NCBI GenBank assembly: GCA_963662405.2
Contig: CAXXKT010000001.1
Location: 192,001-256,000, forward strand
DNA from: Syntrophales bacterium
GTDB lineage: Bacteria > Desulfobacterota > Syntrophia > Syntrophales > UBA2210
Length of the DNA stretch: 64,000 bases
Reading direction: 5' to 3'
Shown: positions 1 to 64,000 of the stretch, piece by piece
How positions within the stretch are numbered: position 1 is the stretch's first letter
How the letters are laid out: the number at the start of each line of letters is the position of its first letter
Translations under genes and position numbers: made by a program
The notes under the pieces: model-generated
Databases searched by the model: none
The model's input: only the letters and a program-made list of their open reading frames with translations
Told to the model about the DNA's origin: nothing

Positions 1-1148
1 TCGTCAGCCGCGAGGATATCAAAAGACCGCTGGTATAGGGAGAGGAGGTTCTCCCCCGCCGTGGCCGAAGCGGGCCCTACATCGACGGGATGCCCGCCCA
101 ATGAAGGATCAAGTCCGGCAAGAGATTCCCGACTGGTTTTACTCAGCCTCCCGAGTGTGAGTCCCTAGACCGCTGCCGTGTCGATACACTGAATCCCGAT
201 GGATCCTGAGAAAGTAATGATCCCGAGGCGGTTCCCCCGCGGCAAGGGATAACGGAGGAAGGGGGTCGCGCAGTCCCGGAGGTCTTCATATTCCTCGACC
301 CGGATGATTCCCGACTGGTTGAACAGACCCCGGTACAGATTTTCGTTCCCCGCCAGGGATCCCGTATGCGACGCCATTGCTACGGCCGCCTCCGGGGTCA
401 CCCCCGGTTTGAGGCAGAGGATCGGCTTTTTCAGCGAGATCCGCCGGGCCGTTTCCTTCAGTTTCCGCGGGCGCCGTGAATGTTCGATATACAGAGAGAT
501 AACGGCGGTTTTTTCATCCCCTTCCAGATATTCCAGGCAATCCGCCTCATCAATGTCACTCATATTCCCCAAATCGATTACCTTGTTAATACCGGGACGA
601 TACTCGTTCCATGCCATGGCCTGCGGTCCGTACATCCCGGTCTGGGTAATAATGGAAAGTCCTCCCGTCCCGTTGTATTCGTACCCTCTGTCATAGGGAA
701 CGGTACTGATCACGTCTGCCGCGTTGAAAATGCCGACTGTATTCGGACCGATGATGCGCATGCCATAGGATGCAGCGATGGAAACGATCCTTTTCTCGCG
801 CTCGGCCCCTTCCGGGCCGACCTCGGCAAAACCGTCCGAGACGACGATGACAGATCGTATCCCCCGGCTCCCACACTGATGGAGTATATCGGGAACGCTC
901 CGGTAGGAAGTCACGATCACCGCCAGCTCCGGTGTCGTATCAATATCCTCCAGGGTCCGATACACCTTTTTCCCGTAGACCGTATTCGCTGACGGGTGTA
1001 TCGGATAGAGGGCACCGTGATACCCCCCCTTCAGGAGGTCCTTGATAATGACGGCCGCCCCGAAAAATCCGTTCTCACGCATGCTCCCGAAAACTGCGAT
1101 GCTCCGGGGATTAAGAAAAGCAGTAAGAAAATGTTCCCGATCCATCCT
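1..1148 (-). CDS. NDP-forming acyl-CoA synthetase (CoA-binding domain protein); in-frame TAG at 165-167, reading frame continues past the window edge
   Basis: FLNPRSIAVFG, IIGPNTVG and ASHTGSLAG motifs. After the TAG the same frame reads GLTLGRLSKTSRESLAGLDPSLGGHPVDVG, matching the paralog at 19081 (GLSLPEL...NPVDLG). Start approximate (MDREHF). Confidence 0.8.
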
Positions 1149-1277
1149 GTCTGATTCCCTCCCTTTGTTCTTCGCTGCCGGCGCCGTTGCGGCACGATGG
1201 AACAGCACGTACGCATAGTAGATAGTTCATACCGGAAGGTCAAGGATGGATATAGGACCGGCTTACGGTACGCCGTC

Positions 1278-1997
1278 TCACTTCGCTATGACGGCTGAAG
1301 CTTCCGGATCAAAGGGGTTCATCCGGGCAGCCAGCGAAAAGAGGTGGGGATAACTCTCTTTCAGATGTCTCATATAGTCCGCCCATTGGACAATCAAGGC
1401 GGAATAGGCCCGCTTGATATCGACTTCGATATGCCGGCGATCCGCCTCCGTCATATGTTCAACGTCTTCCCGGTACAGCAGTTCCTCGGCCAGGTGAAAG
1501 ATCGCCCACAGGAGATCTGAAAAGCGGTCATGTTCCAGGAGGTTCGCGTTCTGGATCAGGATGAGCAGAAAAGGTCGCTTGTCCAGAAAAAAATCCTGGA
1601 GCGCCTTCAGATCACCCCTTCGTACATCGATATGGGATTGATGCCCATCCCCCGTAACCAGCCAATCGTCCAGACAGGCAGGCCCCTTCTGAATCTGATC
1701 CGTATTTTTATCAAAGCGTATAAAGATTCTAAGCAATTCGGTCCCGATCTCACTGAAAAAGGCACCGATGACCATGTTCAGTTTGTATAGTTTCGCCTTC
1801 CGGTCCCGATAATCGAGCAGTTCGTGAATAATCATGGTGACGATCAGGACCTCGATAAAGACAAAGGCAATATCCCCCACGAGAAAGATGAAGAGATGGT
1901 GGGGATCCCTGAACATCAGGAAGTGAGCGATATAAAAGAGTGTAGAGAGAAACAGGAGCGCCATGCCCCAGAGTATCTTCCAACGATCAAGCTTCAT
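1278..1997 (-). CDS. Hypothetical membrane protein (two N-terminal TM helices)
   Basis: ORF track; hydrophobic N-terminus; overlaps the upstream gene end. Confidence 0.75.
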   Translation of the reverse strand: MKLDRWKILWGMALLFLSTLFYIAHFLMFRDPHHLFIFLVGDIAFVFIEVLIVTMIIHELLDYRDRKAKLYKLNMVIGAFFSEIGTELLRIFIRFDKNTDQIQKGPACLDDWLVTGDGHQSHIDVRRGDLKALQDFFLDKRPFLLILIQNANLLEHDRFSDLLWAIFHLAEELLYREDVEHMTEADRRHIEVDIKRAYSALIVQWADYMRHLKESYPHLFSLAARMNPFDPEASAVIAK

Positions 1998-2814
1998 TGG
2001 TTATCCTTTCTTGTGTGTCCCGCAGTATGTGCACATCACCCGGAAATGCAATGCCGGCGTTTTTCCAGATCCCCGGCCGCGTCAGGATGAAATCGTACCT
2101 GACCGGGTCATGGGGGACCATTTCCCTGAATGCGTCAGTGATCTCCAGTACCGTCTTTATATCCCCCTGCCGTCGCCTCGTCAAACCCAACCCGAGGCAG
2201 ACCCGGTGCATATGCGTATCGAGGGGAACAACCAGCGCGGACGGGGGTATGGTATCCCAGCCGCCGGGGTCGATCCCGTCTCGACGGACCATCCAGCGCA
2301 GAAAGAGGTGCAGTCTTTTGCAGGCACTGCCCCGCGCGGGAGAAGGGAGCAGACTGTTTCGTCGAGTGCCATACCCCGCACTCAACTCCTCGGTAAACCG
2401 GCATAATGCCGGCATGATCGGTTCCTCTCCCTCGCCGAAGGAACGGACAAACAAGGTATTGAGCGAACCGTACCGGCGAAGGACATTGCGGGCGCCCAGA
2501 AGCATCCCCACCATCTCTTCGCCGGTCGTGAAACGGTGTCTGAAACGTAAGAATGTGCTGTTCAGAGATCCCGGGGAGGCATCACGGACAAATCGTGCCG
2601 GAGACATCCCCATCGGTTCGAGGACCGCCTCAACACTTTTCTTGATCTGACCGACCCTCCCGTATGCAAGAGACGACGCGATAAGGCCGACGATCTCCCG
2701 ATCGGCGGGATTTTCGTATCGATAGAGAAATTCGACGGGGTCGGGAGTGACAAACTCGCGTCGGTTGTATGTCCGGTACAGTTGTTCGAGTTGTTCGGGT
2801 GTCGCGCCGTTCAC
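1987..2814 (-). CDS. TIGR02757/DUF2400 family protein
   Basis: DPVEFLYRY, SACKRLHLFLRWMVR, PLDTH and DPVRYDF motifs; likely GTG start at 2814 with GAGGG RBS. Confidence 0.85.
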   Translation of the reverse strand: MNGATPEQLEQLYRTYNRREFVTPDPVEFLYRYENPADREIVGLIASSLAYGRVGQIKKSVEAVLEPMGMSPARFVRDASPGSLNSTFLRFRHRFTTGEEMVGMLLGARNVLRRYGSLNTLFVRSFGEGEEPIMPALCRFTEELSAGYGTRRNSLLPSPARGSACKRLHLFLRWMVRRDGIDPGGWDTIPPSALVVPLDTHMHRVCLGLGLTRRRQGDIKTVLEITDAFREMVPHDPVRYDFILTRPGIWKNAGIAFPGDVHILRDTQERITNEA

Positions 2815-2840
2815 TGCACCCTCATATTTCTTTGCATGAC

Positions 2841-3515
2841 CTATTTCCCCCCGGTTATCCGCCGGTACCAGCGCGCATGCCGCCGCTTCGCGTACTCTCG
2901 GTCCACCCTCCCGGTAAAGATCCCGGGGAGAAGCGGCCAGTTGGTCTTGAAGATAAAGGCACCGAGGTGCGCGGCGATCCCGATAATGACAAGCGCGGTC
3001 CCAAAGTTGTGGAGGAGCGTGATCCAAAAGGCAAACCCCTCCGAGTAATTGATGGACGGCAGGTTCTTCAGGACCTTCAGGACACCCGTGACGATGACCA
3101 GCAGCAGTGAAAGGCCGATGAAGGCATATGCCAGACGCTGTTCGGCAAGATATTTGTCATTCTCCGGCTCCTCGCCGAAACCGAAGGTCGCGAGGATGAT
3201 CCGCACCGATTCCCGCAGGTCTCCCCGGCGCGGGAGCATATCGAATTCCCGGCGTATCCCATGAAAAACCACGTGATACGCAACCGCCCCCATCAGGAGG
3301 ACAGCCGCCCAGTAGTGGATCACCAGTGTCACCGTAAAATCGGATGTCCAGGACAGACCGGGAACCAGATCAAGCATGTACCGCTTGTAGAGGGGCATCT
3401 GCCCGAACCCGCTGAAGATAAGGGCAAAGGTCGACAGGGCGACCACCCAGTGCACCAGCAAGACCGACAGTCCGTGACGGGTCATTTTATTTTTCGTGTC
3501 CGGCATCACCGCCAC
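2841..3515 (-). CDS. Cytochrome b subunit (formate dehydrogenase gamma / hydrogenase cytochrome b-like)
   Basis: Four TM segments with His ligands (VHW, IHY, LHN, AHL); KYLAEQR motif. Confidence 0.8.
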   Translation of the reverse strand: MAVMPDTKNKMTRHGLSVLLVHWVVALSTFALIFSGFGQMPLYKRYMLDLVPGLSWTSDFTVTLVIHYWAAVLLMGAVAYHVVFHGIRREFDMLPRRGDLRESVRIILATFGFGEEPENDKYLAEQRLAYAFIGLSLLLVIVTGVLKVLKNLPSINYSEGFAFWITLLHNFGTALVIIGIAAHLGAFIFKTNWPLLPGIFTGRVDREYAKRRHARWYRRITGGK

Positions 3516-4506
3516 CCCCCTTCATGGTCTTATAGGCGGCCCCCACCGCGGCGGCGACCCCCGCCACCGGCGCCACCAACATCCCCCAGGCAACCCCGTT
3601 GGCCGTCTCGGTCATGTTTCGGGCACCGACCGGCATCCCGGGGTAACCGGGCAGGCCCGGCCGGGGCTGCGCCGCCTTCTGTTTCACCAATGCCTCATGG
3701 ATCTTCTCAAAGGGGACCGGGGACACATAAAAGGTCGATGTCCCGCCGTTTTCCCGTTCTCCGTAGAGGTACCCGCCGATCTCCTCCGCCTGCTTCCGGG
3801 CGAGAGCGCGCATCTCTTGCTTGTTCCCGAAGGATATGGCGCCGCGGGGGCATGCGTCGACACAGGCGGGCCGCTTCCCCGCCCTGACCCGATCAGAGCA
3901 GAGGTCGCACTTGTACATCACGCCGCCTCCTGCAAGGGTCGGGGCGATCTTCAGATATATCCCCACTCCCGACTGACGGGCGGGGACCCCCCAGGGGCAG
4001 ACCGTCCGGCACTTGGCTCCCCCGAAGCAGAGATCGTGGTCGATAAGAACCGGTCCCTCCGGCATCTTGTGGAGGACACTGAAGGGACAGAGATCGGCAC
4101 AGGGGGGATTGTCACAGTGCATACACCGCCGCTGGATATAGAGGGTATGATCCTTCCCCTCATGCTCCACGTTCACCTCCTGGACAAAGGTCCAGTTGTA
4201 CGGGGTCAGCCGGTCGGTCATCCCCCGCTTCTTTGACCAGTCCTCCCGCTTCTTCTGCGGCCAGAAATAGGGTATATCCTCCACCGGTTCGGGGAACCGG
4301 CTCTCGTTCTTGTCGCGGCAGGCGCTGACACAGGCGGGGAGAGACCGAGAGGTGCACCCGTCACACCGCGTCAGATCAATCACCGTCCCGACCTCTGCGG
4401 CTCCGGAAGCCTCCGCATACCTTCCCAGGCCGGTCAGGGCAACGCCCCCCGCAACACCCGAGGCGACGGAGCGCTTCAGGAACTCCCTCCGTGAAACATC
4501 GGACAT
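3487..4506 (-). CDS. Tat-exported 4Fe-4S dicluster protein (FdnH/HybA-like)
   Basis: SRREFLK twin-arginine signal; CMHCDNPPCADLCP, CFGGAKCRTVCP and KCDLC...CVDACP motifs; C-terminal TM anchor. Confidence 0.85.
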   Translation of the reverse strand: MSDVSRREFLKRSVASGVAGGVALTGLGRYAEASGAAEVGTVIDLTRCDGCTSRSLPACVSACRDKNESRFPEPVEDIPYFWPQKKREDWSKKRGMTDRLTPYNWTFVQEVNVEHEGKDHTLYIQRRCMHCDNPPCADLCPFSVLHKMPEGPVLIDHDLCFGGAKCRTVCPWGVPARQSGVGIYLKIAPTLAGGGVMYKCDLCSDRVRAGKRPACVDACPRGAISFGNKQEMRALARKQAEEIGGYLYGERENGGTSTFYVSPVPFEKIHEALVKQKAAQPRPGLPGYPGMPVGARNMTETANGVAWGMLVAPVAGVAAAVGAAYKTMKGGGGDAGHEK

Positions 4507-4643
4507 ATCCGCAACCCTCCTTTTCGTACCGGAAATACCAGACTGTCCGGCAACACCACCCGTCTCCCGATAGGAACAGGCATGCTCCCGATCATGAAAG
4601 AACAGGTCACTGCTGATTATGTTCTCAACAAGAGAAAGGCCTG

Positions 4644-4985
4644 CTACCGGTACGCGTTTATCTTATCCAGCAACAGCTGCTCCGGCATGGCCCCGATGAT
4701 ATCCCCCACCTTCTGTCCGTCCTTGAAGACCAGCATATCGGGGATGGAACGGATCCCGAACCGCGCCGCCGTCTGATTATTGCCGTCCACATCGAGTTTG
4801 GCAAAGACGATATCTCCCTGGTAATCCTTCGCCAGTTTATCAAGGACCGGTCCCATCATCTTGCAGGGACCACACCACTCCGCCCAGCAATCGACAACCA
4901 GGAACGGGTATTTCGCTACGGCCTCATCAATGGTACTATCGGTCACCACAACCGGACTATCGGGTTTCTCTACGAATGCTCCCAT
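4644..4985 (-). CDS. trxA: Thioredoxin
   Basis: WCGPC active site, 113 aa. Confidence 0.95.
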   Translation of the reverse strand: MGAFVEKPDSPVVVTDSTIDEAVAKYPFLVVDCWAEWCGPCKMMGPVLDKLAKDYQGDIVFAKLDVDGNNQTAARFGIRSIPDMLVFKDGQKVGDIIGAMPEQLLLDKINAYR

Positions 4986-5050
4986 GTACTCTCCTCCTCT
5001 ATGTTTTCTCTTTCATCCAACCGACACCGAAGCACCGGGCTCGGCGAGCC

Positions 5051-5362
5051 TTATCGTTGATCCTCTTCGGCACCCTGTTTCTCATCATCCAGCACGGTCA
5101 GAACGTCCCGTATCAATCGCGGATTTGTGAGGTAATAACACCGCAAGTTCCCGTCCTTGCGACAGGCGACAATCCCCTGTTTCTTAAGGACCGTCAGGTG
5201 CTGCGAGACATTGGCCTGGCTCGCTCCCACACAGTTCTCCACCGCACCCACACACCGTTCGCCCTCAGCCAGCTCCCGCACAATCCTGAGCCTGGTGGGA
5301 TGCCCCAATGTCTTGAAAAAATCAGCTGTCTTCCTGCAATCCACGGGTTGTCCATTCGACAT
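5051..5362 (-). CDS. ArsR/SmtB family transcriptional regulator
   Basis: FKTLGHPTRLRI...SQANVSQHL wHTH signature. Confidence 0.9.
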   Translation of the reverse strand: MSNGQPVDCRKTADFFKTLGHPTRLRIVRELAEGERCVGAVENCVGASQANVSQHLTVLKKQGIVACRKDGNLRCYYLTNPRLIRDVLTVLDDEKQGAEEDQR

Positions 5363-5447
5363 ATAACAATTATCGAATATTCTTTTTCGCTAATATAGTA
5401 TCCCCTTCCCGGTTGTCAAGGGGTCGACCTCATCTCGTCGAAGTTTT

Positions 5448-6044
5448 TTATTTCCCCAGCTTTTCGAGCTCCCGTACGATCGACTCAAGGAACGGTCGCT
5501 TGTTGATGTCGTTCACATCGATGTATCGAATAATACCTGTCTTATCGATAATGATAATCGCCCGTTCCGCCGTCCCGTCGGAGCGGAGCACCCCGAAGGT
5601 ATCGGCCACCTTTCCGTGGGGCCAGAAATCGGAGAGAACCGGGAACCAGAGTTTTCCCATCTGATTGGTCCAGGCGAAGAGGGTCGGGATATTGTCCACG
5701 GTAATCCCAAGGAGAACGGCATCGTACTCTTCAAAGAGGTCCTGGAGGATGGCATACCCCGGCCATTGATCGGAGCAGACGGGGGTCCATGCCGCGGGCA
5801 CGAAGGAGATCACCACATGCCTCTTCCCCCGATACTGCGAGAGGGTGACCTCCTCGCCCGAGACGGCGGAGAGGGTGAAATCGGGGGCCGGATCTCCTAC
5901 TTTGACCCGCAGGACGCTGTCGACGGGTTTGAGTGTTCCGGTCTGATAGATGTTATTTTTAAAGGCCTCCGACAGACCGTATGCGCCCGTCGCACCCGAC
6001 ACGATCACTACCAACGACAATACCAGCATTCTGTATATCTTCAC
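5448..6044 (-). CDS. Peroxiredoxin (AhpC/TSA, AhpE-like) with signal peptide
   Basis: GDPAPDFTL, PAAWTPVC and LSDFWPHG motifs; likely GTG start at 6044. Confidence 0.85.
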   Translation of the reverse strand: MKIYRMLVLSLVVIVSGATGAYGLSEAFKNNIYQTGTLKPVDSVLRVKVGDPAPDFTLSAVSGEEVTLSQYRGKRHVVISFVPAAWTPVCSDQWPGYAILQDLFEEYDAVLLGITVDNIPTLFAWTNQMGKLWFPVLSDFWPHGKVADTFGVLRSDGTAERAIIIIDKTGIIRYIDVNDINKRPFLESIVRELEKLGK

Positions 6045-6057
6045 GAGACCACCCCCT

Positions 6058-6621
6058 CTATTGCAGTCCGGACAGGCGGAGGATCTCTTCCAGAAATGCA
6101 CCGGCATCCTCGAATCCTCCGAGCTTGGAATAAAAGATCGTTGGAGCGCCCTTTTTCATCCTCACTCCGATGAAGAAGGGCGTCCTCACCTCCCCCAGCG
6201 CGACATGGACCGAAAAGTCCCTGTCGGGGACCAGGGGAAAGGGGACCCGGTACTTTTCCCTGAAGACCTTCAGTTCATAGGGTGAATTTCCCGCCCCGAT
6301 CCCTAGGAGCTTGATCCTTCCCTTCAGCTTCGGGTTCTCCTCTATCAACCGGTACAGTTCGTTGACGACAGGGGCCTCCTTCTGACAAAAGGGACAGTAC
6401 ATGCTCATTACCTCGAGGATGATCACCTCGCCCTTCACCTGTGGCAACTCGAAGAAGTCCCCACCCGACAGGCCGAGATATGCCCGATCTCCCCGCTCCG
6501 CCGGAACGGCGAGTTTGAGAGCGGTGAGGGTATCTCCGGCAGCCGGCGGCTGTGCCGCCGAGGCGTTCAGGGGGAAGAAAACGCCAAGCAGCATGACCGC
6601 ATATTGAAATACCTTCTTCAT
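6058..6621 (-). CDS. TlpA-like redoxin, exported
   Basis: Signal peptide; CPFC motif; RTP cis-Pro loop. Confidence 0.8.
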   Translation of the reverse strand: MKKVFQYAVMLLGVFFPLNASAAQPPAAGDTLTALKLAVPAERGDRAYLGLSGGDFFELPQVKGEVIILEVMSMYCPFCQKEAPVVNELYRLIEENPKLKGRIKLLGIGAGNSPYELKVFREKYRVPFPLVPDRDFSVHVALGEVRTPFFIGVRMKKGAPTIFYSKLGGFEDAGAFLEEILRLSGLQ

Positions 6622-6666
6622 CGTGACCTCCCTTTTCTCAAACAATACTCATATTTTCACAATCCA

Positions 6667-7185
6667 TCACGCCCCATCGAGACCGGGGGACTCCGTCCGC
6701 CGGTACCAGGAGACGGGATCGGTCAGGAACTCCTCGGTATCTTTCAGGGAGAGATAGTGCTCCCGCTCCATGGAGCTGAGGAGATCGAAGAAGGCCCGCT
6801 CCTTCTCGTCGGAGGTACCATCCCTCAGATCGGCGTAGTGCCGGATCCCCTTCGCCTCAAAATCGATGGCGATCCTGATCGCCTTCAGATCATCATCGTC
6901 ACCGGGGGGGAGCGCATCGCCCTTTCCCACCACCCGGGCAAAGAGGTCCCGTGCCTCGCTCGTACCGACGGTAAGGGCCACCGTATCCGGCCACTTCTCC
7001 TCTTTTTTCCACCTCTCGTGAAGCTCCCTCAAGCGCTCGTAGTGTTCCAGCTCATCATCAGCGATCTGTTCGAACATCGCCTTCCCCAGGGGGTTTTCCG
7101 TCCTCCCGGCCTGTTCCAGATAAAAGGCCCGCTCCCGCTGCTCGTTCTCCAGGGCGACCTTCAAGGCATCCACCTGTTGGTTCAT
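6667..7185 (-). CDS. Ferritin-like/rubrerythrin family di-iron protein
   Basis: Repeated E..FY and E..H motifs. Confidence 0.85.
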   Translation of the reverse strand: MNQQVDALKVALENEQRERAFYLEQAGRTENPLGKAMFEQIADDELEHYERLRELHERWKKEEKWPDTVALTVGTSEARDLFARVVGKGDALPPGDDDDLKAIRIAIDFEAKGIRHYADLRDGTSDEKERAFFDLLSSMEREHYLSLKDTEEFLTDPVSWYRRTESPGLDGA

Positions 7186-7201
7186 GACATACTCCTTTCA
7201 T

Positions 7202-8218
7202 TCAATCCTTTACATAGAGATTCCCATCCACCTTCCCGCCGAAGAGGCGGTAGACCCACCCCTGATAGAGGGCAATGATCGGGACAAAGACCAGGACCAC
7301 CCCAAGCATAATCTTCAGGGTCATGGGGCTGGCCGCGGCGGTATGCGCCGTGAGGCCGGAGGCGCTATCCAGACTGGAGGGGAGCATCAGGGGGTAGAGC
7401 CCCACCACCCCGAAGGCGACCACACCGATGATGGACACGCAGGAGGCCCACCACGCCGCGGACCATGCACCCTTTGCGATCCGGAACCGGATCAGCGCCA
7501 TCCCCCCCACGGCAAGCAGGGGGATCACCAAGAGGACCGGCCGGTCCAGATACCGGACAAAGAGGTCGGTCCGGAGGGCGGAGAGGGCCAGAAAGACCGC
7601 CGCCGCCAAGAAAGTGAAGGTCCAGAGCCATGCCGCTGCGCTTCCCGCGCGTCCCTGGAGGGAACCGTTCGCCTTGACGGCAAGCCAGAGGGAACCGTGG
7701 AGGAGAAACATGCCGAGAAAGAAGAGGCCGCCCACGAGGGCGTAGGGATTCAAGAATGTCATGAAGGTTCCCTGATAGACCCCAGAGCCGTCAATAGGAA
7801 TACCGCGAAAGATATTCGCGAAGAGGACCCCGAAAAGAAACGCGGCCAGGAGGCTGCCGATAGCCAGCGCCCCCCGCCACAGGGACCGCCCCCTCTCCCC
7901 TTTCGTCTCCCCCCCCAGTTCGACGGAGACCGCCCGGAGGATCAGGGCGAAGAGGATAAGCATCAGGACGGAGTAGAAGGAACTGAACAGGACCGCGTAG
8001 AGGGCGGGGAAGGCGGCAAAGGTGACGCCGCCGGCCGCGACGAGCCAGACCTCGTTTGCATCCCAGAAAGGCCCCATGGCGAGGTAGATATCCCTCCGGT
8101 CACCTTCATTTCTCGCCAGGATCGGCTGGAGGGCACCGAGCCCCAGATCGAACCCGTCCAGGACGAAATAGACGGCCCAGAGGAGTCCCCATATGCCGAA
8201 CCACACCGTCTCGAGCAT
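7202..8218 (-). CDS. cydB: Cytochrome bd oxidase subunit II
   Basis: LDGFDLG and PFWDANEVWL motifs; start MLETVWF at 8218. Confidence 0.95.
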   Translation of the reverse strand: MLETVWFGIWGLLWAVYFVLDGFDLGLGALQPILARNEGDRRDIYLAMGPFWDANEVWLVAAGGVTFAAFPALYAVLFSSFYSVLMLILFALILRAVSVELGGETKGERGRSLWRGALAIGSLLAAFLFGVLFANIFRGIPIDGSGVYQGTFMTFLNPYALVGGLFFLGMFLLHGSLWLAVKANGSLQGRAGSAAAWLWTFTFLAAAVFLALSALRTDLFVRYLDRPVLLVIPLLAVGGMALIRFRIAKGAWSAAWWASCVSIIGVVAFGVVGLYPLMLPSSLDSASGLTAHTAAASPMTLKIMLGVVLVFVPIIALYQGWVYRLFGGKVDGNLYVKD

Positions 8219-8220
8219 CG

Positions 8221-9531
8221 TTATGCCTCCCCTTTCTCCTCTGCGGGCCACCGGCGCGCATACCTGATCATCGTGACGAGGGCGGCCAGGGCAACCAGGG
8301 AATAGATGACGACAAAGGCCACGAGGCTGACGGCAATCTGGTAAGGCGCCACGGGCGAGGCCGCGTCCGCCGTCTTCATCAGGCCGTATACGATCCACGG
8401 CTGCCGCCCCATCTCGGTCACCGTCCACCCCGCCGCACAGACGACATAGGGGAGGGGAATGGACCAGATGAGGGTCCTCAGAAACCACGGGCTCCGGTTC
8501 AGGCGGTTACGCCGGAGCCACCCGTAGAGCATCAGCAGGACAAAGAGCCCCCCGAAGATCACCATGATACGGAAGGCATAAAAGACGACCGCCACCGGGG
8601 GAAGCTCGTCCGCGGGGAGATCGTTGAGACCGATCACCTCCGCGGCGGGATTGTGGTGCGCCAGGAGGATCATCACCCCGGGGATGGGAAAAAGCTCGAT
8701 CAGGTTTCCGCTGTTGTCCAACCGCGGGATCGCCACCAGATAGAGGGGGGCATAGGTCTGCGTCTCCCAGAGCGCCTCAAGGGCCGCCAGTTTCGCGGGC
8801 TGTTTCTCCGCCAGATCGGCCCCGTGCATATGCCCCTCCGCCACCACGAAGAGGGCGCACGCCAGGGAGAGATAGAGCGCCGGTCGAAACGACTTGGCGA
8901 ACAGGTCCCGCCCCTTCAGGATGTGGTAGGCACTGACCCCCATTACGACAAAACCGGAGAGGAGATAGGCCGCCCCCACCGTATGGAGAACGGTGAGAAC
9001 GGCGTATTCCTGTGTCACCACGCCGAGAAAATCGGTGATCTCAGCCCGTCCCCCCCGGATGGCGTACCCGACGGGGTGCTGCATCCACGAGTTGGCGATG
9101 AGGATCCAGAGCGCCGAGAGGGTCGAGGCGCCGGCAATGATCCACATGACCGCCGCGTGCATTCCGGCCGACAGCCGTTTCCACCCGAAGACCCAGACGG
9201 CCAGGAAGGTCGACTCCAGGAAGAAGGCGGCCGCGACCTCGATGGCCAGGAGGGGGCCGAAGACATCCCCCACATATGCCGAATACCGTGACCAGTTCGT
9301 CCCGAACTGGAACTCCAAGGGGAGCCCCGTAACCACGCCGATGACGAAATTGACGACGAAGAGTCTCCCCCAGAACCGTGCCATGGCGAGGTAGTCCTCG
9401 TCCCCCGTCTTGACGTACCGGGTCTCGATGATGGCGATAATAAGGGACAGACCCAGGGTCAAGGGGACAAACAGAAAATGGAAGTAGGTGGTCACGGCAA
9501 ACTGCACCCGCGAGAGCAACACGGCATCCAT
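8221..9531 (-). CDS. cydA: Cytochrome bd oxidase subunit I (short Q-loop)
   Basis: HFLFVPLT, EFQFGTNW, QPAKLAALE and EMGRQPW motifs. Confidence 0.97.
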   Translation of the reverse strand: MDAVLLSRVQFAVTTYFHFLFVPLTLGLSLIIAIIETRYVKTGDEDYLAMARFWGRLFVVNFVIGVVTGLPLEFQFGTNWSRYSAYVGDVFGPLLAIEVAAAFFLESTFLAVWVFGWKRLSAGMHAAVMWIIAGASTLSALWILIANSWMQHPVGYAIRGGRAEITDFLGVVTQEYAVLTVLHTVGAAYLLSGFVVMGVSAYHILKGRDLFAKSFRPALYLSLACALFVVAEGHMHGADLAEKQPAKLAALEALWETQTYAPLYLVAIPRLDNSGNLIELFPIPGVMILLAHHNPAAEVIGLNDLPADELPPVAVVFYAFRIMVIFGGLFVLLMLYGWLRRNRLNRSPWFLRTLIWSIPLPYVVCAAGWTVTEMGRQPWIVYGLMKTADAASPVAPYQIAVSLVAFVVIYSLVALAALVTMIRYARRWPAEEKGEA

Positions 9532-9638
9532 AGCTTCAATCCCCTCCCTTCCCGATCAAGGCCCTGAACGCTGGGGCGGCGGTATCCGTTACCGCCGCCC
9601 CGCGGGATATTCTTTTCGCCGCTTTCCTGAGGCGAGTG

Positions 9639-10022
9639 TCAGTCTTTTTTCCACAGACCGTGGATATTACAGTATTCCCGGGCCGTAATCCGGTCGGCAT
9701 CGATACAGAACTCCGCCTCGGGGACATCACCCGGTTTGAGAAACCGTTTGTACACCCTCCCATCGGCGGTGGCCTCGATCCACTCGATATAGTGCTTCTC
9801 CTCCATCGGGTGCGGGGCCTCTCCGATGGTGACCTTGAAGCCGTTCGCCGTCTTCTCTATGACGGGGACATGCTTCTCCAGGGCCGCGTCGACCGCCCCT
9901 TCCTTGAACAGCTTCATCGGCTTTCCGCAGCAGACCAGCTCACCCTTCCCGCCGTGTATCACCTCGACGATGTTTCCGCACATCTCACACTTGTATATCT
10001 GATGTATCTCCGGCATGTTCAT
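9639..10022 (-). CDS. dfx: Desulfoferrodoxin (superoxide reductase)
   Basis: YKCEMCGN...[18 protein letters not shown] and CNIHGLW motifs. Confidence 0.97.
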
Positions 10023-10030
10023 TCCTCCTT

Positions 10031-10510
10031 CTATGAATATTCTTCCCGCATCTTCGAGAGGATCTGAAAGTGCTTCCTCTCTTCGTTGATGATCCCGTCT
10101 ATGATTGGATGTTGACCTGCGGCTATAAACCCCTTCACCTCCTGATAGTAGAGGATGGAATCCACCTCGCGGTCGATCGCAAAATCGATCGCGGAGAGGG
10201 TATCGGTAATCCTTGCCAGCTCGGCGTCCATGACCTCTTTCTTGAAGATGAGCCTGTTGTCGGCATACCGATGAAGGTAAACGCCATACTCCCCCGGATA
10301 ACTCTCCGGCGGGGCAACGGTCCCTACACCGGCAAGCATCTTCTGAAAGAGGGCCTTGTGCTGGTCCTCCGCGTCGGCAAGCCAGCCGAACATCTCCTTT
10401 GCCTTTTCTTCCTTCGCCAGTTGCACCGCATACCGATAAAATGTCGCCCCATTCTCCTCGATCCTCATGGCAATCTTAAGGATATCGCCCGCCTCGAACT
10501 GACTTCCCAT
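10031..10510 (-). CDS. Ferritin-like/rubrerythrin family protein
   Basis: IEENG..FY, E..H and EE..H di-iron motifs. Confidence 0.85.
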
Positions 10511-10524
10511 AGCATCCTCCTCTG

Positions 10525-11022
10525 TTATTCACAATTCATAAACCTGCCGTTATCCACCCCACAGATCGGGCACCGGTCAGGCACAATCCCGTCGGAAACG
10601 TAGCCGCAGACCGTACAGACATGGTAGGTGGTCTGTCGCTCCTCGAGGAGGTTGTCCATGGCCTCCTTGTAGAGCTTCGCATGCACCTCCTCCACGTCCC
10701 GCGACTGGCTGAAGTAGAGCGCCGCAGCCCGGTCACCGCTCTCCTCCGCCCTCTTCACAAATTCACCGTACGCCACCCCCGCAACCTTTTCTTCAGACTC
10801 GAAACTCTCCGCAAGATTCTCCTCGGTGGTCCCGACCCCCCTGAGCAGCCGGAGGGCCCTCTTCCCGTGGATCTCCTCGGAGCAGCCGATCACCCTGAAC
10901 AGCCGAGCCAGTTGGGGATATCCCTCTTCTTCGGCCTTTTCAGCAAAGGCCCGCAACCTCAGAAGCGCCTTGGCCTCACCGGCATAGGCCTGATGCACGG
11001 CCTCCCGCACGATATCGTCCAT
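10525..11022 (-). CDS. Rubrerythrin
   Basis: AYAGEA and E..H motifs; C-terminal CTVCG...CPICG rubredoxin-like site. Confidence 0.92.
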   Translation of the reverse strand: MDDIVREAVHQAYAGEAKALLRLRAFAEKAEEEGYPQLARLFRVIGCSEEIHGKRALRLLRGVGTTEENLAESFESEEKVAGVAYGEFVKRAEESGDRAAALYFSQSRDVEEVHAKLYKEAMDNLLEERQTTYHVCTVCGYVSDGIVPDRCPICGVDNGRFMNCE

Positions 11023-11036
11023 AGGGTATCCCTCGC

Positions 11037-11756
11037 CTACTCAGGTTCGAACTCGTCCTTTGCCGCACCGCAGACCGGGCAGGTCCAGTCATCGGGCAGG
11101 TCTTCAAAGGCGGTCCCGGGAGAGATTCCCCCTTCGGAGTCACCCTTCTCGGGATCGTAGACATAGCCGCACACGCCGCAGACATATTTCTCCATATCCG
11201 TCCCCTTTCCTTTCGCTTCTCCTGCTTGACTTTCACCCGCACCCCCCTTGTAGGTGGGGGCATTCTTCGGCGCCTTTCCCTTCTTCACCTGCTGATAATG
11301 GGCATACGTCAGGGGCGTGCCCGCCTTCAGGACCTTCGCCCCGGTGATCTCGACGATAAAGACCGTGTGCGTCCCGGCGTCCGCGCTTCCGATGACCTTC
11401 CCCTCGAAACAGGAGAGTGCATTGTCGGTCACGATGGGACACCCCGTGACCCCCTCCTCGACCGTCACGCCCGCAAACTTATCTCCGTCTCTGCCGCTCT
11501 TGAAGCCGAACTGACCGATAAAGGGCATGGGCGTCTCTTCTTCGAGGACCATGGCGGCCAGGACACCGCTCTGTTCGATATACTCATGGGTGAGATTGCC
11601 CTTGTTGATGCTCACCGCGATCCGCGGTATTTCCGCGCAGACCTGGATGATCGAATTGGCGATCTGCCCGTTCGCCTTCTCTCCCGAAACCGACGTCACC
11701 AGATACAGGCCGTAAGAGATGTCCCAGAGTGCCTTGGTGTCCACAGAATTATCCAC
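11037..11756 (-). CDS. Flavin reductase-rubredoxin fusion (high-molecular-weight rubredoxin-like)
   Basis: [16 protein letters not shown] and GTHT flavin reductase motifs; C-terminal [10 protein letters not shown]...WTCPVCG; GTG start with GGAGGT RBS. Confidence 0.9.
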
Positions 11757-12957
11757 GTTGCGTAACCTCCTTGAGTTTTCGTGCGAGATCCTTGCCCAGT
11801 GCCCAGCAGCGCGTGAGATCGTCACCGTCCGGCACATACTTCACCTTCAGCGGCCCGGCCGCCGGCGCCGCCTTCATCTCCCCCAGGATGTCACTGATCT
11901 GACCTGCGGCCTCGCCGCTCCAGCCGTAGGAACCGAAGGCGGTACCGATCAGATTCTGAGGCCGCAGGCCCTTCAGATAGGTCAGGACATCGGCCATGGT
12001 GGGGAAGAGGTTGTTGTTCAGCGTCGGGGACCCGGCCACGAGGGCCCCGGCATCGAGCATCTCATAGGCCGCGTCGCTCCGGTGGGAGGAGTGCATGGAC
12101 ATGACCTTCACCCGCGCCCCTCCCGCTACCAGCCCCTCCTCGATCGCCCGTGCCATCAGCTCCGTGCTGTGCCACATGGTGTCGTAGAGGACAACGGCCT
12201 TCATGGACGGCTCCTGCCGCGCCCATTGTCTATAGGAATCCATGATGGTATTGATTTCTTTACGCCGGACGGGACCGTGATCCGGCGCGACGATCCGGAT
12301 GTCGAGACCGGATTTCCCCACATCCTCCAGGAGTTTCACCACCTGGGGCGAGTACGGCATCAGGATGTTGGCATAGTAGGTAGCCGCCTCGTAATCGAGG
12401 ACGGCGGAGTCGATCTCGTCGGCGAACCGCTCGGCAGATGCCAGGTGCATCCCGAAGGCGTCCTGGGAGAAGAGGAGCCGGTCGTCCTCCAGATAGCTGA
12501 ACATGCTGTCTGGCCAGTGGAGCATGCGCGTCTCCGTGAAAGCGAGCCGCATGTTCCCGATGTCCAGCGTTTCCCCGCTCTTGAGGGGAACGATCCCCTC
12601 CAGACCGAAATGTTCCTTGAGGGCCTTCGCCCCCATGACGGAGGCGAATACCTTGTCCGGTTTCACCTCGTTGATGATTCTCCGCAGAGAGCCGGAGTGG
12701 TCCATCTCGGCGTGATGGGATACGATGTAGTCGATCTCCCCGGGGTTCACGACGGATGCGATCCGCGACAGGAGTTCATCCCCGAAGGGCTCCCGCACCG
12801 TATCCATCAGGGTGATCTTGTCGGCCATGATGAGGTAGGCGTTATAGGTACTCCCGTGCCGGGTGGCATACCCGTGAAAATCCCGTATCCCCCAGTCGAT
12901 CGCACCGACCCAGTAAACGTGATCACTGATCTTGACTGCCTTGTACGTACCTTCCAT
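11749..12957 (-). CDS. fprA: Flavodiiron protein (FprA/Roo)
   Basis: GSTYNAY, HAEMDH, HWPDSM, DAFG, APDHG and FGSYGWSG motifs. Confidence 0.96.
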
Positions 12958-13233
12958 ATCGAGACCTCTTGCGCGGTAAAGAAAAATGTGCTTTGCCGGT
13001 AGGACATCCGGACAATCGGATGCTCCGTTTCACTCACAGGGAGTTACCAAGATCGGCACCACTTCATACGATGCAGTCATGAGTGATTTTTATTCTATGC
13101 GAAAAGGGGGCAAAAGGCAACCGCCTTCACCCGCTAGGATAGTCACGAAAAATTCGGAGTCAAGACGGGAGGCGGTTCTTCCCACTCCGAGTGATCTGAA
13201 GGAACGACACCATCAAGATCGTCTGAATTCACC

Positions 13234-14112
13234 TCACCCCTTCCTCCCTTTTCTCGACGCGATGACAATGGCGGAAAAAATGAGCATCATTCCAATGGCC
13301 TGAGCGATGCTGACCGTCTCTGAGAAAAAGAGGTATGCGAGGAGCGTGGCACCGACCGCCTCCCCGAGGATCGATATGGCAACCATCCCCGCCCTGAGAT
13401 GCCTGAGAGCCCAATTGATCGATGTGTGCCCGATGAGTTGCGGGATAACGGCCAAGAGCACAAGGTACAGATAAGAAAAAGATCGGTAGCCGGTAAAAGG
13501 GGTGCCCGTGAGAAGAGAGACCACAATCAGAAAGAGCGCACTCGTCGTATAGACGATGGTGATATAGGTAAGGATATCGAGGCGCTCTTGCACCCTGCTT
13601 CCTGTAATGAGATAGGCACTCGCCATCATCGCCCCCACCAGGGCGAGGGCATCTCCCGCCAGCGCCCTCTTGTCGAGCAGGATCAGGGCATGGAAGCCGC
13701 CATCCCCCACAGCGATGACGATGCTGCCGGTGAGACACAGGATCGTCCCTATGATGATTTCCTTGTGCTGTTTTTCCCTCAGGACCAACAAGGAGAAGAT
13801 CCCCACAAAGATGGGATTGGTGGTAACCAGGACCACGCTGCTCGCAACCGACGTATACTTCAGGGACGCGATCCAGGTTATGAAATGCAGCCCCAGAAAT
13901 ATCCCCCCGGCCATCGAAAAAAGAAGGTCCCTCCCTGATATTCTGAAGGACACCCCTCGTGTCAGGGCAAAGATCAGGAGGACACAGGAGGCGATACCCA
14001 GGCGATAGGTAGCTATCATGATTGACGGCACATCGTCGCAGAGTCTGATAAATATCGCCGCAAAGGAAATGGCGATTATTCCGATGCACAGTGTTGTAAT
14101 TGTTCGAATCAT
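13234..14112 (-). CDS. DMT/EamA family transporter
   Basis: About 10 TM helices, duplicated EamA pattern; start approximate. Confidence 0.9.
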   Translation of the reverse strand: MIRTITTLCIGIIAISFAAIFIRLCDDVPSIMIATYRLGIASCVLLIFALTRGVSFRISGRDLLFSMAGGIFLGLHFITWIASLKYTSVASSVVLVTTNPIFVGIFSLLVLREKQHKEIIIGTILCLTGSIVIAVGDGGFHALILLDKRALAGDALALVGAMMASAYLITGSRVQERLDILTYITIVYTTSALFLIVVSLLTGTPFTGYRSFSYLYLVLLAVIPQLIGHTSINWALRHLRAGMVAISILGEAVGATLLAYLFFSETVSIAQAIGMMLIFSAIVIASRKGRKG

Positions 14113-14395
14113 CGTCTTCCATACCCTCGACACAAGTGATTCACCATGTCCCGGCCACCACGCCTCGCCGTGCCGTCCACGGCATTTCCTATCACATAAC
14201 GGGAACAAAGGAAATTATACCCTCCCGATACATACCCAAGAAGCGATTCTTCGCTCGTGTCCTCGTCGCTGTAGAAATCTTGTGATGCACACCCGATTGT
14301 GTTAGAAGCATATCTTTCATATTTTACGTGTCGTGAGGATGCGGGTCCGCCTGCCGGCGGCGCAGGCCTGGAATGGATATCATCAGGGATGTCGT

Positions 14396-15391
14396 ATGAT
14401 AGACAATCATAACAGAGAGATCAATTACCTGAGGATCTCGGTCACCGACCGGTGTAATCTGCGCTGCGTATACTGCATGCCGAAAGAAGGGGTCTCCTTC
14501 ATCGGTCATGATGATATCCTCCGATATGAAGAGCTGTTACGAATAGTGAAGATCGCCGTCAAGACCGGCATCACCAAGATCCGCGTGACCGGAGGAGAGC
14601 CTCTCGTTCGGCGGGAAATCATTGGATTTCTCTCATCTCTTCATGGGGTGGATGACCTCAAGGATATCAGTCTCACGACAAATGGGGTGCTTCTTGAAAA
14701 CTATGCCGAGGGAATTTTCGATGCAGGGATCGGACGGATCAATATCAGCCTCGACTCTCTGGTCCCCGAGAGATACCGGGCCATCACCTGCGGAGGGGAT
14801 CTGAAGGGCGTGATCAGGGGGATCAGAAAGGCGCAACAGACGGGATTTTCTCCCATCAAGATCAACGTGGTGGCTATCAAGGGATTCAACGATGACGAGA
14901 TACTCGATTTTGCGAAATTGACCCTGGATAAACCGTATCAGGTACGGTTTATCGAATTTATGCCGATAGGCAACTCCGCGATGGAAAACAGCCGCGGATA
15001 TTTTTCCAATGACGAGATTATCCGGCGCATCAATGCCTTCAGCCCCCTCCAGGCAGTCACCGACGAACCGGGCGCCACGAGCGGTCCGGCACGCCTCTAT
15101 ACCCTGAAGGGCGCGCGGGGAAAGATCGGGTTCATCAGTGCCATGAGTCACGGCTTCTGCAGTACCTGTAACCGACTCCGTCTGACGGCCGACGGGCACC
15201 TGAGGGCGTGTCTTCTCGCCGATGAACCGACGGCCGACCTCAAAACACCCCTGCGTTCCGGGTGCACCGATTACGAACTGGAGGCCCTCATACGAGATCT
15301 TATCGGAAGGAAACCAAACAGTTATACGATACACTGCCATCCGGACCAGAGAAGAAAGTGCGCAACAAATATGTCTTCAATCGGGGGATAG
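14396..15391 (+). CDS. moaA: GTP 3',8-cyclase MoaA
   Basis: YLRISVTDRCNLRCVYCMP, FCSTCNRLRLT and C-terminal SIGG. Confidence 0.97.
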   Translation: MIDNHNREINYLRISVTDRCNLRCVYCMPKEGVSFIGHDDILRYEELLRIVKIAVKTGITKIRVTGGEPLVRREIIGFLSSLHGVDDLKDISLTTNGVLLENYAEGIFDAGIGRINISLDSLVPERYRAITCGGDLKGVIRGIRKAQQTGFSPIKINVVAIKGFNDDEILDFAKLTLDKPYQVRFIEFMPIGNSAMENSRGYFSNDEIIRRINAFSPLQAVTDEPGATSGPARLYTLKGARGKIGFISAMSHGFCSTCNRLRLTADGHLRACLLADEPTADLKTPLRSGCTDYELEALIRDLIGRKPNSYTIHCHPDQRRKCATNMSSIGG

Positions 15392-15438
15392 GAAAGTTCA
15401 CCGGTTGTCTGAGTTTCGGAAAATGAGGGGATAATCGT

Positions 15439-16173
15439 ATGATGAGCGGATCAAATTCTCCGGCTACATATTATATGGAGAAACGCGAGAAGGATCTGAT
15501 CCTCCGACTCTTGAAACCCGTCGATGGTGAACGACTGCTCGACGTGGGATGCGGGGAGGGGGATTGCCTTCGTCTCTTTCGCGTGAAGGGATGCAGCGTC
15601 ACCGGCATCGATCCGTCGGACGAGTTGCTCGATAGAGCACGGAAGAGACTGGGACAACGAGCCGATCTCTTCTCAGGCAGCGGTGAAGACCTCCCCTTTT
15701 CCGATAACGAATTCGACATCGTCACCCTGATCTGTCCCGACACGGCATGCAACCTCCGAAACACGCTCCACGAAGCGATCAGGGTATGTCGCGGCAGGAT
15801 ATTTATCGGGACGGTGAACCGCTTCTCGCTGTCACGAATACAAGAGGTACCGAGATCCGGTTTCTCCCCCCGGAAACCCGTGCGTTTATCGAGTGTCCCC
15901 GAGCTGATCCGTCTGGTCAAATCGACTCTCCCGGATACAGCTATCAAGTGGGGGAGCGTCCTCTTTTTCCCGCCCGCGTGGTACCCGACGGCCACTTTTT
16001 TCGACAAGAGAATTCCCGTCATGAAAAACGCCTTCGGGGCATTTGTCGGGCTTGCGTTCCCTGTTGTCTACACCCGTATAACCATTCAGGATCCCATCGG
16101 GGATAGGACAAAGGCACAAGCAACGGACCGGTTCCCCGCCCCCGGCGCCGCCCGCAGGAGGACGACCGAATGA
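15439..16173 (+). CDS. Class I SAM-dependent methyltransferase
   Basis: LLDVGCGEG motif I; LPFSDNEFD. Confidence 0.85.
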   Translation: MMSGSNSPATYYMEKREKDLILRLLKPVDGERLLDVGCGEGDCLRLFRVKGCSVTGIDPSDELLDRARKRLGQRADLFSGSGEDLPFSDNEFDIVTLICPDTACNLRNTLHEAIRVCRGRIFIGTVNRFSLSRIQEVPRSGFSPRKPVRLSSVPELIRLVKSTLPDTAIKWGSVLFFPPAWYPTATFFDKRIPVMKNAFGAFVGLAFPVVYTRITIQDPIGDRTKAQATDRFPAPGAARRRTTE

Positions 16174-17198
16174 AAGAGGCACTTCTCTACGAAAAAATGA
16201 GCGACAAGGCCGTACGGTGTCATCTCTGCGCCCACCGATGCAAGATAGCCCCCTCAAAGAGGGGGATTTGCAGTGTCCGGGAAAACCGTGGAGGGACACT
16301 CTTCACGCTGGTACACGGTCTCTCGGCTGCCGAAAGCATCGATCCGATTGAAAAGAAACCGCTCTTCCACGTCTACCCAGGGTCAAAGTCCTACTCCATT
16401 GCCACTGTCGGGTGCAATTTCCGGTGCGAGTTCTGCCAGAATCACGAGATATCTCAACTGCCTCAGCAGGAGGGAAAAATCCTCGGACACCGTTCCACAC
16501 CCGAAGAGATCATCGAGAAGGTGCTCAAAGCAGGATCGAAGACCATTGCCTATACCTATACAGAACCAACCGTGTTCCTCGAATATGCCCTGGATATTGG
16601 GGAAATGGCCCATGGCGAAGGGATCAAAAATGTCTTCGTTACCAACGGCTTCATGACCGGCGAGGCCCTTGAATTGCTTGCTCCGTACCTTGATGCGGCG
16701 AATGTCGACCTCAAATCCTTTCAAAACGAGTTTTACAAAAAGAACTGTGGCGGGCGGCTCCAACCGGTCCTGGACAGCCTGAAAAAAATGAAGGACCTCG
16801 GTATTTGGGTCGAGGTAACGACCTTGATCATACCGACCCTGAACGACGGGACGGAAGAACTGAGAGACATCGCCCGGTATATCCATTCCCTCGGCCCCGA
16901 AACACCGTGGCACATCAGCCGATTCCACCCCCAGTATCGGATGTCGAATCTCCCTCCGACCCCCATCGAGACGATACACCTGGCGGCGGAAATAGGGAAA
17001 GAAGCCGGCCTCAAATATGTCTATGCCGGGAACGTTCCGGGAGATACGGGAGAAAATACCTACTGCTCGAACTGCGGGAAGCTCCTGATTAAGAGATACG
17101 GATTTAACGTCGAAGAGATCGACCTGAGAGGATCGAGTTGTCCGTCCTGTAAGACCCCGTTGGACGGAATCCTGAGCGAGGACCAGGATTCCATTTAA
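16170..17198 (+). CDS. amrS: AmmeMemoRadiSam system radical SAM enzyme
   Basis: DPIEKKPL, CNFRCEFCQN, YTYTEP and YVYAGNV motifs. Confidence 0.93.
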   Translation: MKEALLYEKMSDKAVRCHLCAHRCKIAPSKRGICSVRENRGGTLFTLVHGLSAAESIDPIEKKPLFHVYPGSKSYSIATVGCNFRCEFCQNHEISQLPQQEGKILGHRSTPEEIIEKVLKAGSKTIAYTYTEPTVFLEYALDIGEMAHGEGIKNVFVTNGFMTGEALELLAPYLDAANVDLKSFQNEFYKKNCGGRLQPVLDSLKKMKDLGIWVEVTTLIIPTLNDGTEELRDIARYIHSLGPETPWHISRFHPQYRMSNLPPTPIETIHLAAEIGKEAGLKYVYAGNVPGDTGENTYCSNCGKLLIKRYGFNVEEIDLRGSSCPSCKTPLDGILSEDQDSI

Positions 17199-17446
17199 GG
17201 GTCAGGTGCCACATCATCTTCTTCATACCGATCCGCGAGCACCGTAAGCGCCTGCTTCACCTGCTCCGCGGGTACCATTACCTCGACCTTTCCGAGACCG
17301 TCGATGGTCAAACCATAGATAGCCCCCACCGCTTCGTAATGAAACGTGACCGGGATCCCTTCCGTTTCAAGTCTTCCGGCAACGATATTCGCGTTGATCA
17401 TCCCTGCCGCCACATGAACAACTTTCCACCTTTTATCTTCCACCAA
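17195..17446 (-). CDS. DUF2007 family protein
   Basis: ANIVAGRLETEGIP...VEVMV pattern. Confidence 0.75.
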   Translation of the reverse strand: MVEDKRWKVVHVAAGMINANIVAGRLETEGIPVTFHYEAVGAIYGLTIDGLGKVEVMVPAEQVKQALTVLADRYEEDDVAPDP

Positions 17447-18094
17447 ACCGTCCCCTCTCTCTCACAGAAATAACCCAACACACCAACCGTTTCTTGTCAT
17501 ACAATTCGCCGGATCTCTCCACCTCTCCCTTATTCATTATCGATATTTGGGCATCGTCGCGCAAATCATTTTTCTGAAAAGAATCACCGGCGTTACCATT
17601 AAGTTTCGGTGTATCAGGCGTCTCCGAGCGTTGCCTGCTGTTATGGTTTCAAGTTTCTTGAAGGACTTTTCTCCCATTGGTACGTGGGTCCCCCCACCTG
17701 CCGTGATGTCGGCATATGCCGACATTATCCCCTACCGTCAGGCTCGGTCTATGCTTCTTGAGCCTATCGAGGCGGTCCAAACGGAGGTTGAAGGCCGGGC
17801 CTGAAACAGAGAGAACCGCCCCTCTACGGACAGGACGGCCCGGCATGACCCCGCCTCGCTCTTAAAAAATCAGGTCTTCACGGTAGGTATCGTGAGCGGA
17901 GTGCGCAACAACCATCATGAGGAACAAATAATTATTCAGAGGGATGTGTTTGTCCTCGCACAGAAAAAATTGCCAGTCAGGCACAGATTATCACCATCAT
18001 GAGCCATTATGCGATCTCAACAATTGACAAAAGCCCCAAAACTGTAGAAAGTAAGGATCGGTTACTTTGATTTCCAGATGAAAGGGTATTCACG

Positions 18095-18769
18095 ATGAAA
18101 AAGAGATCCATCATTATGGTCATAGTCATAGGGTTTTGTCTCATCGCTCTTCCCGGCGGGGCTACCGTCTACGTGTCCGACAAATTGGAAGTCCCTCTCC
18201 GCACCGGCCCGAGTCCGAAAGACCGCATCATCAACATGTTTCGGTCGGGACAAGAAGTGGTTGTGATGTCTGAAGAAAACGGGTGGAGCTACGTCCGTTC
18301 GATAGGAGAAAGTGACGACAAGAAAGGGTGGATCCTCAGTCGTTACCTCATGAACCGCGAACCGTGGGAAACACGCATTAAGGCCATAACAATCGAGAAC
18401 GCCAGGCTTCGCGAAACCTTATATCCCATGGAAGGAGACCTCCGTGAGTTGAAGACCCAAAATACCGATCTCACAAGGGCGCTGACAGAAAAGACGGAAG
18501 CACTCGAAGCCTTAAGGGCACAACACGAATCGCTAAGAAACGAGGCCGCGGGTTTCCTGGATTTGAAGAGAGATTACGGTAAAATCCAATCAGATCTCAC
18601 CAACAGAGAAACCAAACTTGCTGAAATCATAGAAGAGAATGGACTTTTGCGCTCGTCTCACAGAAACAGATGGTTTCTCACCGGTGCCTTGGTCCTCCTG
18701 GTGGGTCTTCTCATCGGCCTGACAATCGGAAGGCGAGAGAAGAAGCATGCATCGAAGCTTTACCTGTAA
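18095..18769 (+). CDS. SH3 domain protein (TIGR04211/YgiM-like)
   Basis: YVSD.LEVPLRTGPS, coiled coil, C-terminal WFLTGA TM helix. Confidence 0.88.
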   Translation: MKKRSIIMVIVIGFCLIALPGGATVYVSDKLEVPLRTGPSPKDRIINMFRSGQEVVVMSEENGWSYVRSIGESDDKKGWILSRYLMNREPWETRIKAITIENARLRETLYPMEGDLRELKTQNTDLTRALTEKTEALEALRAQHESLRNEAAGFLDLKRDYGKIQSDLTNRETKLAEIIEENGLLRSSHRNRWFLTGALVLLVGLLIGLTIGRREKKHASKLYL

Positions 18770-19080
18770 ACGAACAAGAATCCCCTTCATCACACGGTTT
18801 TTCAATGAGCAGTCGCCGCAATCGCACACCAGGGAAAGGCATGATTTAAAGGAATAATCGTCAGCAGCATACCCCTTGCGATAAAACAACCAGGGTCAGG
18901 AGTCGGAACAGAAGGACGACAGAAAACCATTGCCTATAGAGGAAGGTCTGCCCCTCCGTTGCGCATGAGACCCGTTTTTTGTCAGATCATTTACCCCCAT
19001 AGGGCGTATTTTTTGGTTGACTGCGGGAGGCATTAGTAATAGATGAATTCGCGGCCACACAGAAACGCATGGGGGGGATC

Positions 19081-20493
19081 ATGGGACTGAGGAATCTCTT
19101 TTATCCTGAAAGTGTTGCAGTGCTCGGCGCGTCGCCCAATATGGGGAGCGGAAAGCTCCCCTACCTGCAGGTCATGCAGATGCGTGGCTACCAGGGGAGG
19201 CTGTATCCGGTCAATCCAAAATATCAAGAGATAGGGGGGTTGAAATCATACCCCTCCATTGACGCACTCCCGGATGGGATTGATCTCATCATTGCAGCCG
19301 TTCCTGCCGAGGAATCGCTGAGCGTTACCCGGGCGGCCGCACGTAAGAAATGCAAGTTTCTCCATTTTTTTACGTCCGGTTTCAGCGAAATGGGAAACAG
19401 CTCACTGGAAGCGGAGCTGCTCCGAGAGGCGGCCACGGGGGAAACCCGAATCGTTGGTCCCAACTGTGTCGGCATCCACTGTGCGGAGTCGGGCGTCAGT
19501 TTTACCCCCGAGATCCAGGGAGACATCCCGAAAGAGGTCGCCTTCTTCGGACAGTCGGGAGGAACGACCAGCAACTTCGTGGGCATGGCAATGGCCCGCG
19601 AAATCGGCCTGAATAAGGTCGTCTCCTACGGCAACCAGATTGACGTCGCCGTCGAAGATTACCTCGCATATTTCGCACAAGACGATAACATACGCGTAAT
19701 CGCGGGGTATGTGGAAGACATCAAGAATCCACGAAAATTCCTGGAAGTGCTGGGAGAAGCAACCCGCACAAAGCCGGTGGTCATCCTGAAGGGAGGCATG
19801 ACCGAGCAGGGAGCGCGCGCCGCCGCGAGCCACACGGGAGCACTCGCCAGTAACCACGCGATCCTGTCGTCCGCTATTCATCAGTACGGTGGCGTCCTGG
19901 TAGATACCCTTGAACAGATGATGGATTTCGTAATGATAGCAATATCAAACAGGACACCACAGGGGGCACGATATGGATTTCTCGGCGCGGGTGGAGGGGC
20001 CGGTGTAGCCTTTACCGATCTTGCCGTCCGATCCGGCTTATCGCTCCCTGAGCTAGAGCCCGCGACCCAGGAAATGATCAGCCGGAAGATCAGGGCGATC
20101 AACACCTCGACGACCAACCCCGTCGATCTCGGATTCTACGGTTTCGACTTCAACATCATGGCCCACACCATCAGGGCATTGGCACGTGACGGCAACATCG
20201 ACGTCATCGTCCCATACTTCTCTGCCGATTACATCACGGTAGCACAATTCGACAAGTTGGAAAGCGGTCCACAAACAATCATCGAAACTGCGGGAGAGAC
20301 CAAGAACCCGGTGATTCCCGTTCTATCAAAGTTTGCTGAGGCCAATCTGGACGTGGAACGGGTGAGACTCTCCATCTACTCGTCGTTCAGGCAGGCAGGG
20401 CTTCCCGTCTATACGACGATTCAGGATCTTATCTACGCGACGAAAAAATACCTGGAATGGGTCGGCAGACCATCCAGGAACGGCAACGGTTGA
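19081..20493 (+). CDS. NDP-forming acyl-CoA synthetase (CoA-binding domain protein)
   Basis: PESVAVLGAS, GPNCVG, QSGG, ASHTGALA and NPVD motifs. Confidence 0.9.
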   Translation: MGLRNLFYPESVAVLGASPNMGSGKLPYLQVMQMRGYQGRLYPVNPKYQEIGGLKSYPSIDALPDGIDLIIAAVPAEESLSVTRAAARKKCKFLHFFTSGFSEMGNSSLEAELLREAATGETRIVGPNCVGIHCAESGVSFTPEIQGDIPKEVAFFGQSGGTTSNFVGMAMAREIGLNKVVSYGNQIDVAVEDYLAYFAQDDNIRVIAGYVEDIKNPRKFLEVLGEATRTKPVVILKGGMTEQGARAAASHTGALASNHAILSSAIHQYGGVLVDTLEQMMDFVMIAISNRTPQGARYGFLGAGGGAGVAFTDLAVRSGLSLPELEPATQEMISRKIRAINTSTTNPVDLGFYGFDFNIMAHTIRALARDGNIDVIVPYFSADYITVAQFDKLESGPQTIIETAGETKNPVIPVLSKFAEANLDVERVRLSIYSSFRQAGLPVYTTIQDLIYATKKYLEWVGRPSRNGNG

Positions 20494-20546
20494 TGAGGGT
20501 ATACTGAAACCGTTGTTTTCCCGGACCAAGCCAGGACCTTCCGTTC

Positions 20547-20590
20547 AAAAAAACGAGGCCTACCCGAAGGGGCAGGCCTCGCAGGTTTTT
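20547..20590. terminator. Bidirectional intrinsic terminator between convergent genes
   Basis: A-run, CGAGGCCTACCC/GGGCAGGCCTCG stem, T-run. Confidence 0.75.
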
Positions 20591-20602
20591 CTTTGTAGTG
20601 CG

Positions 20603-22246
20603 CTATGCCGCACGTCCTGCCTTCAAACGTTCAACAAACTGCTCGGCCAGTTTGAACTTCTGGACCTTCCCGCTCGCCGTCATGGGCATCGGCACATTGA
20701 ACTCCCAGTACTTCGGCACCTTATGACGGGCGATCTTGCCGTCACAGAACGCGATCAGTTCCTCCTCCGTCGCCTCTTCACCATCTTTCAACTCGACGGC
20801 TGCGAGAATCTGCTCGCCGTATTTCTCGTCGGGGACTCCGACGACGTACACGTCTTTCACCTTGGGATTTGTGTGTAAAAACTCTTCGAGCTCACGGGGA
20901 TAGATATTTTCTCCGCCGCGGATAATCATGTCCTTTATCCTTCCGGTAATACGGAAGTACCCGTTTTCGTCCATCATCCCCAAGTCACCGGTGTGAAGCC
21001 ACCCCTCTGCGTCAATAATCTCAGTGGTCGCCTCGGGCATCTTGTAATATCCCGCCATGATACAGGGACCTCGGGAGACAATCTCCCCCTGCGTATTCGG
21101 AGGAAGAGGAGCCCCCGTCTCGGGATCGGCAATCCGGCACTCGACCCCGTCGAGGATCTTCCCGACCGTCGCCACGCGGAGATCAACCGGATCATTTCGG
21201 CGCGTCATGGTGATGACGGGAGATGTCTCGGTGGCACCGTACGCAATCGTGACCTCGGAACAGTGCATACGGGTCATAACACCCCTCATCGTCTCTTCCG
21301 GGCAGGGAGCGCCGGCCATGCTTCCGGCCTTGAGCGACGTCATGTCGTATTTCTCAAAATCGGGATGGCTCATAATGGCAATGAACATCGTGGGCACCCC
21401 GTTGATCAGTGTGCACCGCTCCTTTTCTATATATGTCAAAGCCTTCAGAGGATCGAAGCTCTCCATGGCAACCATCGTTACCCCGTGACAGACGGAGCTG
21501 AGAGAAGTCGTGACGCACCCGTAGCAGTGGAACAAGGGAACCTGGATCAGCATACGGTCACCCGCCTGCATCCCCAGCACATTTCCCGTCATGATGGCGT
21601 TGTTGATAATATTGCGATGGGTGAGCATGACCCCCTTCGGGAACCCGGTTGTACCGGAGGTATACTGCATGTTGACGACATCGTTCGTATCGAGGGACTG
21701 TTCACGGGCTTCCAGCTCACTATCCGATACCGCCTCACCCAGGCGAAGGACCTCATCGAAACTCATCGATTTCCCCGGATCCGCTCCATCACCTATGTAT
21801 ACCAAATGTTTGAGACGGGGGAGCTTGTCCGATGCTACCTTCCCGTTTTCGGCTTCCGGCACCACTTCCGCCGCGATCTGGGAAAAGCTCGTTTTACGGT
21901 ATTTCTCGACGTGGACCAGCGCCGTCGAATCGGACTGATTGAGGATATATTCCAGCTCATGTGACTTGTAATTGATATTAACCGTTACCAAAACGGCCCC
22001 TATCATTCCGAGACCGAACTGGAGGTGCACCCACTGGGGAACGTTGGTGGCCCATACGGACACCCGATCACCCTTCTCTACCCCGAGGGCCATAAAACCC
22101 TTGGCAACCTGTGTACAGGAAGCCAGAAACTCACTGTATGTTTCCCTGACATCGAATTCGGGGCATATCAGTGCTTCAACCTCAGGAAATTTCGCCTCTG
22201 CCTCTCTCAGGAGACCACCCATGGTAATGTCTTTGAAACCAGCCAT
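20603..22246 (-). CDS. AMP-dependent acyl-CoA synthetase (paralog 1)
   Basis: YTSGTTGFPKG, YGATE, WLHTGD and GRIKDMIIRGGEN motifs. Confidence 0.95.
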   Translation of the reverse strand: MAGFKDITMGGLLREAEAKFPEVEALICPEFDVRETYSEFLASCTQVAKGFMALGVEKGDRVSVWATNVPQWVHLQFGLGMIGAVLVTVNINYKSHELEYILNQSDSTALVHVEKYRKTSFSQIAAEVVPEAENGKVASDKLPRLKHLVYIGDGADPGKSMSFDEVLRLGEAVSDSELEAREQSLDTNDVVNMQYTSGTTGFPKGVMLTHRNIINNAIMTGNVLGMQAGDRMLIQVPLFHCYGCVTTSLSSVCHGVTMVAMESFDPLKALTYIEKERCTLINGVPTMFIAIMSHPDFEKYDMTSLKAGSMAGAPCPEETMRGVMTRMHCSEVTIAYGATETSPVITMTRRNDPVDLRVATVGKILDGVECRIADPETGAPLPPNTQGEIVSRGPCIMAGYYKMPEATTEIIDAEGWLHTGDLGMMDENGYFRITGRIKDMIIRGGENIYPRELEEFLHTNPKVKDVYVVGVPDEKYGEQILAAVELKDGEEATEEELIAFCDGKIARHKVPKYWEFNVPMPMTASGKVQKFKLAEQFVERLKAGRAA

Positions 22247-22688
22247 TGTCCTCTTTCCTTCCTTAAAAATTATTCTGGTTTCCCTCCTTTTCAGGCCTCC
22301 CTCCCAAGAACCACGAGGCTTGTAATGGTTTCTCCTACAAGTGTCAAGAGAAATACGACTACGAATATCTATTATACCCCCGTGAAACGACCTATTACGT
22401 TTTGTCATCATCGCCAAGACAATCAGGAATATCTTTTATTACAAAGGCATCCATCCAGGATACCTTTTCAGGCAACGCTAAACCGGGGGAATGCGAATTT
22501 ATCCGCAGGAAGGGGAGACGCGCGGGCCCCACCGGGGTGATCACGGATGAAGGAAACACCATTCTGTCTCAGGGGAAAAGATGGGAGCGGCACACCGAGG
22601 AAAAACAGCAAGAGCTCCCGGAACTCGCCGGGATTGGAGTGACGAGACAAAACGTTTCATTGAAGAGACAACGCCTTGTGATGCCTGT

Positions 22689-23867
22689 TCAATCAATAAT
22701 TTCCATGGTTACAATCTTGTTTCTGGCATGAAGAATGGTGATCAGTTCCCGTATATAGATCATCCGCATGGGTTCACCCCGGATAATGTCGGCGACCTGA
22801 TTAGGGTTAATGGCCGTACCCACAATCAGGTGAATATCATCCGCCTCCAGCAGATAACGAGCCAGGCGGGTAGCCGCATCATTGTCCTTCGGCAGGTCAT
22901 AAATAGTCCTCGCGTTACGAATGATTTCAAGTGCCAGCCCGATCGTTAAGATCCCTTCCGTTACCAGGTCAATCCCCTTTATGATCCCCGTGGGCGGTGA
23001 ACCCTTCTTGGGGGATCTTTCACCAACACGTTTCCACGGGGGAACCCATTCGACCTCCAGCTTTTCATTGAGGAGACGAGCCACTATTTGGGCCGTACTG
23101 CCACCGCAGACGATCTTACTTCCTTCGGCAGCCATCAGGCGGGATACCGCGCATTCGTCATTCGACTTGTTGGAGGGCGGTCCGGTCAAAACACGAACGG
23201 AGATCGCCGGTCGCACCTTCATCGAGATGACCGTGGCGTCGTCGCCCGGTTTGTCATTGTAAAGTTTCATGCAGGTTTTGGAAAGCGATTCGGTCAGTTT
23301 CGCGGTATCGACACCGGTCTGTACAAAACGCTTCACGGCAACGGCCACATTGTCCCATCCCCAACCGAGTCGGTAGATCCCGTTCAACCCCGCATGCGTG
23401 TAGCCGTCGCTGATTAAAACCATATAATCGTTTTCCATCAATTCGAAATGCGCTTCCTTGATGATTCTGTCGTTAACCTGCCGCTCCCCGTGGGGTACGG
23501 CGATAATGGTGCCTTCCCGGATCAGGATCAATGGCGGGGAATCAAAAAGAACAAGATGCGCATCCCGGCCGTGATAGACGATCAAAACGGCAAAGGTTGC
23601 ATAGGCCAGTTTGCGGACAGAACATTCCGGGAGAGTTTCGATCAGCGTTTGCACAACATCGTCGACGGTCCCCCCCGCCTCAAACATCCGTGCCGCTATC
23701 TCAGCGGTGAGTGAGGACAAGATACTGGCCTTCACGCCGCTTCCCAGACCATCGGATAAAACGGCGACGAATGAATCCGATTTCGTGCGGACCATGACCG
23801 AGTCGCCGCAGAGCTCTTCGCCGTCTTTATTCAGGCTGTTCCAGCTGGATTCAACGAGCTGCCTCAC
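22689..23867 (-). CDS. SpoIIE/PP2C-family phosphatase (HfsC-like)
   Basis: EELCGD, SDGLGSGVKA, SDG and PGDDAT motifs; C-terminal TGPP/VCGG domain. Confidence 0.9.
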   Translation of the reverse strand: MRQLVESSWNSLNKDGEELCGDSVMVRTKSDSFVAVLSDGLGSGVKASILSSLTAEIAARMFEAGGTVDDVVQTLIETLPECSVRKLAYATFAVLIVYHGRDAHLVLFDSPPLILIREGTIIAVPHGERQVNDRIIKEAHFELMENDYMVLISDGYTHAGLNGIYRLGWGWDNVAVAVKRFVQTGVDTAKLTESLSKTCMKLYNDKPGDDATVISMKVRPAISVRVLTGPPSNKSNDECAVSRLMAAEGSKIVCGGSTAQIVARLLNEKLEVEWVPPWKRVGERSPKKGSPPTGIIKGIDLVTEGILTIGLALEIIRNARTIYDLPKDNDAATRLARYLLEADDIHLIVGTAINPNQVADIIRGEPMRMIYIRELITILHARNKIVTMEIID

Positions 23868-25585
23868 TTCGATTCTTCCTCTTCCAGGATTTTCGCCAGG
23901 TGTGAAATGATCACTTTACTTTCCGCGGTTGTTTCACCAAGAAGATGGGCTATTTCGTGAGCTACCCGCATTTGTTTTTGGACCACCTCCTGGGTCTGTT
24001 CGAGGGTCTGAGCCCGCAGTTTTCGAAATTTCTGTTTTTGTGCCTCATGCTCCGTGATATTGCGCATAATGGCGACAAGAAGGGGTTGCCCTTCCACACG
24101 AACGATGTTTTGCTCTACCGTCAGGTTCTCATTAAGGTGTTTGATTTGAGCGATGACGGGTGTTCCGGTTTTACATACGGAAACAAAATCTTCATAATGG
24201 GGAATCAGCCTCGAAATGTGTTTGTCCTTGACGTCAGCGAGCAGGCGGCCAAACAGTTTTTCCGCCGAGGGAGACAGATCCTGAATACCAAGGTGATCGT
24301 CCATAATGATAATAGCATTCGGGGACACATCCATAACGACTTGGCGCAGGGATTCAGATCGTTGGCGCATATAGGGAATACACATGGTGACTTCCGCCAT
24401 GCCACGCAGTGTGGCGATGGCCTTTTCCCGGCAGCTCGGATAGCCGCAGGCCCCACAGTTGAACTCGTCCTTCGGCGTGGATTTGTTGATACGTCTGAGT
24501 ACGTCACGAATCTGTTTTTCGCTGAATTCCGGAATCGGCTGCCTTTTATTGGTGTAGGTGCGGGACAGGTCCGGCCAATGTTTCCGTAAAGGAAGATCAT
24601 ATGCCGGTTGATGCCGATAATATTCGAGAATCTTCTGGCGAGATGCGTAAATACCTCCGGGCAAATCGTTCATGGCAGGACCATTGATACACCCCCCTGT
24701 ACAGGCCATCAGTTCCACGAGCGATGCGTTCAACTGACCGGCGCGGATGTCACTCAGGATATTGTTGCAGGTTTCCAGGCCGGAGGCCACGACCCTTGTG
24801 TTCTCCAGAAGGCTGGTACCGAGACCCGTCGTTCCGATCAGACTCCCCTCCAGTGGAAATGGTCGCGTATTTTTTTCATTGGACGGTTCGGGTGGACTAT
24901 CGGTTGGTTGTATGGAGATATCGGCTTCTTTAAACAGGTCGGCCAGACCGCGAAAGGTCATGGCCACCGAAACCACACCGGCCAAGGCCTCGTCCTCAAT
25001 TTCCATTTTTTCCGCGATACAGGGACCGATGAAAACGATGAAGGCGTCGGGTCCGTATTTCTGAAGCAGCCAGCGGCCATGGGCGATCATCGGCGAAACA
25101 ACCGGCGCCAGATGGGGGATCAGGTCGGGATGATATTTTTCGATCAGATTGACAATAACCGGGCACGATGACGTGATCACCGGGCACCGGTGAGGCATTT
25201 CCTCAATATACGCCTGGTGGGCACGGCTGACCATTTCCGCACCGAGAGCGGTTTCCTCCGCAGCGGAAAAACCCAATTTTCGAAGAGCCACTGCCATTTC
25301 AGAAAAGTGGCGGAAATTGAAATATGCGGGCGCCGACGACGCAACCGATGCGATAAGTTTTCGACCCTCTTTGATTGCCTGTTTGACGCTCGGTATCGCG
25401 CTGGGAATGGCCATGGCCTTTTGTGGACAGATGCTGATACAGGTCCCGCAGAGGATACACAGCTCAGGCACTACCGTGGCCTGTCCCTCCTGAACACGAA
25501 TAGCTTTGACATCGCAATGCCGCACGCACCGGTAACAATCGCGGCAGCGGGCAGGATTGGTTATGATAAACGGTTTTCCCATCAT
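23864..25585 (-). CDS. Putative sensory [FeFe]-hydrogenase with PAS domain (group C, HfsB/HydS-like)
   Basis: N-terminal 2x4Fe-4S; TSSCP, GPCIAEKME and ELMACTGGCING motifs; NCGACGY FeS domain; C-terminal PAS. Confidence 0.88.
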   Translation of the reverse strand: MMGKPFIITNPARCRDCYRCVRHCDVKAIRVQEGQATVVPELCILCGTCISICPQKAMAIPSAIPSVKQAIKEGRKLIASVASSAPAYFNFRHFSEMAVALRKLGFSAAEETALGAEMVSRAHQAYIEEMPHRCPVITSSCPVIVNLIEKYHPDLIPHLAPVVSPMIAHGRWLLQKYGPDAFIVFIGPCIAEKMEIEDEALAGVVSVAMTFRGLADLFKEADISIQPTDSPPEPSNEKNTRPFPLEGSLIGTTGLGTSLLENTRVVASGLETCNNILSDIRAGQLNASLVELMACTGGCINGPAMNDLPGGIYASRQKILEYYRHQPAYDLPLRKHWPDLSRTYTNKRQPIPEFSEKQIRDVLRRINKSTPKDEFNCGACGYPSCREKAIATLRGMAEVTMCIPYMRQRSESLRQVVMDVSPNAIIIMDDHLGIQDLSPSAEKLFGRLLADVKDKHISRLIPHYEDFVSVCKTGTPVIAQIKHLNENLTVEQNIVRVEGQPLLVAIMRNITEHEAQKQKFRKLRAQTLEQTQEVVQKQMRVAHEIAHLLGETTAESKVIISHLAKILEEEESK

Positions 25586-25893
25586 GATTCCTTGCCCTTT
25601 TGTATCGATGAAACGTGTTTATTTGTTTCCTTCGATAAGAGTGTGGCATCGACATTCCCCAAGATCTCTTTATAGAAAAACTCCTCGGCCTGCCGGGGAT
25701 GGATACCACTGAATGAGCGGTCGCCGACACGTACGGAGACACCGTTGGAACAACTATCCATACAGAATGCACCGACAATATCGACCAGTCCCTGGAGTTT
25801 TTCTTTTTCAATTAGACGGTATAGTGCCAAAGCCAGCTCATCGGAGCCACGCAAGCTGCATGAACTGCCGACACAAATCGTTACCACCAGCAT
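25582..25893 (-). CDS. Thioredoxin-like 2Fe-2S ferredoxin (HfsA-like)
   Basis: ICVGSSC..RG and FCMDSC motifs. Confidence 0.85.
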   Translation of the reverse strand: MLVVTICVGSSCSLRGSDELALALYRLIEKEKLQGLVDIVGAFCMDSCSNGVSVRVGDRSFSGIHPRQAEEFFYKEILGNVDATLLSKETNKHVSSIQKGKES

Positions 25894-26022
25894 CCTCTTC
25901 CCCCGCTCACACCACCGGATACATCGGCAATGGTCATTTCATCCCTGATCCATAACACCCCAAAGGTGTTGCCTTCCGCCGGGATTTCAGGGCCCCGTGT
26001 CCCTTTCAAAGAGGTCCTCATA

Positions 26023-26535
26023 TCATGCTTCATGCACAATGAGTCTGGCCCGTTTACCCCGAAAAACCTGCCGCCGCGGCAGCGTTATGGTGATATTGGT
26101 ACCTGTCGGTCCTTTATTGGAATCCGCGTTGGATTCGATGGCGATCGTACCGCGATGGGCCTTGACAGTGGCGTACGCCAAAGGGAGACCCAAACCGGTA
26201 CCGGCGCCAACCGGCTTAGTCGTAAAAAAGGGCGTAAACAGCAAAGGAATATTTTCTTCCGCTATACCTCCTCCCGTATCAATCAACGAAACGGTTATCT
26301 GCCGTTCATCTCCCGTAACCGCAATTGTCAACGTTCCGCTGCCGGGCATGGACTCTACGGCGTTTCGTTCCAGATCGATCAAGACGGAGACCATCTGATC
26401 GTGATCAATCAGGATCGTTTCATCATCCAATGAGGATGTCAATTCGACAGCAATCCGGTCGCGGCACGGCAGACTCAAGAGACTCCTCTCAATGACCTTC
26501 ATGATATTGGCTTCTCTGAATCGCAGACCCTGCAA
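26023..26535 (-). CDS. Stand-alone histidine-kinase-type HATPase_c domain protein
   Basis: N, G1 (DTGGGI), F (PFFTTK) and G2 (GTGLGL) boxes, no H-box; TTG start with GGAG RBS. Confidence 0.8.
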   Translation of the reverse strand: MQGLRFREANIMKVIERSLLSLPCRDRIAVELTSSLDDETILIDHDQMVSVLIDLERNAVESMPGSGTLTIAVTGDERQITVSLIDTGGGIAEENIPLLFTPFFTTKPVGAGTGLGLPLAYATVKAHRGTIAIESNADSNKGPTGTNITITLPRRQVFRGKRARLIVHEA

Positions 26536-26987
26536 GTGTTTAATTCTCCCTCCGATCTTCTGCTATTATTACACAACAGAGCCCTGTTCTTCAAATAGAG
26601 ATATCCTTAGTTCTTCCATCAGCACGATCATCTTATACTGACGCTACCTCGACATCGCAGGGGTCGCGTTACCGTCTCATCGGTACGGGAGGAGAAGTTC
26701 GCCGCCCCATTCCCGGCTCGCGTATCTTGTGCCGGCCTGTTTCTCCCGGGGACCGGAGCGGGACAAGGTGCAAAACAACCTTGTCCACAGGGGGATGAAT
26801 GAGAGGATATCATGCGGTTGATCAGGAGCGGAGAGAGCGCCACTCGTTCGCAGGGCACAGGAAAGCGTCGTATCATGGAAACGAAATCGAGAAGAGATAC
26901 GGTTTTCATAACCGTTTGTATTTTTCGGCACGGGGTTCTTGGATGGGTGAAAGACTGTCCGGAAATCATGGAAGGAGAAAGATGACC

Positions 26988-28100
26988 CTATTCTCCGTTG
27001 AGATCCTTTATCATCCTGACACAATTCTTGCCGGATTTTTTCCCTTGGTATAAGGCATTGTCGGCGCGCGCGATGCATGCATCAACACCCTCATCCTCCC
27101 GACATTCATCGACCCCGAGGGTCATGGTCACGGCAAGTTCATTCTCCCCCTGCACAACGGGTGATAACGCGATGGTTTTTCTGATTCGTTCCGCAACGGC
27201 GACGGCGGTCCTCAACTCCGTGTCGGGAAGAAGCACCAGAAATTCCTCTCCCCCCCACCGGGCGACGCTGTCCTGCTCGCGCAGAACGCCCCGCATTCTT
27301 TGACTTACCAGTACGAGGGCCTGGTCCCCGGCTTCATGTCCGTATCGATCATTGACGATCTTGAAATCATCAATATCCGCAATAATGAAAGAAAGGGGCC
27401 GGTGGGAACGTCTGCGACGCGTTTTTTCGTACTCGGCTATGCCAATAATGTGGCGGCGGTTATATAATCCCGTCAGGGAGTCCGTTGCCGCCATCACCCG
27501 TAACCGCTGTTCAACCTTACCGACGGTCCGGCTGTAGAAATAGGCCAGATAGCCAAGAACCACAAAACAAACCGCAATATTCAGATATCTCAAAACCGCA
27601 AGAGCCAAAGGATCGACGACGTTCAGGGGTGGAACAAACCTCATGACCACATCCATCCCCATATAGATGAGGCCCAATAATACCGCCAGGGTTAATTTGC
27701 TGCCGGGCTTGCGGGTGGTACTGACAAAGATAAGGGGAATAAAGAGGAGCAGGTAATAGTGAAACCCACTGTCCCACCCCAACGATCCCACGGCCAGAGC
27801 GGCATGGGTGATGACCTCCGCCCATGCCAATATAAGCACCGCCCTGTTTCGTTTCTGTCGTAAAAGCCCGACGCACAGGACATAAACCGCTACGCTGCCG
27901 ACATTGACTACGGCCAGGATCCTGGCGCCAATCACGTAGAAAAGGACGATAAATATCGCGTGAGCGATCAGCGCAATCCATATCCCGCGCGTCAGAAGCA
28001 TCCAGTACCGCTTACTGGTTGCGGTATGGGATAACTGCGGTTTTAGGGATGCTTCGTTTGGCATTGATAGGTCATGATCGAACACAGACACCCTCTCCAT
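26988..28100 (-). CDS. Membrane-bound diguanylate cyclase (GGDEF)
   Basis: About 6 TM helices; TDSLTGLYNRR, DIDDFK and RWGGEEF motifs. Confidence 0.95.
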   Translation of the reverse strand: MERVSVFDHDLSMPNEASLKPQLSHTATSKRYWMLLTRGIWIALIAHAIFIVLFYVIGARILAVVNVGSVAVYVLCVGLLRQKRNRAVLILAWAEVITHAALAVGSLGWDSGFHYYLLLFIPLIFVSTTRKPGSKLTLAVLLGLIYMGMDVVMRFVPPLNVVDPLALAVLRYLNIAVCFVVLGYLAYFYSRTVGKVEQRLRVMAATDSLTGLYNRRHIIGIAEYEKTRRRRSHRPLSFIIADIDDFKIVNDRYGHEAGDQALVLVSQRMRGVLREQDSVARWGGEEFLVLLPDTELRTAVAVAERIRKTIALSPVVQGENELAVTMTLGVDECREDEGVDACIARADNALYQGKKSGKNCVRMIKDLNGE

Positions 28101-28151
28101 GGCTCACCCCGCCCTTGTACGGTGTTTGAGGAGACACAAACATATACCTAG

Positions 28152-28178
28152 TGATCGGCAATTGGACGAATTTCTTGA
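28152..28178 (-). promoter_or_regulatory. Possible sigma28 (FliA)-type promoter for the GGDEF gene
   Basis: Minus strand TCAA-N15-GCCGATCA versus consensus TAAA-N15-GCCGATAA. Confidence 0.45.
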
Positions 28179-28290
28179 GTCCGCACCTCAAAAGGCAGGC
28201 CTTTCTTGCATAAGTGCTCAGGCACGGGGGATCAAATCCTCTTCGATACCCCCTCCGAGGGAGCGGGGGGGGGGGGGATAAATGGTCACG

Positions 28291-29949
28291 CTAGGACAAA
28301 TCGTTTTCCTTTCCCTGCCGCCGCGCCACAAATTGCTCCGCCAGCTTGAACTTCTGAACCTTCCCGCTCGCGGTCAGCGGGATCGGAGCATTAAATTCCC
28401 AGTACTTCGGTATCTTGTGCCGGGCGATTTTCCCGGTGCAGAATTCCCCAAACTCGTCCGCAGTCGCCGTTTCACCGTCTTTCAACGCCACGGACGCCAG
28501 GATCTGTTCACCATACCTCTTATCGGGAATTCCGACCACGTATACATCTTTCACCTTGGGATGACGGGAGAGAAATTCCTCGATCTCCCGAGGATAAATG
28601 TTTTCTCCCCCCCTGATAATCATGTCCTTGATCCGCCCGGTTACCCGGAAATAGCCTTCAGCGTCCACCGCCCCCAGGTCTCCCGTGTGAAGCCATCCCT
28701 CTGCGTCAATGGCCTCCGCCGTCTCTTGAGGCATCTTGTAATACCCCTTCATTACGCAGGGGCTTCTCGTGACAATCTCCCCCTGCGTATCGGGGGGAAG
28801 ATCCTTCCCCGTTTCCGGATCAACCACCCTCCCCTCAACACCGTCAAAAAGTCTTCCCACCGTCGATACACGGAGATCCACCGGGTCGTCTCTTCGTGTC
28901 ATGGTCATAACGGGAGACGATTCTGTCTGACCATACGCGATGGTGATTTCGGGACAGTGCATCCGTGTCATAACGCTTTTCATCGCCTCCTCCGGACAGG
29001 GCGCCCCCGCCATGATGCCGGTCCTCAGTGAAGACAGATCGAATTTCTCAAAGTCCGGGTGGTTCAGAATGGCGATAAACATCGTGGGGACTCCATTGAT
29101 AGCCGTACAACGCTCCTTCTCTACAAACTCCAGTGCCTTAAGGGGATCAAAACTCTCCATTACGATCATCGTCGAGCCGTGATATACACAGTTGAGGGAA
29201 CTCATGACACACCCGAAACAATGGAAAAGCGGTACCTGGATCAGGAGACGATCCTCCTCGGTCATGCCCATAACGTCACCCACCATCCCCGCGTTGTTGA
29301 TAATATTATGATGCGTCAGCATTACCCCTTTAGGGAACCCGGTCGTCCCGGAGGTATACTGCATATTGACCACGTCGTCTACATCAACAGACATTTCACG
29401 ATTCCGCAGCTCTTCATTCGAAACCGCTCCGCCCAACCGCACGACATCATCAAAACAGCACGTTCTTCCCTCACACCCTTTATTTCCTATACGTATAATA
29501 TTCTTGAGAGAAGGGAGCCGATTCGATCGTACCTTCTCCACATCGGGGCCTTCGATTTCAGGCACCATCTCCCATACAATACGCGAAAAACTCGTTCCTC
29601 GGTATTCCTCGACATGGACCAGCGTTGTAGAATCCGATTGGTTGAGGATATATTCCAGTTCATGCGACTTGTAATTGGTATTGACCGTGACCAGGACAGC
29701 TCCGATCATCCCGAGACCGAACTGCAGGTACAGCCACTGTGGAACATTGGTGGTCCAGACAGAAACATGATCACCCTTCTTGACACCGATCGCCATGAAA
29801 CCCTTGGCAACCTTCGTACAGGAGTCGAGAAAATCGCTGTACGTCTCCCGTACGCCAAACTCAGGACAGATAAGCGCATCACGTTCAGGAAATGCGGACG
29901 CGCTCCTCCTCAGAAGTTTACCCATGCTCATGTTTCCAAACTCAGACAT
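28291..29949 (-). CDS. AMP-dependent acyl-CoA synthetase (paralog 2)
   Basis: Same motifs as 20603-22246 and alignable with it end to end. Confidence 0.95.
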   Translation of the reverse strand: MSEFGNMSMGKLLRRSASAFPERDALICPEFGVRETYSDFLDSCTKVAKGFMAIGVKKGDHVSVWTTNVPQWLYLQFGLGMIGAVLVTVNTNYKSHELEYILNQSDSTTLVHVEEYRGTSFSRIVWEMVPEIEGPDVEKVRSNRLPSLKNIIRIGNKGCEGRTCCFDDVVRLGGAVSNEELRNREMSVDVDDVVNMQYTSGTTGFPKGVMLTHHNIINNAGMVGDVMGMTEEDRLLIQVPLFHCFGCVMSSLNCVYHGSTMIVMESFDPLKALEFVEKERCTAINGVPTMFIAILNHPDFEKFDLSSLRTGIMAGAPCPEEAMKSVMTRMHCPEITIAYGQTESSPVMTMTRRDDPVDLRVSTVGRLFDGVEGRVVDPETGKDLPPDTQGEIVTRSPCVMKGYYKMPQETAEAIDAEGWLHTGDLGAVDAEGYFRVTGRIKDMIIRGGENIYPREIEEFLSRHPKVKDVYVVGIPDKRYGEQILASVALKDGETATADEFGEFCTGKIARHKIPKYWEFNAPIPLTASGKVQKFKLAEQFVARRQGKENDLS

Positions 29950-30245
29950 ATCACCTCTTTATCAATAGATTTGATATATTAGGAATAGAGCAGATATCCA
30001 ATGTGATACTCCCTTGTATAGAGCTTTTTTTATTAGTGTCAAGAAAAATAATGCTAATGAAAACAACGCTATTTCGTGAAACCACCATATGTAGTATCTC
30101 GATTTTAAGGCTACACACTCCATAGTGTTTTTTCTTTACAAAGGGATATGACTCTGATAAATTTCCACAAGGATATTACTGAGGAGAGGTGGGATTCCGT
30201 CCGGTAGGGGAGGCCTTATCGGGACCCGGCCCAGGCTTTTGTCAC

Positions 30246-33200
30246 ATGAAACTCAAAAAGCTGGAAATACTCGGCTTCAAGTCCTTCAGGGACAAGACCC
30301 CCATCGATCTGTCACGCGACATCAACGCCATCGTGGGCCCGAACGGTTGTGGAAAAAGCAATATCGTGGATGCCATACGGTGGGTCATGGGTGAACAGCG
30401 TATCACGATGCTGCGCGGCAAGAAAATGGAAGATGTCATATTCAACGGGAGCGACGATGCGTCCCCGGTGGGCATGGCCGAGGTATCGATAACCCTGGAG
30501 AGCAACGGCCATAAAGTGCCGGAAAAATATTCTAATTACCGGGAGATTACCGTCTCGCGGAAGGTGTTCCGCGAAGGTGATTCCGAATATTCCATCAATA
30601 AAGTCCCGTGTCGGCTCCTCGACGTGAAGGAATTTTTCATGGACGTGGGCGTCGGCGCCCGCACCTATTCAATCGTCGAACAGGAGAGGATATCAAATCT
30701 CGTCGAGGCAAAGCCGGAAGAGCGGCGGCGTTTCATTGAGGAGGCTGCGGGAATCATGAAATACAAGACGCGGAGAGAATCCGCTTCCCGCAAGATGGAG
30801 GCGACAAGGCAAAATATCATCCGCCTGAATGATATCCTGAGAGAGGTCCGATCACAGCTGAATGCCACGTCACGACAGGCAAAAAAAGCCGAGCAATACA
30901 GAGAACTGAAAAAGGAGATCAAGGAATCACGGCTGACCCTCTCGCTTCAGGCCTATGCGGCATTGAACTCCAGGAAGAATGACCTTGAGAAAGCGCACAC
31001 GCCCTTGAACGAAAAAGCCTTGGCGGCACAGACGGAACTGAAGACTCTGGAATCCGCCATCGAGGAAATACGGGCTCGGCTCGTCGAAAGTGAAGAATCG
31101 ATCGGAACGCTCCAGGATCGATACTATGGCATCAAGAGCGAGATCAACATAGGGGAACAGAAGATTAAATTCGCTCAAGAGACCATCCTCCAACTGGACA
31201 ACAAACGGAAGAGAGACCGCAAGGAAGCAGAAACGCTCACAGAACGCAGAGCGGCAATGGATCAAGAGGGGGCTCTCCTGAAGAGACAAATGGTCGAATC
31301 GGACGGGATCATCGCGGGGATGAAGGAGTCCATCGACAGGGCACGGGAGGCCGCCGACGTCATGAAGGCTGCCGAACGGGAGCTGAGTGACAAGCTCGAA
31401 AGTGAAAAATCCAGGCACATTGACATGATCACGGAAAACGCCCGCCTGGGGAATCTTCTCCTGTCTCTCACCAAAGCCCTCGAAGACCTGGAGAAAAAGG
31501 CTCAGAGGGAAGATGGAGAGCTGGACGAACACAAGAAGAAACTGCACGGCCTGCAGGATGATCTCGCGGCTGAAAAGAATGCCCTCTCATCCGCCATGGA
31601 GAGGATAACGACCATCAAGGAGCGGGAAACGATCACGGTGGAAGACCTCGCCGCTGCCCGTGAAGATCTCAGGGCCATCGAGACGGAAATCGACACCCTC
31701 AGAGAAGAGATCACGGTAAAAAAATCACGGTTAGGGTCCCTGGCCGAGCTCCAGGAGCGGCATGAATGGTGCGACGAGGGAACCAGGCAGATACTGGAGG
31801 CAATGCGCGCCGGTACGCTGGGAGAAGATATTCACGGCCTGCTGGCGGATCATATCGAAGTGCCGAAGGAATATGAGGCCCCCGTCGAGGCCGTTCTGGG
31901 GGATAAGCTCCAGTATATCATCGTCGAAAATCCGACAAATGGTATGAGGGCTATCGACTATCTCAAGCGGAACACATCCGGGAGGGGAAGTTTTGTCTCT
32001 TTGAAGACCGTGGCGAGACAGCAACCGGATCGGCCGAACTGCCCGGATGGGATCATCAGGCTCTCCGACCATGTCCGTGCCACCGATGAGGTGTTCCGTG
32101 ATGTCGTTCAGGGCCTTTTGGAAGGAATCTACCTGGTCCCCGATCTGACTGTCGCCGTTCGCCTGTCGGAAAAATCCATCCCCGGAAACATTTATGTTAC
32201 CCTCGAAGGAGACATCCTCGGATCCGACGGCGTACTGACGGGGGGCAGTGAACGAGAGGGTGGTTCCCTGCTGGCCGTCAAGAGAGAGCGCGCGGAACTG
32301 GAGGGGGAAATCGAAGCTCTGGCGGATATGCTCGAGGGTGAAAAAGAAACGAGGGATGTCGCCGGGAGCACCATAGCGCGTCTCGAAGAGGAAGCGGCGC
32401 AGGCGCGGTCGGAGACACACGAACTCGACCTGGAAATCAACGGACGGAAAAAAGATATAGAACGGCTGGAAGGCGAGGTCAGGTGGATTGAACAGCGCAT
32501 CAACGTCATCGTCTTCAACAGGGAAAATCTCGAATCGGAGAAGACGCTCACAGCCGAAAAGATAACAGACGCCCAAAGCAATATCGCATCCCGCACAAGC
32601 GATACGAAGGAGGGGGAGGGCCGTATCGCGACCCTGCAGGAGCAATGGGAGCAGACCCGCAGAGAGCAGGAGGAAAGCGAACAACATCTGACCGAACAGA
32701 AGATTCTCCTCACATCCGCTGAAGAGAAGAGGAAATCAGGGCTCGAAACTATTTCTCGCCTCGAGAAGTCTATTGAAGAGGTAAGTACCCGCATGCAAGG
32801 AACGGAGGAAGAGATACGGGCTTGTGATGAGAAGAGAACCGACACCATAGAACAGATCACGGATGGGGAAGAACACCTGAAAACCCTTTATGCGCAACAT
32901 GCGGAAGCTGAAGAAGAATTGACGACCAGGAGGACAGAACACGGGGAGAAAAATGCCGTACATAAACAGAAGGAACAGGCGCTCAGAAACGCACGGAAGG
33001 TATCGGAAGACATTTCACGGCAGCTGACCGGCATCGAGATGGAGATCCGCGAGGTCGTCCTCCAGACGGAGACGTTGAGAGAAAACGCCCGTGAGAAACT
33101 GGACATCGATCTGGATGAATGCCTGCCGGGGTTCGCGATGATGAGCGAATTCGAAGCTGAAGGCCTGAAGAGAAAACTCACCACCCACAAGAAGAGACTG

Positions 33201-33800
33201 GATGAGTTCGGAGAGGTCAACCTCCTGGCCCTGAGCGAGCACGAAGAACTCAAAGAGCGCCACGATTTTCTGGCAGGACAGGTCAAAGACCTTAACTCCT
33301 CCCTGGACACCCTCCAGAAAACGATTTCGAGAATCAACCAGATATCCCGGAAACGCTTCAGTGAAACCTTCGATGCCGTGAATAGCCATTTCAAGGAGGT
33401 CTTTCCTCGCCTCTTCCCCGGAGGAAAGGGATTTCTTCGCCTGACCGATGAATCCGACATGTTGGAAACGGGAGTGGATATAGACATACAGATCCCCGGA
33501 AAGAAAAGGCAGAACCTCTCCCTCCTGTCGGGAGGCGAAAAGGCACTCTCCGCGGTGGCCCTGATCTTCGCGATCCTCCTGCATCGCCCGTCTCCCTTCC
33601 TGATTCTCGACGAGGCGGACGCGCCACTCGACGATGCGAACGTGTCCCTCTTCAGGCAGCTGGTACGTGACATTTCTCAGAATTCACAGGTTATATTCGT
33701 GACCCATAACAAGACCACGATGGAGGCCGCCGAAAACCTGATCGGTGTTACCATGCAGAAAAACGGCATATCCACTACGGTTTCAGTGAGCATGAACTGA
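30246..33800 (+). CDS. smc: Chromosome segregation protein SMC
   Basis: GFKSF, GPNGCGKSN, long coiled coils with hinge, LSGGEK and LDEADAPLD motifs. Confidence 0.97.
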   Translation: MKLKKLEILGFKSFRDKTPIDLSRDINAIVGPNGCGKSNIVDAIRWVMGEQRITMLRGKKMEDVIFNGSDDASPVGMAEVSITLESNGHKVPEKYSNYREITVSRKVFREGDSEYSINKVPCRLLDVKEFFMDVGVGARTYSIVEQERISNLVEAKPEERRRFIEEAAGIMKYKTRRESASRKMEATRQNIIRLNDILREVRSQLNATSRQAKKAEQYRELKKEIKESRLTLSLQAYAALNSRKNDLEKAHTPLNEKALAAQTELKTLESAIEEIRARLVESEESIGTLQDRYYGIKSEINIGEQKIKFAQETILQLDNKRKRDRKEAETLTERRAAMDQEGALLKRQMVESDGIIAGMKESIDRAREAADVMKAAERELSDKLESEKSRHIDMITENARLGNLLLSLTKALEDLEKKAQREDGELDEHKKKLHGLQDDLAAEKNALSSAMERITTIKERETITVEDLAAAREDLRAIETEIDTLREEITVKKSRLGSLAELQERHEWCDEGTRQILEAMRAGTLGEDIHGLLADHIEVPKEYEAPVEAVLGDKLQYIIVENPTNGMRAIDYLKRNTSGRGSFVSLKTVARQQPDRPNCPDGIIRLSDHVRATDEVFRDVVQGLLEGIYLVPDLTVAVRLSEKSIPGNIYVTLEGDILGSDGVLTGGSEREGGSLLAVKRERAELEGEIEALADMLEGEKETRDVAGSTIARLEEEAAQARSETHELDLEINGRKKDIERLEGEVRWIEQRINVIVFNRENLESEKTLTAEKITDAQSNIASRTSDTKEGEGRIATLQEQWEQTRREQEESEQHLTEQKILLTSAEEKRKSGLETISRLEKSIEEVSTRMQGTEEEIRACDEKRTDTIEQITDGEEHLKTLYAQHAEAEEELTTRRTEHGEKNAVHKQKEQALRNARKVSEDISRQLTGIEMEIREVVLQTETLRENAREKLDIDLDECLPGFAMMSEFEAEGLKRKLTTHKKRLDEFGEVNLLALSEHEELKERHDFLAGQVKDLNSSLDTLQKTISRINQISRKRFSETFDAVNSHFKEVFPRLFPGGKGFLRLTDESDMLETGVDIDIQIPGKKRQNLSLLSGGEKALSAVALIFAILLHRPSPFLILDEADAPLDDANVSLFRQLVRDISQNSQVIFVTHNKTTMEAAENLIGVTMQKNGISTTVSVSMN

Positions 33801-33870
33801 TACCGGCAGAAACCGGTACACACCTCCTTGTCATCCCTTCCAAAGTCGTTTATAGTGACGGTGGTTTGGG

Positions 33871-34848
33871 GTGTCTTCGGATCAATCTACGGAAGGATCG
33901 AATACGGGAATCGCACGCATGCAGAACAACGAAGAAACGAATTTTTTCACCAAGTTGAAAGTGGGACTGTCAAAAACACGGAAGGGGTTTATCAAAAACC
34001 TTGACGAGATGATTTCAGGGGAAAAGATCATCTCAAAAGATGTATTTGAGGATATCGAAGAGATGCTGATCGCCGCCGACCTGGGCCCCGTCTTCGCCTC
34101 AGAGCTGATTGAAGAGATGAAATACCGAGCGAAAAGAAACGCGATGAGCAGTTCGGAAGCCCTCAAGACGGTTATGAAGGAACAGATGACGGCCATCCTC
34201 AGGACATGCGAAGCTCCCCTGAGGATCCCCAAAGGGGAGCCCTTTACGATCATGGTCGTCGGGGTAAACGGAGCCGGGAAGACCACGACCATCGGAAAGA
34301 TAGCCTCACGCTTCAAGAGAAACGACATCCCTCTCGTCCTCGCCGCCGGGGACACATTCAGGGCGGCGGCTATCGAACAGCTCGCCATATGGGCCGAGAG
34401 AACGGACGCACCACTGATCAAACAGAAGATGGGGGCCGATCCATCGGCGGTGGTCTTTGACGCGGTTCATGCGGCACAGGCCCGCAAGGCCGTGATGATC
34501 GTCGACACGGCGGGGAGGCTTCATACGAAGACGGGGCTCATGGACGAACTCAAAAAGATCAAACGCATCATGGACAGGGAACTCCCCGGTTCCCCGCATG
34601 AGACCCTCCTCGTCCTCGACGCGACCACCGGCCAGAATGCCGTCGTGCAGGCCCAGATGTTCCATAAAGAAATCGGGATCACCGGGATAGCCCTCACCAA
34701 ACTGGACGGCACGGCGAAGGGTGGAATCATTATACGAATCGCGCAGGAAATGGAGATACCGATCCGTTACATCGGTGTCGGTGAAGGACTGGACGACCTG
34801 CGGCGGTTCAAGTGTGAGGAGTTCGTGGACGCCCTGTTCGGAGAATGA
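33871..34848 (+). CDS. ftsY: SRP receptor FtsY
   Basis: GVNGAGKTTT, DTFRAAA, DTAGR and TKLDGTAKGG motifs; start may be ATG at 33919. Confidence 0.97.
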   Translation: MSSDQSTEGSNTGIARMQNNEETNFFTKLKVGLSKTRKGFIKNLDEMISGEKIISKDVFEDIEEMLIAADLGPVFASELIEEMKYRAKRNAMSSSEALKTVMKEQMTAILRTCEAPLRIPKGEPFTIMVVGVNGAGKTTTIGKIASRFKRNDIPLVLAAGDTFRAAAIEQLAIWAERTDAPLIKQKMGADPSAVVFDAVHAAQARKAVMIVDTAGRLHTKTGLMDELKKIKRIMDRELPGSPHETLLVLDATTGQNAVVQAQMFHKEIGITGIALTKLDGTAKGGIIIRIAQEMEIPIRYIGVGEGLDDLRRFKCEEFVDALFGE

Positions 34849-34855
34849 GAATGCC

Positions 34856-35503
34856 ATGGGCAAGATATTCGCCATCGGCGACATCCACGGGTGTCTCTCC
34901 AAACTGGAGGCGCTCATCACTCGGATCGAGATCGACCGGTGCAATGATACCCTCGTCTTTATCGGGGATTATATAGACAGGGGTCCCGACTCCAAAGGGG
35001 TGATCGAGTTTGTCCTCGATTTGAGGGAGCGGTTCGGCACGGTTGTCTGTCTCAAGGGAAACCACGAGGAGATGTTTCTCAACTACGTGTGCCATGGCAC
35101 GGATAAGGACCTGTATCTGCTCAACGGCGGGGACACCACGATCGCCTCGTACGGGTATTGTGAAATACCGGAAGGAGTGCAGATCGACGTGCCGGAGACC
35201 CACATGAGCTTTTTCAAATCCCTCCTCCTCTGGTACGAAACGGCCCAGTACATCTTCGTCCACGCAGGCCTCAGGGACCGAATTCCGCTGGAAGACCAGG
35301 ATTCCCGCGATCTCCTCTGGATACGCTATGAATTCATACACTCTTCATGCGACTTCGGCAAGACCGTCGTCTTCGGGCATACCCCGACATCGCACGCGGA
35401 ACCCCTCTTCCTGCCGGGAAGGATAGGGATCGACACGGGGGCTGTTTACGGCGGACCCCTCACCTGCGTGGAACTGCCGACACAACGGGTATATCAGGCG
35501 TAG
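34856..35503 (+). CDS. Ser/Thr phosphatase-like metallophosphoesterase
   Basis: GDIHG, GDYIDRG, GNHE, HAG, GHTP and IDTG motifs. Confidence 0.93.
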   Translation: MGKIFAIGDIHGCLSKLEALITRIEIDRCNDTLVFIGDYIDRGPDSKGVIEFVLDLRERFGTVVCLKGNHEEMFLNYVCHGTDKDLYLLNGGDTTIASYGYCEIPEGVQIDVPETHMSFFKSLLLWYETAQYIFVHAGLRDRIPLEDQDSRDLLWIRYEFIHSSCDFGKTVVFGHTPTSHAEPLFLPGRIGIDTGAVYGGPLTCVELPTQRVYQA

Positions 35504-35511
35504 GTGTAGAC

Positions 35512-36405
35512 ATGAAGATCATCGAATGCATCCCGAATTTTAGCGAGGGGCGAGATCCTGAGATTATCAGGGCCATCGCGGACGCTGCGACAGTCGTTCC
35601 CGGTGTCAAGGTTCTGAACTTCAGCATGGACCCGGACCACAACCGGAGCGTCCTGACCTTCATCGGCACACCGGAGGAAACACTGAATGGTGCAATCGCC
35701 GCCTGCGGCCGGGCCGCGGAACTGATCGACATGAGCAGACACCGCGGCTGTCATCCCCGCATCGGTGCCGTCGATGTGGTCCCCTTCGTCCCCTTGGAAG
35801 GGTCACTGATGGCGGAGGCGGTGGAGATAGCGCATCGATTTGGAAACATATTCGCACAAAGATACGATCTTCCCCTCTACTTCTACGGAGATGCCGCTCT
35901 GAGCGAGGAGAGAAAAAGACTCGCGGACATACGCCGGGGCCAGTATGAGGCGCTCGGCAATAAAATAACCGATCCCGCGTGGCGGCCCGATGCCGGTCCG
36001 GCCCGTTTTAACGCACGCCTTGGTGCAACCGCCGTGGGGGCACGGAAGCCCCTCATCGCCTTCAACATCAATCTCGATTCGGATAATGTTAGCTTGGCGC
36101 GAAAGATAGCCCGCTCGATCCGTCAATCAAGCGGCGGCTTCGAACATGTCCAGGCGCTGGGGTTGCTCCTCGAAAGGAGAAATATCGCCCAGGTTTCGAT
36201 GAACCTTACCGATTATGAGGTGACCTCCATCAGCACGGTCTTCGACGCCGTCAGTGCACAGGCCGCCGAAGAGGACATCGATATCCTCGAGTCCGAGTTG
36301 ATCGGCCTGATTCCCGGCGCCGCCCTTAAAGGGATACAACCTGACGAGATCAGACTGCTCGATTTTTCTGAGGAAAGAATCATTGAGAGCCATTACCACG
36401 GGTAG
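35512..36405 (+). CDS. ftcd: Glutamate formimidoyltransferase
   Basis: IECIPNFSEGR, DHNRSV, HPRIGAVDVVPF and QVSMN motifs. Confidence 0.93.
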   Translation: MKIIECIPNFSEGRDPEIIRAIADAATVVPGVKVLNFSMDPDHNRSVLTFIGTPEETLNGAIAACGRAAELIDMSRHRGCHPRIGAVDVVPFVPLEGSLMAEAVEIAHRFGNIFAQRYDLPLYFYGDAALSEERKRLADIRRGQYEALGNKITDPAWRPDAGPARFNARLGATAVGARKPLIAFNINLDSDNVSLARKIARSIRQSSGGFEHVQALGLLLERRNIAQVSMNLTDYEVTSISTVFDAVSAQAAEEDIDILESELIGLIPGAALKGIQPDEIRLLDFSEERIIESHYHG

Positions 36406-36486
36406 ATAGTACCGGGGAAAGAATCCTCCCAATATCGTTGACTCCGCTTGGAAATAATGGTAGAAATTCTTCCTTCATTTTCATGT

Positions 36487-36563
36487 ACCCCCGTAGCTCA
36501 GTAGGATAGAGCAACGGATTCCTAATCCGTGTGTCGTGCGTTCGAATCGCACCGGGGGTACCA
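36487..36563 (+). tRNA. tRNA-Arg(CCT)
   Basis: Acceptor stem ACCCCCG/CGGGGGT, anticodon arm ACGGA-TTCCTAA-TCCGT, T arm GTGCG-TTCGAAT-CGCAC, encoded CCA. Confidence 0.97.
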
Positions 36564-36602
36564 AAATTCAAGTACTTTGACTTAGAGGTTATTTTTAGTT
36601 TC

Positions 36603-36637
36603 TGACTACAAAATGACTACATTTCGGTGTGACCACA
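36603..36637 (+). repeat. Short direct repeats next to the tRNA 3' end (putative integrase arm-type sites)
   Basis: TGACTACA at 36603 and 36614; TGACCACA at 36630. Confidence 0.55.
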
Positions 36638-37082
36638 AAAACGGGAATTTATATTCTTGATTCCATCCACTCTTTGAATGCACGAGGAACAGATGAAATC
36701 TGATCGTCAAGAACCTTTCCCCCATTTTCGTCTATTCGTTCCCAACCATCCGGCTCGCGCAGATAAAGTCATATTGGCACAATCAAATCCAAACACAATT
36801 CAAATTGCTACCCTCTGAAAAATAATGAAATATAAAAAACACAGTACAACGTCGACAAGGAAGAGTACCCTATTGGTTCATCATCAAAATTCATTTTATG
36901 AGTCAAAAAGAATAAATACTAAATTATTGAAATTGAGATTATCCAAATCAAAAATATTGGTTTTATTGCCATGAGGAGTCTTACAATAAATAATAGATAC
37001 TCAAAAAGATCGCAGGAGGTGAGGGATGTTTTCCATCAGACGAGCGTTCCTCGATTCCCTGAATCACAACAGGTTGGCCCCC

Positions 37083-39095
37083 TTATGAATGGGGGTACAG
37101 GCTCTCGATCTCATCTCGGAAATTTTCCAAAACAACTCTGCGTTTGAGCTTTAATGTCGGGGTCAATTCACCGGATTCAATGCTGAACGGTCTTCCCAGT
37201 ATTTTATAGTACTGGATCTGTTCATGGTGAGGCAGGGTTGCGTTGACCTCATCCACCTGTTTTTTGATCAATGACACAACCGGTTCCTGTGCGACCATCT
37301 TTTCATCGGGGCATGCCGCAATGCCGTTATCTTTCAAAAACCGGCGTACCGCCTGAAAATCGGGAACGATCAGCGCCGATATATATTTCCTCGCGTCGCC
37401 GATGAGACAGGCCTGGTCTATATATGGTTTGGCCGTCACCGCCAGTTCAATCGGATGCGGGGCGATATTTTTTCCGCCGGAGGTGACAAAGATTTCCTTT
37501 TTCCGGTCGGTTATCATAAGGAATCCTTCCTCATCAAAGCTGCCGATATCGCCGGTCTGAAACCACCCGTCTTCGGTGAAGGTCTCGGCAGTTGCCTTGG
37601 GCAAATTCCAGTATCCCTGGAAGACCTGGGGGCCCTTGACCAGAATTTCACCATCTTCCGCAATTGTTTCTTCCGTCCAGATGACCGGTTTGCCCACGGT
37701 GCCAGGCTTGATCTGCAGTTTGTGAGCAACCGTATTATACGCCAGGGCCAGGGCGAGGACACGGATCGGGCTGGTATAGGGCGATAATCCCCTCGCCTGC
37801 TTGGTGACCATCAGATCCACCGTTAAATCGATCATCTTGTTTTTAAACCACCCGATCTTACCGACATCGAACCCGCTGGAGAATTCCGGTTCATTGAAGT
37901 TGATAACCGGTGCTGTTTCGGTCAGGCCATATCCTTCATTGAGTTGAATACCCAGTGCGCGAATAAAGACACACACATCTTTGGAGAGTTTTCCTCCTCC
38001 CGATATTCCCAACACTACACGATCAAGACCGGCCACCTTTCTGATTTTATTGAAGACCACCATGTTGGCCAGGGCGAATTGGATTAAATCGAACTGTCCC
38101 ATCCGCGTGGCGGTCGCCATAGCGTCGGCGTACTTTTCACCAATCCTCATCGCCCATGAGAACATGGCTTGAGCGACCTTGTTCTGCCGGGAAATGACGA
38201 ACCGGGTGGAGTCATATATCTTTTCCCATAACCGGGGGATACTGACAATGACATTAGGCCGTACTTCCAGCAGATTTTCCGGTATTCTTTTGAAATCTTC
38301 GGCAAAGACGAGGATGCTGCCCTGCCGAAGCGCACCCACATGGTAATCACTCGTCCTGCCGAACACATGGCACAGAGGCAGGTGAACGAGGTGCACCATG
38401 TGAAGCCCCAGCTCCCGCTGTCGACGAATAAGCGTGGAATTCGAGGACTGATGCAAGTTGGACACCCAGTTCTTCTGGGTCAGTACGGCACCTTTCGGCT
38501 TTCCCGTGGTTCCTGATGTATATATGATGGAAGCGACATCTTCCGGGGCAACAGCCTGTATCCGCCTCTCCACTTCCCCTTCACTGATTTTTTCTTTCCC
38601 CAGGACCATAACATCATCAAAGGTGTAGGCACCTTCAGGTCTGGGGCCATCCCAACTACACATGGAGATGACTGCCTCTATCGGAATTCCCTGCGTCCGT
38701 GCCTTGAGGGTCATTTCCCCCTTGTCCCGAGTGGAAACGATGACAACCCTGGCTCCGCTGTCTGCGGTCATATATTCCAATTCTTCCACTGTTGACGAAG
38801 GGTACAGGGGAACACCTATCGCACCGCAGGCCTGAATAGCCTGATCGGCAATGATCCATCTTGGCCTGCTTTCCGAAAAGATGACCACACGATCGCCTGT
38901 GCTTACTCCAAGAGAAATCAGTCCACGAGCAAAGGCGATGGCCTCCTCACGGGTTTTTTTCCAGCTACGTGAATACCATACACCACCAGGGTCGCCATTC
39001 CGATCGAACTTGCCGCGGAGCAGCTCGACTCGATCCCCATAGCAAAGTGCCTGATTGTGAAAAATCCCGCATATTGGATCCGTCCTGTACATCAT
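37083..39095 (-). CDS. Long-chain fatty acid-CoA ligase (AMP-forming)
   Basis: YTSGTTGKPKG, EGYGLTE, WFQTGD, DRKKE and ELTPTLKLKR motifs. Confidence 0.93.
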   Translation of the reverse strand: MMYRTDPICGIFHNQALCYGDRVELLRGKFDRNGDPGGVWYSRSWKKTREEAIAFARGLISLGVSTGDRVVIFSESRPRWIIADQAIQACGAIGVPLYPSSTVEELEYMTADSGARVVIVSTRDKGEMTLKARTQGIPIEAVISMCSWDGPRPEGAYTFDDVMVLGKEKISEGEVERRIQAVAPEDVASIIYTSGTTGKPKGAVLTQKNWVSNLHQSSNSTLIRRQRELGLHMVHLVHLPLCHVFGRTSDYHVGALRQGSILVFAEDFKRIPENLLEVRPNVIVSIPRLWEKIYDSTRFVISRQNKVAQAMFSWAMRIGEKYADAMATATRMGQFDLIQFALANMVVFNKIRKVAGLDRVVLGISGGGKLSKDVCVFIRALGIQLNEGYGLTETAPVINFNEPEFSSGFDVGKIGWFKNKMIDLTVDLMVTKQARGLSPYTSPIRVLALALAYNTVAHKLQIKPGTVGKPVIWTEETIAEDGEILVKGPQVFQGYWNLPKATAETFTEDGWFQTGDIGSFDEEGFLMITDRKKEIFVTSGGKNIAPHPIELAVTAKPYIDQACLIGDARKYISALIVPDFQAVRRFLKDNGIAACPDEKMVAQEPVVSLIKKQVDEVNATLPHHEQIQYYKILGRPFSIESGELTPTLKLKRRVVLENFRDEIESLYPHS

Positions 39096-39759
39096 GTCCT
39101 CAGTCTTTCTGCCTTGATTATTTGTGATCTCTTTTCATTTCGTTAAATCCATGTCCCCTCATGAATGTGTAATCGCAGGTTTCACGGGTCACGTTCAATG
39201 GAGTCTTTACTACCGACGAACAGCGCTCGGCCATTACTTTCGCTCCTGCCTCCTTGGCCTGGATCGCAATTTCATATGGCTGATATCAGGGATAAGAAAG
39301 TCCTCTGCAGTGATTCTCTCCTGAAGCAGACCCCAGCTCAGAGATACCGTACGCCCTTCGAAGGCAGGGACGGTCCCCCTGAGCTGATTCGGGGGGTATG
39401 GAAGGCATTGCGCTCAACCTACTCTAAAAGATTCATCAGTGTTTTATAAAAACTATACTTTGTGTTTTTCCTATATGAGACATGGAATAGTGTCAAGAAT
39501 ATATGGCCTGAGCAGATATCGTGCCGTACGTTATTTCCTGACACGGGAAAAGGCTTCTCTCCGTTCTATCTGGATAGACAGGCTCCGCGGCATCCGATCG
39601 CCGACCCCTGCAAAATACCTCCATCGTCTGTTTCCGGTTCCGTAGACTTTTTGTAAAACGTGTCTATCGGTCGTCGCTGTCTCTGTGCGGTCAGGCAAAA
39701 GATGCCGTCATAGTATCTTCCTGATCAACTATGAGGAGCGTAAGATTGAATCGATATAG

Positions 39760-39792
39760 AAAAACCCCCGTCTTTTGGGCGGGGGCTTTTTT
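39760..39792. terminator. Intrinsic terminator
   Basis: AAAACCCCCG-loop-CGGGGGCTTTT. Confidence 0.75.
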
Positions 39793-39813
39793 CTGGATAT
39801 TATGGTGTATTCG

Positions 39814-40074
39814 TTACCATCGTTCCTTCTTCTGCCGTTCCATGTTGAGCTTTGCTTCTCCGTAGAGCCTCCAGATGCACAGGCCGACGGCGAGGAAGAA
39901 GAGACCGAACATGAAACTGGGTTCGGTATTGAACCGGGTGTCGATCCACCGGCCTGCATAGAGGAACAGAAACGAGGAAGCGACGATCACGAACCCCCAT
40001 ACGCTGATCTGCAATATCTGAGTCAGGTTCGATCTCCAGTTTATCGAGTGATGGTGGTGATGTGTAGTGATCAT
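39814..40074 (-). CDS. Small membrane protein, AtpZ/AtpI-like
   Basis: GRWIDTRFNTEPSF..G pattern between two TM helices. Confidence 0.65.
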   Translation of the reverse strand: MITTHHHHHSINWRSNLTQILQISVWGFVIVASSFLFLYAGRWIDTRFNTEPSFMFGLFFLAVGLCIWRLYGEAKLNMERQKKERW

Positions 40075-40112
40075 TGTTCGAGTCCTCCTTTCGTAGGGTG
40101 TTTACCGTTTCA

Positions 40113-40388
40113 TTAGCTCACGAGGTTTTTGAGCGCGCCCACGACCGGAGCCGTGAAGAGAGCCACCAGGACGGCGTAGAGTGCGAAAGAGCCGACCGCC
40201 TCGCTGAGGTACAGTTTTGAGTACTTGTGTTTCAGAGAGGTGATGATCAAGCCGCCGACGATGAGGCATCCGAGATGGAAGTAAGGGAAGTTGGCCGCGT
40301 TGGTTGCGGTATACTCGGCAAACCCGAAAGAGGCGGTGACGAGCACCACGAAAGCCGCCATGATGATTGTCTGTACTGTCCGTTTCAT
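40113..40388 (-). CDS. Hypothetical membrane protein
   Basis: Signal peptide plus TM segments; GGAGGA RBS. Confidence 0.75.
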   Translation of the reverse strand: MKRTVQTIIMAAFVVLVTASFGFAEYTATNAANFPYFHLGCLIVGGLIITSLKHKYSKLYLSEAVGSFALYAVLVALFTAPVVGALKNLVS

Positions 40389-40443
40389 GAGTATATCCTC
40401 CTTTTTATGTTTCCTTGTTTTCTTTCTTTTGACTTTATACTAA

Positions 40444-40459
40444 TGAAAGAAGCGTGCCA
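40444..40459 (-). promoter_or_regulatory. Possible sigma54 promoter
   Basis: Minus strand TGGCACG-N4-TTTCA versus consensus TGGCACG-N4-TTGCW. Confidence 0.45.
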
Positions 40460-41032
40460 TTTCGCTGACTGGCGGTCAGAATATTTGTAACATATTGAAT
40501 ATGAGAAGGTTGTTGAGGAGAGCGGACTGGCGGAGGGGCACACAACCATGCCCGAACAACATGCCTGATTAAATGAAACATCAAACCGGATTGAATGAAA
40601 TGTTAGAAAAAGAGGGGAATAATAATATCACCGTTTGGGCATGAGCCAGCCGAGGAAACCATACCGAACCAAGCGCTTCCCGGGACGCTGAATATGTCGG
40701 CGGCCTGACTGGCATGTTGCCTGATAGCGGCGCAAATAATCGTATCGTTAAGATATTACTGAAAGCAATTTCATAATATTGCTTCAATCGTAATTCTATC
40801 AATTACAGGAGGAAGCAGAACGCAGTAACATACGAGCTCTGCCCCTGTTGCACCAAATCTCACACGTTTAACTACCGCTTGGGATCAGTTTTGGGGAAAA
40901 TCGATGATTGCCGTTTTAAAGTCTCACTGAAATGTGGCATGGGTGAATGAATTCGAAAAAACAACACTTCAAGAAGCGAGTTAGCAAAAGTCACATCTGA
41001 CGGTCTTACAACAAGCCGGATCGCTTCCTTCA

Positions 41033-41090
41033 CTACTAACAAATGATTTTGATCAAAGGGAAATGCTGAGCTTGACCGTTGGAAGTGTAG
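41033..41090 (+). repeat. Platform B right arm, copy 1 (52/58 identical to 55176-55233)
   Basis: CTACTAACAAATGATTT.GATCAAAGGG...ACCGTTGGAAGTGTAG. Confidence 0.9.
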
Positions 41091-41165
41091 CAAAACGTCT
41101 AAGCTCACCGTCGACACTGGAGCGCAACGGAATTGCCATCCGTGTGTAGCACCTCGCGGTTTTAT
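41090..41165 (-). other. Degenerate attC site after the R-M genes
   Basis: Minus strand ATAAAAC...GCTACACACGG...CGGTGAGC-TTAGAC-GTTTTGC, starting at the REase stop codon. Confidence 0.6.
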
Positions 41166-41905
41166 CAGCCAAGGCGTGCTGCTTCTGCGGCAATATGCCC
41201 GGCTAAAGCCGTCACAAATGCTTTAAGCCCAGTCATTGATGAAAGTTGAGAAAAATCTCCAGAATCTACTGCGCTACGTTCTGCCGCGATTACAGTGGCC
41301 GTTGTATATAGCTGCTCTTGTACAAGCCGCTGACATAGTAAGTCGTATCGCTTAAGGTACGAGGCTCCCTTAAATTCCTCAAAAACTGGAAAGTGTGGCG
41401 ATGAATCCCGCACAGGACTTCTTGACTTTGCGGTATCTTCAACCATTATTAGCCAACCTACAAACGGGCGAGGTTGTTTCCCAAAAGCTCCCTCACGGTA
41501 AGCCGTCCAAAGATCGTGTGCTGTTCCGATGGCTTCTTCAGTCCGATTGTTAAAATTGTTACCAAAAGAGGGCCCTACTTGGCTTTTTAACTCAATCGCG
41601 GCAATTAGCTCTCCCTTGTACATTACTAGGAGATCCCACAATTTTGTTGGCCGGAAATACCCCGGTAGCGTCAGCATCGCCCGGTTCTGGTGTATCTCAG
41701 CACGAGCTAGCCCATTGGCCTTGATGATGTCGAGCACCAAAGCCAAGAAACCATCCATGTTCTTGCCTGCGGTCACGCCTGCACGTTCCCCCTGGTCGGC
41801 TTTTCCAGATTCAATCTGCTTCTGCTTTGCTGCTTCACGGTTGCCCCAAAATGCCTTTACGGCTTCACGGGATTTTTGTTCGTAATCAGCGAGATCAAGA
41901 GCCAT
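41165..41905 (-). CDS. Type II restriction endonuclease, PaeR7I/XhoI family
   Basis: [25 protein letters not shown] and [22 protein letters not shown] motifs. Confidence 0.9.
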
Positions 41906-43633
41906 TTATTCTCCATTGCCTCCAAGGGTAGATCGTTCTTCGTGACTCAGGCCATAAAGCTTGAACACGGCTCGGTCGCAAGCTTCTATGTCTCGCTTTA
42001 TGGCAGCATCAGCTAACTCTCGGCGCAGCAGCGCAGGCACATCTGCCCAGGGAGGAATGCGAATCCGGCGTAGGTACTGTGCTTGGAAACGCAGGAACCC
42101 CCCTCGCATCTTCGTTGAATAGGTCGCCACGAAAAGGCGAGTGACAGAGGACAACAGCACCGCCTGCAAAGCCCGCAAATCCCACTCATTAGATGTGACG
42201 TGGTATAGGTTATGATGTGGGTACAGTACCCCGCCTTCAAAGACGATATGCGCTTCGCCCTTTATGTCAGGTATCAAAAGCTTCGGCTTTGCGCCCAGCG
42301 CGGGGGTAATGCGATCAATCGTTCGATACCAGTTGACTGGAGCTTTCTTTGCACAGTGGCGTCCCGCAATCACGTCGCGGCGAGCTTCAAGGTATCGTCT
42401 CAGGCGCGGATAGGCGTCGAGGTCAACCAGACCACCCGATTCGGCAAATGGATTGATGACCCCTTGTCCTCGCCACTTAACCTCACCCGACATGATGTCT
42501 TTTGTCGTCACCAGTCGAATTTTCCGATCGGGCTCAACATCAAGTGCGTCGAAGTCCCCGATGAATGCCTCATCTGCGCCGGTGGCGACACCAATGCCGA
42601 CTTTGCATCCGGTCTCTTCGAGTGATGGGAAACACTGCTCCAGACGGCGAATGAGCGTCATCTGATCGTAAGATCCCAGCAGCCAAGGTTCAGAACCATT
42701 CGTGACACAGGCAAGTTCACGCACCCCTCCAGACTCTCCCTGCAATGAAGGAGCACGGAGCAAGTCCGCCAGTGCAGTCAGGGTTGCCCGGTCAATAACT
42801 GGACGATGCGCAATGCGAGTTACACCCGGCACTTCACGGCTGATGATCGTTATAGCAGGGTACGTAATCACGTCAGAATGGAACGCTGGGGTATCCACCA
42901 TATCGACATAGACTCTCAAGTGAAACCGTTCTGCCACCAGACTCCGAAGTGGCCCACCATATCGGTTCTTCATCCACCGATCTGTACAGATAAAACCCAG
43001 ACTTCCCTTATCCGACAAGAAAGAAAGCGAGCGCTCGATGAAGGCGATATAGATGTCTGCCCTGTCAAACATTGTCTGGTAGCGGGTTCGGTACTCTGCA
43101 AGCAAGGGCGCTGAAATAAGCTCCTGACGGACGTAGGGTGGATTGCCCACAACAAAATTAAATTCTCCTTCCAGTGGAGCGAGCAGAAAATCCCCCTGTG
43201 ACAGCCACCCGTCAACAAGAGCCGCTGCAGTTTTGGCCGCTATCCCCTCGCGTTTGAGAAGGGTTACTATCGCCGCATAGGTGCTGCGAAAAGTATCATG
43301 ATGCAACTCGACGGCCTTGATCGCGTTGCTCAGGTCGTCCAAGGCAGTGCCATTCGGCTTTGCAGCCCGCCAGGCGCGCAGCAACCGCTCGATGATCGGA
43401 AGCAGGAAATCACCACCACCAAACGATGGCTCCAAAATCCGCATTTCATGGAGCGGCTGATCTTCCGTGTAACCAACAAGATCGAGAATGAACTCAACTA
43501 CCTCGCGACGGGTAAATATCGCTCCACGTGCGTCAGTTTCTGGATTTAACGCCAACTGATCTATCGCAGCCTGCACTTTTTTTGTGATGTACTCAGGATT
43601 TGGGAAGTCGATTGTAATTTGTGATGATTGCAA
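41906..43633 (-). CDS. N6-adenine DNA methyltransferase (gamma class), partner of the REase
   Basis: [16 protein letters not shown] and VGNPPY motifs; directly abuts the REase. Confidence 0.92.
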
Positions 43634-43671
43634 GAAGCTTCCTCTTTGCGTTGGTGTGATATAATACCGCC

Positions 43672-43890
43672 AACAATGAATATGCCCATTAGGTGTTTCC
43701 CGACCTTTCGTGCAATCCTACTTTATTTCACGAAGAATTAAAACAGAAAAATCTAATGTAAAATCAGTACCAATTGATTTTTTCGATTGGTTATTCTGCG
43801 GCAATAAAGAGTAAAATCCTAAGTTGGTAAAACATAGGAGGAATGGCAATGGCTAATAATAAATACCATTTGAAATGATGTATTGACGGA
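43672..43890 (-). repeat. Platform B left arm, copy 1 (homologous to 57685-57870)
   Basis: First 72 nt align ungapped at 53/72 identity with 57685-57756; homology begins at the AAC (GTT on the minus strand). Confidence 0.85.
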
Positions 43891-44059
43891 TCGAATCAAA
43901 TAAACGACAGTGCAGGAAGAATGGCGCAGCAAAACACGAGTTCTGCCCCTGCTGTACCAAATCTCACACGTTGCACCTTGTCCTCACCATCGAGTGCGCC
44001 GAGAGCTCACCGATTGTTTATTGAAGTCGGCATTCTGGGGGGAAGTTTCTGTGTAGCAG

Positions 44060-44429
44060 ATTTCTTTCGGTAATGCGCAGGAATCATCAAAGAAAAAAGA
44101 AATCGTGCTGTTTATTGGTGTCACTTACTACTGCTCAGAATAATTCCAGAGGAAAATCGATGAGTACTGATTGAAAGACTCACGGTAAAATCTCTTGACA
44201 ATACTTCGTCGGATAGTTAGTTAAGTAAGCGTTTTGATCTTGACGGCTTTACTTTTTTGAACTGCTGTAATAACCAAAGGGGAGATTATGGTCTGATCAT
44301 CAAAGCTCCGTTTCTTAAAAAGAGAGATGGAGCTTTTTTTATGAATGTCTCGATCGAATTTTAGGTGTTATGACGCACTTTCCCCTGTTTTTAAGATATT
44401 ATACGAGATCCATATAAACATTGTTAGAC
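44060..44429 (+). promoter_or_regulatory. Platform A copy 1: promoter, leader with Met-Val mini-ORF, terminator, attI-like core
   Basis: TTGACA at 44195; GGGGAGATT-ATGGTCTGA at 44288-44296; hairpin plus U-tract at 44302-44340; ATAAACATT-GTTAGAC at 44423. Confidence 0.8.
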
Positions 44430-44466
44430 GATACCAGTTATTCAATTCAGAGAAGGAATTTAAATA

Positions 44467-45437
44467 ATGGTCACAGTTTTTTTTCATATTCTCACCGCGA
44501 TGAAGATCTGAGGAATGAATTGGAAATTCATCTTTCAGCTCTTAAACGCCAGGGTGTTATCCAAACTTGGCATGATAGGCGAATTGAAGCCGGCAAAGAC
44601 CTTGACGATGAGATCGATTCAAATATTGAGGGTGCAAATATTATTCTTCTTCTCGTAAGCCCCTATTTTATAGCATCAGATTACTGTTATAATGTTGAAA
44701 TGCAACGCGCGATGGACCGCCATGTTAAAGGTGAAGCCAGAGTGATACCTGTCATCCTTCATCCGTGTGACTGGCAACAGACCCCTTTTGGGAAATTGCG
44801 GGCCACACCGACTGACGGCAAAGCTGTCTCAAAATACCCCAATCAGCATGATGCTTTCCTCTCTATTACCAAAGATATACGCCATGTTGCCGAAGAAATA
44901 ACCGGAGGATCAAAAAACGGAAATAATATTTTGAAACAATCACGGTATGTCAGAACAGAGGATATAGTCCCATCTCAATTTGCTGAAAAGCCAAGATCAA
45001 GCAATCTAAGAGTTCGTAGAGAATTTACCGACATTGAAAGGACAAGATTTCTTTCTGGAGCTTTGGGCTATTTTCAGAAATATTTTGAGAACTCTCTTAT
45101 AGAACTTCAGGCTCGTTCTGTTGGGATCGAAACCGAATTCAGAAAAATAGATGCAAACCACTTCATGGCTATGATTTTCAAGAAGGGTAATCTGGTTAGT
45201 CAATGCAAAATCTGGCTTGCAATGGATTCTTACTCGACAGGAGAGATCCGTTACTCTTCGTCTGTGTCTGTCAATGACAACTCTTGGAATGAATCACTTC
45301 ATGTAGAAGATGATGGCTATGTTTTGGGTCTCAAAAGTAGGGGATTTCATCATATTGGTTCCGATTCAGAAACATTATTGTCTAATGAAGGTGGCGCAGA
45401 ACTTTTTTGGAGTATGCTTTTGAATTCTTTACAATAA
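44467..45437 (+). CDS. TIR-domain protein; natural start is frameshifted at a T8 tract
   Basis: FFSYSHRDE, WHDRRI and SDYCYNVE TIR motifs; the ATG at 44467 (AAGGA RBS) is out of frame by one T; the ORF track uses TTG at 44421. Confidence 0.85.
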
Positions 45438-45454
45438 AATGTAAGGAGAAGGCA

Positions 45455-45601
45455 ATGATTAGACAACGTTTCAGATGCAGAAACTGCGGCCGTAGATTCG
45501 AAACCGAGGTATTTGAACCAGGTGAAGCTAAAGAAAAGGGTTTGCCTTCTGGTCCAGTGAGGTGCCCAGATTGTAGAAGCACTGATGTAGAAAGAATTTA
45601 G
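45455..45601 (+). CDS. Small zinc-ribbon protein (48 aa)
   Basis: CRNC...CPDC motif; AAGGAG RBS; lies inside the TIR cassette. Confidence 0.75.
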   Translation: MIRQRFRCRNCGRRFETEVFEPGEAKEKGLPSGPVRCPDCRSTDVERI

Positions 45602-45641
45602 TCTTTTGTATTTGCCAGATAGGCAATATACTGATCAACAC

Positions 45642-45713
45642 GTCTAACAAGTCGCTGGAGAATCGACGGGAACACGCTGGTGCGTTTCCCGCGTCTCAGC
45701 TCCATCGTTATAC
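45642..45713 (+). other. attC site
   Basis: GTCTAAC...GCTGGAG / CTCAGC...GTTATAC with inner GGGAAC.CGC/GCGTTTCCC stem; GTCTAAC is complementary to GTTAGAC at 44423. Confidence 0.85.
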
Positions 45714-45752
45714 AAAACAGAGGCCACATGCCAAATTCACGAACAGGAAATC

Positions 45753-48194
45753 ATGAAACTTGACGATTGGAAAGCAGAAACAAAGACGCGATTACCCACT
45801 AGCGCGGTTTATAGTGTTCTAAAAGAGAAGTGTAACAGGGACTCAGCTGGGCATCAAGTGTTGGAACTCGTTGATACCGCTACCTACTATGCATATCAAA
45901 GAACCAAAAGTATAATCCGGCATATGGGAGAGTTTACTCTCCATGATGGAGACCATCTATTCCGTGTGCTGTCGCTGCAGGAACGGTTGCTTTCCAATGG
46001 GCAATTGCGTTCGCTCAATGTTCCTGAACTCATGTTAATGATTTTGTCGGCGTTTTTTCATGATATTGGGATGGCGCCTGATGAACAAGACGTAATAGCA
46101 TGGAAAAAGATATGGGATACTACACCTCAATTTGAGAGCGGTACGGAAGAATTGGAGTATCAAAAATTTGAAAGGTTCTATTTCGCGAGGCCTGATGATC
46201 GCGATAGGGTTGAGCAATGCCTTCGCCGCGGAGATCATACTGGGGCAGACTGTGCTAAAGCTCATGTGGTTAGTGATTATATAAGGACGACACATGCGGA
46301 GCGAGCTAGGCAAATCATTAAGAAAGATTGGATGAATAAGATCGTATATCGCGATACTGACCTTACGGTTGAGTTTGCAGGGATTTGCTTCAGCCATAAC
46401 GAAGATCCACTTTCTTTGCTGGATCTTGATCCCGGTTATTTGTGTGGCCCTGATCTTTATGCAAACTTGCAACTTGTGGCCATTCTTTTAAGACTATCAG
46501 ATATTCTGGATTTCGATGCCAAAAGAACACCATCTATCCTTTTTTCTCACTTGTATGTGCGAAATCCAGTTTCCATTAGTGAATGGAACAAACATCGTTC
46601 GGTAGAGGCGTGGAGCATAACACCTGAAATTTTACAATTTCATGCAAAATGCCGTCATCCGGCTATTGAGGCGTCGATAAATGCTTTTTGTGATCTCATA
46701 GATATCGAGTTGGGTGCATGCAATAATATTGTCGCATCAATAAATAAATTCGATCGTCGTTTTTCTTCATCTGCTATTATGCTCCCCCTAAGAGTTGATC
46801 GAACCAAGGTTGAAACGGTGAAAGATATAGAAGGAAAGCCGGTTTACCTATATCGACAGACGCAGTTCAATCTAAGCAAAAAGCAAGTTATAGATTTGTT
46901 GATGGGAACGAAACTCTACGGTAATCCAGAGGTGGCTTTGAGAGAACTGATCCAGAATTCAATTGATGCTTGCCTGTTAAGGCAGGCACTAGAAGCTTCT
47001 TGGAAAACCAATTACACTCCGAGAGTAAATATTAAATATTATTCTATGGATGGGCAAGATATTCTTGAGGTAGAAGACAATGGAACCGGTATGGATCAGC
47101 ACATTATCGATGCATATTATTCAAAAGTAGGGTCTTCCTTCTATAAGTCTTCCGAGTTCTATGAGCTGAAGTCTCAGGCCAGAGCTAGTTTTACGCCAAC
47201 ATCAAGATTTGGAATTGGGATCTTATCATGTTTCATGGTCGCGGATACGCTAATTGTCGATACAAGACGTGTATATGGACCGCATGAATCAAGTAAACCG
47301 TTGAATGTTACTATCGAAGGACAGGAAAGCATTTTCTGGATTAAATCCGGCAGCCTGTCAACTCCGGGCACTACAACTAAATTATTCCTTCGAAAAACAG
47401 GAAATCCCTGGGATAGGATGGATGAAAACGAATTCATTACATCGGTGGAAGGAATTATTTCAAATCCGCCATTTGAAATAAAGATAGAGACATCTTCTCA
47501 TAGCAAGTCCAGGGATGCCTCAAGCTTTCTCCAAGTGCATGCAAATAACTTAGAAAATCGTTCATGGGAGGAACACGATAACGTTCGGAAGATATCTATC
47601 GAATTTGATGATCCCGCAAGAGGCTTTGTCGGTTCCGCTGTTGTTGCCATATTAGAGAGTCATGGCTTCCCAGTGCCTAAGTTAGAAATGACTTCTCAGA
47701 CAGTCGATATTAATGGTGAACCGTACGAACTTGGAAAGAGCATCGCTATTATTGAGAATGAAATAGAAGAGTCAGCAACAACTATTTCAATAGACGAAAA
47801 TGGAGATATTGATCAATCGAATTCATATCGTTCACTGAACAAGTCCATATCTCAGCTATCTCTGCATGGTATTGAGGTGCCTACCACATTATTTCCTGCA
47901 TCGTGGAGGATGCAAAAGAATCAGGTTAAGCTTTCATGGCCATTCCCTATAATATTGGTGGTGGATGTTTGTGGAGACGCTGATCTAGATCTCAATTCGT
48001 CGCGTACGCAGATAATAATGTCGGAAAAATGGGTCGAGTTTGAAAAACGGCTGTCATTTGAAATATGTTCGAAGCTTGCAGACTCTGTGTCTCGGGATTA
48101 CTGGGAAAAACTTAGAAATGTGTTGTTGTCAAATACGAAAAACCCAATCTTTTCTCAGAGTGTAAACGAAGTTGAAAAAAGCTACAACGTATAA
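45753..48194 (+). CDS. HD-domain (HD-CE-like) + HSP90-like HATPase protein, putative defence
   Basis: FTLHDGDH...FFHDIGM; LYGNPEVALRELIQNSIDA, DNGTGMD and SRFGIG motifs. Confidence 0.85.
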   Translation: MKLDDWKAETKTRLPTSAVYSVLKEKCNRDSAGHQVLELVDTATYYAYQRTKSIIRHMGEFTLHDGDHLFRVLSLQERLLSNGQLRSLNVPELMLMILSAFFHDIGMAPDEQDVIAWKKIWDTTPQFESGTEELEYQKFERFYFARPDDRDRVEQCLRRGDHTGADCAKAHVVSDYIRTTHAERARQIIKKDWMNKIVYRDTDLTVEFAGICFSHNEDPLSLLDLDPGYLCGPDLYANLQLVAILLRLSDILDFDAKRTPSILFSHLYVRNPVSISEWNKHRSVEAWSITPEILQFHAKCRHPAIEASINAFCDLIDIELGACNNIVASINKFDRRFSSSAIMLPLRVDRTKVETVKDIEGKPVYLYRQTQFNLSKKQVIDLLMGTKLYGNPEVALRELIQNSIDACLLRQALEASWKTNYTPRVNIKYYSMDGQDILEVEDNGTGMDQHIIDAYYSKVGSSFYKSSEFYELKSQARASFTPTSRFGIGILSCFMVADTLIVDTRRVYGPHESSKPLNVTIEGQESIFWIKSGSLSTPGTTTKLFLRKTGNPWDRMDENEFITSVEGIISNPPFEIKIETSSHSKSRDASSFLQVHANNLENRSWEEHDNVRKISIEFDDPARGFVGSAVVAILESHGFPVPKLEMTSQTVDINGEPYELGKSIAIIENEIEESATTISIDENGDIDQSNSYRSLNKSISQLSLHGIEVPTTLFPASWRMQKNQVKLSWPFPIILVVDVCGDADLDLNSSRTQIIMSEKWVEFEKRLSFEICSKLADSVSRDYWEKLRNVLLSNTKNPIFSQSVNEVEKSYNV

Positions 48195-48250
48195 CAAGGT
48201 TTTTACAGGGATCGCAAAAACCGCGCGTTTGCTGAAAAACAACGTTATGC
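48189..48250 (+). other. attC site
   Basis: GTATAAC (contains the stop codon)...GTTTTTACAG / CTGAAAAAC...GTTATGC; GTATAAC is the exact complement of GTTATAC at 45707. Confidence 0.85.
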
Positions 48251-48275
48251 GTTTTGTGCATAAGGGGAAGTTAAA

Positions 48276-50087
48276 GTGAAGCTCGAACGATTGACATTGA
48301 AGAATTTTCGTGGCTATCGCGACGAAACCCCAATTCAGTTCGATGATCTAACCGCATTCATTGGAAGAAATGACGCAGGGAAGTCCTCGGTATTGGAGGC
48401 TCTTGAGATCTTCTTCAATAGCTCCTTAATCACTTGTGAACGTGAAGATCTTTCCATCGAGGCGCAAGGACACAATATAGAAATTGCATGCATTTTTTCT
48501 GAGGTCCCAGATCAAATCGTAATTGATGCGGCGAGCCCAACAAATCTGGCAGACGAGCACCTTCTTAATGGTGACGGCAATCTGGAGATTAAGAAGATCT
48601 TCCCAGCGACTGCCGCGAAACCGAAGGAAAAGATTTATATCAGTTGTATGCATCCATCGATTGAGGGTGCTGCCGACTTGCTCGAATTAAAACGAACGGA
48701 GTTGCGAGCACGTGCAGCGGAACTTGGTGTTCCAGAGGATAGTTATAATGGCAATGTAAATGCATCAATACGTCAGGCCATACGGCAACATATAGGTCAC
48801 CTCAACCTCACTCCTGTGGAACTACTGGTCGATAAAGAGGACACGAAGAAGGTTTACGACACAATCAAGGACTATCTGCCGATCTATGCGCTGTTTCAAT
48901 CTGATCGGCAAAGTCGTGACGATGACAAGGAAGTTGCAGACCCAATGAAATTGGCTGTTCAACAGGCGTTGCATGATCTCGCACCCGAGTTGGAGCACAT
49001 CAAGACTGAGGTCCGCGCTAGGGCAATAGAAACCGCGAATCGGACACTAATCAAGCTTCGAGAAATGGTGCCAGAGTTGGCTCGTGAGCTGACTCCGGAG
49101 TTCAAAGCGGAACCTAAATTCGATTCTCAGTTCAAGTTGTTGATCAAGTCGGAAGATGACATTGCAGTGAATAAGCGCGGCAGCGGAGTTCGGCGGCTCA
49201 TCTTGCTGAACTTTTTTCGTGCGGAGGCTGAACGCAGGCAGAGTGACGCGGTAGCATCTGATGTTATTTACGCCTTCGAAGAACCTGAAACCTCACAGCA
49301 TCCAGATCATCAAGAAATGTTGATGAGAGCATTTTTGGAGCTGGCTAACGCTCCAGGTAGCCAAATTATCATTACAACTCATACCCCAGCGCTGGCAGGT
49401 TTCCTGCCCCTGGAAAGCCTACGTTTCATTGAGCGTGAGGGGCATAGCCGAACCGTTGAGTCAGGGAACGATGATGTATTTCAGAAGGTCGCAGACACGT
49501 TGGGCATCCTTCCCGACCCAATTCCCAAAAATGCAACGGCCATCCTCCTCGTTGAAGGCAAGAGTGACATTTCATTCGTTCACCATACTGCGGAGCAATT
49601 GAAGGACGGCGGCCATCTGGACGCAACATTTGAAGACCGCAGATTTGCAATCGTACCAATAGGTGGGTGCGGTAATATCAAGCATTGGCGAACCCTTCAA
49701 CTGGCGAATCAATTTGGCGTGCCCTATTGTGTACTCCTTGACTCGGACCTCGGTACTCCCGAAGAGGCTGAGAACAGGCGAAAAGTCGCGGAACTGAAAG
49801 CCGACGGTATCAAAGCGTACCTCACGCGGAAACGCGAGCCAGAAAACTATATTCATCTCGATTGTCTCAATCTTCCAGCAAGCAGCACATTCACCATTAG
49901 TGATACGGACGACGCCAAAGTAAAAATAGGCCATGAGAAAGGGACTCGAAGGGCCACCGTCCTGGAAGATTATTGGGTGTTGATGACCTGCGAGCAAATT
50001 CGGGAGGTTGAAAAGTATGCTGACGGAGACACTGAAAAGTTCGAATTCACAGAGATGTTTCGGGACTTTTTGTCGCTTACCAATTGA
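48276..50087 (+). CDS. OLD-family ATP-dependent nuclease (ABC ATPase + TOPRIM)
   Basis: GRNDAGKS, RGSG, FEEPE..HP and THTP motifs; TOPRIM LVEGKSD and LDSD. Confidence 0.88.
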   Translation: MKLERLTLKNFRGYRDETPIQFDDLTAFIGRNDAGKSSVLEALEIFFNSSLITCEREDLSIEAQGHNIEIACIFSEVPDQIVIDAASPTNLADEHLLNGDGNLEIKKIFPATAAKPKEKIYISCMHPSIEGAADLLELKRTELRARAAELGVPEDSYNGNVNASIRQAIRQHIGHLNLTPVELLVDKEDTKKVYDTIKDYLPIYALFQSDRQSRDDDKEVADPMKLAVQQALHDLAPELEHIKTEVRARAIETANRTLIKLREMVPELARELTPEFKAEPKFDSQFKLLIKSEDDIAVNKRGSGVRRLILLNFFRAEAERRQSDAVASDVIYAFEEPETSQHPDHQEMLMRAFLELANAPGSQIIITTHTPALAGFLPLESLRFIEREGHSRTVESGNDDVFQKVADTLGILPDPIPKNATAILLVEGKSDISFVHHTAEQLKDGGHLDATFEDRRFAIVPIGGCGNIKHWRTLQLANQFGVPYCVLLDSDLGTPEEAENRRKVAELKADGIKAYLTRKREPENYIHLDCLNLPASSTFTISDTDDAKVKIGHEKGTRRATVLEDYWVLMTCEQIREVEKYADGDTEKFEFTEMFRDFLSLTN

Positions 50088-50090
50088 AAC

Positions 50091-50152
50091 ACATAACATC
50101 TTGCAGATAAGGACGTGCAAAACTCCCCGCGCCTCATAGCATTGCGTTAATG
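50091..50152 (+). other. attC site (partly degenerate)
   Basis: ACATAAC just after the stop codon...GTTAATG; 62 bp; ACATAAC is near-complementary to GTTATGC at 48244. Confidence 0.65.
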
Positions 50153-50154
50153 AT

Positions 50155-50363
50155 TACTGAAAGTCTCACGGGGGAAATTTCTTGACATGACGCTACTATA
50201 CAGCTAGTAGTTTAGAAGCTTCATCGGTCTTGACCGCTTTATATAGGTTTTTGAACAGCTGTAACCGGAGGGGATTATGGTCTGATCATCAAAGCCCTGT
50301 TTCTCAAAATGAGAGATAGGGCTTTTTGTTTTGTGTGAACGCCCTAGAATAATACTGTTAACA
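50155..50363 (+). promoter_or_regulatory. Platform A copy 2
   Basis: TTGACA at 50182; GGAGGGGATT-ATGGTCTGA at 50277-50285; AAAGCCCTGTTTCTC/GAGAGATAGGGCTTTTT terminator; AATAATACT-GTTAACA at 50357. Confidence 0.8.
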
Positions 50364-50381
50364 GTAGAAAACGGGTGACAT

Positions 50382-52703
50382 ATGAACCCTACTTTTATTG
50401 ATATTCACATTCATACATCGGAGAATCCAGACAAACTCAACCCAAACTATGACGTTAACTCATTGTATGAAAATGTGACCAAGGTCGCGCATGAAGCAGA
50501 TACACTAATATCATTGTCAGATCATAATGTTATAAATGAAAATGCCTACCTAAAAGCCTTACATAAATTCCCCAATATGCTTATCGGATGTGAGTTGCAC
50601 ATTCGAAACTATCAGAATAAACCTCCCTATCATTGCCATATTCTTTTCGGTACTCCAACGATAGATCACGAAACTATTTCGAAGATCAATGAATCCCTGC
50701 TAAAATTATATCCGAAGAAGGTTGTTAAAAATGCAGATACAAACATTCCAGAAATACAAGACATCATAAAAGAATTTGAGGAATACGACTTTCTGGTTCT
50801 TCCTCATGGTGGACAGTCCCACTCAACTTTTGACATATCCATTCCTGATGGCGTTATATTCGACAGCAGTCTTGAAAGAAGTATTTATTACAACACCTTT
50901 GACGGATTCACTGCAAGAAGCAACAAAGGTCTAGAAAAAACAATTGAATATTTCAAGCGCCTCGGAATTAACGATTTTGTCAATCTCATTACTTGCACGG
51001 ACAACTACAATCCCCAAAAATATCCTAGTCCAAAAACAGATGAATATGAAGAATATATCCCTACTTGGATGAACTCATTGCCAACATTTGAAGGCCTAAG
51101 ACTTGCTCTATCAGAATCATCTCGGCTTTCGTACCAAAGTGACCCCCCCGGTAGATGGTCGGAATACATCAAATCGGTGCACTTGTCGAATCCCAGAATA
51201 GAAATCGACGTCAATTTGAGTGAGGGCTTAAATGTGGTTATTGGTGGTTCATCAAGTGGAAAGACTCTTTTTGTAGATTCCTTGTATTGCAAGATCGTTA
51301 ACAATTATGAGGAGAATGTTTATGTCAAGTCGCAATATCCTGTCAAGGATATAGACGTCAACAATCCTTCAGGATTGACTCCACATTATATCAACCAAAA
51401 CTATATTACTAAAATTGTCGATACCAAGAACAATGAGACGAGAATTGATGATATTGAGATAATAAAAACCCTATTTCCAGACGATAACGAGGCAAAACTC
51501 AACATCCAACGGTCATTGCATGACTTCAGAGAGTGTTTCAAGGAACTCCTAAGTAGTGTGAAAGCAATAGAGGAGATTCAGAGTTCCCTGAAAAGGATAC
51601 CCTTCCTTTCGCAGTTGATATTGTTGGCAAAAGTAAAAGATAACGTGATTGAGAAACTTCTGCCATCTCCAGAGCAAATACAATTAATTCATATTTCCAA
51701 AGCTTTGCACCACTCATATTCTGAACATCTTGAACAAATAGATAACTTTTTGACAAATAATCCGGTCATTGACCACGATCCATCTTTGGTTATGAGGTTA
51801 AAAGATGAATTGGATCTAGCGTTTTCCTTCTCTCATTCTGAGGAACTTGTCAGAGCCATAATCGAGAAAAAGAAAGCCGACCAGAAAGCTTGGCTTCTCC
51901 AGTTGAACAAAGAAGGACAGCAAAAAAAAGATTCCTTTAACGATCTGACACGATTTTTTACCAATTACAACATCGCAGTCAAGAAATTCAATAACTGCTT
52001 AATAAGGCTTGGTAAATTCGATACAAAGGCGCAATCAAACACAATTAAAGCAATGGGACATATATTGTATATCGAAAACCAATTTTGCATAAATAGCAGT
52101 ACGTTTATCGATATTCTGAACCAATTTCTAAAAAAGGAAAATCAGATTGAATCGATGGACACTTTACACCCAGAGTCGCTATTCTTCGCCAATTTCAAGC
52201 AAAAGCCTAAGATCAGCGATTATGATGATTTGGAGTCTAAGGTGTACGCTAAATTCGAAGGCCTTAATAAGAAATCATTCAAAATCACTACTAGCGACGG
52301 AAGGGATTTTGATAACCTAAGTGCTGGTTGGAAAACATCTGTAATATTGGACTTACTCTTAGGCTATGAAGAGGATTTTGCTCCCATAATAATCGATCAA
52401 CCCGAGGACAATCTTGCGAATCCTTATATAAACAGGGGGCTGATCAAAGCTATCAAGGATATCAAACCAAAGAAACAAATAATTCTAGTGTCGCATAATG
52501 CCACGATACCAATGTTGGGTGATGCTCAGACTGTTGTTGTTTGCAAAAACGAAGAAAATAGGATTGAAATAAGATCCGCCAAACTTGAGGGTAACATAAA
52601 CTCAAAAAAGGTTGTCGATCATATTGCCGAGTTGACAGATGGCGGCAAGGTATCGATCAAAAAGAGGGTCAAGAAATACAACCTTAGAAAGTTCAGGGAA
52701 TGA
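50382..52703 (+). CDS. PHP phosphoesterase-ABC ATPase fusion (Ppl/TrlF-like), putative defence
   Basis: DIHIHT, SDHN, GCE and TD PHP motifs; GGSSSGKT, LSAG, IIDQPEDNL and SHNA ATPase motifs. Confidence 0.85.
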   Translation: MNPTFIDIHIHTSENPDKLNPNYDVNSLYENVTKVAHEADTLISLSDHNVINENAYLKALHKFPNMLIGCELHIRNYQNKPPYHCHILFGTPTIDHETISKINESLLKLYPKKVVKNADTNIPEIQDIIKEFEEYDFLVLPHGGQSHSTFDISIPDGVIFDSSLERSIYYNTFDGFTARSNKGLEKTIEYFKRLGINDFVNLITCTDNYNPQKYPSPKTDEYEEYIPTWMNSLPTFEGLRLALSESSRLSYQSDPPGRWSEYIKSVHLSNPRIEIDVNLSEGLNVVIGGSSSGKTLFVDSLYCKIVNNYEENVYVKSQYPVKDIDVNNPSGLTPHYINQNYITKIVDTKNNETRIDDIEIIKTLFPDDNEAKLNIQRSLHDFRECFKELLSSVKAIEEIQSSLKRIPFLSQLILLAKVKDNVIEKLLPSPEQIQLIHISKALHHSYSEHLEQIDNFLTNNPVIDHDPSLVMRLKDELDLAFSFSHSEELVRAIIEKKKADQKAWLLQLNKEGQQKKDSFNDLTRFFTNYNIAVKKFNNCLIRLGKFDTKAQSNTIKAMGHILYIENQFCINSSTFIDILNQFLKKENQIESMDTLHPESLFFANFKQKPKISDYDDLESKVYAKFEGLNKKSFKITTSDGRDFDNLSAGWKTSVILDLLLGYEEDFAPIIIDQPEDNLANPYINRGLIKAIKDIKPKKQIILVSHNATIPMLGDAQTVVVCKNEENRIEIRSAKLEGNINSKKVVDHIAELTDGGKVSIKKRVKKYNLRKFRE

Positions 52704-52936
52704 GCATGAAAATGCATTTTTCAAGAAGCGATACTGGCGAAACTGTGGTGCAACTTATCGAAAATGGGGATGCGTTACCTTTCAATTACATTACACTTGT
52801 GAAGCATCTGATCGTTAATGCGAATCTGGAAGAGACAACATTTGATGAAGAGTTTTCCTCTGAAGAACAGGCTGCTGTGAATTCAATGGCTGAACGTCTT
52901 GTAGAGGCATGTAAAAAAGAACCGAAGGCCAGCTGA
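52700..52936 (+). CDS. Small acidic hypothetical protein coupled to the PHP-ATPase
   Basis: ATGA overlap with the upstream stop codon. Confidence 0.65.
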   Translation: MSMKMHFSRSDTGETVVQLIENGDALPFNYITLVKHLIVNANLEETTFDEEFSSEEQAAVNSMAERLVEACKKEPKAS

Positions 52937-53063
52937 GTTGCAGGGTACCTGTTTATTACCAGAATTATACAATAACTCGATCCCGATTAGTTTTCTAGAC
53001 TTCAGGAAAAATTTAATAAACCATGGACTTAGGCTGTTCTATTATGATCTGCTCGGGCAATTC

Positions 53064-53129
53064 CTAGACGTACGCGATCTTTAACTTCTGGCCGACGTAG
53101 ATCCGATTCCGGAACCTTATCTTGTTAAC
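53064..53129 (-). pseudogene. C-terminal LysM-domain remnant
   Basis: VNKIRFRNRIYVGQKLKIAYV* resembles the end of a LysM domain; the upstream sequence is unrelated. Confidence 0.5.
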
Positions 53130-53148
53130 TTGAATCAGAAATATTGAA

Positions 53149-53469
53149 ATGCCAACTTTTTTAGAAATGAAGATTGATAACGATATTGAAAATATTCTTA
53201 AAGATACCATTAGAGATATCTTTGAATGTAAGGACGAAGAAAAAAGACTGGCCATTGATGTATTCTTTGAGTTGGCAAAAGATTGTTCGATCCCATCAAA
53301 TGTTTTGGATAAAATTCTTTATTATTTTATAAATTTTCATGGACCTAATAAAGCTGGGAATAGAGTAGCAGCTAATATTTTTAAACAGAAGTTTGATGAG
53401 TCATATAACAGCTCGGATTTTAGCCAACTTCTAGCAATGATGAAGCATGATCAGGATAAAGGATCATAA
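53149..53469 (+). CDS. Hypothetical protein
   Basis: ORF track, AT-rich, no recognisable motif. Confidence 0.5.
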   Translation: MPTFLEMKIDNDIENILKDTIRDIFECKDEEKRLAIDVFFELAKDCSIPSNVLDKILYYFINFHGPNKAGNRVAANIFKQKFDESYNSSDFSQLLAMMKHDQDKGS

Positions 53470-53607
53470 AGAGGACAAATAAGATAGGGGCAGAGGCTTT
53501 TTGACTGAACATTGCTAATTACTAAAAAGAAATCTACAAATTGTGGTGATTACTTGTATTTGTAGTCAATAAATGTGGGAAATGGATTCACGGCTTGGCT
53601 TTCAATC

Positions 53608-53954
53608 CGTACTGTTCAGGCAGGATAAAGGAAAATGCCAGAGTGTCGGTTATTGACGCCACCTACTACTGCTCAGAATAATTCAATTAGAAAATCAACA
53701 ATTACTAATTGAACGTCTGATGGTAAAATCTCTTGACAATACATTATCATAGAGTTAGCTAGAAAATGATTTTGGTCTTGATTGTTTCTGCTTGTGAGCA
53801 GCTGTAGCCAAGGGGGATTATGGTATGATCATTAAAGCCCTGTTTCTCAACGCGAGAGATGGGGATTTTGTTTTTTGTGGACAGGTTATGTTGATATCGA
53901 TGTTGCCGGATGAAGAATGGGTTTTTATCAGGATCCAGATAAACATTGTTGAAC
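53608..53954 (+). promoter_or_regulatory. Platform A copy 3
   Basis: TTGACA at 53733; AGGGGGATT-ATGGTATGA at 53820-53828; hairpin plus U-tract at 53834-53876; GATCCAGATAAACATT-GTTGAAC at 53948. Confidence 0.8.
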
Positions 53955-53970
53955 TCATAAGGAAAATTGA

Positions 53971-54999
53971 GTGGAAGATTTACATCAAGAGTTTTTGAAA
54001 ACACTCAATGAGGTGATTGAGAAAAATCCAGAAAAAGCAGATGAGATTGATATTGAGCAACTCATAGCAGATGTAACCCCAGAAGCCGTTCGCTTAATAA
54101 AAAGCTCTCTTCTAAAATCCGCGAAAAAGATGCTTAAGGAGAGGCGAAAGTTAGCTAAAGGCTTCGAAAAGCGGAACATAAAACGCTGGTCTAAAGCATT
54201 CGATTTATTAGAGTCTCACATTGTTATATGTACAGAGGCAGGAGAAGAATTCAACTCATCGTATAGACCAACTGCTGCTGAGGAAAACAATTTAGTATTT
54301 GATATTGTTGTCAGACATCATGCAAGAGCCTGTCATATTGCACAGGAAATTCTATGTCTCTTAAAGGCAGGTTTTGCTGATGCTGCTCATGCCAGATGGC
54401 GTGCTCTCCATGAAGTAACCGCGACAGGAATGTTCATAGCTAGACATGGTCATGATTGTGCAGAGAGATTCTATTTTCATGACATTGTTGATTCTTACGA
54501 CGGAATGCTTGAGCACAAAAAGTACGAAGATCGGCTCCAGGAAAAGGCACCCTCCCAAGAAGAGCTCGATAGCTGCAAAGTAGAATATGACGAACTGATT
54601 GCACGATACGGTAAGAAATTTGCAGATCATTATGGTTGGGCTTCATACTTGTTCCCAAAACATAGGCGAGTAGGTTTTACAGCAATAGAAAAGAATGTTG
54701 GCTTGGATCATATGCGCCCCTACTATAGGTGGGCTAGCCAGAATATACATTCGGGCTCTAAAGGAATGAGAAACCGTCTCGGACTGTGTGAGGCAAAAGA
54801 CGATATTCTACTGGTTGGGCAAAGTAATTCAGGAATGACAGATCCTGCTCATGCAACAGCTATTAGTTTAAACCAAATTACTTGTGCTCTTTTGATGCTT
54901 GAGCCTACGTTAGATCATATTGTGATCATGAAAATAGCTGATGAATTTCAAAATGATGTGGGGGAAGCATTCCTAGAGATAGAGCGAAATGATTCATAA
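53971..54999 (+). CDS. DUF5677-like protein
   Basis: EILCLLKAGFADAAHARWRALHE and YYRWASQNIH patterns. Confidence 0.7.
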   Translation: MEDLHQEFLKTLNEVIEKNPEKADEIDIEQLIADVTPEAVRLIKSSLLKSAKKMLKERRKLAKGFEKRNIKRWSKAFDLLESHIVICTEAGEEFNSSYRPTAAEENNLVFDIVVRHHARACHIAQEILCLLKAGFADAAHARWRALHEVTATGMFIARHGHDCAERFYFHDIVDSYDGMLEHKKYEDRLQEKAPSQEELDSCKVEYDELIARYGKKFADHYGWASYLFPKHRRVGFTAIEKNVGLDHMRPYYRWASQNIHSGSKGMRNRLGLCEAKDDILLVGQSNSGMTDPAHATAISLNQITCALLMLEPTLDHIVIMKIADEFQNDVGEAFLEIERNDS

Positions 55000-55061
55000 C
55001 AAATCAATTAAGCGGAAAATCAGGCCTGCGGCCTATTTTCCGCTTATCTCAGTCGTTAATA
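54994..55061 (+). other. attC site
   Basis: TCATAAC (contains the stop codon); TAAGCGGAAAAT.AGGC/GCCTATTTTCCGCTTA stem; GTTAATA. Confidence 0.85.
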
Positions 55062-55175
55062 ATTTTTGAAAGAAATCCTTGCAATTGTTTCAATATTTAT
55101 TTTATCGGTTACAGGAAGAATCGCGCAGCAAAAGTATTTCTCGGACACTCCTGCGGCGATTTTCCCACTCTTCAC

Positions 55176-55233
55176 CTACTAACAAATGATTTCGATCAAA
55201 GGGGAATACTGAGGATTACCGTTGGAAGTGTAG
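55176..55233 (+). repeat. Platform B right arm, copy 2
   Basis: 52/58 identical to 41033-41090. Confidence 0.9.
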
Positions 55234-55292
55234 TAGAATACCAGTTTCACTGGCACCAACTGTTTGGCGTCCAGTGCAAAAAGATGTTAGCA
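55233..55292 (-). other. Degenerate attC of the DUF3800 cassette
   Basis: Minus strand TGCTAAC-ATCTT-TTTGCACTGGACGCC...GGTGCCAGTGAAA...ATTCTAC (the R' G appears mutated). Confidence 0.65.
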
Positions 55293-55300
55293 TTTCATCC

Positions 55301-56527
55301 TAGTACCATGTAACATAATATGTTTCGTATTTATAAAAGGTATGATAGACTGGCGGCAAACCAACAGAGGAGGTTGCCATGTCGCCAAGATATCGAGTAA
55401 CCCTTACCAAAGAAGAACGCAAAGAGCTTGAGGCAATGACCCATAGAGGAAAGACCCATGCCCGAAAATTCATCCATGCCCGCGCATTACTTTTGTGCGA
55501 TGCCGGCTCTGACGGTCCGGCATGGAACGTGTCCGATGTTGCAGAGGCGCTTGGGGTGTCGAGCCGTTCGATCGAACATCTCAAAAAGCGCTTTGTTGAA
55601 GAGGGGCTTGAAGCAGCTCTCGAACGCAAGGCACGGGAAAAGCCTCCGAGAGACATCATTTTTGACGGTGCATTTGAGGCACGATTAGTCGCATTGGCCT
55701 GTTCAGACACTCCCGAAGGACATCGTCGCTGGACGGTCAGATTGCTTGCCGACAAAGCTGTCGAGCTTGGCATTGCCGATTCCGTATCACACATGACCGT
55801 ACAGCGGATTTTAAAAAAAACGAACTTAAGCCTCACATCAGCAAATACTGGAAAATCCCTCCCGAAGGGAGCGCGGCCTTTGTAGCATGCATGGAAGATG
55901 TTTTGGAGATATATCATCTGCCCTATGATCCCGACTATCCGGTTGTCTGCATGGATGAATCCTGCAAGCAACTGATAGGTGAAGTTCGAGAGCCGATGCC
56001 ATGCGCACCGGGAAGGCCGATGCGAACAGACGACGAGTATGTCAGAAACGGGGTAGTGGAAATATTTATGGAAGTTGAGCCCCTTGCTGGCAGAAGACAT
56101 GTGGCGATCACGGAACATCGAACAAGAAAGGATTGGGCGATGCAGACCAGGCAGATGCTTGATGAACGCTATCCCAGCGCCCTCAAGGTTCGTCTGGTCA
56201 TGGACAACCTGAACACCCATACAATCGCCTCACTCTACGAAACATTCAAACCCGGGGAAGCCAGGCGTTTAGCGGAACGACTCGATATCCATTATACGCC
56301 TAAACACGGAAGCTGGCTGAATATGGCAGAGATCGAGCTCAGCGCCCTGAAAGGACAATGCCTTAATCGCCGGATTCCCGACATAACGACCATGCGAACC
56401 GAAGTGGCCGCATGGGAAAAAGATCGAAACAACAGCGCGAAAAACATTGTATGGCAATTTACTACTCCTGATGCTCGCATTAAGTTGAAGCGCCTTTATC
56501 CGAAGCTATAAACGTTACATGGTACTA
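55301..56527 (+). mobile_element. IS630-family insertion sequence
   Basis: Perfect terminal inverted repeats GTACCATGTAAC/GTTACATGGTAC flanked by TA on both sides. Confidence 0.95.
55379..56511 (+). CDS. IS630 transposase, two ORFs joined by a -1 frameshift at A8 (55813-55820)
   Basis: HTH ORF (RWTVRLLA) then DDE ORF (CMDE, MDNLNTH, GSWLNMAE); the shift restores LKKNELKPH. Confidence 0.92.
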
Positions 56528-56538
56528 GTATCTTTAAC

Positions 56539-57657
56539 TCATTGTTTTTCTAGAAAATCACCAATTTTTTCAAAATGTATTTTTTCCATTTTTTCGATTG
56601 TTTTTTTCCCTTCGTCAATTTGTTCATCACTTACGTCACACTTTGAGAGTTTATATAACCACCCTCTGGCAATAATTTCAGAGGAAAGCCTTGAGATATA
56701 GAACGATTCTGTAACATCGAGTAATTTATTTTTTAAACTAGCGTTTGCTATTTTATCGTTTCTTTGTGAAAGCCATAAAAAAATATCAACGGCCTGAAGA
56801 CTCACGATCTGCTTTGACATTGCCAGTGAAAATTGTCCAAGATCGTAATCAACTTGATCAACCTGTAAGCCCAATCCACTTGAATTGTGTTCAAGCCTGA
56901 ATTTCTGAAATATTTTATGGTATTCCCTCATTGTAGAACCAAATTCTGACTGAGAATGATGAACAAAGGCTTTTGGTTTTGTATTGTTTTCTTTACAGAA
57001 TTTGTGAACAGCCTGAATTAAACTTGAAAAAGCAACCATGTTGGGAGTATGCTCCTTGTATGACTTTTTTGTTTGGCTTGCCAATAGTGTAATTTCATCA
57101 GGGTATTTAAGTGCAAAATTAAGACCTTCAGTAGCAACTTGGTGGAGTCTTTTATCAACACTTATAAGATCAAGCCGTTGCAATACGATGTTTATCACTG
57201 ATCTAATTCCAGTAAAATCATCTTTGAGATAATAATCCCAGAAATTCTTTTTGTCTTCTTCAAAAAGAAGGTCATCAAAAAGAATACATAACGTATGTCT
57301 AAAAAACTCGTGATTATACCATAACCACCGTGCACCTTTATTTTCGTAAGAGTCGAAAAGACTATCAACAAATTTCGTCACTGATAAATAAGGCTTTTCA
57401 ATGACCGTTAAGTGAAAAACCCATTTTATATTTTCGAGGAGATCTAAAAATGAAGTTGCTATTCTTTCTACAAGATGAGGTTTAATTTCGTTCGCATGAA
57501 GTCTATCTACACCCAATTCAAATTTATACTTTTCAGCAACTTCATTTAGCAAAGGTTCAGTATCAATTTCCGAGATTATTGCTCCTTGAAAGTAAAAAAG
57601 TGGCTCATTAAAAATGTGGCGTCCTGAATGCCCAGACTCATCGGCGTAAATATACAT
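56539..57657 (-). CDS. DUF3800-like protein
   Basis: N-terminal YIYADESG, LHANE and C-terminal LQAVD motifs. Confidence 0.75.
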   Translation of the reverse strand: MYIYADESGHSGRHIFNEPLFYFQGAIISEIDTEPLLNEVAEKYKFELGVDRLHANEIKPHLVERIATSFLDLLENIKWVFHLTVIEKPYLSVTKFVDSLFDSYENKGARWLWYNHEFFRHTLCILFDDLLFEEDKKNFWDYYLKDDFTGIRSVINIVLQRLDLISVDKRLHQVATEGLNFALKYPDEITLLASQTKKSYKEHTPNMVAFSSLIQAVHKFCKENNTKPKAFVHHSQSEFGSTMREYHKIFQKFRLEHNSSGLGLQVDQVDYDLGQFSLAMSKQIVSLQAVDIFLWLSQRNDKIANASLKNKLLDVTESFYISRLSSEIIARGWLYKLSKCDVSDEQIDEGKKTIEKMEKIHFEKIGDFLEKQ

Positions 57658-57684
57658 TTTTATATTCGTTTCTTATCGGATGTT

Positions 57685-57870
57685 AACAATTAATATACTT
57701 GGTGGGTATTTTCCAAACTTTTGTACAACCCTACTTCAATTCATGAAAAATGAAAAGCGGAAGTTTCGTCGTGAAATCAAGTACAATTGGATTTTGACCA
57801 ATGGGTATTTTGTGGTAATGAAAAATGGCAGCAGTTCAACAAATACTGTTTGAAGTAGCGCATTGCCCTG
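57685..57870 (-). repeat. Platform B left arm, copy 2
   Basis: Homologous to 43672-43890; starts at the GTTAACA core on the minus strand. Confidence 0.85.
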
Positions 57871-58227
57871 AAAATTACTGAACACTCACTTACAGGAAGG
57901 AGCAGATAATCTACATGAGCCTAAAATGTACAGCCCGAGTTGTCCTACCTTTCAACCCACATTTAATAAGGTTGACCGACAAATTGTGGTGATGACTTGT
58001 ATTTGAAGTCTCGCACATCTTTGATGAAAGCAGTTTCATAGATTTCAGAAGGAAGGTGTCTGGATTTTACGAAATCCAAATAATAAACTTTCCAGGCTTA
58101 GAGTGCTTCGGGCCGTTGCATTTGGCCTCTGCGCGGTGGTTGTGAAACATTTGAGAAATAGATGGACTTGAAAGGAGTGGCCACATGAAAAAGGGTGGCC
58201 CTCTCACAGAATCGAAAAGACCACCCA

Positions 58228-58497
58228 TCAGGAGGGACAGCACAAGGTCAATCCAAGTACTACTCCCGGTGGTAAGAAGCGGTAATAAGAGGTGGCTCGA
58301 TCGCCTGCAAAGGGAGAGTTAAGCCTGCCCGTAATCATCCGGTCCACCTTTTCATCAATCCGCTGTTGTTGCGCCTCTCCTCTCAATAATGATTCTTTGA
58401 TCCAGACGACATTTGCCGTCACGTCTTTCTTGACGCCGTCGATCCGGACTTCGTGCTGGGCGGAAAGGCCGTACACCATGTATTCCTCAGGCCGCAT
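58228..58497 (-). CDS. Hypothetical phage protein
   Basis: ORF track, co-oriented with the phage genes. Confidence 0.4.
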   Translation of the reverse strand: MRPEEYMVYGLSAQHEVRIDGVKKDVTANVVWIKESLLRGEAQQQRIDEKVDRMITGRLNSPFAGDRATSYYRFLPPGVVLGLTLCCPS

Positions 58498-58606
58498 GCA
58501 GGAGAGAGATCTCCCGCGTTATTCAATCGCCCGATCGCGTAATGCCCGGAGTTTTTGCTCCCCACCCCGTCCACTGTCCGGGCCTATAGCCCTTTGAGAA
58601 GGTTTC

Positions 58607-58888
58607 TTATGTAAGGCGGCGAGGGGGTGGCGACGGCGGAGGTCCTTTCGGAAACGGCGACCAGTTGCCCCTGAGGGCGATCCTGTGGGCATTCTCTATC
58701 GTCGGGGCACAGCCTCTGCAGAGATAGCGCAATACTCCCCCGTTACGCCCATGGTACGGACCCGTTACGAACGACCACCCCCATGTTCGCCGAAACTCCT
58801 GTTTGCACACAACGCACTGACGCCAGAACAACAGGGGGAACCTCACGGAGATGCCGTGCTCATATCGTTCCTTGGGTTCACGCTTCAC
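58607..58888 (-). CDS. Small Cys-rich (CxxC...CxxC) phage protein
   Basis: CVVC...CRGC; likely GTG start at 58888 with GGAGGGG RBS. Confidence 0.55.
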   Translation of the reverse strand: MKREPKERYEHGISVRFPLLFWRQCVVCKQEFRRTWGWSFVTGPYHGRNGGVLRYLCRGCAPTIENAHRIALRGNWSPFPKGPPPSPPPRRLT

Positions 58889-59031
58889 CTTTTTCCCCTC
58901 CTTTTGTCCTCTTTTTCGTTGCCAGCTCGGGACGCGTGTTCTTTCTGTTGCCTCAGATAGTGTGTCGGCATCCTGAGTGAGGGCCGCCGCGATCACTTCA
59001 GGGTGGACTTGTGCGTGCAACAAGGAAGAGC

Positions 59032-59355
59032 TCATTTCTCTTCGCTCGCGTTTGTCATTTCTTTAGCCGGTTTCTTTTCCTGACTCTTCTTCCTGTTGCT
59101 GACTTTGCGCTCCGGCCGTATCATGAGCCGGTCGGTTATCATCTCGGCCGCCCCTTTTGGGACAATACCTTTCAGAACATAGGAGATATACCACTGATCA
59201 ACGACGTCTGAATCAGACATAATCGTCCCGCCGGGCTTCCCCGTGGATGATACCGCCGGAAACTCATACTCCTTGATCCATGTCCTGATTTGTGCTTCTT
59301 TTACCTCCCCTTTGAAATGCTCAATGATCGCCTTCATGCCTATCAACTTCGCCAT
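59032..59355 (-). CDS. Small phage DNA-binding-like protein
   Basis: MAKLIGMKAI...IRTWIKEYEFPA HTH-like pattern; GGAGGTGG RBS. Confidence 0.6.
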   Translation of the reverse strand: MAKLIGMKAIIEHFKGEVKEAQIRTWIKEYEFPAVSSTGKPGGTIMSDSDVVDQWYISYVLKGIVPKGAAEMITDRLMIRPERKVSNRKKSQEKKPAKEMTNASEEK

Positions 59356-59357
59356 CT

Positions 59358-61280
59358 CTACCACCTCCATGAGTCGGGTTTCTTCCCCTGGGGTTTTTCC
59401 CCCCTGGTTTCTTTGATTTCTTTCCTTTGAGCCATCTGTTCTTTCTGTTGCCTCAGATAGGTGGCCAGCATCCTGAGCGAGGGCAGCCACTCGCTGTCGG
59501 CGCAGGCCGCCGCGATCACTTCACAGTCGAGCAGGTGGTTGTCCCGCCGGATCTGCTTCCAGTAGGTCTTGCCTCTCCGGTCCCTCCGGAACTCCTCGGC
59601 CAGGATCTGACGGGCGTAGTCGAGGCCGGTGTCCGCGTTGAGGAGGAACCGCTGTGTCTCATTCTCCTGCCGTTCCATGCGCCAGTGGAGCAGGGCCTTG
59701 TACTGGTCGGTGTCGAGGAGCCGCAGCTCCAGGCCGCCGGGAATCGCCTTGTTCGATCGGGGCAGCTTGTCGATCTGCGATACCCTGATCCGGCCTATCT
59801 GTTTGTGGGTTGCGCCCTTGGTCCCGAAGACCCTGCCCGGTTGCTGTGAGCGGATCCACTGGTAGATCTCCTCGGTACGGGTCCAGATGTTCTCTTCCGT
59901 GACGCCGCCCCCCGTATCGATGCCGGCACGCCAGATGCCCATCATCTCCGTCGGGTTTCCCTCAATGGGATACTGGGTGTTGAAGACGAGGTTCTCCACG
60001 TCGGCGAATGCCGTCAGGTAGCCGTACTGGACCAGCCAGGAGGTCAGGTCGTCGGCCCAGGCGCGCACGACGAACCAGAACCCGCTCTTCTGCACGTCGA
60101 TCCCCGCGGTGAGGGCGACCGCGTCTTTAGGGACAATGCCGGCGGCGAGCTCGGTCTTTTTATCGAGGAGGGCGCTTTCCTTCTTCGGGACCACCGTCTC
60201 CCGCCAGACCTCGGCCTTGTGCTGGGTGATGTAGACCATCATCTTCGACGGGTCCTCCATCCCACGCATATAGGCGGCGACGCAAGAGGACAGGGAGACA
60301 AAGGGACTGTACCAGGACGGGAGATGGAACCCGATAACCGGGGCGCGTTCCACCGGGCTGTCCGGGATCCAGCCGTAAAACGAATCGGGGTTCCCGAGCC
60401 CGTTCAGGACGGCCTTGTTGCGCAGATGATCATCCCACAGCATCCCGCATGATTCGCACTGGTAGTGCGCCAGGCGCCCGCGGACGATCTCCCGGGGATC
60501 GTTGCAGGTCTTCGGCCAGTTGATCTGTCCGAAGTGCATCACCTGGGGGGCCCTGCAGACGGGGCAGACCGCGTAGTAACGCATCAGTTCGTCTGCCTCC
60601 CTTTCGATCATGGGGCCGATGTAGCCGCTCTCGTCCGTCGGGGTCGACAGGTCGATGGTTTTTTTGGTGAAGGGGTAGGCGTTCTGCCGCTGGTCGGTGA
60701 GTGCGATGGGATCGGCTTCCTTGCCGGTGAAGTCGGGATACTTGTCCACCTCGTCCCGGATCATGTAGCGGACCGATTCGGACGACATCTCGGCGGCGCT
60801 GGTCGCCCAGGCCATCATGAAGTCCATGCCGTTCGTGAAATTGACATGCAGGGTCGTCGTGTCGGAAACGCCGGGCCCCAGGAGTTCGGCTATCCGGGAC
60901 GTGGATCTGAACATGGGGAGAATCCGCCGGCGGGCGATCCGCTTGGTCACCTTCTCGTCGGGCATGATGTACATGCAGGGGCCGGGATCCTGCTCGATCC
61001 ACCGGCAGAGGGCGTTGAAGGCGACCTGTGTCTTGCCCGTCTGGGGCGCGAACATGAGGATGATCCGCCTGACATGGGGCTGACTGATCGCGTTCATGGG
61101 CCCGACCAGGTAGGGCGTGGTCGTGTTCTGCCAGAGTCCGGTCATAGGACCGTTCGTGACGATGCGGTACCGCTCGGCCCACTCGGACACGGTCAGGCGT
61201 TCCCGGAGACGAAAGACGCGCCTCTCTCCCGGGGTGAAGGTGAGTGAGTCTTGGCTTTTTAGATCAGGAGCCGTGTTCAT
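59358..61280 (-). CDS. Phage terminase large subunit, GpA (lambda-like) family
   Basis: TVSEWAE, TPYL, Walker A PQTGKT, Walker B RDEVD, STPT, Zn fingers, AGIDVQ and NHLLDC motifs. Confidence 0.93.
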   Translation of the reverse strand: MNTAPDLKSQDSLTFTPGERRVFRLRERLTVSEWAERYRIVTNGPMTGLWQNTTTPYLVGPMNAISQPHVRRIILMFAPQTGKTQVAFNALCRWIEQDPGPCMYIMPDEKVTKRIARRRILPMFRSTSRIAELLGPGVSDTTTLHVNFTNGMDFMMAWATSAAEMSSESVRYMIRDEVDKYPDFTGKEADPIALTDQRQNAYPFTKKTIDLSTPTDESGYIGPMIEREADELMRYYAVCPVCRAPQVMHFGQINWPKTCNDPREIVRGRLAHYQCESCGMLWDDHLRNKAVLNGLGNPDSFYGWIPDSPVERAPVIGFHLPSWYSPFVSLSSCVAAYMRGMEDPSKMMVYITQHKAEVWRETVVPKKESALLDKKTELAAGIVPKDAVALTAGIDVQKSGFWFVVRAWADDLTSWLVQYGYLTAFADVENLVFNTQYPIEGNPTEMMGIWRAGIDTGGGVTEENIWTRTEEIYQWIRSQQPGRVFGTKGATHKQIGRIRVSQIDKLPRSNKAIPGGLELRLLDTDQYKALLHWRMERQENETQRFLLNADTGLDYARQILAEEFRRDRRGKTYWKQIRRDNHLLDCEVIAAACADSEWLPSLRMLATYLRQQKEQMAQRKEIKETRGEKPQGKKPDSWRW

Positions 61281-62176
61281 TCTTCGTCCTCCGTCTCTTC
61301 GTCTCTCTCATCGTCTGTTTCATCTTCCCGTGTTTCATTCTCTTGTCCGGGGGGCGGCAGGATCACCCGGAAGGTCCGCTCCTCGCCGTAGCGGGCCAGG
61401 AACGATTCGAAACGGCCGAGAAGCCATTCGATCAGGTCCGGTATCGTGTCGGCATTGCCGGCGGCGCGGTTCACGATCTCCGAAGCCTCGGCCCGCGCAA
61501 AGGTCTCCAGGTCGTTCCGGAAGACGGCGGCGCGTTTCGCCAGTTCTCCCTCGAACAGGTCCTTCGGCACGTAGGCGCCGGTGAACATCTCCGCCTTCAT
61601 CGTCCAGTGCCGCGCCTGGGCCTTGGTCTTTTCGATCTCCGCGTGCAGTTTTTCCTGCTGCAGCTTCTCAAGTTTTTCTGAAGCGCTCCCGTCGGCCCGC
61701 TTCAGATAGGTCTGCGCATATCGGTCGACCTCGTCGATCCGGTAGGTACCGTCGGCCTCGCATCGGAGTTTCCCCTCCTTTTTGTGCTTGTACACGGCGG
61801 ATTTTTTGACCTTCCACCCCTGATCCCTGAGGTAGTCGGCCACCGCCAGGGTGTTGGCAAGGGTCGGAGAATGGCCAAGGTATTTCTCGGACAGGACCAC
61901 CAGTTGCTGTTCCAGGGCGGACTCCGCCTTCTGCCAGTCGTTGAGGCGGGCGGAGGTGGATTCCGCCTGGTAGTCCCGGATGCATTTCACGACGGCGTTG
62001 TGTAGGACCTTGAGTGAGATCTGGTCCTGCCCGTCGGCAACCTCCAGCAGTTTTTTTACCTTCTCCTGATCCATCATTCCGTCCGAGATCGCCTGGCAGA
62101 TCATCCAGGCGCGCTGCGCGTTACTCGCGCGCTTCCAGTCATCAGCGACGATCTGATTCTCTTTTCCCTTTACCAT
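61277..62176 (-). CDS. Probable terminase small subunit / HTH protein
   Basis: Overlaps the GpA start; HTH-like KKSAVYKH followed by a coiled coil. Confidence 0.65.
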   Translation of the reverse strand: MVKGKENQIVADDWKRASNAQRAWMICQAISDGMMDQEKVKKLLEVADGQDQISLKVLHNAVVKCIRDYQAESTSARLNDWQKAESALEQQLVVLSEKYLGHSPTLANTLAVADYLRDQGWKVKKSAVYKHKKEGKLRCEADGTYRIDEVDRYAQTYLKRADGSASEKLEKLQQEKLHAEIEKTKAQARHWTMKAEMFTGAYVPKDLFEGELAKRAAVFRNDLETFARAEASEIVNRAAGNADTIPDLIEWLLGRFESFLARYGEERTFRVILPPPGQENETREDETDDERDEETEDEE

Positions 62177-62318
62177 TTACATGAGGCCCCTTTCGTGGTA
62201 TCGGCGCTCATGTGGATGGTAGCGCTTCGGCGCCCTGTGTGGTCGCACAGGTTTACGGGAGTTGCACCTCCCGGAATACCGTCCACCCTTCTTTTGTACC
62301 GTCAATAAAAATCATTAG

Positions 62319-63701
62319 TCATCTTGATATGGTAATCGGATCGCACCTCCTCTCAGGGTTGCATTCTTCGGGACTTAATAAACCCGAACAGATCGACGTA
62401 CGGCCTTCCGAGTTGCGTACCAGTTCCGCCTTTTCCCCGGTGAACCGTTCCCACCGCTTCACTATCACGTCGCAGTAGACGGGGGTCTTCTCCATCGTGT
62501 TGCAGATCCGTCCCATCTGCTCGCACGCCATCAGGGTCGTTCCGGATCCGCCGAACCCGTCCAGGACGAGGATGTCAGGGCTGTTCGGCGTGCTGTTCCG
62601 GATCATCCTGCCGACCAAAGGAACGGGTTTCTGCGTGGGATGGAGGGGGTTCCGGGATTGGCGGTCCTCTCGCAGAACGGTGGCGGCCTCGCATCGCCGC
62701 ATCTCCTTCACCAGTTCCACGAGCTCCGCGCGTTTCATCCGGGAGATGTCCGCCTCCTCGTCGATCACGGTCGTCAGTGAGTAGTCCATGCAGAAGTAAT
62801 GGGTCCGCCCCGGCTTCCATCCGTACAGGATGGGCTCGTGTTTCCAGTTGTAGTCCTGCCGGCCGAGAACGGCGCCGTTCTTGACCCAGATCAGGCACTG
62901 CTTGAGGAGAAACCCCGCCTTGATGACGGCGCTCCGGAAGGCCAACCCCCCGATGTCGGAATGGGAGACGTAAAAGCAGCCGCCCTCCCGGGTGTGGGTG
63001 TAGATGTTGCGGAAAGCGGCTGTGATCATCTCCCGGAACAGTGCCGGGGGAAGGTTGTCGTTCTCAATGCCCTCCCCGCGGTCGTTGTGATAGTCGACGT
63101 TGTAGGGGGGATCGGTCCAGACCAGATCGGCGAGGCGACCCTCCATCAGACTGGCCATCGCGCCGGCGTCGCTGCTGTCGCCGCAGAAGAGGCGGTGCCT
63201 CCCCAGGAGGTAGAGGTCCCCCGGCCGGGTGATGGGTTCGGTGATCTTCGAGACCTCGGTTTCGGCATCGAACCCGTCTTCCCGCGGCTCGGCCTCCTCC
63301 GCCCTCGGCATGATCTCCGCGATCTCTTCCGCGTCGAACCCGGTGAGGCTGACGTCGATCTCCACGGCCTCGAGTTCGACAAGCAGGTCGCGGAGCCGGT
63401 CGAGGTCCCATTCGCCGCTGATCTTGTTGAGGGCGATATTGAGGGCCTTCTCCTTCTCTTCGGGAAGATCGACAACGGAGACTTCGGCCTCCGTCCAGCC
63501 GAGGTCCCGCATGACGGTCAATCGCTGATGACCGCCGACGAGGCGCCCGGTCCGCACGTTCCAGATCAGGGGATCCACACAGCCGAATTCCTCCAGGGAA
63601 CGGCGGAGCTTCTCGTATTCCCGGTCACCGCTGCTCAATGCCTTACGCGGGTTGTAGTCCGCCGCGGTCAGATCGCTCAGTTTCATGGTGGTGAATCTCA
63701 T
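62319..63701 (-). CDS. Phage ParB-like + DNA methyltransferase
   Basis: YNPRK and GGHQRL ParB-like motifs; TDPPYN, HPTQKP and LDGFGGSGTT motifs; start MRFTT. Confidence 0.92.
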   Translation of the reverse strand: MRFTTMKLSDLTAADYNPRKALSSGDREYEKLRRSLEEFGCVDPLIWNVRTGRLVGGHQRLTVMRDLGWTEAEVSVVDLPEEKEKALNIALNKISGEWDLDRLRDLLVELEAVEIDVSLTGFDAEEIAEIMPRAEEAEPREDGFDAETEVSKITEPITRPGDLYLLGRHRLFCGDSSDAGAMASLMEGRLADLVWTDPPYNVDYHNDRGEGIENDNLPPALFREMITAAFRNIYTHTREGGCFYVSHSDIGGLAFRSAVIKAGFLLKQCLIWVKNGAVLGRQDYNWKHEPILYGWKPGRTHYFCMDYSLTTVIDEEADISRMKRAELVELVKEMRRCEAATVLREDRQSRNPLHPTQKPVPLVGRMIRNSTPNSPDILVLDGFGGSGTTLMACEQMGRICNTMEKTPVYCDVIVKRWERFTGEKAELVRNSEGRTSICSGLLSPEECNPERRCDPITISR

Positions 63702-64000
63702 GATATCTTCCTCATCTTTCCCAGGGCGCGGAACTTGATATCCCACAGTCTCACCGTCTCGGGGCTGATCTTCAAAATCCCGGCAATCTCCCGGGGGGAA
63801 ATCCCGAAATGCAAAAAGACGGCAAGGAGGAGGACCTCGCTGTAGGTCATGTGACATCCGGCCAGGAAGGAACCCGTGAGGGCTGTAAAGAACTTCCCGC
63901 ATTGCCGACAGCACACCCGTTTCCCCTCCCAAAATCTCTGCAGCGCTTTTCCCGCTATCTCACCCCGGCACTCCGGGCAGCGGACGGGTCCTCTCCCGTG
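63698..64000 (-). CDS. Zinc-ribbon + HTH protein (5' end outside the window)
   Basis: CPEC...CRQC then ISPREIAGILKISPETVRLW; the frame is open to the window edge. Confidence 0.65.
   Translation of the reverse strand, partial: HGRGPVRCPECRGEIAGKALQRFWEGKRVCCRQCGKFFTALTGSFLAGCHMTYSEVLLLAVFLHFGISPREIAGILKISPETVRLWDIKFRALGKMRKIS

What the first reader, a model, noticed from the sequence alone, without database searches (positions are those of the whole stretch)
40755..58010. Integrase-less, multi-platform, bidirectional cassette-capture defence island
Seen: the island is a scaffold of diverged non-coding repeats with five GTT-core entry points. Three are on the plus strand (44423, 50357, 53948) and two on the minus strand (43674, 57687). 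Each is followed by different defence-type genes, mostly ending in attC sites. Order: B-right <attC <R-M <B-left ... A1> TIR+Zn >attC> HD-HSP90 >attC> OLD >attC, A2> PHP-ATPase ... A3> DUF5677 >attC, B-right <attC <IS630 <DUF3800 <B-left. Established: classical integrons have one attI beside intI. Inference: a repeated non-coding landing-pad unit, carried on a prophage or island, recruits integron cassettes in trans and gives each short array its own promoter. I do not recognise this as a described architecture.
Basis: partly seen in the sequence, partly recalled or inferred. Interest (0 to 1): 0.9.

Follow-up and report, generated by a model that had tools for sequence, protein, structure and literature searches.

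The report
Integrase-less integron arrays on a satellite
A 17-kb stretch of anti-phage genes, carried on a phage-like mobile element, is built from integron gene cassettes that sit behind spare copies of the integron's docking site although the integrase gene itself lies two million bases away.

Summary
The observation largely holds. The repeats are real. Four of the five "GTT entry points" (44423, 53948, 43674, 57687) are true homology breakpoints. The fifth (50357) is not.

The ends of A1 and A3 are orphan copies of the attI region that follows both resident intI genes. The intact intI lies at C1:2.21 Mb and the broken one at C1:31 kb. The B-type site (…ATTGTT) is a second docking-site family. 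In two other genomes it heads attC arrays.

Covariance models built only from the two intI-linked arrays rank all four plus-strand attC candidates among the top three hits of the 64-kb window. One minus-strand candidate gets weak support. The candidate behind the restriction-modification genes gets none.

"Platform A" is attI fused to a roughly 220-nt promoter/terminator repeat with 73 copies genome-wide. The island lies inside a roughly 40-kb element integrated at tRNA-Arg, which has an integrase, a primase and a terminase but no structural genes.

Elsewhere in the genome, one cassette is 100% identical behind an orphan attI on another replicon and inside an intI-linked array. This suggests orphan sites are used in trans.

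Closest known: CALINs, including an attI-headed CALIN on a Shewanella prophage, and defence cassettes in integrons. I class this as a new variant of a known kind. The scan had already found the same phenomenon elsewhere in this genome.

The parts
36487..36563 (+). tRNA-Arg (CCT). Its last 48 nt (36516-36563) form the left attachment repeat of the carrier element. The right copy is at C1:268415-268462, about 12.4 kb beyond the window end.
   Evidence: synteny with 5 genus relatives stops at the tRNA 3' end
40755..41095 (+). It ends where the R-M module begins.
   Evidence: (nhmmer hit C1:232871-232933, profile positions 6-68)
41165..43633 (-). XhoI-type restriction endonuclease (41165-41905) and type II methyltransferase (41906-43633), behind the B-type site. 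No attC detected at the distal end.
   Evidence: no model hit
43672..43905 (-). B-type docking-site region 1 (attI-B), read on the minus strand. It ends ...CATATTCATTGTT at 43674-43672.
43911..44343 (+). Platform unit U1: 5' part plus a full leader repeat (DRE), with conserved TTGACA at ~44195 and a terminator hairpin at 44302-44336.
44364..44425 (+). Orphan attI-A copy 1. It is 85% identical over 62 nt to the attI next to the intact intI (C1:2214332-2214393). Crossover GTT at 44423-44425.
44426..45713 (+). Cassette 1: ThsB-like TIR protein (ORF 44421/44467-45437), 48-aa zinc ribbon (45455-45601) and attC 45642-45713.
45714..48250 (+). Cassette 2: HD-CE plus HSP90/MORC-type ATPase (45753-48194) and attC 48189-48250.
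48251..50152 (+). Cassette 3: OLD-family nuclease (AAA_15 plus TOPRIM; 48276-50087) and attC 50091-50152.
50153..52936 (+). 5'-truncated leader repeat (50150-50340, terminator 50291-50325), then a TrlF/Ppl-like ATPase (50382-52703) and a 78-aa ORF. The GTT at 50357 is not a junction.
53536..53950 (+). Platform unit U2, 3' part: 32-nt repeat (53536-53567), leader repeat (terminator 53838-53864) and orphan attI-A copy 2, ending in GTT at 53948-53950.
53951..55061 (+). Cassette: DUF5677 protein (53971-54999) and attC 54994-55061.
55062..55238 (+). Second truncated platform unit (U 5' part plus leader 5' end, 'B-right').
55233..55292 (-). Weak attC candidate of the DUF3800 cassette, separated from its gene by the IS.
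   Evidence: 13.4 bits, E 0.75, rank 2 in the window
55300..56529 (+). IS630-like insertion sequence (HTH_32 ORF 55379-55885, DDE_3 ORF 55891-56511). A 100% identical copy lies at C1:2632809-2634038.
56539..57657 (-). DUF3800 protein, the first gene behind B-type site 2.
57685..57915 (-). B-type docking-site region 2 (attI-B). It ends ...GTATATTAATTGTT at 57687-57685.
57885..58010 (+). Platform unit U2, 5' part, ending in the second copy of the 32-nt repeat (57979-58010). In other loci this part is contiguous with 53568-53950.
59358..61280 (-). Large terminase of the carrier element. The rest of the phage-like module runs to the integrase at C1:267244-268338.

Best explanation
The island is the cargo end of a ~40-kb phage-like integrative element inserted at tRNA-Arg. 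It consists of short integron cassette arrays that have docking sites but no integrase.

Two arrays on the plus strand start at orphan copies of the genome's own attI region (attI-A, ...GATCCxxATAAACATTG|TT). Each copy is fused behind a copy of a genome-wide ~220-nt leader repeat, which has a conserved TTGACA box, a short transcript and an intrinsic terminator. Two arrays on the minus strand start at a second docking-site family (attI-B, ...TATATTAATTG|TT). At 43674-44425 the two kinds stand back to back, where a classical integron would have intI.

Cassettes are bounded by attC sites. They were most likely inserted at G|TT by an integron integrase supplied in trans; this genome encodes an intact one 2 Mb away.

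Shown:
- the junctions;
- the homology to attI;
- the attC scores;
- the absence of intI in the window;
- the identity of the carrier element.

Inferred:
- that IntI acts on these sites;
- that the leader drives expression, which would require read-through of its terminator;
- that the cargo defends against phage.
For: 1. Integrases. One intact intI lies at C1:2211885-2212937 (TIGR02249, 471 bits against a cut-off of 265). One broken intI lies at C1:30603-31553. None is in the window.

2. attI. Both intI genes are followed on the same strand by a region ending ...ATAAACA(TT/CC)GTT, where their attC arrays begin. The end of A1 matches the intI#1 copy at 85% over 62 nt. A3 belongs to the same family. 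Nine own-genome copies end intact in ...ATTGTT, each followed by unrelated sequence; two more are degenerate at the core (a further intact copy at C1:2668 kb was seen only).

3. Other genomes, attI-A. The 31-nt core occurs in 13 of 37 other genomes of the family. In the junction print, 7 of 13 distinct sites end in intact GTT followed by unrelated sequence, and 6 are degenerate.

4. attI-B. Four own-genome copies and 5 of 6 foreign copies end in ATTGTT followed by unrelated sequence. In G016 and G007 the next ~1.1 kb holds two attC hits each, on the correct strand. R3 gave 23.6, 21.2, 16.0 and 15.3 bits; R2 gave 39.2, 23.0 and 17.1 bits. Only 6 R3 hits at E<=2 occurred in 45 kb searched.

5. 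attC models built only from the intI-linked arrays. R1 gave just 2 hits at E<=10 in the whole window, on both strands, and both were at predicted sites. The top hit of R3 is the fourth predicted site. R3 recovered 7 untrained resident attCs at E<=0.05.

6. Use of orphan sites. C2:54199-54962 is 100% identical to C1:28988-28225, and C2:54955-55094 to C1:27488-27349. The homology starts at the G of GTT. The same cassette is therefore first behind an orphan attI on contig 2 and third in the intI#2 array. R1 also finds attCs behind other orphan platforms, at C1:2674474, 2675086, 2677152, 307602 and 156254.

7. Cargo. Type II R-M, ThsB-like TIR (370 bits), OLD/AriA-like and Ppl/TrlF-like proteins.

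8. Carrier. A perfect 48-nt repeat of the tRNA 3' end lies beside an integrase. The element also encodes a terminase, a primase, a repressor and methyltransferases.
Against: - No recombination was observed; activity in this island is inferred.
- The attC scores are modest. 45642-45713 reaches only E 1 and 50091-50152 only E 0.08 to 0.5. Each site is seen by only one or two of three hand-built, narrow models. IntegronFinder's own model was not available.
- The R-M module has no attC hit at all. The DUF3800 candidate has ATT where GTT is expected.
- 3 of 5 intact foreign B-left copies (G011, G003 C2, G006) show no attC at E<=2.
- At C1:881 kb, the cassette behind a B-left copy carries an array-type attC in inverted orientation. 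I cannot explain this.
- attI-like sites also occur in genomes where no intI was found: G007, G006 and G011, which are 96-100% complete drafts. Many copies may therefore be relics.
- The leader carries a terminator between its promoter-like box and attI.
- The promoter scan was no better than shuffled sequence (33 found against 36.2 expected).
Confidence: 0.7

Rival explanations
1. The arrays are dead relics. They are fragments of once-complete integrons, or of one large chromosomal integron, whose intI was deleted or separated by rearrangement and IS activity. Nothing is recruited here any more.
For: - In the resident integrons the order is leader, intI, attI, cassettes. A precise loss of intI would leave exactly the platform seen here.
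- The copies are diverged (70-85% identity).
- attI-like sites persist in genomes without a detectable intI.
- IS elements and truncated units are common in the island.
- Cury et al. propose loss and rearrangement as origins of CALINs (PMC4889954, passages).
Against: - No intI remnant lies in the window.
- At least ten independent precise deletions would be needed, or else the platform was copied as a unit.
- An intact IntI with a near-identical attI core is present in the genome.
- A 100% identical cassette sits behind an orphan attI on another replicon, with the junction at G|TT. That is a recent event.
Confidence: 0.2
2. The platforms are not attI sites. They are ORF-less promoter cassettes or a MITE-like dispersed repeat, and the GTT junctions are secondary-site (attG-type) insertions or simply the ends of the repeat.
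For: - The leader repeat has 73 copies. 46 of the 49 strongest precede a co-oriented ORF of any kind.
- Platform units begin right after the R' of a preceding attC: GTTAATG|ATTACTGAAAG at 50147 and GTTAATA|ATTTTTGAAAG at 55055.
- IntI can insert cassettes at genomic GWT sites (preprint 10.1101/2022.09.11.507474, passages).
- ORF-less promoter cassettes are reported (cited in 10.1101/2025.06.18.660453, passage).
Against: - The part that ends in GTT is not the dispersed leader. It is a separate module that follows both intI genes at the head of their arrays.
- None of the three attC models hits the attI regions 44340-44430 or 53870-53955.
- The junction sequence is conserved over 30-230 nt across genomes, unlike the short GWT motif described for attG.
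Confidence: 0.08

Closest known systems
[quoted passage not shown] 2016, PMC4889954, passages read)
   Same: Co-oriented attC-bounded cassettes with no intI nearby, in a genome that encodes IntI elsewhere, as about half of CALINs do.
   Different: - Each array here keeps a recognisable attI.
- Several arrays and two attI families are packed together, two of them back to back.
- A dispersed leader repeat stands in front of the A-type sites.
attI cannot be recognised by IntegronFinder outside classes 1-3 (same paper), so this has not been surveyed.
CALIN with its own attI on Shewanella prophage M16-3 (Qi et al. 2023, PMC9892861, passages read)
   Same: A prophage-borne cassette array without integrase that starts with a copy of the host-type attI.
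   Different: - In M16-3 a complete integron with intI sits on the same prophage. Here no intI is on the element.
- Here there are four docking sites of two kinds.
- The cargo here is mostly defence-type.
Defence cassettes in sedentary and mobile integrons (preprints 10.1101/2024.07.02.601686, passages read; 10.1101/2024.07.02.601719, listing only)
   Same: Compact anti-phage genes carried as attC cassettes and expressed from the first positions.
   Different: Those are arrays beside intI and its Pc promoter. Here the arrays are integrase-less, multiple, and on a satellite-like element.
attG secondary-site insertion by IntI (preprint 10.1101/2022.09.11.507474, passages read)
   Same: Cassettes outside the canonical integron, inserted at a G|WT.
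   Different: attG sites share only a short motif. The sites here are long conserved modules homologous to attI.

Membership tests
Integron gene cassette array | attC sites (R''-L''...L'-R' imperfect palindrome) scoring with a covariance model, on the strand of the array, after the ORFs | tested here: met
   With models built from this genome's intI-linked arrays, 4 of 4 plus-strand candidates rank in the top 3 of the window: 26.6, 19.7, 14.7 and 22.4 bits. One minus-strand candidate is weak (13.4 bits). The R-M candidate is not detected. IntegronFinder's own model was not run.
Integron gene cassette array | Cassette boundaries at G|TT, with homology between copies breaking there | tested here: met
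   Not met for the GTT at 50357.
Complete integron | intI gene adjacent to attI | tested here: not met
   No TIGR02249 match at E<=0.001 inside C1:192001-256000. The intact intI is at C1:2211885-2212937.
Complete integron | attI site at the head of the array | tested here: met
   By homology to the sequence between each resident intI and its first cassette. Binding or recombination by IntI was not tested.
CALIN | At least two attC sites clustered, with no intI nearby | tested here: met
   attCs at 45642, 48189 and 50091 are spaced 1.9-2.5 kb apart. No intI lies within 30 kb.
attG-type secondary insertion | Target shares only a short GWT motif with other targets | tested here: not met
   The targets are conserved over 30-230 nt within and between genomes.
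Anti-phage defence island | Several genes matching known defence families | tested here: met
   PADLOC: type II REase and MTase, ThsB (E 2e-111), AriA/Old, and the Ppl C-terminal part. The HD-CE/HATPase, DUF5677 and DUF3800 proteins have no defence-family hit. No phage assay was done.
Prophage or phage satellite | Attachment repeats, integrase and phage replication/packaging genes; structural genes for a full prophage | tested here: inconclusive
   Present: a 48-nt tRNA repeat plus integrase, terminase large subunit, primase, repressor and methyltransferases. No capsid, portal or tail family was found among the 20 ORFs scanned. The element is satellite-like or a remnant.

The most novel reading that the evidence does not exclude
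Phage satellites and related integrative elements in this bacterial family carry integrase-less, double-headed docking platforms: attI-B and attI-A back to back, with a regulated leader. The platforms borrow the host's integron integrase to harvest defence cassettes from the chromosomal integron. The satellite thereby becomes a mobile, self-refilling defence library that can carry its catch to hosts with or without an integron.
Probability: 0.35. Interest if true: 0.78.

Novelty: new variant of a known kind. Interest (0 to 1): 0.6.

Why it matters
Integrons are usually pictured as one integrase with one docking site. This genome holds more than a dozen docking sites of two families but only one working integrase. 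Several of those sites sit on mobile, phage-like elements and are filled with anti-phage genes.

If the integrase serves them all, three things follow:
- Cassette capture is a genome-wide service that mobile elements can tap.
- Many "CALINs" may be active satellite arrays rather than debris.
- Orphan attI sites, which current software cannot see, become a marker for finding them.

The finding also offers compact candidate defence genes (HD-CE/ATPase, DUF5677, DUF3800) for testing.

Tried and rejected
- Crude attC scans. One used R-box/L-box complementarity plus folding energy. One used an anchored inverted-repeat score. Both were dropped. They gave 1634 and 28560 raw candidates genome-wide, missed most resident attCs, and did not separate signal from background.
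- MAFFT alignments of all 13 resident attCs were out of register. I therefore built models on subsets (A3, A5, A8).
- Rfam found nothing in the island at gathering score, and only chance-level hits at E up to 5.
- The consensus promoter scan gave 33 sites against 36.2 expected. It does not support or exclude the leader's promoter.
- RNAalifold on 39 leader copies predicts only the terminator hairpin.
- intI neighbourhoods in G003 and G016 showed no sequence like attI-A or attI-B, so the origin of attI-B beside an integrase was not found.
- Sequencing runs: three holders from one sample, all kept as contigs, with no RNA holder listed. Read laying was not used because contigs cannot show rare excision products.
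- I considered and did not resolve the circularly permuted order of unit U2 (32-nt repeats at 53536 and 57979) and the inverted attC at C1:881 kb.
- Supplementary files of the cited papers were not read.


Full report
**What is in the sequence**

The window is G000:C1:192001-256000. The region 40.7-58 kb has lower GC (35-50%) than its flanks (55-63%). Its genes are:
- an XhoI-type endonuclease and its methyltransferase, on the minus strand;
- a ThsB-like TIR protein with a 48-aa zinc ribbon;
- an HD-CE/HSP90-type ATPase;
- an OLD-family nuclease;
- a TrlF/Ppl-like ATPase with a 78-aa ORF;
- a 106-aa ORF;
- a DUF5677 protein;
- a DUF3800 protein, on the minus strand.

**The repeats are genome-wide, and "platform A" is two things joined**

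blastn of the island against the genome shows dozens of matches. An iterated nhmmer profile of the core of platform A finds 73 copies on all three contigs. The consensus has three features:
- a very conserved TTTCTTGACA box;
- the stretch GGGGATTATGGTCTGATCATC;
- an intrinsic terminator.

The three best terminator-like sites of the island are these hairpins. Of the 49 strongest copies, 46 have a co-oriented ORF starting within 350 nt downstream, and those ORFs are of all kinds. I call this element the leader repeat.

A subset of leader copies is followed 75-130 nt later by a second conserved module that ends ...GATCCxxATAAACATTGTT. Beyond the GTT, every copy differs.

**That second module is the genome's attI**

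The genome has two integron integrase genes:
- An intact one at C1:2211885-2212937 (TIGR02249, 471 bits; cut-off 265).
- A broken one at C1:30603-31553, with one stop codon.

Both are co-directional with their arrays. Behind intI#1, after an IS3-type insertion, the sequence ...gatattatacgagatccgtataaacattGTT is followed by an array of canonical attCs. Behind intI#2 comes ...tttttatacagaaacaatataaacaccGTT and then another array. A leader repeat stands in front of intI#2.

Window 44364-44425 matches the intI#1 attI at 85% over 62 nt. The end of A3 belongs to the same family. Nine own-genome copies end intact in ...ATTGTT and two more are degenerate at the core; a further intact copy at C1:2668 kb appears. 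A platform therefore looks like a resident integron with the integrase gene left out.

No integrase-like match lies in the window.

**The B-type site**

Read on the minus strand, 43905-43672 and 57915-57685 are homologous. They end ...CATATTCATTGTT and ...GTATATTAATTGTT.

- In this genome, four copies end in ATTGTT and two are degenerate.
- In other genomes, five of six copies (G011, G016, G003 contig 2, G007, G006) end the same way, each followed by unrelated sequence.
- In G016 and G007, the first ~1.1 kb behind the GTT holds two attC hits each, on the correct strand. In G016 these bound small ORFs next to a core HflX gene.
- The other three intact foreign copies gave no attC at E<=2.

I therefore read B-left as a second docking-site family. 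At 43674-44425 an attI-B and an attI-A stand back to back 750 nt apart, so the "bidirectional" description is right. "B-right" is the 5' ~65 nt of a diverged leader repeat, cut just before its TTGACA box.

**attC sites**

IntegronFinder's model was not available. I built three covariance models from attCs that I located in the intI-linked arrays and in other arrays outside the window.

- R1 was built from 8 short attCs. It recovered 2 untrained resident attCs at E<1e-5 but missed or barely scored 4 longer ones.
  - On the whole window, both strands, filters off, it gave only two hits at E<=10: 48189-48250 (26.6 bits, E 4e-4) and 50091-50152 (14.7 bits, E 0.53).
- R2 was built from 23 sequences, including attCs behind other orphan platforms but none from the window.
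  - Its ranking was 48189-48250, then 50091-50154 (19.7 bits, E 0.08), then 45642-45713 (14.7 bits, E 1).
- R3 was built from 5 longer resident attCs with a hand-checked R-box/L-box structure. It recovered 7 untrained resident attCs at E<=0.05.
  - Its top window hit is 54994-55061 (22.4 bits, E 0.003).
  - Its second is 55233-55292 on the minus strand (13.4 bits, E 0.75). This lies behind the DUF3800 gene and is split from it by the IS.
- None of the three models hits 41090-41165, behind the R-M genes.
- None hits the attI regions themselves.

The scores are modest and each model is narrow. Even so, every plus-strand candidate lies in the correct intergenic gap, on the correct strand, and among the top three hits of 128 kb searched.

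**A2 is not an entry point**

The alignment of 50158-50366 to C2:335848-335637 runs through the GTT at 50357. What is notable about A2 is its left edge. The leader copy is truncated at its 5' end and starts directly after the R' (GTTAATG) of the attC at 50091-50152. The units at 55062 and 40755 begin in the same way, after GTTAATA and GTTAAGA. I cannot say how these joints arose.

**Are orphan sites used?**

On contig 2, an orphan attI at C2:54126-54201 is followed by a cassette that is 100% identical to the third cassette of the intI#2 array (C2:54199-54962 = C1:28988-28225; C2:54955-55094 = C1:27488-27349). In the intI#2 array the cassette is interrupted by a small IS-like insertion. The shared sequence starts at the G of GTT.

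The nearest integrase-like hit on contig 2 is 160 kb away. R1 also finds attCs behind orphan platforms at C1:2673 kb, 306 kb and 158 kb (only 150 of 645 candidates were scored there). This is the best evidence that IntI serves orphan sites in trans. It is indirect for the window itself.

**The carrier**

Synteny with five relatives of the genus ends at the 3' end of tRNA-Arg (window 36563). A perfect 48-nt copy of that end lies at C1:268415-268462, beside a tyrosine integrase.

Between the repeats are:
- an AMP-binding enzyme gene and small ORFs;
- the island;
- a phage-like module with large terminase, a weak small-terminase match, two methyltransferases, a primase and a repressor.

No capsid, portal or tail family was found among the 20 ORFs scanned. 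The element is satellite-like or a remnant.

**Other genomes**

- The leader repeat is present in 7 of 7 other genomes of the genus searched, and in 16 of 24 family genomes in that search.
- The attI-A core is in 13 of 37 other family genomes.
- In the junction print, 7 of 13 distinct sites keep an intact GTT followed by unrelated sequence, and 6 are degenerate.
- G007, G006 and G011 have such sites but no intI at E<=1e-30, although they are 96-100% complete drafts.

That last point fits either relics or carriage on mobile elements.

**Literature**

- CALINs and their proposed origins: PMC4889954 (passages).
- IntI insertion at genomic attG sites and single-attC elements: preprint 10.1101/2022.09.11.507474 (passages).
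- A CALIN with its own attI on Shewanella prophage M16-3, beside a complete integron: PMC9892861 (passages).
- Defence cassettes in chromosomal integrons: preprint 10.1101/2024.07.02.601686 (passages).
- Defence cassettes in mobile integrons: preprint 10.1101/2024.07.02.601719 (search listing only).
- The statement that CALINs can be mobilised in trans: preprint 10.1101/2025.06.18.660453 (passage).

Four searches did not turn up a description of many orphan attI copies per genome, of back-to-back attI sites without intI, or of such platforms on satellites. These searches cover only the held library.

**Earlier notes of this scan**

One search showed that agents working on other windows of this genome reached the same general reading: about ten docking sites, one intact integrase and a repeated leader. 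So the phenomenon was found before on other DNA of this genome. The attI homology, the copy counts and the leader were re-derived here from my own calls. The B-type family with attC arrays in other genomes, and the back-to-back arrangement, are what this window adds.

**Verdict**

The island is a set of integrase-less, attI-headed cassette arrays on a satellite-like element. It is a new variant of a known kind (CALIN, chromosomal integron). Confidence in this reading is 0.7.

Noticed in passing
window 44120-44343, 50150-50340, 53658-53880; 73 copies genome-wide (e.g. C1:1415563-1415783, C2:288164-288381, C3:212043-212268): A ~220-nt dispersed leader repeat. It has a highly conserved TTTCTTGACA box, a conserved GGGGATTATGGTCTGA stretch (a possible Shine-Dalgarno plus a Met-Val-stop mini-ORF) and an intrinsic terminator. 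It sits upstream of and co-oriented with ORFs of many kinds (46 of 49 strong copies), including intI#2. It is present across the genus and in many family genomes. It has no Rfam match. It could be a mobile promoter/attenuator or a multi-copy small RNA.
   Followed up: partly
window 53536-53567 and 57979-58010: A 32-nt direct repeat (30 of 32 identical) brackets a 4.4-kb segment. Inside the segment the two halves of one platform unit are in circularly permuted order. In four other loci (e.g. C1:316477-316909) the halves are contiguous. It looks like the trace of a circular intermediate or of a site-specific insertion within the platform.
   Followed up: partly
C1:881271-881780 (locus L040): Behind a B-type docking site, a small cassette carries the array-type ~110-nt attC repeat in inverted orientation relative to the docking site. 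The canonical insertion rule does not explain this.
   Followed up: no
C1:2214394-2214533, 2216456-2216595, 2218682-2218824, 2222062-2222197, 2225080-2225218, 2230474-2230608 (locus L009): An ORF-less ~135-nt cassette (GTTCAGGGGGCGCTCC...CCTGAACATGCGGCGG...CCGCCGCATGTT) recurs at least six times in the intI#1 array and also occurs elsewhere (C1:20650, C1:881638, C2:55084, C2:287818).
   Followed up: no
window 40000-40610; copies at C1:2630051, 268652 (inverted, just outside the right attachment repeat), 701951, 2378992, 502037: A multi-copy ~0.5-0.9 kb segment with a 91-aa ORF. One copy lies inside the carrier element near its left end. An inverted 87% copy lies just beyond its right end. Another copy flanks the similar island at 2.63 Mb.
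   Followed up: no
C1:27489-28224 (locus L010): A ~740-bp insertion with terminal inverted repeats GGGTCTTGACTAGAACAGC interrupts a cassette of the intI#2 array. The same ends appear after leader copies at C1:441980 and C3:212043.
   Followed up: no
C1:2212960-2214200 (locus L009): An IS3-family element (two ORFs of 114 and 276 aa) is inserted between the intact intI and its attI.
   Followed up: no
window 41034-41084 and 55177-55227: The 5' end of the diverged leader ('B-right') scores weakly as an attC on the plus strand (8.5 and 10.4 bits with R2). It has R''-like CTAACAAAT and R'-like CCGTTGGAA boxes.
   Followed up: no

What the first reader, a model, noticed from the sequence alone, without database searches (positions are those of the whole stretch)
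41033..57870. Same minus-strand site filled by two different cassettes (R-M versus DUF3800)
Seen: the sequence upstream of the methylase (from 43672) and upstream of DUF3800 (from 57685) is homologous, 53/72 ungapped and continuing for ~200 bp. Homology starts exactly at the core AAC. The sequence beyond each cassette's attC is also homologous (41033-41090 versus 55176-55233, 52/58). So both flanks are shared and only the content between the GTT core and the attC differs. This is within-window evidence of site-specific cargo exchange. The right arm itself has an attC-like outline (ACTAAC...CTGAG...CGTTGG).
Basis: seen in the sequence. Interest (0 to 1): 0.75.

Follow-up and report, generated by a model that had tools for sequence, protein, structure and literature searches.

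The report
Integrase-less integron docks, swapped cargo
The two look-alike sites are copies of an integron's gene-docking site that lost its enzyme gene; across related bacteria the same frame holds many unrelated gene cassettes, and the matching enzyme gene was not found in this genome.

Summary
Observation confirmed: 53/72 and 52/58 identity, ending at the cores. The left arm is the attI-plus-promoter head of a canonical integron class with a ~430-aa IntI. Of 57 heads, 7 lie beside a full intI and 7 beside a fragment. In the window intI is gone after about five codons, replaced by a conserved 65-bp tail. The right arm is not an attC; it belongs to an intergenic repeat family. The frame (head, cassettes, right arm) occurs at 13 loci in 6 genomes, three in this one, each with unrelated cargo. 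Corrections: copy 2 carries an IS630 between gene and attC, and its core reads ATT; the R-M attC is degenerate; no empty site was found. The cognate long integrase was not found in this genome, and four of the six frame-bearing genomes gave no integron-integrase match. The exchange is therefore probably old and both cassettes probably locked. This is a CALIN variant that kept attI. The scan already noted integrase-less attI docks on other DNA of this genome and in other genomes; this head class and its frame are what this finding adds.

The parts
36487..36563 (+). tRNA-Arg(CCT); its last 48 bases are repeated ~40 kb away, bounding the prophage-like island that holds the finding
   Evidence: integrase, terminase gpA and methylase on the far side
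41031..41095 (-). Right arm, copy 1: member of a ~63-bp intergenic repeat family; not an attC
41090..41160 (-). Degenerate attC of the R-M cassette (right half typical by eye, inverse core lost); core G at 41096
   Evidence: box assignment by eye
41165..41905 (-). XhoI-family type II restriction endonuclease
   Evidence: Pfam PF04555 E 3e-107; PADLOC REase_II; 89.8% to plasmid copies
41906..43633 (-). Type II adenine methyltransferase (Eco57I/TaqI_C domains)
43672..43854 (-). Left arm, copy 1: attI head of the long-IntI integron class, from core G 43674 to the relic intI start (ATG 43843 on +)
   Evidence: profile of intI-linked heads matches positions 1-181, E 2.5e-27
43855..43919 (-). Conserved non-coding tail standing where intI was, bounded by CTTCCTG
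44122..44339 (+). Repeated promoter/leader/terminator module with its upstream P5 repeat (homologue of the right arm); further copies at 50158-50331 and 53660-53875
44364..44425 (+). Second integrase-less attI, copy of the attI next to the genome's intact IntI-A (85%); core G at 44423
44421..50152 (+). Plus-strand cassette array: TIR (ThsB-like), HD-CE/HATPase, OLD/AriA-like, with attC-type sites whose cores are at 45707, 48244 and 50146 (the last folds poorly)
53971..55061 (+). DUF5677 gene with attC (core 55055)
55173..55238 (-). Right arm, copy 2
55233..55292 (-). attC of the DUF3800 cassette: good stem, core reads ATT instead of GTT (55239), spacer one base short
55301..56527 (+). IS630-family element inserted at a TA between the DUF3800 stop and its attC
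   Evidence: HTH_32 and DDE_3; identical second copy; bounds
56539..57657 (-). DUF3800 gene
   Evidence: PF12686 E 3.4e-6; no PADLOC hit
57685..57830 (-). Left arm, copy 2: attI head (core G 57687; relic ATG 57825 on +), with a ~33-bp deletion
   Evidence: profile positions 1-135, E 7e-27
57837..57899 (-). Tail, copy 2

Best explanation
Both sites are integrase-less integron platforms. SHOWN: the left arm is the attI and intergenic head of an integron class with a divergent ~430-aa IntI; here intI is replaced by a non-coding tail; the right arm is an intergenic repeat fused behind the last attC; the frame recurs with unrelated cargo. INFERRED: the frame formed once in the family and spread with islands and by recombination between repeats. 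An IntI encoded elsewhere or passing through inserted cassettes at the G|TT of the head or at attC sites. Older cassettes were dropped by attC x attC excision, which swaps the terminal attC without ever emptying the site. In the window both cassettes are now probably locked (degenerate attC; ATT core plus IS630).
For: 7 of 57 heads beside a full divergent intI, 7 beside a fragment, 21 with the tail, 7 behind the promoter module, 15 other; core G in 54 of 57. Window arms match a profile built only from intI-linked heads. 13 of 41 heads examined have the right arm within 4 kb, against 0 of the 10 intI-linked ones. Cargo DNA of the 13 shares only one 43-bp attC stretch. Left and right arm distances correlate (Mantel rho 0.41, p 0.024, 11 frames). 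A sibling island has a head and tail at the same position with another three-gene cassette and an intact attC. Shared cassette pool: the third frame holds a relative of the 143-bp element repeated in the IntI-A array (86%); DUF5677 occurs in a frame and in the window's plus-strand array. G034 has two frames and a full long intI with this head.
Against: No recombination was observed. No long IntI was found in this genome. 4 of the 6 frame-bearing genomes, one of them a single contig, gave no integron-integrase match at E<=1e-40. IntI enzymes are described as strictly specific for their own attI (PMC2095811, passages), though IntI1 did use short attI2 sites (PMC12901181, passages). Tail-bearing heads are not one clade (at least 3 changes forced, with imperfect labels), so heads may have been grafted by homologous recombination. 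The Mantel test includes same-genome pairs. No near-identical frame pair with different cargo was found (left arms at most 82% alike). Each arm also occurs alone.
Confidence: 0.75

Rival explanations
1. Cargo differs because whole arrays were grafted between dispersed heads and repeats by homologous recombination; every cassette was loaded while an intI was still adjacent, and the orphan frames were never reloaded.
For: The genome holds dozens of related intergenic repeats. A tail-bearing head groups with intI-linked heads of its own family (99/92). Most frame-bearing genomes show no IntI.
Against: The right arm begins exactly after the terminal attC core with different attCs in front, leaving no shared sequence for a homologous crossover on the cassette side. 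No intI-linked array ends in the right arm (0 of 10).
Confidence: 0.13
2. The frame is a non-autonomous mobile element moved as a unit by another recombinase (for example the two-tyrosine-recombinase elements of this genome), carrying its cassettes with it.
For: Both outer ends are sharp and followed by varied flanks. Frames sit in unrelated gene neighbourhoods. Two-recombinase elements in this genome are inserted at the same two boundary motifs, and one starts right after a right-arm-like repeat in L156.
Against: The two ends share no core or duplication. Tail and right arm each occur without the other. No pre-insertion site was looked for in relatives. This rival addresses spread, not loading.
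Confidence: 0.09
3. The site is a secondary (attG-type) genomic hot-spot unrelated to any integron platform.
For: Cassettes without a nearby intI can arise by insertion at GWT sites (bioRxiv 10.1101/2022.09.11.507474, passages).
Against: The arm is homologous over ~180 bp to the attI-intI intergenic region of intact integrons, up to the intI start codon.
Confidence: 0.03

Closest known systems
CALIN / SALIN: attC clusters or single attC sites lacking an integron integrase (Cury et al. 2016, PMC4889954, passages read; Loot et al. preprint 10.1101/2022.09.11.507474, passages read)
   Same: Cassettes with attC and no intI nearby; loss of intI and action of an integrase encoded elsewhere are among the origins those papers list.
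   Different: Here the attI head is kept and identified, intI is replaced by a shared tail, the array has a shared right flank, and the frame is multi-copy. IntegronFinder looks for attI only of classes 1-3 by exact match (PMC4889954), so such heads are not surveyed.
Complete integron (intI, attI, Pc, attC cassettes) of the long-IntI class in the same bacterial class
   Same: Same head sequence, same G|TT crossover, same orientation of cassettes away from the intI start.
   Different: No integrase gene; promoter function untested; terminal attC sites decayed.
attG secondary sites (10.1101/2022.09.11.507474, passages read)
   Same: Insertion at G|WT away from an intI gene.
   Different: The target is a true attI homologue of ~180 bp, not a short genomic motif.
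Integron-borne phage defence cassettes (10.1101/2024.07.02.601719, search listing only)
   Same: The window's cargo includes R-M, TIR, OLD-like and Ppl-like genes.
   Different: 0 of 15 framed cargo proteins from relatives hit PADLOC at 1e-8, so the frame is not shown to be defence-specific.

Membership tests
Complete integron | intI gene adjacent to attI | tested here: not met
   No intI sequence beyond ~5 codons in either copy; only IntI-A (intact) and IntI-B (frameshifted) elsewhere in the genome.
Complete integron | attI with G|TT core at the head of the array | tested here: met
   Homology to intI-linked heads; core G in 54 of 57, conservation ends at the core.
Complete integron | Pc promoter driving the cassettes | tested here: inconclusive
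   Consensus scans at chance level; the reads laid were contigs, not RNA.
CALIN/SALIN | attC site(s) downstream of cassette genes | tested here: inconclusive
   DUF3800: stem and inverse core present (p 0.005) but ATT core. R-M: degenerate. Clear attC sites in several related frames and in the plus-strand array. No covariance model was run.
CALIN/SALIN | no integron integrase nearby | tested here: met
   Nearest intI copy (frameshifted) about 200 kb away; the intact one about 2 Mb away.
attC site (right arm) | paired L boxes with extrahelical base; foldable bottom strand | tested here: not met
   1-4 of 7 pairs in 12 rows; folding z -0.72 to +1.14.
attG secondary site | genomic site unrelated to attI | tested here: not met
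Active cassette platform | IntI-dependent insertion or excision at the site | not testable with these tools
   No joint across either cassette among 15 of 27 joints shown; contigs drop rare forms.
Non-autonomous mobile element | matching ends or target duplication, and a pre-insertion site | tested here: inconclusive
   Ends sharp but unlike each other; pre-insertion site not searched.

The most novel reading that the evidence does not exclude
Tail-attI-cassettes-right arm is a portable, integrase-free docking module that spreads between islands through boundary motifs also used by two-recombinase elements. It is reloaded in trans by non-cognate or visiting integron integrases, so a cell runs many small cassette docks of three attI classes off one shared enzyme.
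Probability: 0.2. Interest if true: 0.75.

Novelty: new variant of a known kind. Interest (0 to 1): 0.45.

Why it matters
The origin of CALINs is an open question: most lack an intI pseudogene (PMC4889954). Here the lost-integrase route can be read directly, since the head survives, intI is cut at its start, and one frame holds 13 unrelated cargoes. If such docks are still loadable in trans, attI specificity is looser in nature than described and integron capacity in these anaerobes is undercounted. If they are fossils, the finding is a well-resolved but ordinary case of integron decay.

Tried and rejected
Empty site: a junction pattern gave 2 metagenome hits, neither with arm homology. In 38 family genomes it gave 16 hits at 2 mismatches against 11 in the reversed control; two were filled right arms and none of the others matched an arm. 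None of 57 heads is followed by the right arm's first bases. Viral contigs: 0 right-arm hits. Eroded intI remnant in the tail: not significant for either window copy (p 0.49 and 0.59). Right arm as attC: rejected. A at the right core as a sign of a shifted crossover: A-type arms are slightly closer to each other (p 0.02), but the tree test is not significant (105 of 500 shuffles; 23 rows). An internal CG of the arm is lost by transition in 8 of 21 rows (by eye; my note says 9), so ordinary CG decay suffices. Right arm's first bases as the 3' half of attI: one supporting case; the attC heuristic was too strict to test it. The R-M attC score used a wrong offset and is not used; the first tally was mis-anchored and replaced. 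R-M as a known cassette: not in a cassette on the one plasmid read, and no attC seen by eye after 5 close relatives. Rfam: only the tRNA reaches a gathering score. Literature: searches listed no paper on multi-copy integrase-less attI frames; one search was swamped by unrelated words. No supplements were read, and subscription journals are not covered.

Full report
Setting. The window is G000:C1:192001-256000. Record titles of right-arm pattern hits read Syntrophales, Syntrophaceae or Deltaproteobacteria. The finding lies in the low-GC cargo part of a ~40-kb island that starts at tRNA-Arg(CCT); the last 48 bases of the tRNA recur at C1:268415-268462 next to an integrase. The island carries terminase gpA and a methylase, and four sibling regions share its core at 88-96%.

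Observation. Both identities hold exactly (53/72, 52/58) and fall to 16/60 and 12/60 on the cargo side. Copy 1 holds a type II R-M pair and copy 2 a DUF3800 gene. Three points need correcting. An IS630 separates the DUF3800 stop from its attC. The right core of copy 2 reads ATT. The R-M attC folds no better than shuffles; by eye only its right half is typical.

The left arm is an attI head. It is found in 17 of 38 family genomes, and a query from an intact integron hits 114 of 339 class genomes. In G002 it lies directly before a divergent 429-aa intI. Among 57 distinct heads that reach the core, 7 have a full intI, 7 a fragment, 21 a conserved tail, 7 a promoter module and 15 something else. 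The 11 bases before the core are 80-100% conserved, G is present in 54, and 55 different 12-mers follow. A profile built from intI-linked heads alone matches the window arms at E 2.5e-27 and 7e-27, up to the intI start in copy 1. Beyond about five codons no intI sequence is detectable.

The right arm is an intergenic repeat. It occurs in 14 of 37 other family genomes and 6 of 301 outside the family. It is related to the P5 unit upstream of a repeated promoter/leader/terminator module (mean 27.9 matches against 21.9 shuffled) and is sometimes fused to that promoter instead of an attC. It has attC-like box spacing but no stem.

The frame recurs. Of 41 heads examined with flanks, 13 in 6 genomes have the right arm within 4 kb; none of the 10 intI-linked heads does. 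A third frame in this genome (C1:881089-881850) holds a GIY-YIG gene. The 13 cargoes share no DNA except one attC stretch; they include DUF169, HicB, DUF6994, DUF5677, PemK/RHH and HNH genes. Left and right distances correlate weakly (rho 0.41, p 0.024; 11 frames, two dropped for truncated arms). Each arm also occurs alone, including five right arms with more than 6 kb upstream and no head.

Wider genome. Profiles find 7 heads of this class without intI, 3 orphan copies of attI-A and 4 of attI-B; 6 of those 7 A/B orphans lie directly behind the promoter module. One heads the window's plus-strand TIR/HD-CE/OLD array. A sibling island has a head and tail at the position of copy 2, with another cassette and no right arm.

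Which enzyme. This genome has one intact IntI (IntI-A, 49% to the long type) and one frameshifted copy; no long IntI was found. Four of six frame-bearing genomes gave no IntI match; G034 has the long type. One paper calls IntI strictly specific for its own attI (PMC2095811, passages); another shows IntI1 using short attI2 sites (PMC12901181, passages). Loading through attC sites needs no cognate enzyme (established integron mechanism, recalled; relaxed attC specificity is stated in PMC2095811).

Mechanism. Insertion at G|TT followed by attC x attC loss of the older cassette changes the cargo and the terminal attC while both arms stay, so an empty site need never appear (inference). None was found. 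At the right junction 10 of 25 cassette-type arms have A, 14 have G and one is deleted (by eye), against 2 of 57 with A at the left. This fits decay of a CG pair that then locks the last cassette; a shifted crossover is not supported.

Comparison and verdict. It works like an integron platform and files as a CALIN/SALIN variant that kept attI. CALINs, their origin by intI loss and their possible use in trans are in print (PMC4889954, passages). My searches listed no description of a multi-copy framed attI, which is weak evidence given the library's limits. Earlier notes of this scan describe integrase-less attI docks in this genome and in others; they are leads, not support. Interest 0.45.

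Noticed in passing
window 44171-44339, 50158-50331, 53709-53875; about 50 profile hits in G000: Repeated TTGACA promoter followed by a ribosome-binding site, a start-X-stop mini-frame (21 of 28 rows) and a terminator hairpin. Similar leaders precede both intI genes. No Rfam match. Looks like an attenuator of unknown trigger.
   Followed up: partly
G000:C1:2211885-2212937 and C1:30602-31643: Both integron integrases of this genome are co-oriented with their cassette arrays, with attI downstream of intI; the first has an IS between intI and attI.
   Followed up: no
G000:C1:2214390-2214533 and six or more other places: A 143-bp gene-less, attC-like element repeated through the IntI-A array; an inverted relative lies in the third frame.
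   Followed up: no
L053, L058, L066, L130, L133, L141, L142 (first bases after the head): Seven heads, with and without intI, are followed by the same GC-rich structured element and have a GTA core; its nature is unknown.
   Followed up: no
G000:C1:131290-133415 and 159785-161945: Two-tyrosine-recombinase elements inserted at the same CTTCCTG and GTAGGTG motifs that bound the frame.
   Followed up: partly
window 36600-40925 vs G000:C1:2626651-2630972: The first 4.3 kb of the island is 98.8% identical in a sibling island at another tRNA, which suggests recent exchange between islands; a small two-gene unit (39760-40460) has five or more copies.
   Followed up: no
window 50382-53000: Ppl-like PHP/ATPase gene behind a promoter module without a recognised attI or attC.
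   Followed up: no
window 45645-45698 with 55235 and 57706: Contigs in the probable source sample join an attC like that of the TIR cassette to both arms, possibly a further frame in another community member; G034 has such an attC before its right arm.
   Followed up: no
L202: In G184 the related restriction gene shares ~20 bases past the stop with the window and is followed by a P5-like repeat without an attC.
   Followed up: no

What the first reader, a model, noticed from the sequence alone, without database searches (positions are those of the whole stretch)
44195..53876. Triplicated leader: promoter, SD-AUG-GUN-UGA mini-ORF, covarying terminator (candidate attenuator of defence genes)
Seen in three copies (44195-44340, 50182-50327, 53733-53876): TTGACA-N17-TAG.., then G(A/G)TCTTGA, GA(A/G)C(A/T)GCTGTA, a G-rich SD, and ATG-GTC-TGA / ATG-GTC-TGA / ATG-GTA-TGA. 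The only change in the mini-ORF is synonymous. Five nt later comes a hairpin with a U-tract, whose stem has compensatory changes (GCTCC/GGAGC versus GCCCT/AGGGC). Each terminator lies between the promoter and the cassette genes. Inference: the defence genes are off by default and need antitermination, sensed by a ribosome on the Met-Val mini-ORF or by a trans factor. Alternatives: the ~110-nt terminated transcript is an sRNA, or ATGGTCTGATCAT is a palindromic operator.
Basis: partly seen in the sequence, partly recalled or inferred. Interest (0 to 1): 0.88.

Follow-up and report, generated by a model that had tools for sequence, protein, structure and literature searches.

The report
Portable promoter-leader RNA with built-in terminator
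The three repeats are copies of a roughly 50-copy, family-wide DNA module (promoter, short structured RNA, transcription stop signal) that sits in front of many unrelated accessory genes and probably throttles or gates their expression.

Summary
The three copies are real (3 matches to a 23-nt core; 0.01 expected). They are not a local triplication. The genome holds 43 near-full copies (53 hits), and a covariance model finds the element in 30 of 38 genomes of the family. Rfam has no match.

Each copy has an exact TTGACA, a weak -10 at fixed 17-nt spacing, a ~115-nt RNA and a covarying 15-bp terminator. The next gene is co-oriented in 37/43 own and 83/93 related copies, about 100 nt downstream. 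Those genes are diverse: defence, c-di-GMP, metabolic and surface genes, and integron attI sites. The module is not defence-specific.

The "mini-ORF" lies in the 3' strand of a second hairpin (about 90% paired against at most 49% when slid). Losses of its stop codon go with a compensating change in the partner strand. The stop is therefore probably kept for pairing. The AUG and its context are more conserved than pairing requires.

Best reading: a portable cis-acting leader with a terminator-based attenuator, possibly gated by ribosome binding. No expression data exist. The kind is known (mobile attenuators, mobile promoters), and this is a new variant.

The parts
44129..44194 (+). Copy 1: conserved region upstream of the -35 (TACTGCTCAG...GAAAATCGAT..TTGAAAGACTCAC..). 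Its left edge follows CACTTAC (44122-44128), where unrelated sequences abut in other copies.
44195..44223 (+). Copy 1 promoter-like site: TTGACA, 17 nt, TAGTTA.
   Evidence: TTGACA exact in 130/140 copies; T and A of the -10 at 98% and 95%; fixed spacing
44230..44342 (+). Copy 1 predicted leader RNA (start inferred, about 35 nt after the first T of TTGACA). Parts: tail box 44233-44244, P1 5' strand (box1) 44255-44275, G-rich loop 44279-44284, AUG-GUC-UGA 44288-44296, terminator 44302-44336 plus U-tract.
44408..44429 (+). attI-like site after copy 1 (..CCATATAAACATTGTTAGAC). Six of the 53 hits in the genome are followed by this motif.
   Evidence: earlier scan notes e1-7687080 and e1-7687074 (unchecked leads)
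44421..45437 (+). First gene after copy 1: ThsB-like TIR protein (the ORF as listed; the true start is probably further in).
45641..45713 (+). attC-like site closing the first cassette (GTCTAAC...GTTATAC). The bottom strand folds at -17.2 kcal/mol, z = -3.6.
45753..50087 (+). HD-CE/HATPase protein (45753-48194) and OLD/AriA-like ATPase-TOPRIM protein (48276-50087).
50150..50210 (+). Copy 2: shortened upstream region and promoter-like site (TTGACA 50182-50187, TAGTAG 50205-50210).
50217..50333 (+). Copy 2 predicted leader RNA. Parts: P1 50252-50288 (box1 50251-50266, loop GGAGG, AUG-GUC-UGA 50277-50285), terminator 50291-50325 plus U-tract.
   Evidence: (P1 is in the centroid structure)
50382..53469 (+). 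Genes after copy 2: a 773-aa ABC-type ATPase with a Ppl-like C-terminus (its ATG is 50 nt after the U-tract), then 78-aa and 106-aa ORFs.
53667..53761 (+). Copy 3: upstream conserved region (after CACCTAC 53660-53666) and promoter-like site (TTGACA 53733-53738, TAGCTA 53756-53761).
53768..53876 (+). Copy 3 predicted leader RNA. Parts: box1 53793-53809, AUG-GUA-UGA 53820-53828, terminator 53833-53870 (a G.A mismatch at the stem base makes it the weakest of the three).
53936..53955 (+). attI-like site after copy 3 (CCAGATAAACATTGTTGAAC).
53971..54999 (+). Gene after copy 3: DUF5677 protein.

Best explanation
The three repeats belong to a dispersed, family-wide 'portable leader'. It is a ~230-bp module that supplies a promoter and a ~115-nt 5' leader RNA ending in a strong intrinsic terminator, and it is placed directly in front of unrelated, mostly accessory genes.

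Shown:
- The repeat family and its range.
- Its position 5' of genes and its co-orientation with them.
- The fixed-spacing -35/-10 pattern.
- The covarying terminator.
- A second hairpin (P1) with a Shine-Dalgarno-like G-run in its loop and a hyper-conserved AUG in its stem.

Inferred:
- Transcription starts at the module's own promoter.
- Most transcripts stop at the terminator, giving a short RNA.
- The downstream genes are expressed only by read-through, so the module acts as an attenuator that keeps acquired genes at a low or conditional level.

Most likely input (inferred, direction unknown): a ribosome binding the loop SD and opening P1 at the AUG. This places a ribosome 5-7 nt from the foot of the terminator, or frees the flanking GCUUU/AAAGC segments, and so changes termination efficiency.

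Of the 0.45 confidence, about 0.25 is for a ribosome input. The rest is for another factor that binds P1.
For: Repeat family:
- 34 blastn matches, 53 nhmmer hits and 43 near-full copies in the genome.
- Model R1 finds it in 30 of 38 family genomes and 9 of 10 genera.

Leader position:
- The next downstream gene is co-oriented in 37 of 43 own copies (median gap 103 nt). The upstream gene is co-oriented in only 25 of 43.
- In relatives, 83 are co-oriented and 10 opposite; 11 of 104 were left out for lack of DNA.
- Some gaps are too short for a separate promoter: 14-52 nt in several own copies, and about 35 nt in three orthologous loci.
- Leader-gene junctions are kept across species.

Promoter:
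- TTGACA is exact in 130 of 140 copies.
- T and A of the -10 are at 98% and 95%, exactly 17 nt on.
- G at -14 is at 85%.

Terminator:
- 96.8% of 1488 cells are paired.
- 7 of 15 pairs show double changes.
- 22 double-change cells against 5.1 in shuffles (0 of 500).
- Conserved G.U pairs fix the strand.

P1 hairpin:
- 89.6% paired against 21-49% when slid; 18 double-change cells against 9.7 (1 of 500).
- 360/392 cells paired in own copies and 1255/1386 in relatives.
- 1038/1106 paired in 79 metagenome copies chosen by the terminator alone.

Ribosome input:
- The 16S 3' end carries CCUCC, and SD motifs are enriched upstream of ORFs (35% against 12%).
- The G/A run sits at -9 to -5 and ATG is present in 134/140 and 82/86 copies.
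- GAUUAUGG is 96-100% conserved while its pairing partners are 80-95%.
- The stop-to-stem spacing is 5-7 nt in 133 of 137 copies.
Against: - No transcript data of any kind exist. The start site, termination efficiency and read-through are all inferred.
- The -10 lacks the usual T at -7 (5 of 130), and the tool's promoter scan does not call these sites.
- No antiterminator is supported. The GCUUU:AAAGC extension is 77% paired with no covariation (187 of 500 shuffles as good). Loop GGGG:CCCU pairing showed 0 double changes.
- P1 is only moderately stable: mean -8.8 kcal/mol, z about -1, and pairing probability above 0.5 in 34 of 91 copies.
- Its covariation measures that count pairs or pair types are not significant (15/500 and 48/500). 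Related copies inflate the other measures.
- By simple geometry (recalled footprint sizes), a ribosome stopped at UGA would cover only the lowest 3-4 pairs of the terminator.
- The stop codon is lost in 27 of 140 copies, and in 2 of 3 orthologous amidohydrolase leaders. A strict two-codon ORF is therefore not required.
Confidence: 0.45

Rival explanations
1. Constitutive damper. The module is a mobile promoter with a fixed, leaky terminator. It sets a low, unregulated expression level for acquired genes and gives an inert short RNA as a by-product, as in the E. coli greA leader (GraL). P1 and the AUG context serve RNA stability or terminator efficiency, not sensing.
For: The positional evidence is the same as for the main reading. 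No supported antiterminator was found. The downstream genes share no function that would suggest a common signal. There is published precedent: two-thirds of greA transcripts end in the leader regardless of growth phase (PMC2836576, abstract seen in the listing).
Against: A simple damper does not explain why GAUUAUGG is 96-100% conserved, above its pairing partners. It also does not explain why the G-rich loop, P1 and the 5-7-nt spacing to the terminator are kept across 9 genera.
Confidence: 0.25
2. Stand-alone small-RNA gene family. The ~115-nt terminated transcript is the functional product and acts in trans, for example on mRNAs, on a protein, or as a decoy translation-initiation site. Its place in front of genes is incidental.
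For: It has its own promoter and its own terminator. It has two hairpins plus a 5' tail with a conserved UUGAUCUUGA box. Sequence conservation is strong across genera.
Against: - Orientation is tied to the downstream gene (37/43 and 83/93) but not to the upstream gene (25/43).
- About 50 near-identical paralogues would be unusual for a trans-acting RNA.
- The most conserved single-stranded part is SD-like rather than anti-SD-like.
- No site elsewhere in the genome is complementary to the 25-nt core at up to 5 mismatches (this is a weak test for short seeds).
Confidence: 0.12
3. DNA-level element. The repeat is mainly a landing pad or recombination site for mobile elements, or is itself a selfish miniature element. 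Its promoter-like and RNA-like features are incidental.
For: - Ends of several unrelated sequences abut the same CACCTAC junction upstream.
- attI-like sites follow 6 copies.
- An IS-like end follows the U-tract at two places.
- 23 of 43 copies lie in neighbourhoods below 50% GC, against 17% of genome windows.
- Two viral-collection contigs carry a copy.
Against: - G.U pairs conserved in both hairpins show selection on + strand RNA.
- No terminal inverted repeats or associated transposase were seen.
- The intact integron integrase has no copy nearby.
- Being a target of mobile elements is compatible with the main reading, since elements often aim at repeated sequences.
Confidence: 0.08

Closest known systems
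'Mobile attenuators' (Naville & Gautheret 2010, PMC2965389; passages read)
   Same: Families of closely related terminator-bearing sequences found immediately upstream of different, unrelated genes within one or a few related species.
   Different: Those were traced to the 3' or 5' terminators of insertion sequences and prophages and carry no promoter. This module brings its own conserved promoter, a second hairpin with SD-AUG and a conserved upstream region. No transposase association was found.
Putative mobile promoters (Matus-Garcia, Nijveen & van Passel 2012; commentary PMC3575422, part 1 of 2 read)
   Same: Highly similar upstream regions in front of non-homologous genes, within a genome and across genera. 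Most have no Rfam match.
   Different: That survey took -150 to -50 windows and mostly pairs of sequences. Here there are about 50 copies per genome with a defined RNA architecture and a terminator.
Leader-peptide attenuators (trp, his) and stop-codon stalling at tnaC (recalled from established knowledge)
   Same: A short ORF with a strong ribosome-binding site lies just upstream of a termination signal in a 5' leader.
   Different: There are no regulatory codons (one variable sense codon). No supported alternative 2:3 antiterminator was found. The stop codon is not specially conserved. The same leader serves about 50 unrelated operons.
Two-codon minigenes: lambda bar (recalled) and the axe-txe mg2 minigene (PMC8708949, abstract and outline read)
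   Same: SD, AUG, one sense codon and a stop. In axe-txe, translation of the two-codon ORF acts in cis on the downstream gene.
   Different: In axe-txe the effect is on translation or mRNA stability of an adjacent cistron. Here the mini-ORF lies inside a hairpin, abuts an intrinsic terminator, and is 50-250 nt from the gene.
Integron platform (Pc promoter, attI, cassettes) and integrase-less arrays (CALIN), as in earlier scan notes e1-7687080 and e1-7687074
   Same: In copies 1 and 3 the module's promoter points into an attI-like site followed by a cassette closed by an attC-like site.
   Different: An intrinsic terminator stands between the promoter and attI. No integrase is adjacent. Most copies of the module have no attI at all.
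greA leader / GraL (PMC2836576; abstract seen in the listing)
   Same: Strong promoter, leader terminator, and a mix of short terminated RNAs and full mRNA.
   Different: That is a single locus with no repeat family and no SD-AUG hairpin.

Membership tests
Any Rfam 15 family | Match at or above a family's gathering score | tested here: not met
   Gathering-threshold scan of the whole window: only a tRNA. E-value mode over 43600-54100: best overlapping match Yfr10, 25.8 bits against a gathering score of 43, E = 2.5.
Mobile attenuators (PMC2965389) | Related terminator-bearing sequences directly upstream of unrelated genes | tested here: met
   43 near-full copies. The downstream gene is co-oriented in 37/43 and the Pfam content is diverse.
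Mobile attenuators (PMC2965389) | Derivation from an insertion-sequence or prophage terminator | tested here: inconclusive
   No transposase is regularly adjacent. Mobile-element ends do abut the module on both sides in some copies.
Putative mobile promoters | At least 80% identity over at least 50 nt upstream of non-paralogous genes | tested here: met
   Several blastn matches reach 80-87% identity over 57-100 nt, for example G000:C1:396291-396375 at 87% over 85 nt; the matches that span the whole 166-nt query are 72-79% identical. Downstream proteins are unrelated.
Sigma-70-type promoter | -35 and -10 hexamers at 16-18 nt spacing | tested here: inconclusive
   -35 is perfect in 130/140. T and A of the -10 are at 98% and 95% at a fixed 17 nt. 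The -7 position is T in only 5/130. The consensus scan does not list the sites. No start-site data.
Intrinsic terminator | GC-rich hairpin followed by a U-tract, with the structure conserved | tested here: met
Leader-peptide attenuator | Leader ORF with codons that report a specific amino acid | tested here: not met
   One sense codon, taking 14 different forms in 140 copies.
Leader-peptide attenuator | Mutually exclusive antiterminator and terminator hairpins | tested here: inconclusive
   Candidate GCUUU:AAAGC extension: 77% paired, no covariation. Loop GGGG:CCCU: 0 double changes.
Two-codon minigene | SD, start codon, one sense codon, stop | tested here: met
   A strict two-codon ORF in 110 of 140 unique copies. 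In the 86 metagenome copies, ATG in 82 and TGA as the third codon in 80, counted separately. Translation itself is not testable here.
Integron platform | Promoter directed into attI followed by attC-bounded cassettes | tested here: met
   Copies 1 and 3 only: the attI-like motif is shared with 4 other copies, and there is an attC-like hairpin at 45641-45713. attI identity rests on motif likeness and earlier scan notes.
Integron platform | Adjacent intI integrase | tested here: not met
   The intact intI is at G000:C1:2211990-2212934 and a broken one at C1:30608-31553. There is none in the window and no module copy beside either.
CsrA/Rsm-titrating or CsrA-bound leader | Co-occurrence with CsrA | tested here: not met
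   CsrA is found in 14 of 38 genomes. In genus g10 it is in 2/14 genomes while the element is in 12/14. In genus g4 it is in 3/6 genomes while the element is in 0/6. Many of these genomes are incomplete.

The most novel reading that the evidence does not exclude
A single RNA device that senses translation initiation has been spread by mobile DNA in front of about 50 unrelated accessory operons per genome. The device is a hairpin with the SD in its loop and the AUG of a two-codon ORF in its stem, set against a terminator. The operons include defence systems, c-di-GMP enzymes and integrase-less integron attI platforms. Together they would form a regulon defined by a mobile leader rather than by a transcription factor, and integron cassette arrays would be gated by transcription attenuation.
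Probability: 0.2. Interest if true: 0.8.

Novelty: new variant of a known kind. Interest (0 to 1): 0.55.

Why it matters
If the module works as read, one bacterial family (its public records are titled Syntrophaceae or Syntrophales) equips newly acquired genes with a ready-made promoter and a built-in brake. That would be a general answer to how horizontally acquired, potentially toxic genes are expressed safely.

It would also be an undescribed structured RNA family with hundreds of natural variants available for study. And it would be a case in which integron cassette arrays sit behind a terminator instead of an open Pc promoter.

For annotation, these ~230-bp repeats mark 5' ends of transcription units and hot spots for mobile-element insertion.

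Tried and rejected
- RNA evidence: no RNA holder listed. All 3 runs holding the stretch are unlabelled contig sets from one study.
- Rfam: nothing found.
- Plasmid collection: blastn found no match.
- Earlier findings by sequence: none.
- Trans target: no site complementary to the 25-nt core at up to 5 mismatches outside the copies.
- Antiterminator candidates: GCUUU:AAAGC is not supported by covariation. Loop GGGG:CCCU is rejected.
- RNAalifold on 35 own and 101 related copies predicts only the terminator. P1 was found from a single-sequence fold and then tested.
- 5' tail UGAUC:GAUCA pairing: 81% paired, 13 double-change cells against 7.7 (10/500). Left open as a possible alternative partner.
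- Dam/GATC idea: dropped, because the second GATC is GATT in 36 of 140 copies.
- CsrA and a NusG paralogue as partners: their distributions do not follow the element.
- 'Empty' modules lacking the core between the two GTGAACAGCT boxes: none found. Three copies are simply truncated or have another terminator.
- An attC site upstream of copy 2: not supported.
- Taxon from a housekeeping protein in the protein atlas: uninformative.
- Literature: five searches gave no description of this element. Subscription-only papers are not covered.
- Pfam on genes beside the viral-contig copy: no families.
Full report
**Observation**

The three copies exist as described. Each has TTGACA, then TA exactly 17 nt later, the boxes G(A/G)TCTTGA and GA(A/G)C(A/T)GCTGTA, and a G-rich run. 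ATG-GTC/GTA-TGA follows, and five nt later a hairpin with a T-tract. A 23-nt core pattern matches 3 times in the window where 0.01 is expected. The three hairpins are the three best terminator-like sites on the + strand of 43600-55400. They fold at -20.5, -23.5 and -16.6 kcal/mol, with z = -6.7, -7.2 and -3.6.

The -10 is poor, and the tool's sigma-70 scan does not list these sites. Copies 1 and 3 also share about 70 nt upstream of the -35.

**Not a triplication**

The window's genome has 3.80 Mb in 3 contigs, with GC between 52.3% and 53.8% across them.

- blastn with copy 1 gives 34 matches in it.
- A profile built from the three copies gives 53 hits, of which 43 are near full length.
- A covariance model built from 35 own copies (A2, R1) finds 51 matches in this genome.
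- The same model finds the element in 30 of 38 genomes of the family and in 9 of 10 genera. It finds none in the 6 genomes of genus g4.
- blastn found it in 18 of 24 family genomes. Outside the family it found only one weak case, in 1 of 16 other families of the order.

Public records holding the exact 33-34-nt core are titled as MAGs of Syntrophaceae, Syntrophales or 'Deltaproteobacteria'. Two oddly labelled bins also hold it. Two contigs of the viral collection carry a full copy. Rfam has nothing, and five literature searches found no description.

**Where the copies sit**

I used a crude greedy ORF caller for these counts.

| Set | Downstream gene co-oriented | Downstream gene opposite | Notes |
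|---|---|---|---|
| Own near-full copies (43) | 37 | 6 | Median gap 103 nt; upstream gene co-oriented in only 25 |
| Copies from other genomes (104) | 83 | 10 | 11 had too little DNA downstream and were left out |

The downstream genes are heterogeneous.

- In this genome: ThsB-like TIR, OLD/AriA-like ATPases, Mrr, HNH, GGDEF and HD-GYP proteins, a Ser/Thr kinase, an HU-like protein, Lcl_C proteins, an MscS channel and many proteins with no Pfam match.
- In relatives: Shedu, AIPR, SIR2, KAP NTPase and DNA methylases, but also ATP-citrate lyase, amidohydrolases, Usp and an MFS transporter.

So the module is not specific to defence genes. It is, however, enriched in low-GC neighbourhoods: 23 of 43 copies lie in neighbourhoods below 50% GC, against 17% of genome windows.

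Some genes start 14-52 nt after the U-tract. In three orthologous loci the gene starts about 35 nt after it. That leaves little room for a separate promoter. Leader-gene junctions are retained across species.

**Integron context**

Copies 1 and 3, and four other copies in the genome, are followed about 60 nt later by the same ..ATAAACATTGTTRRR motif. Earlier scan notes on this genome (e1-7687080, e1-7687074) call this an orphan attI and mention 'a repeated leader element in front of most of them'.

The first cassette after copy 1 holds the ThsB-like gene and a 48-aa zinc-ribbon ORF. It ends in an attC-like site at 45641-45713 whose bottom strand folds well (z = -3.6).

The intact integron integrase lies elsewhere, at C1:2211990, and has no module nearby. 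The module is therefore not part of a canonical integron.

Copy 2 has no attI. Its gene starts 50 nt after the U-tract.

Upstream, unrelated sequences abut the module at a shared CACCTAC junction.

**Promoter**

These counts are on the 130 of 140 unique copies that have an exact TTGACA.

| Feature | Frequency |
|---|---|
| C before the hexamer | 99% |
| Upstream AATAT box | 80-94% |
| T, A at +23/+24 (positions -12/-11 of a -10 with a 17-nt spacer) | 98%, 95% |
| G at -14 | 85% |
| T at -7 | 5 of 130 |

The fixed spacing argues for a real promoter. Its -10 is atypical, so its strength or factor requirement is unknown.

**Terminator**

On 100 distinct copies from other genomes (A3), 96.8% of 1488 cells pair. 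Seven of 15 pairs show double changes. There are 22 double-change cells against 5.1 in shuffles (0 of 500), and the slid controls pair at 38-71%. Several pairs are conserved as G.U or alternate between G.U and Watson-Crick. The hairpin is therefore selected in RNA read from the + strand.

Between the window's copies 1 and 2 there is one true compensatory pair (C-G to U-A). The other difference is wobble to Watson-Crick.

**The mini-ORF**

| Set | ATG | TGA as third codon | TAA as third codon | Strict two-codon ORF |
|---|---|---|---|---|
| 140 unique copies (5 more dropped because I could not anchor them) | 134 | 108 | 5 | 110 |
| 86 further unique copies from metagenome contigs, selected only by a canonical terminator | 82 | 80 | 0 | not counted |

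The organism has the CCUCC anti-SD and uses SD motifs (35% against 12% in a control position). The purine run at -9 to -5 and the 5-nt spacing would make a strong initiation site.

Three points weaken the coding reading:

- The middle codon takes 14 forms, and its second base is the most variable position of the motif.
- The stop codon's bases (89-92% conserved) are no better conserved than the following TCATC.
- In one orthologous set, 2 of 3 leaders have lost the stop while keeping the SD, the AUG and the terminator.

**A second hairpin, P1**

The fold of copy 2 pairs the box UGA-A-CAGCUGUAACC with GG-A-UU-AUGG-U-CUG-A-UCA. This puts the G-rich run in a 5-7-nt loop, and the AUG, the GUC and the UGA in the 3' strand.

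| Set | Cells paired | Control |
|---|---|---|
| A3 (relatives), 14 pairs | 89.6% | 21-49% slid |
| Own copies, 28 | 360/392 | not run |
| Relatives, 99 | 1255/1386 | not run |
| Metagenome copies chosen by the terminator alone, 79 | 1038/1106 | 24-47% slid |

On A3 there are 18 double-change cells against 9.7 in shuffles (1 of 500). The measures that count pairs or pair types are not significant (15/500 and 48/500), and related copies inflate such tests.

The structure explains the variation:

- The variable second base of the middle codon is a bulge.
- GUC to GUU keeps a G.U pair.
- Stop loss by UGA to CGN goes with A to G in the partner strand in 7 of 9 cases and 3 of 3 cases. That G occurs in only 36 of 127 and 9 of 79 copies overall.

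So the 'stop codon' looks to be conserved for pairing.

P1 is only moderately stable: mean -8.8 kcal/mol, z about -1, and pairing probability above 0.5 in 34 of 91 copies.

Against a purely structural reading, the segment GAUUAUGG is 96-100% conserved while its pairing partners are 80-95%. The two G.U pairs at the U and G of the AUG almost never become Watson-Crick through a change on the AUG side, although such changes would strengthen the helix. The AUG and its context therefore carry an extra constraint. A start codon or a sequence-specific contact would both fit.

**Other pairings tested**

| Candidate | Result | Verdict |
|---|---|---|
| Five-pair extension of P1, GCUUU with the AAAGC at the foot of the terminator (would be an antiterminator) | 77% paired, no better than shuffles | Not supported |
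| Loop GGGG with CCCU of the terminator | 0 double changes | Rejected |
| 5' tail UGAUC with GAUCA | 81% paired, 13 double-change cells against 7.7 (10/500) | Open; a possible alternative partner |

The distributions of CsrA and of a NusG paralogue do not follow the element. No long antisense target exists elsewhere in the genome.

**Mechanism**

Shown:
- A repeat family with a promoter-like site at fixed geometry.
- Two RNA hairpins selected on the + strand, the second a canonical terminator.
- A position directly 5' of co-oriented genes.

Inferred:
- Transcription starts about 35 nt after the TTGACA.
- Most transcripts end at the U-tract.
- Downstream genes depend on read-through.

I commit to a cis-acting, portable attenuator (0.45). 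The most likely input is ribosome binding at the loop SD and the hyper-conserved AUG. This opens P1 and brings a ribosome to within 5-7 nt of the terminator foot (that spacing holds in 133 of 137 copies).

The direction of the effect is open. By recalled footprint sizes, a ribosome at the stop would mask only the lowest 3-4 pairs of the stem. Opening P1 could equally release the flanks and favour termination.

Rivals:
- A fixed leaky terminator, as in the greA leader (0.25).
- A trans-acting small-RNA family (0.12).
- A mainly DNA-level landing pad (0.08).

No RNA runs were available, so none of these readings can be settled here.

**Comparison with known systems and verdict**

The closest described kinds are 'mobile attenuators' (PMC2965389, passages) and 'putative mobile promoters' (PMC3575422). 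This module combines both and adds an SD-AUG hairpin. It also recalls two-codon minigenes (PMC8708949, abstract). It fails the defining tests for a leader-peptide attenuator (no regulatory codons, no supported antiterminator) and for a canonical integron platform (no adjacent integrase).

- It is a new variant of a known kind.
- It is of moderate interest until transcripts are mapped.

Noticed in passing
window 45455-45601 and 45641-45713: A 48-aa zinc-ribbon-like ORF (two CxxC pairs) follows the ThsB-like gene. After it comes an attC-like site (GTCTAAC...GTTATAC) whose bottom strand folds at z = -3.6. ThsB plus the small ORF therefore look like one integron cassette.
   Followed up: partly
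window 44122-44128 and 53660-53666; G000 copies listed: Different, mutually unrelated sequences end at the same CACCTAC junction just upstream of the module. Some are shared by 2-3 copies, and one ends ..GTTATTGACGCCACCTAC in several genera. This looks like an insertion hot spot for several mobile elements.
   Followed up: partly
G000:C3 about 212040 and C1 about 441980: The same sequence, GGGTCTTGACTAGAACAGC.., starts right after the terminator U-tract at two places. One lies next to an IS1595-type transposase gene. An IS may be targeting the terminator.
   Followed up: no
after the U-tract of many copies, e.g. window 50334-50360: Several alternative conserved 'second modules' follow the leader in different copies and genera. 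One starts GTGAACAGCTTAGATTAATAT, which repeats the in-RNA box GTGAACAGCTGTAACC, and is followed by an inverted repeat GTATTATAC..GTATAATAC. A fuzzy match to the 21-nt box was found in 45 of 137 copies.
   Followed up: partly
G000:C1:433000-442100 (L059): Five terminator-only relatives of the module's hairpin (AAAAGCCCCGTTACTCGAACCCGAGCGATGGGGCTTTT) lie in one 9-kb stretch, without the promoter or P1.
   Followed up: no
window 41165-43633 (- strand) and 36487-36560: An XhoI-type restriction enzyme and its methyltransferase lie just upstream of copy 1. A tRNA gene at 36487-36560 lies upstream of them.
   Followed up: no
G000 copies, about 45 nt upstream of TTGACA: In this genome the upstream region reads AGGAGAAAATCG-ATG-ATT-ACT-GAT-TGA, a second SD plus mini-ORF look-alike. 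Relatives have ATT instead of ATG there, so it is not conserved. This is a caution about reading mini-ORFs from a few copies.
   Followed up: yes
L179 and L180; L202 and L203: The exact core also occurs in a MAG titled Candidatus Theseobacter exili, in a bin titled 'uncultured archaeon', and in two IMG/VR contigs. This could be mis-binning or carriage on mobile DNA.
   Followed up: partly
G000:C1:1449233-1449526 and C3:280413-280571: The genome encodes a second NusG-like protein (about 173 aa) and a CsrA homologue on the third replicon. Neither tracks the element across the family.
   Followed up: partly
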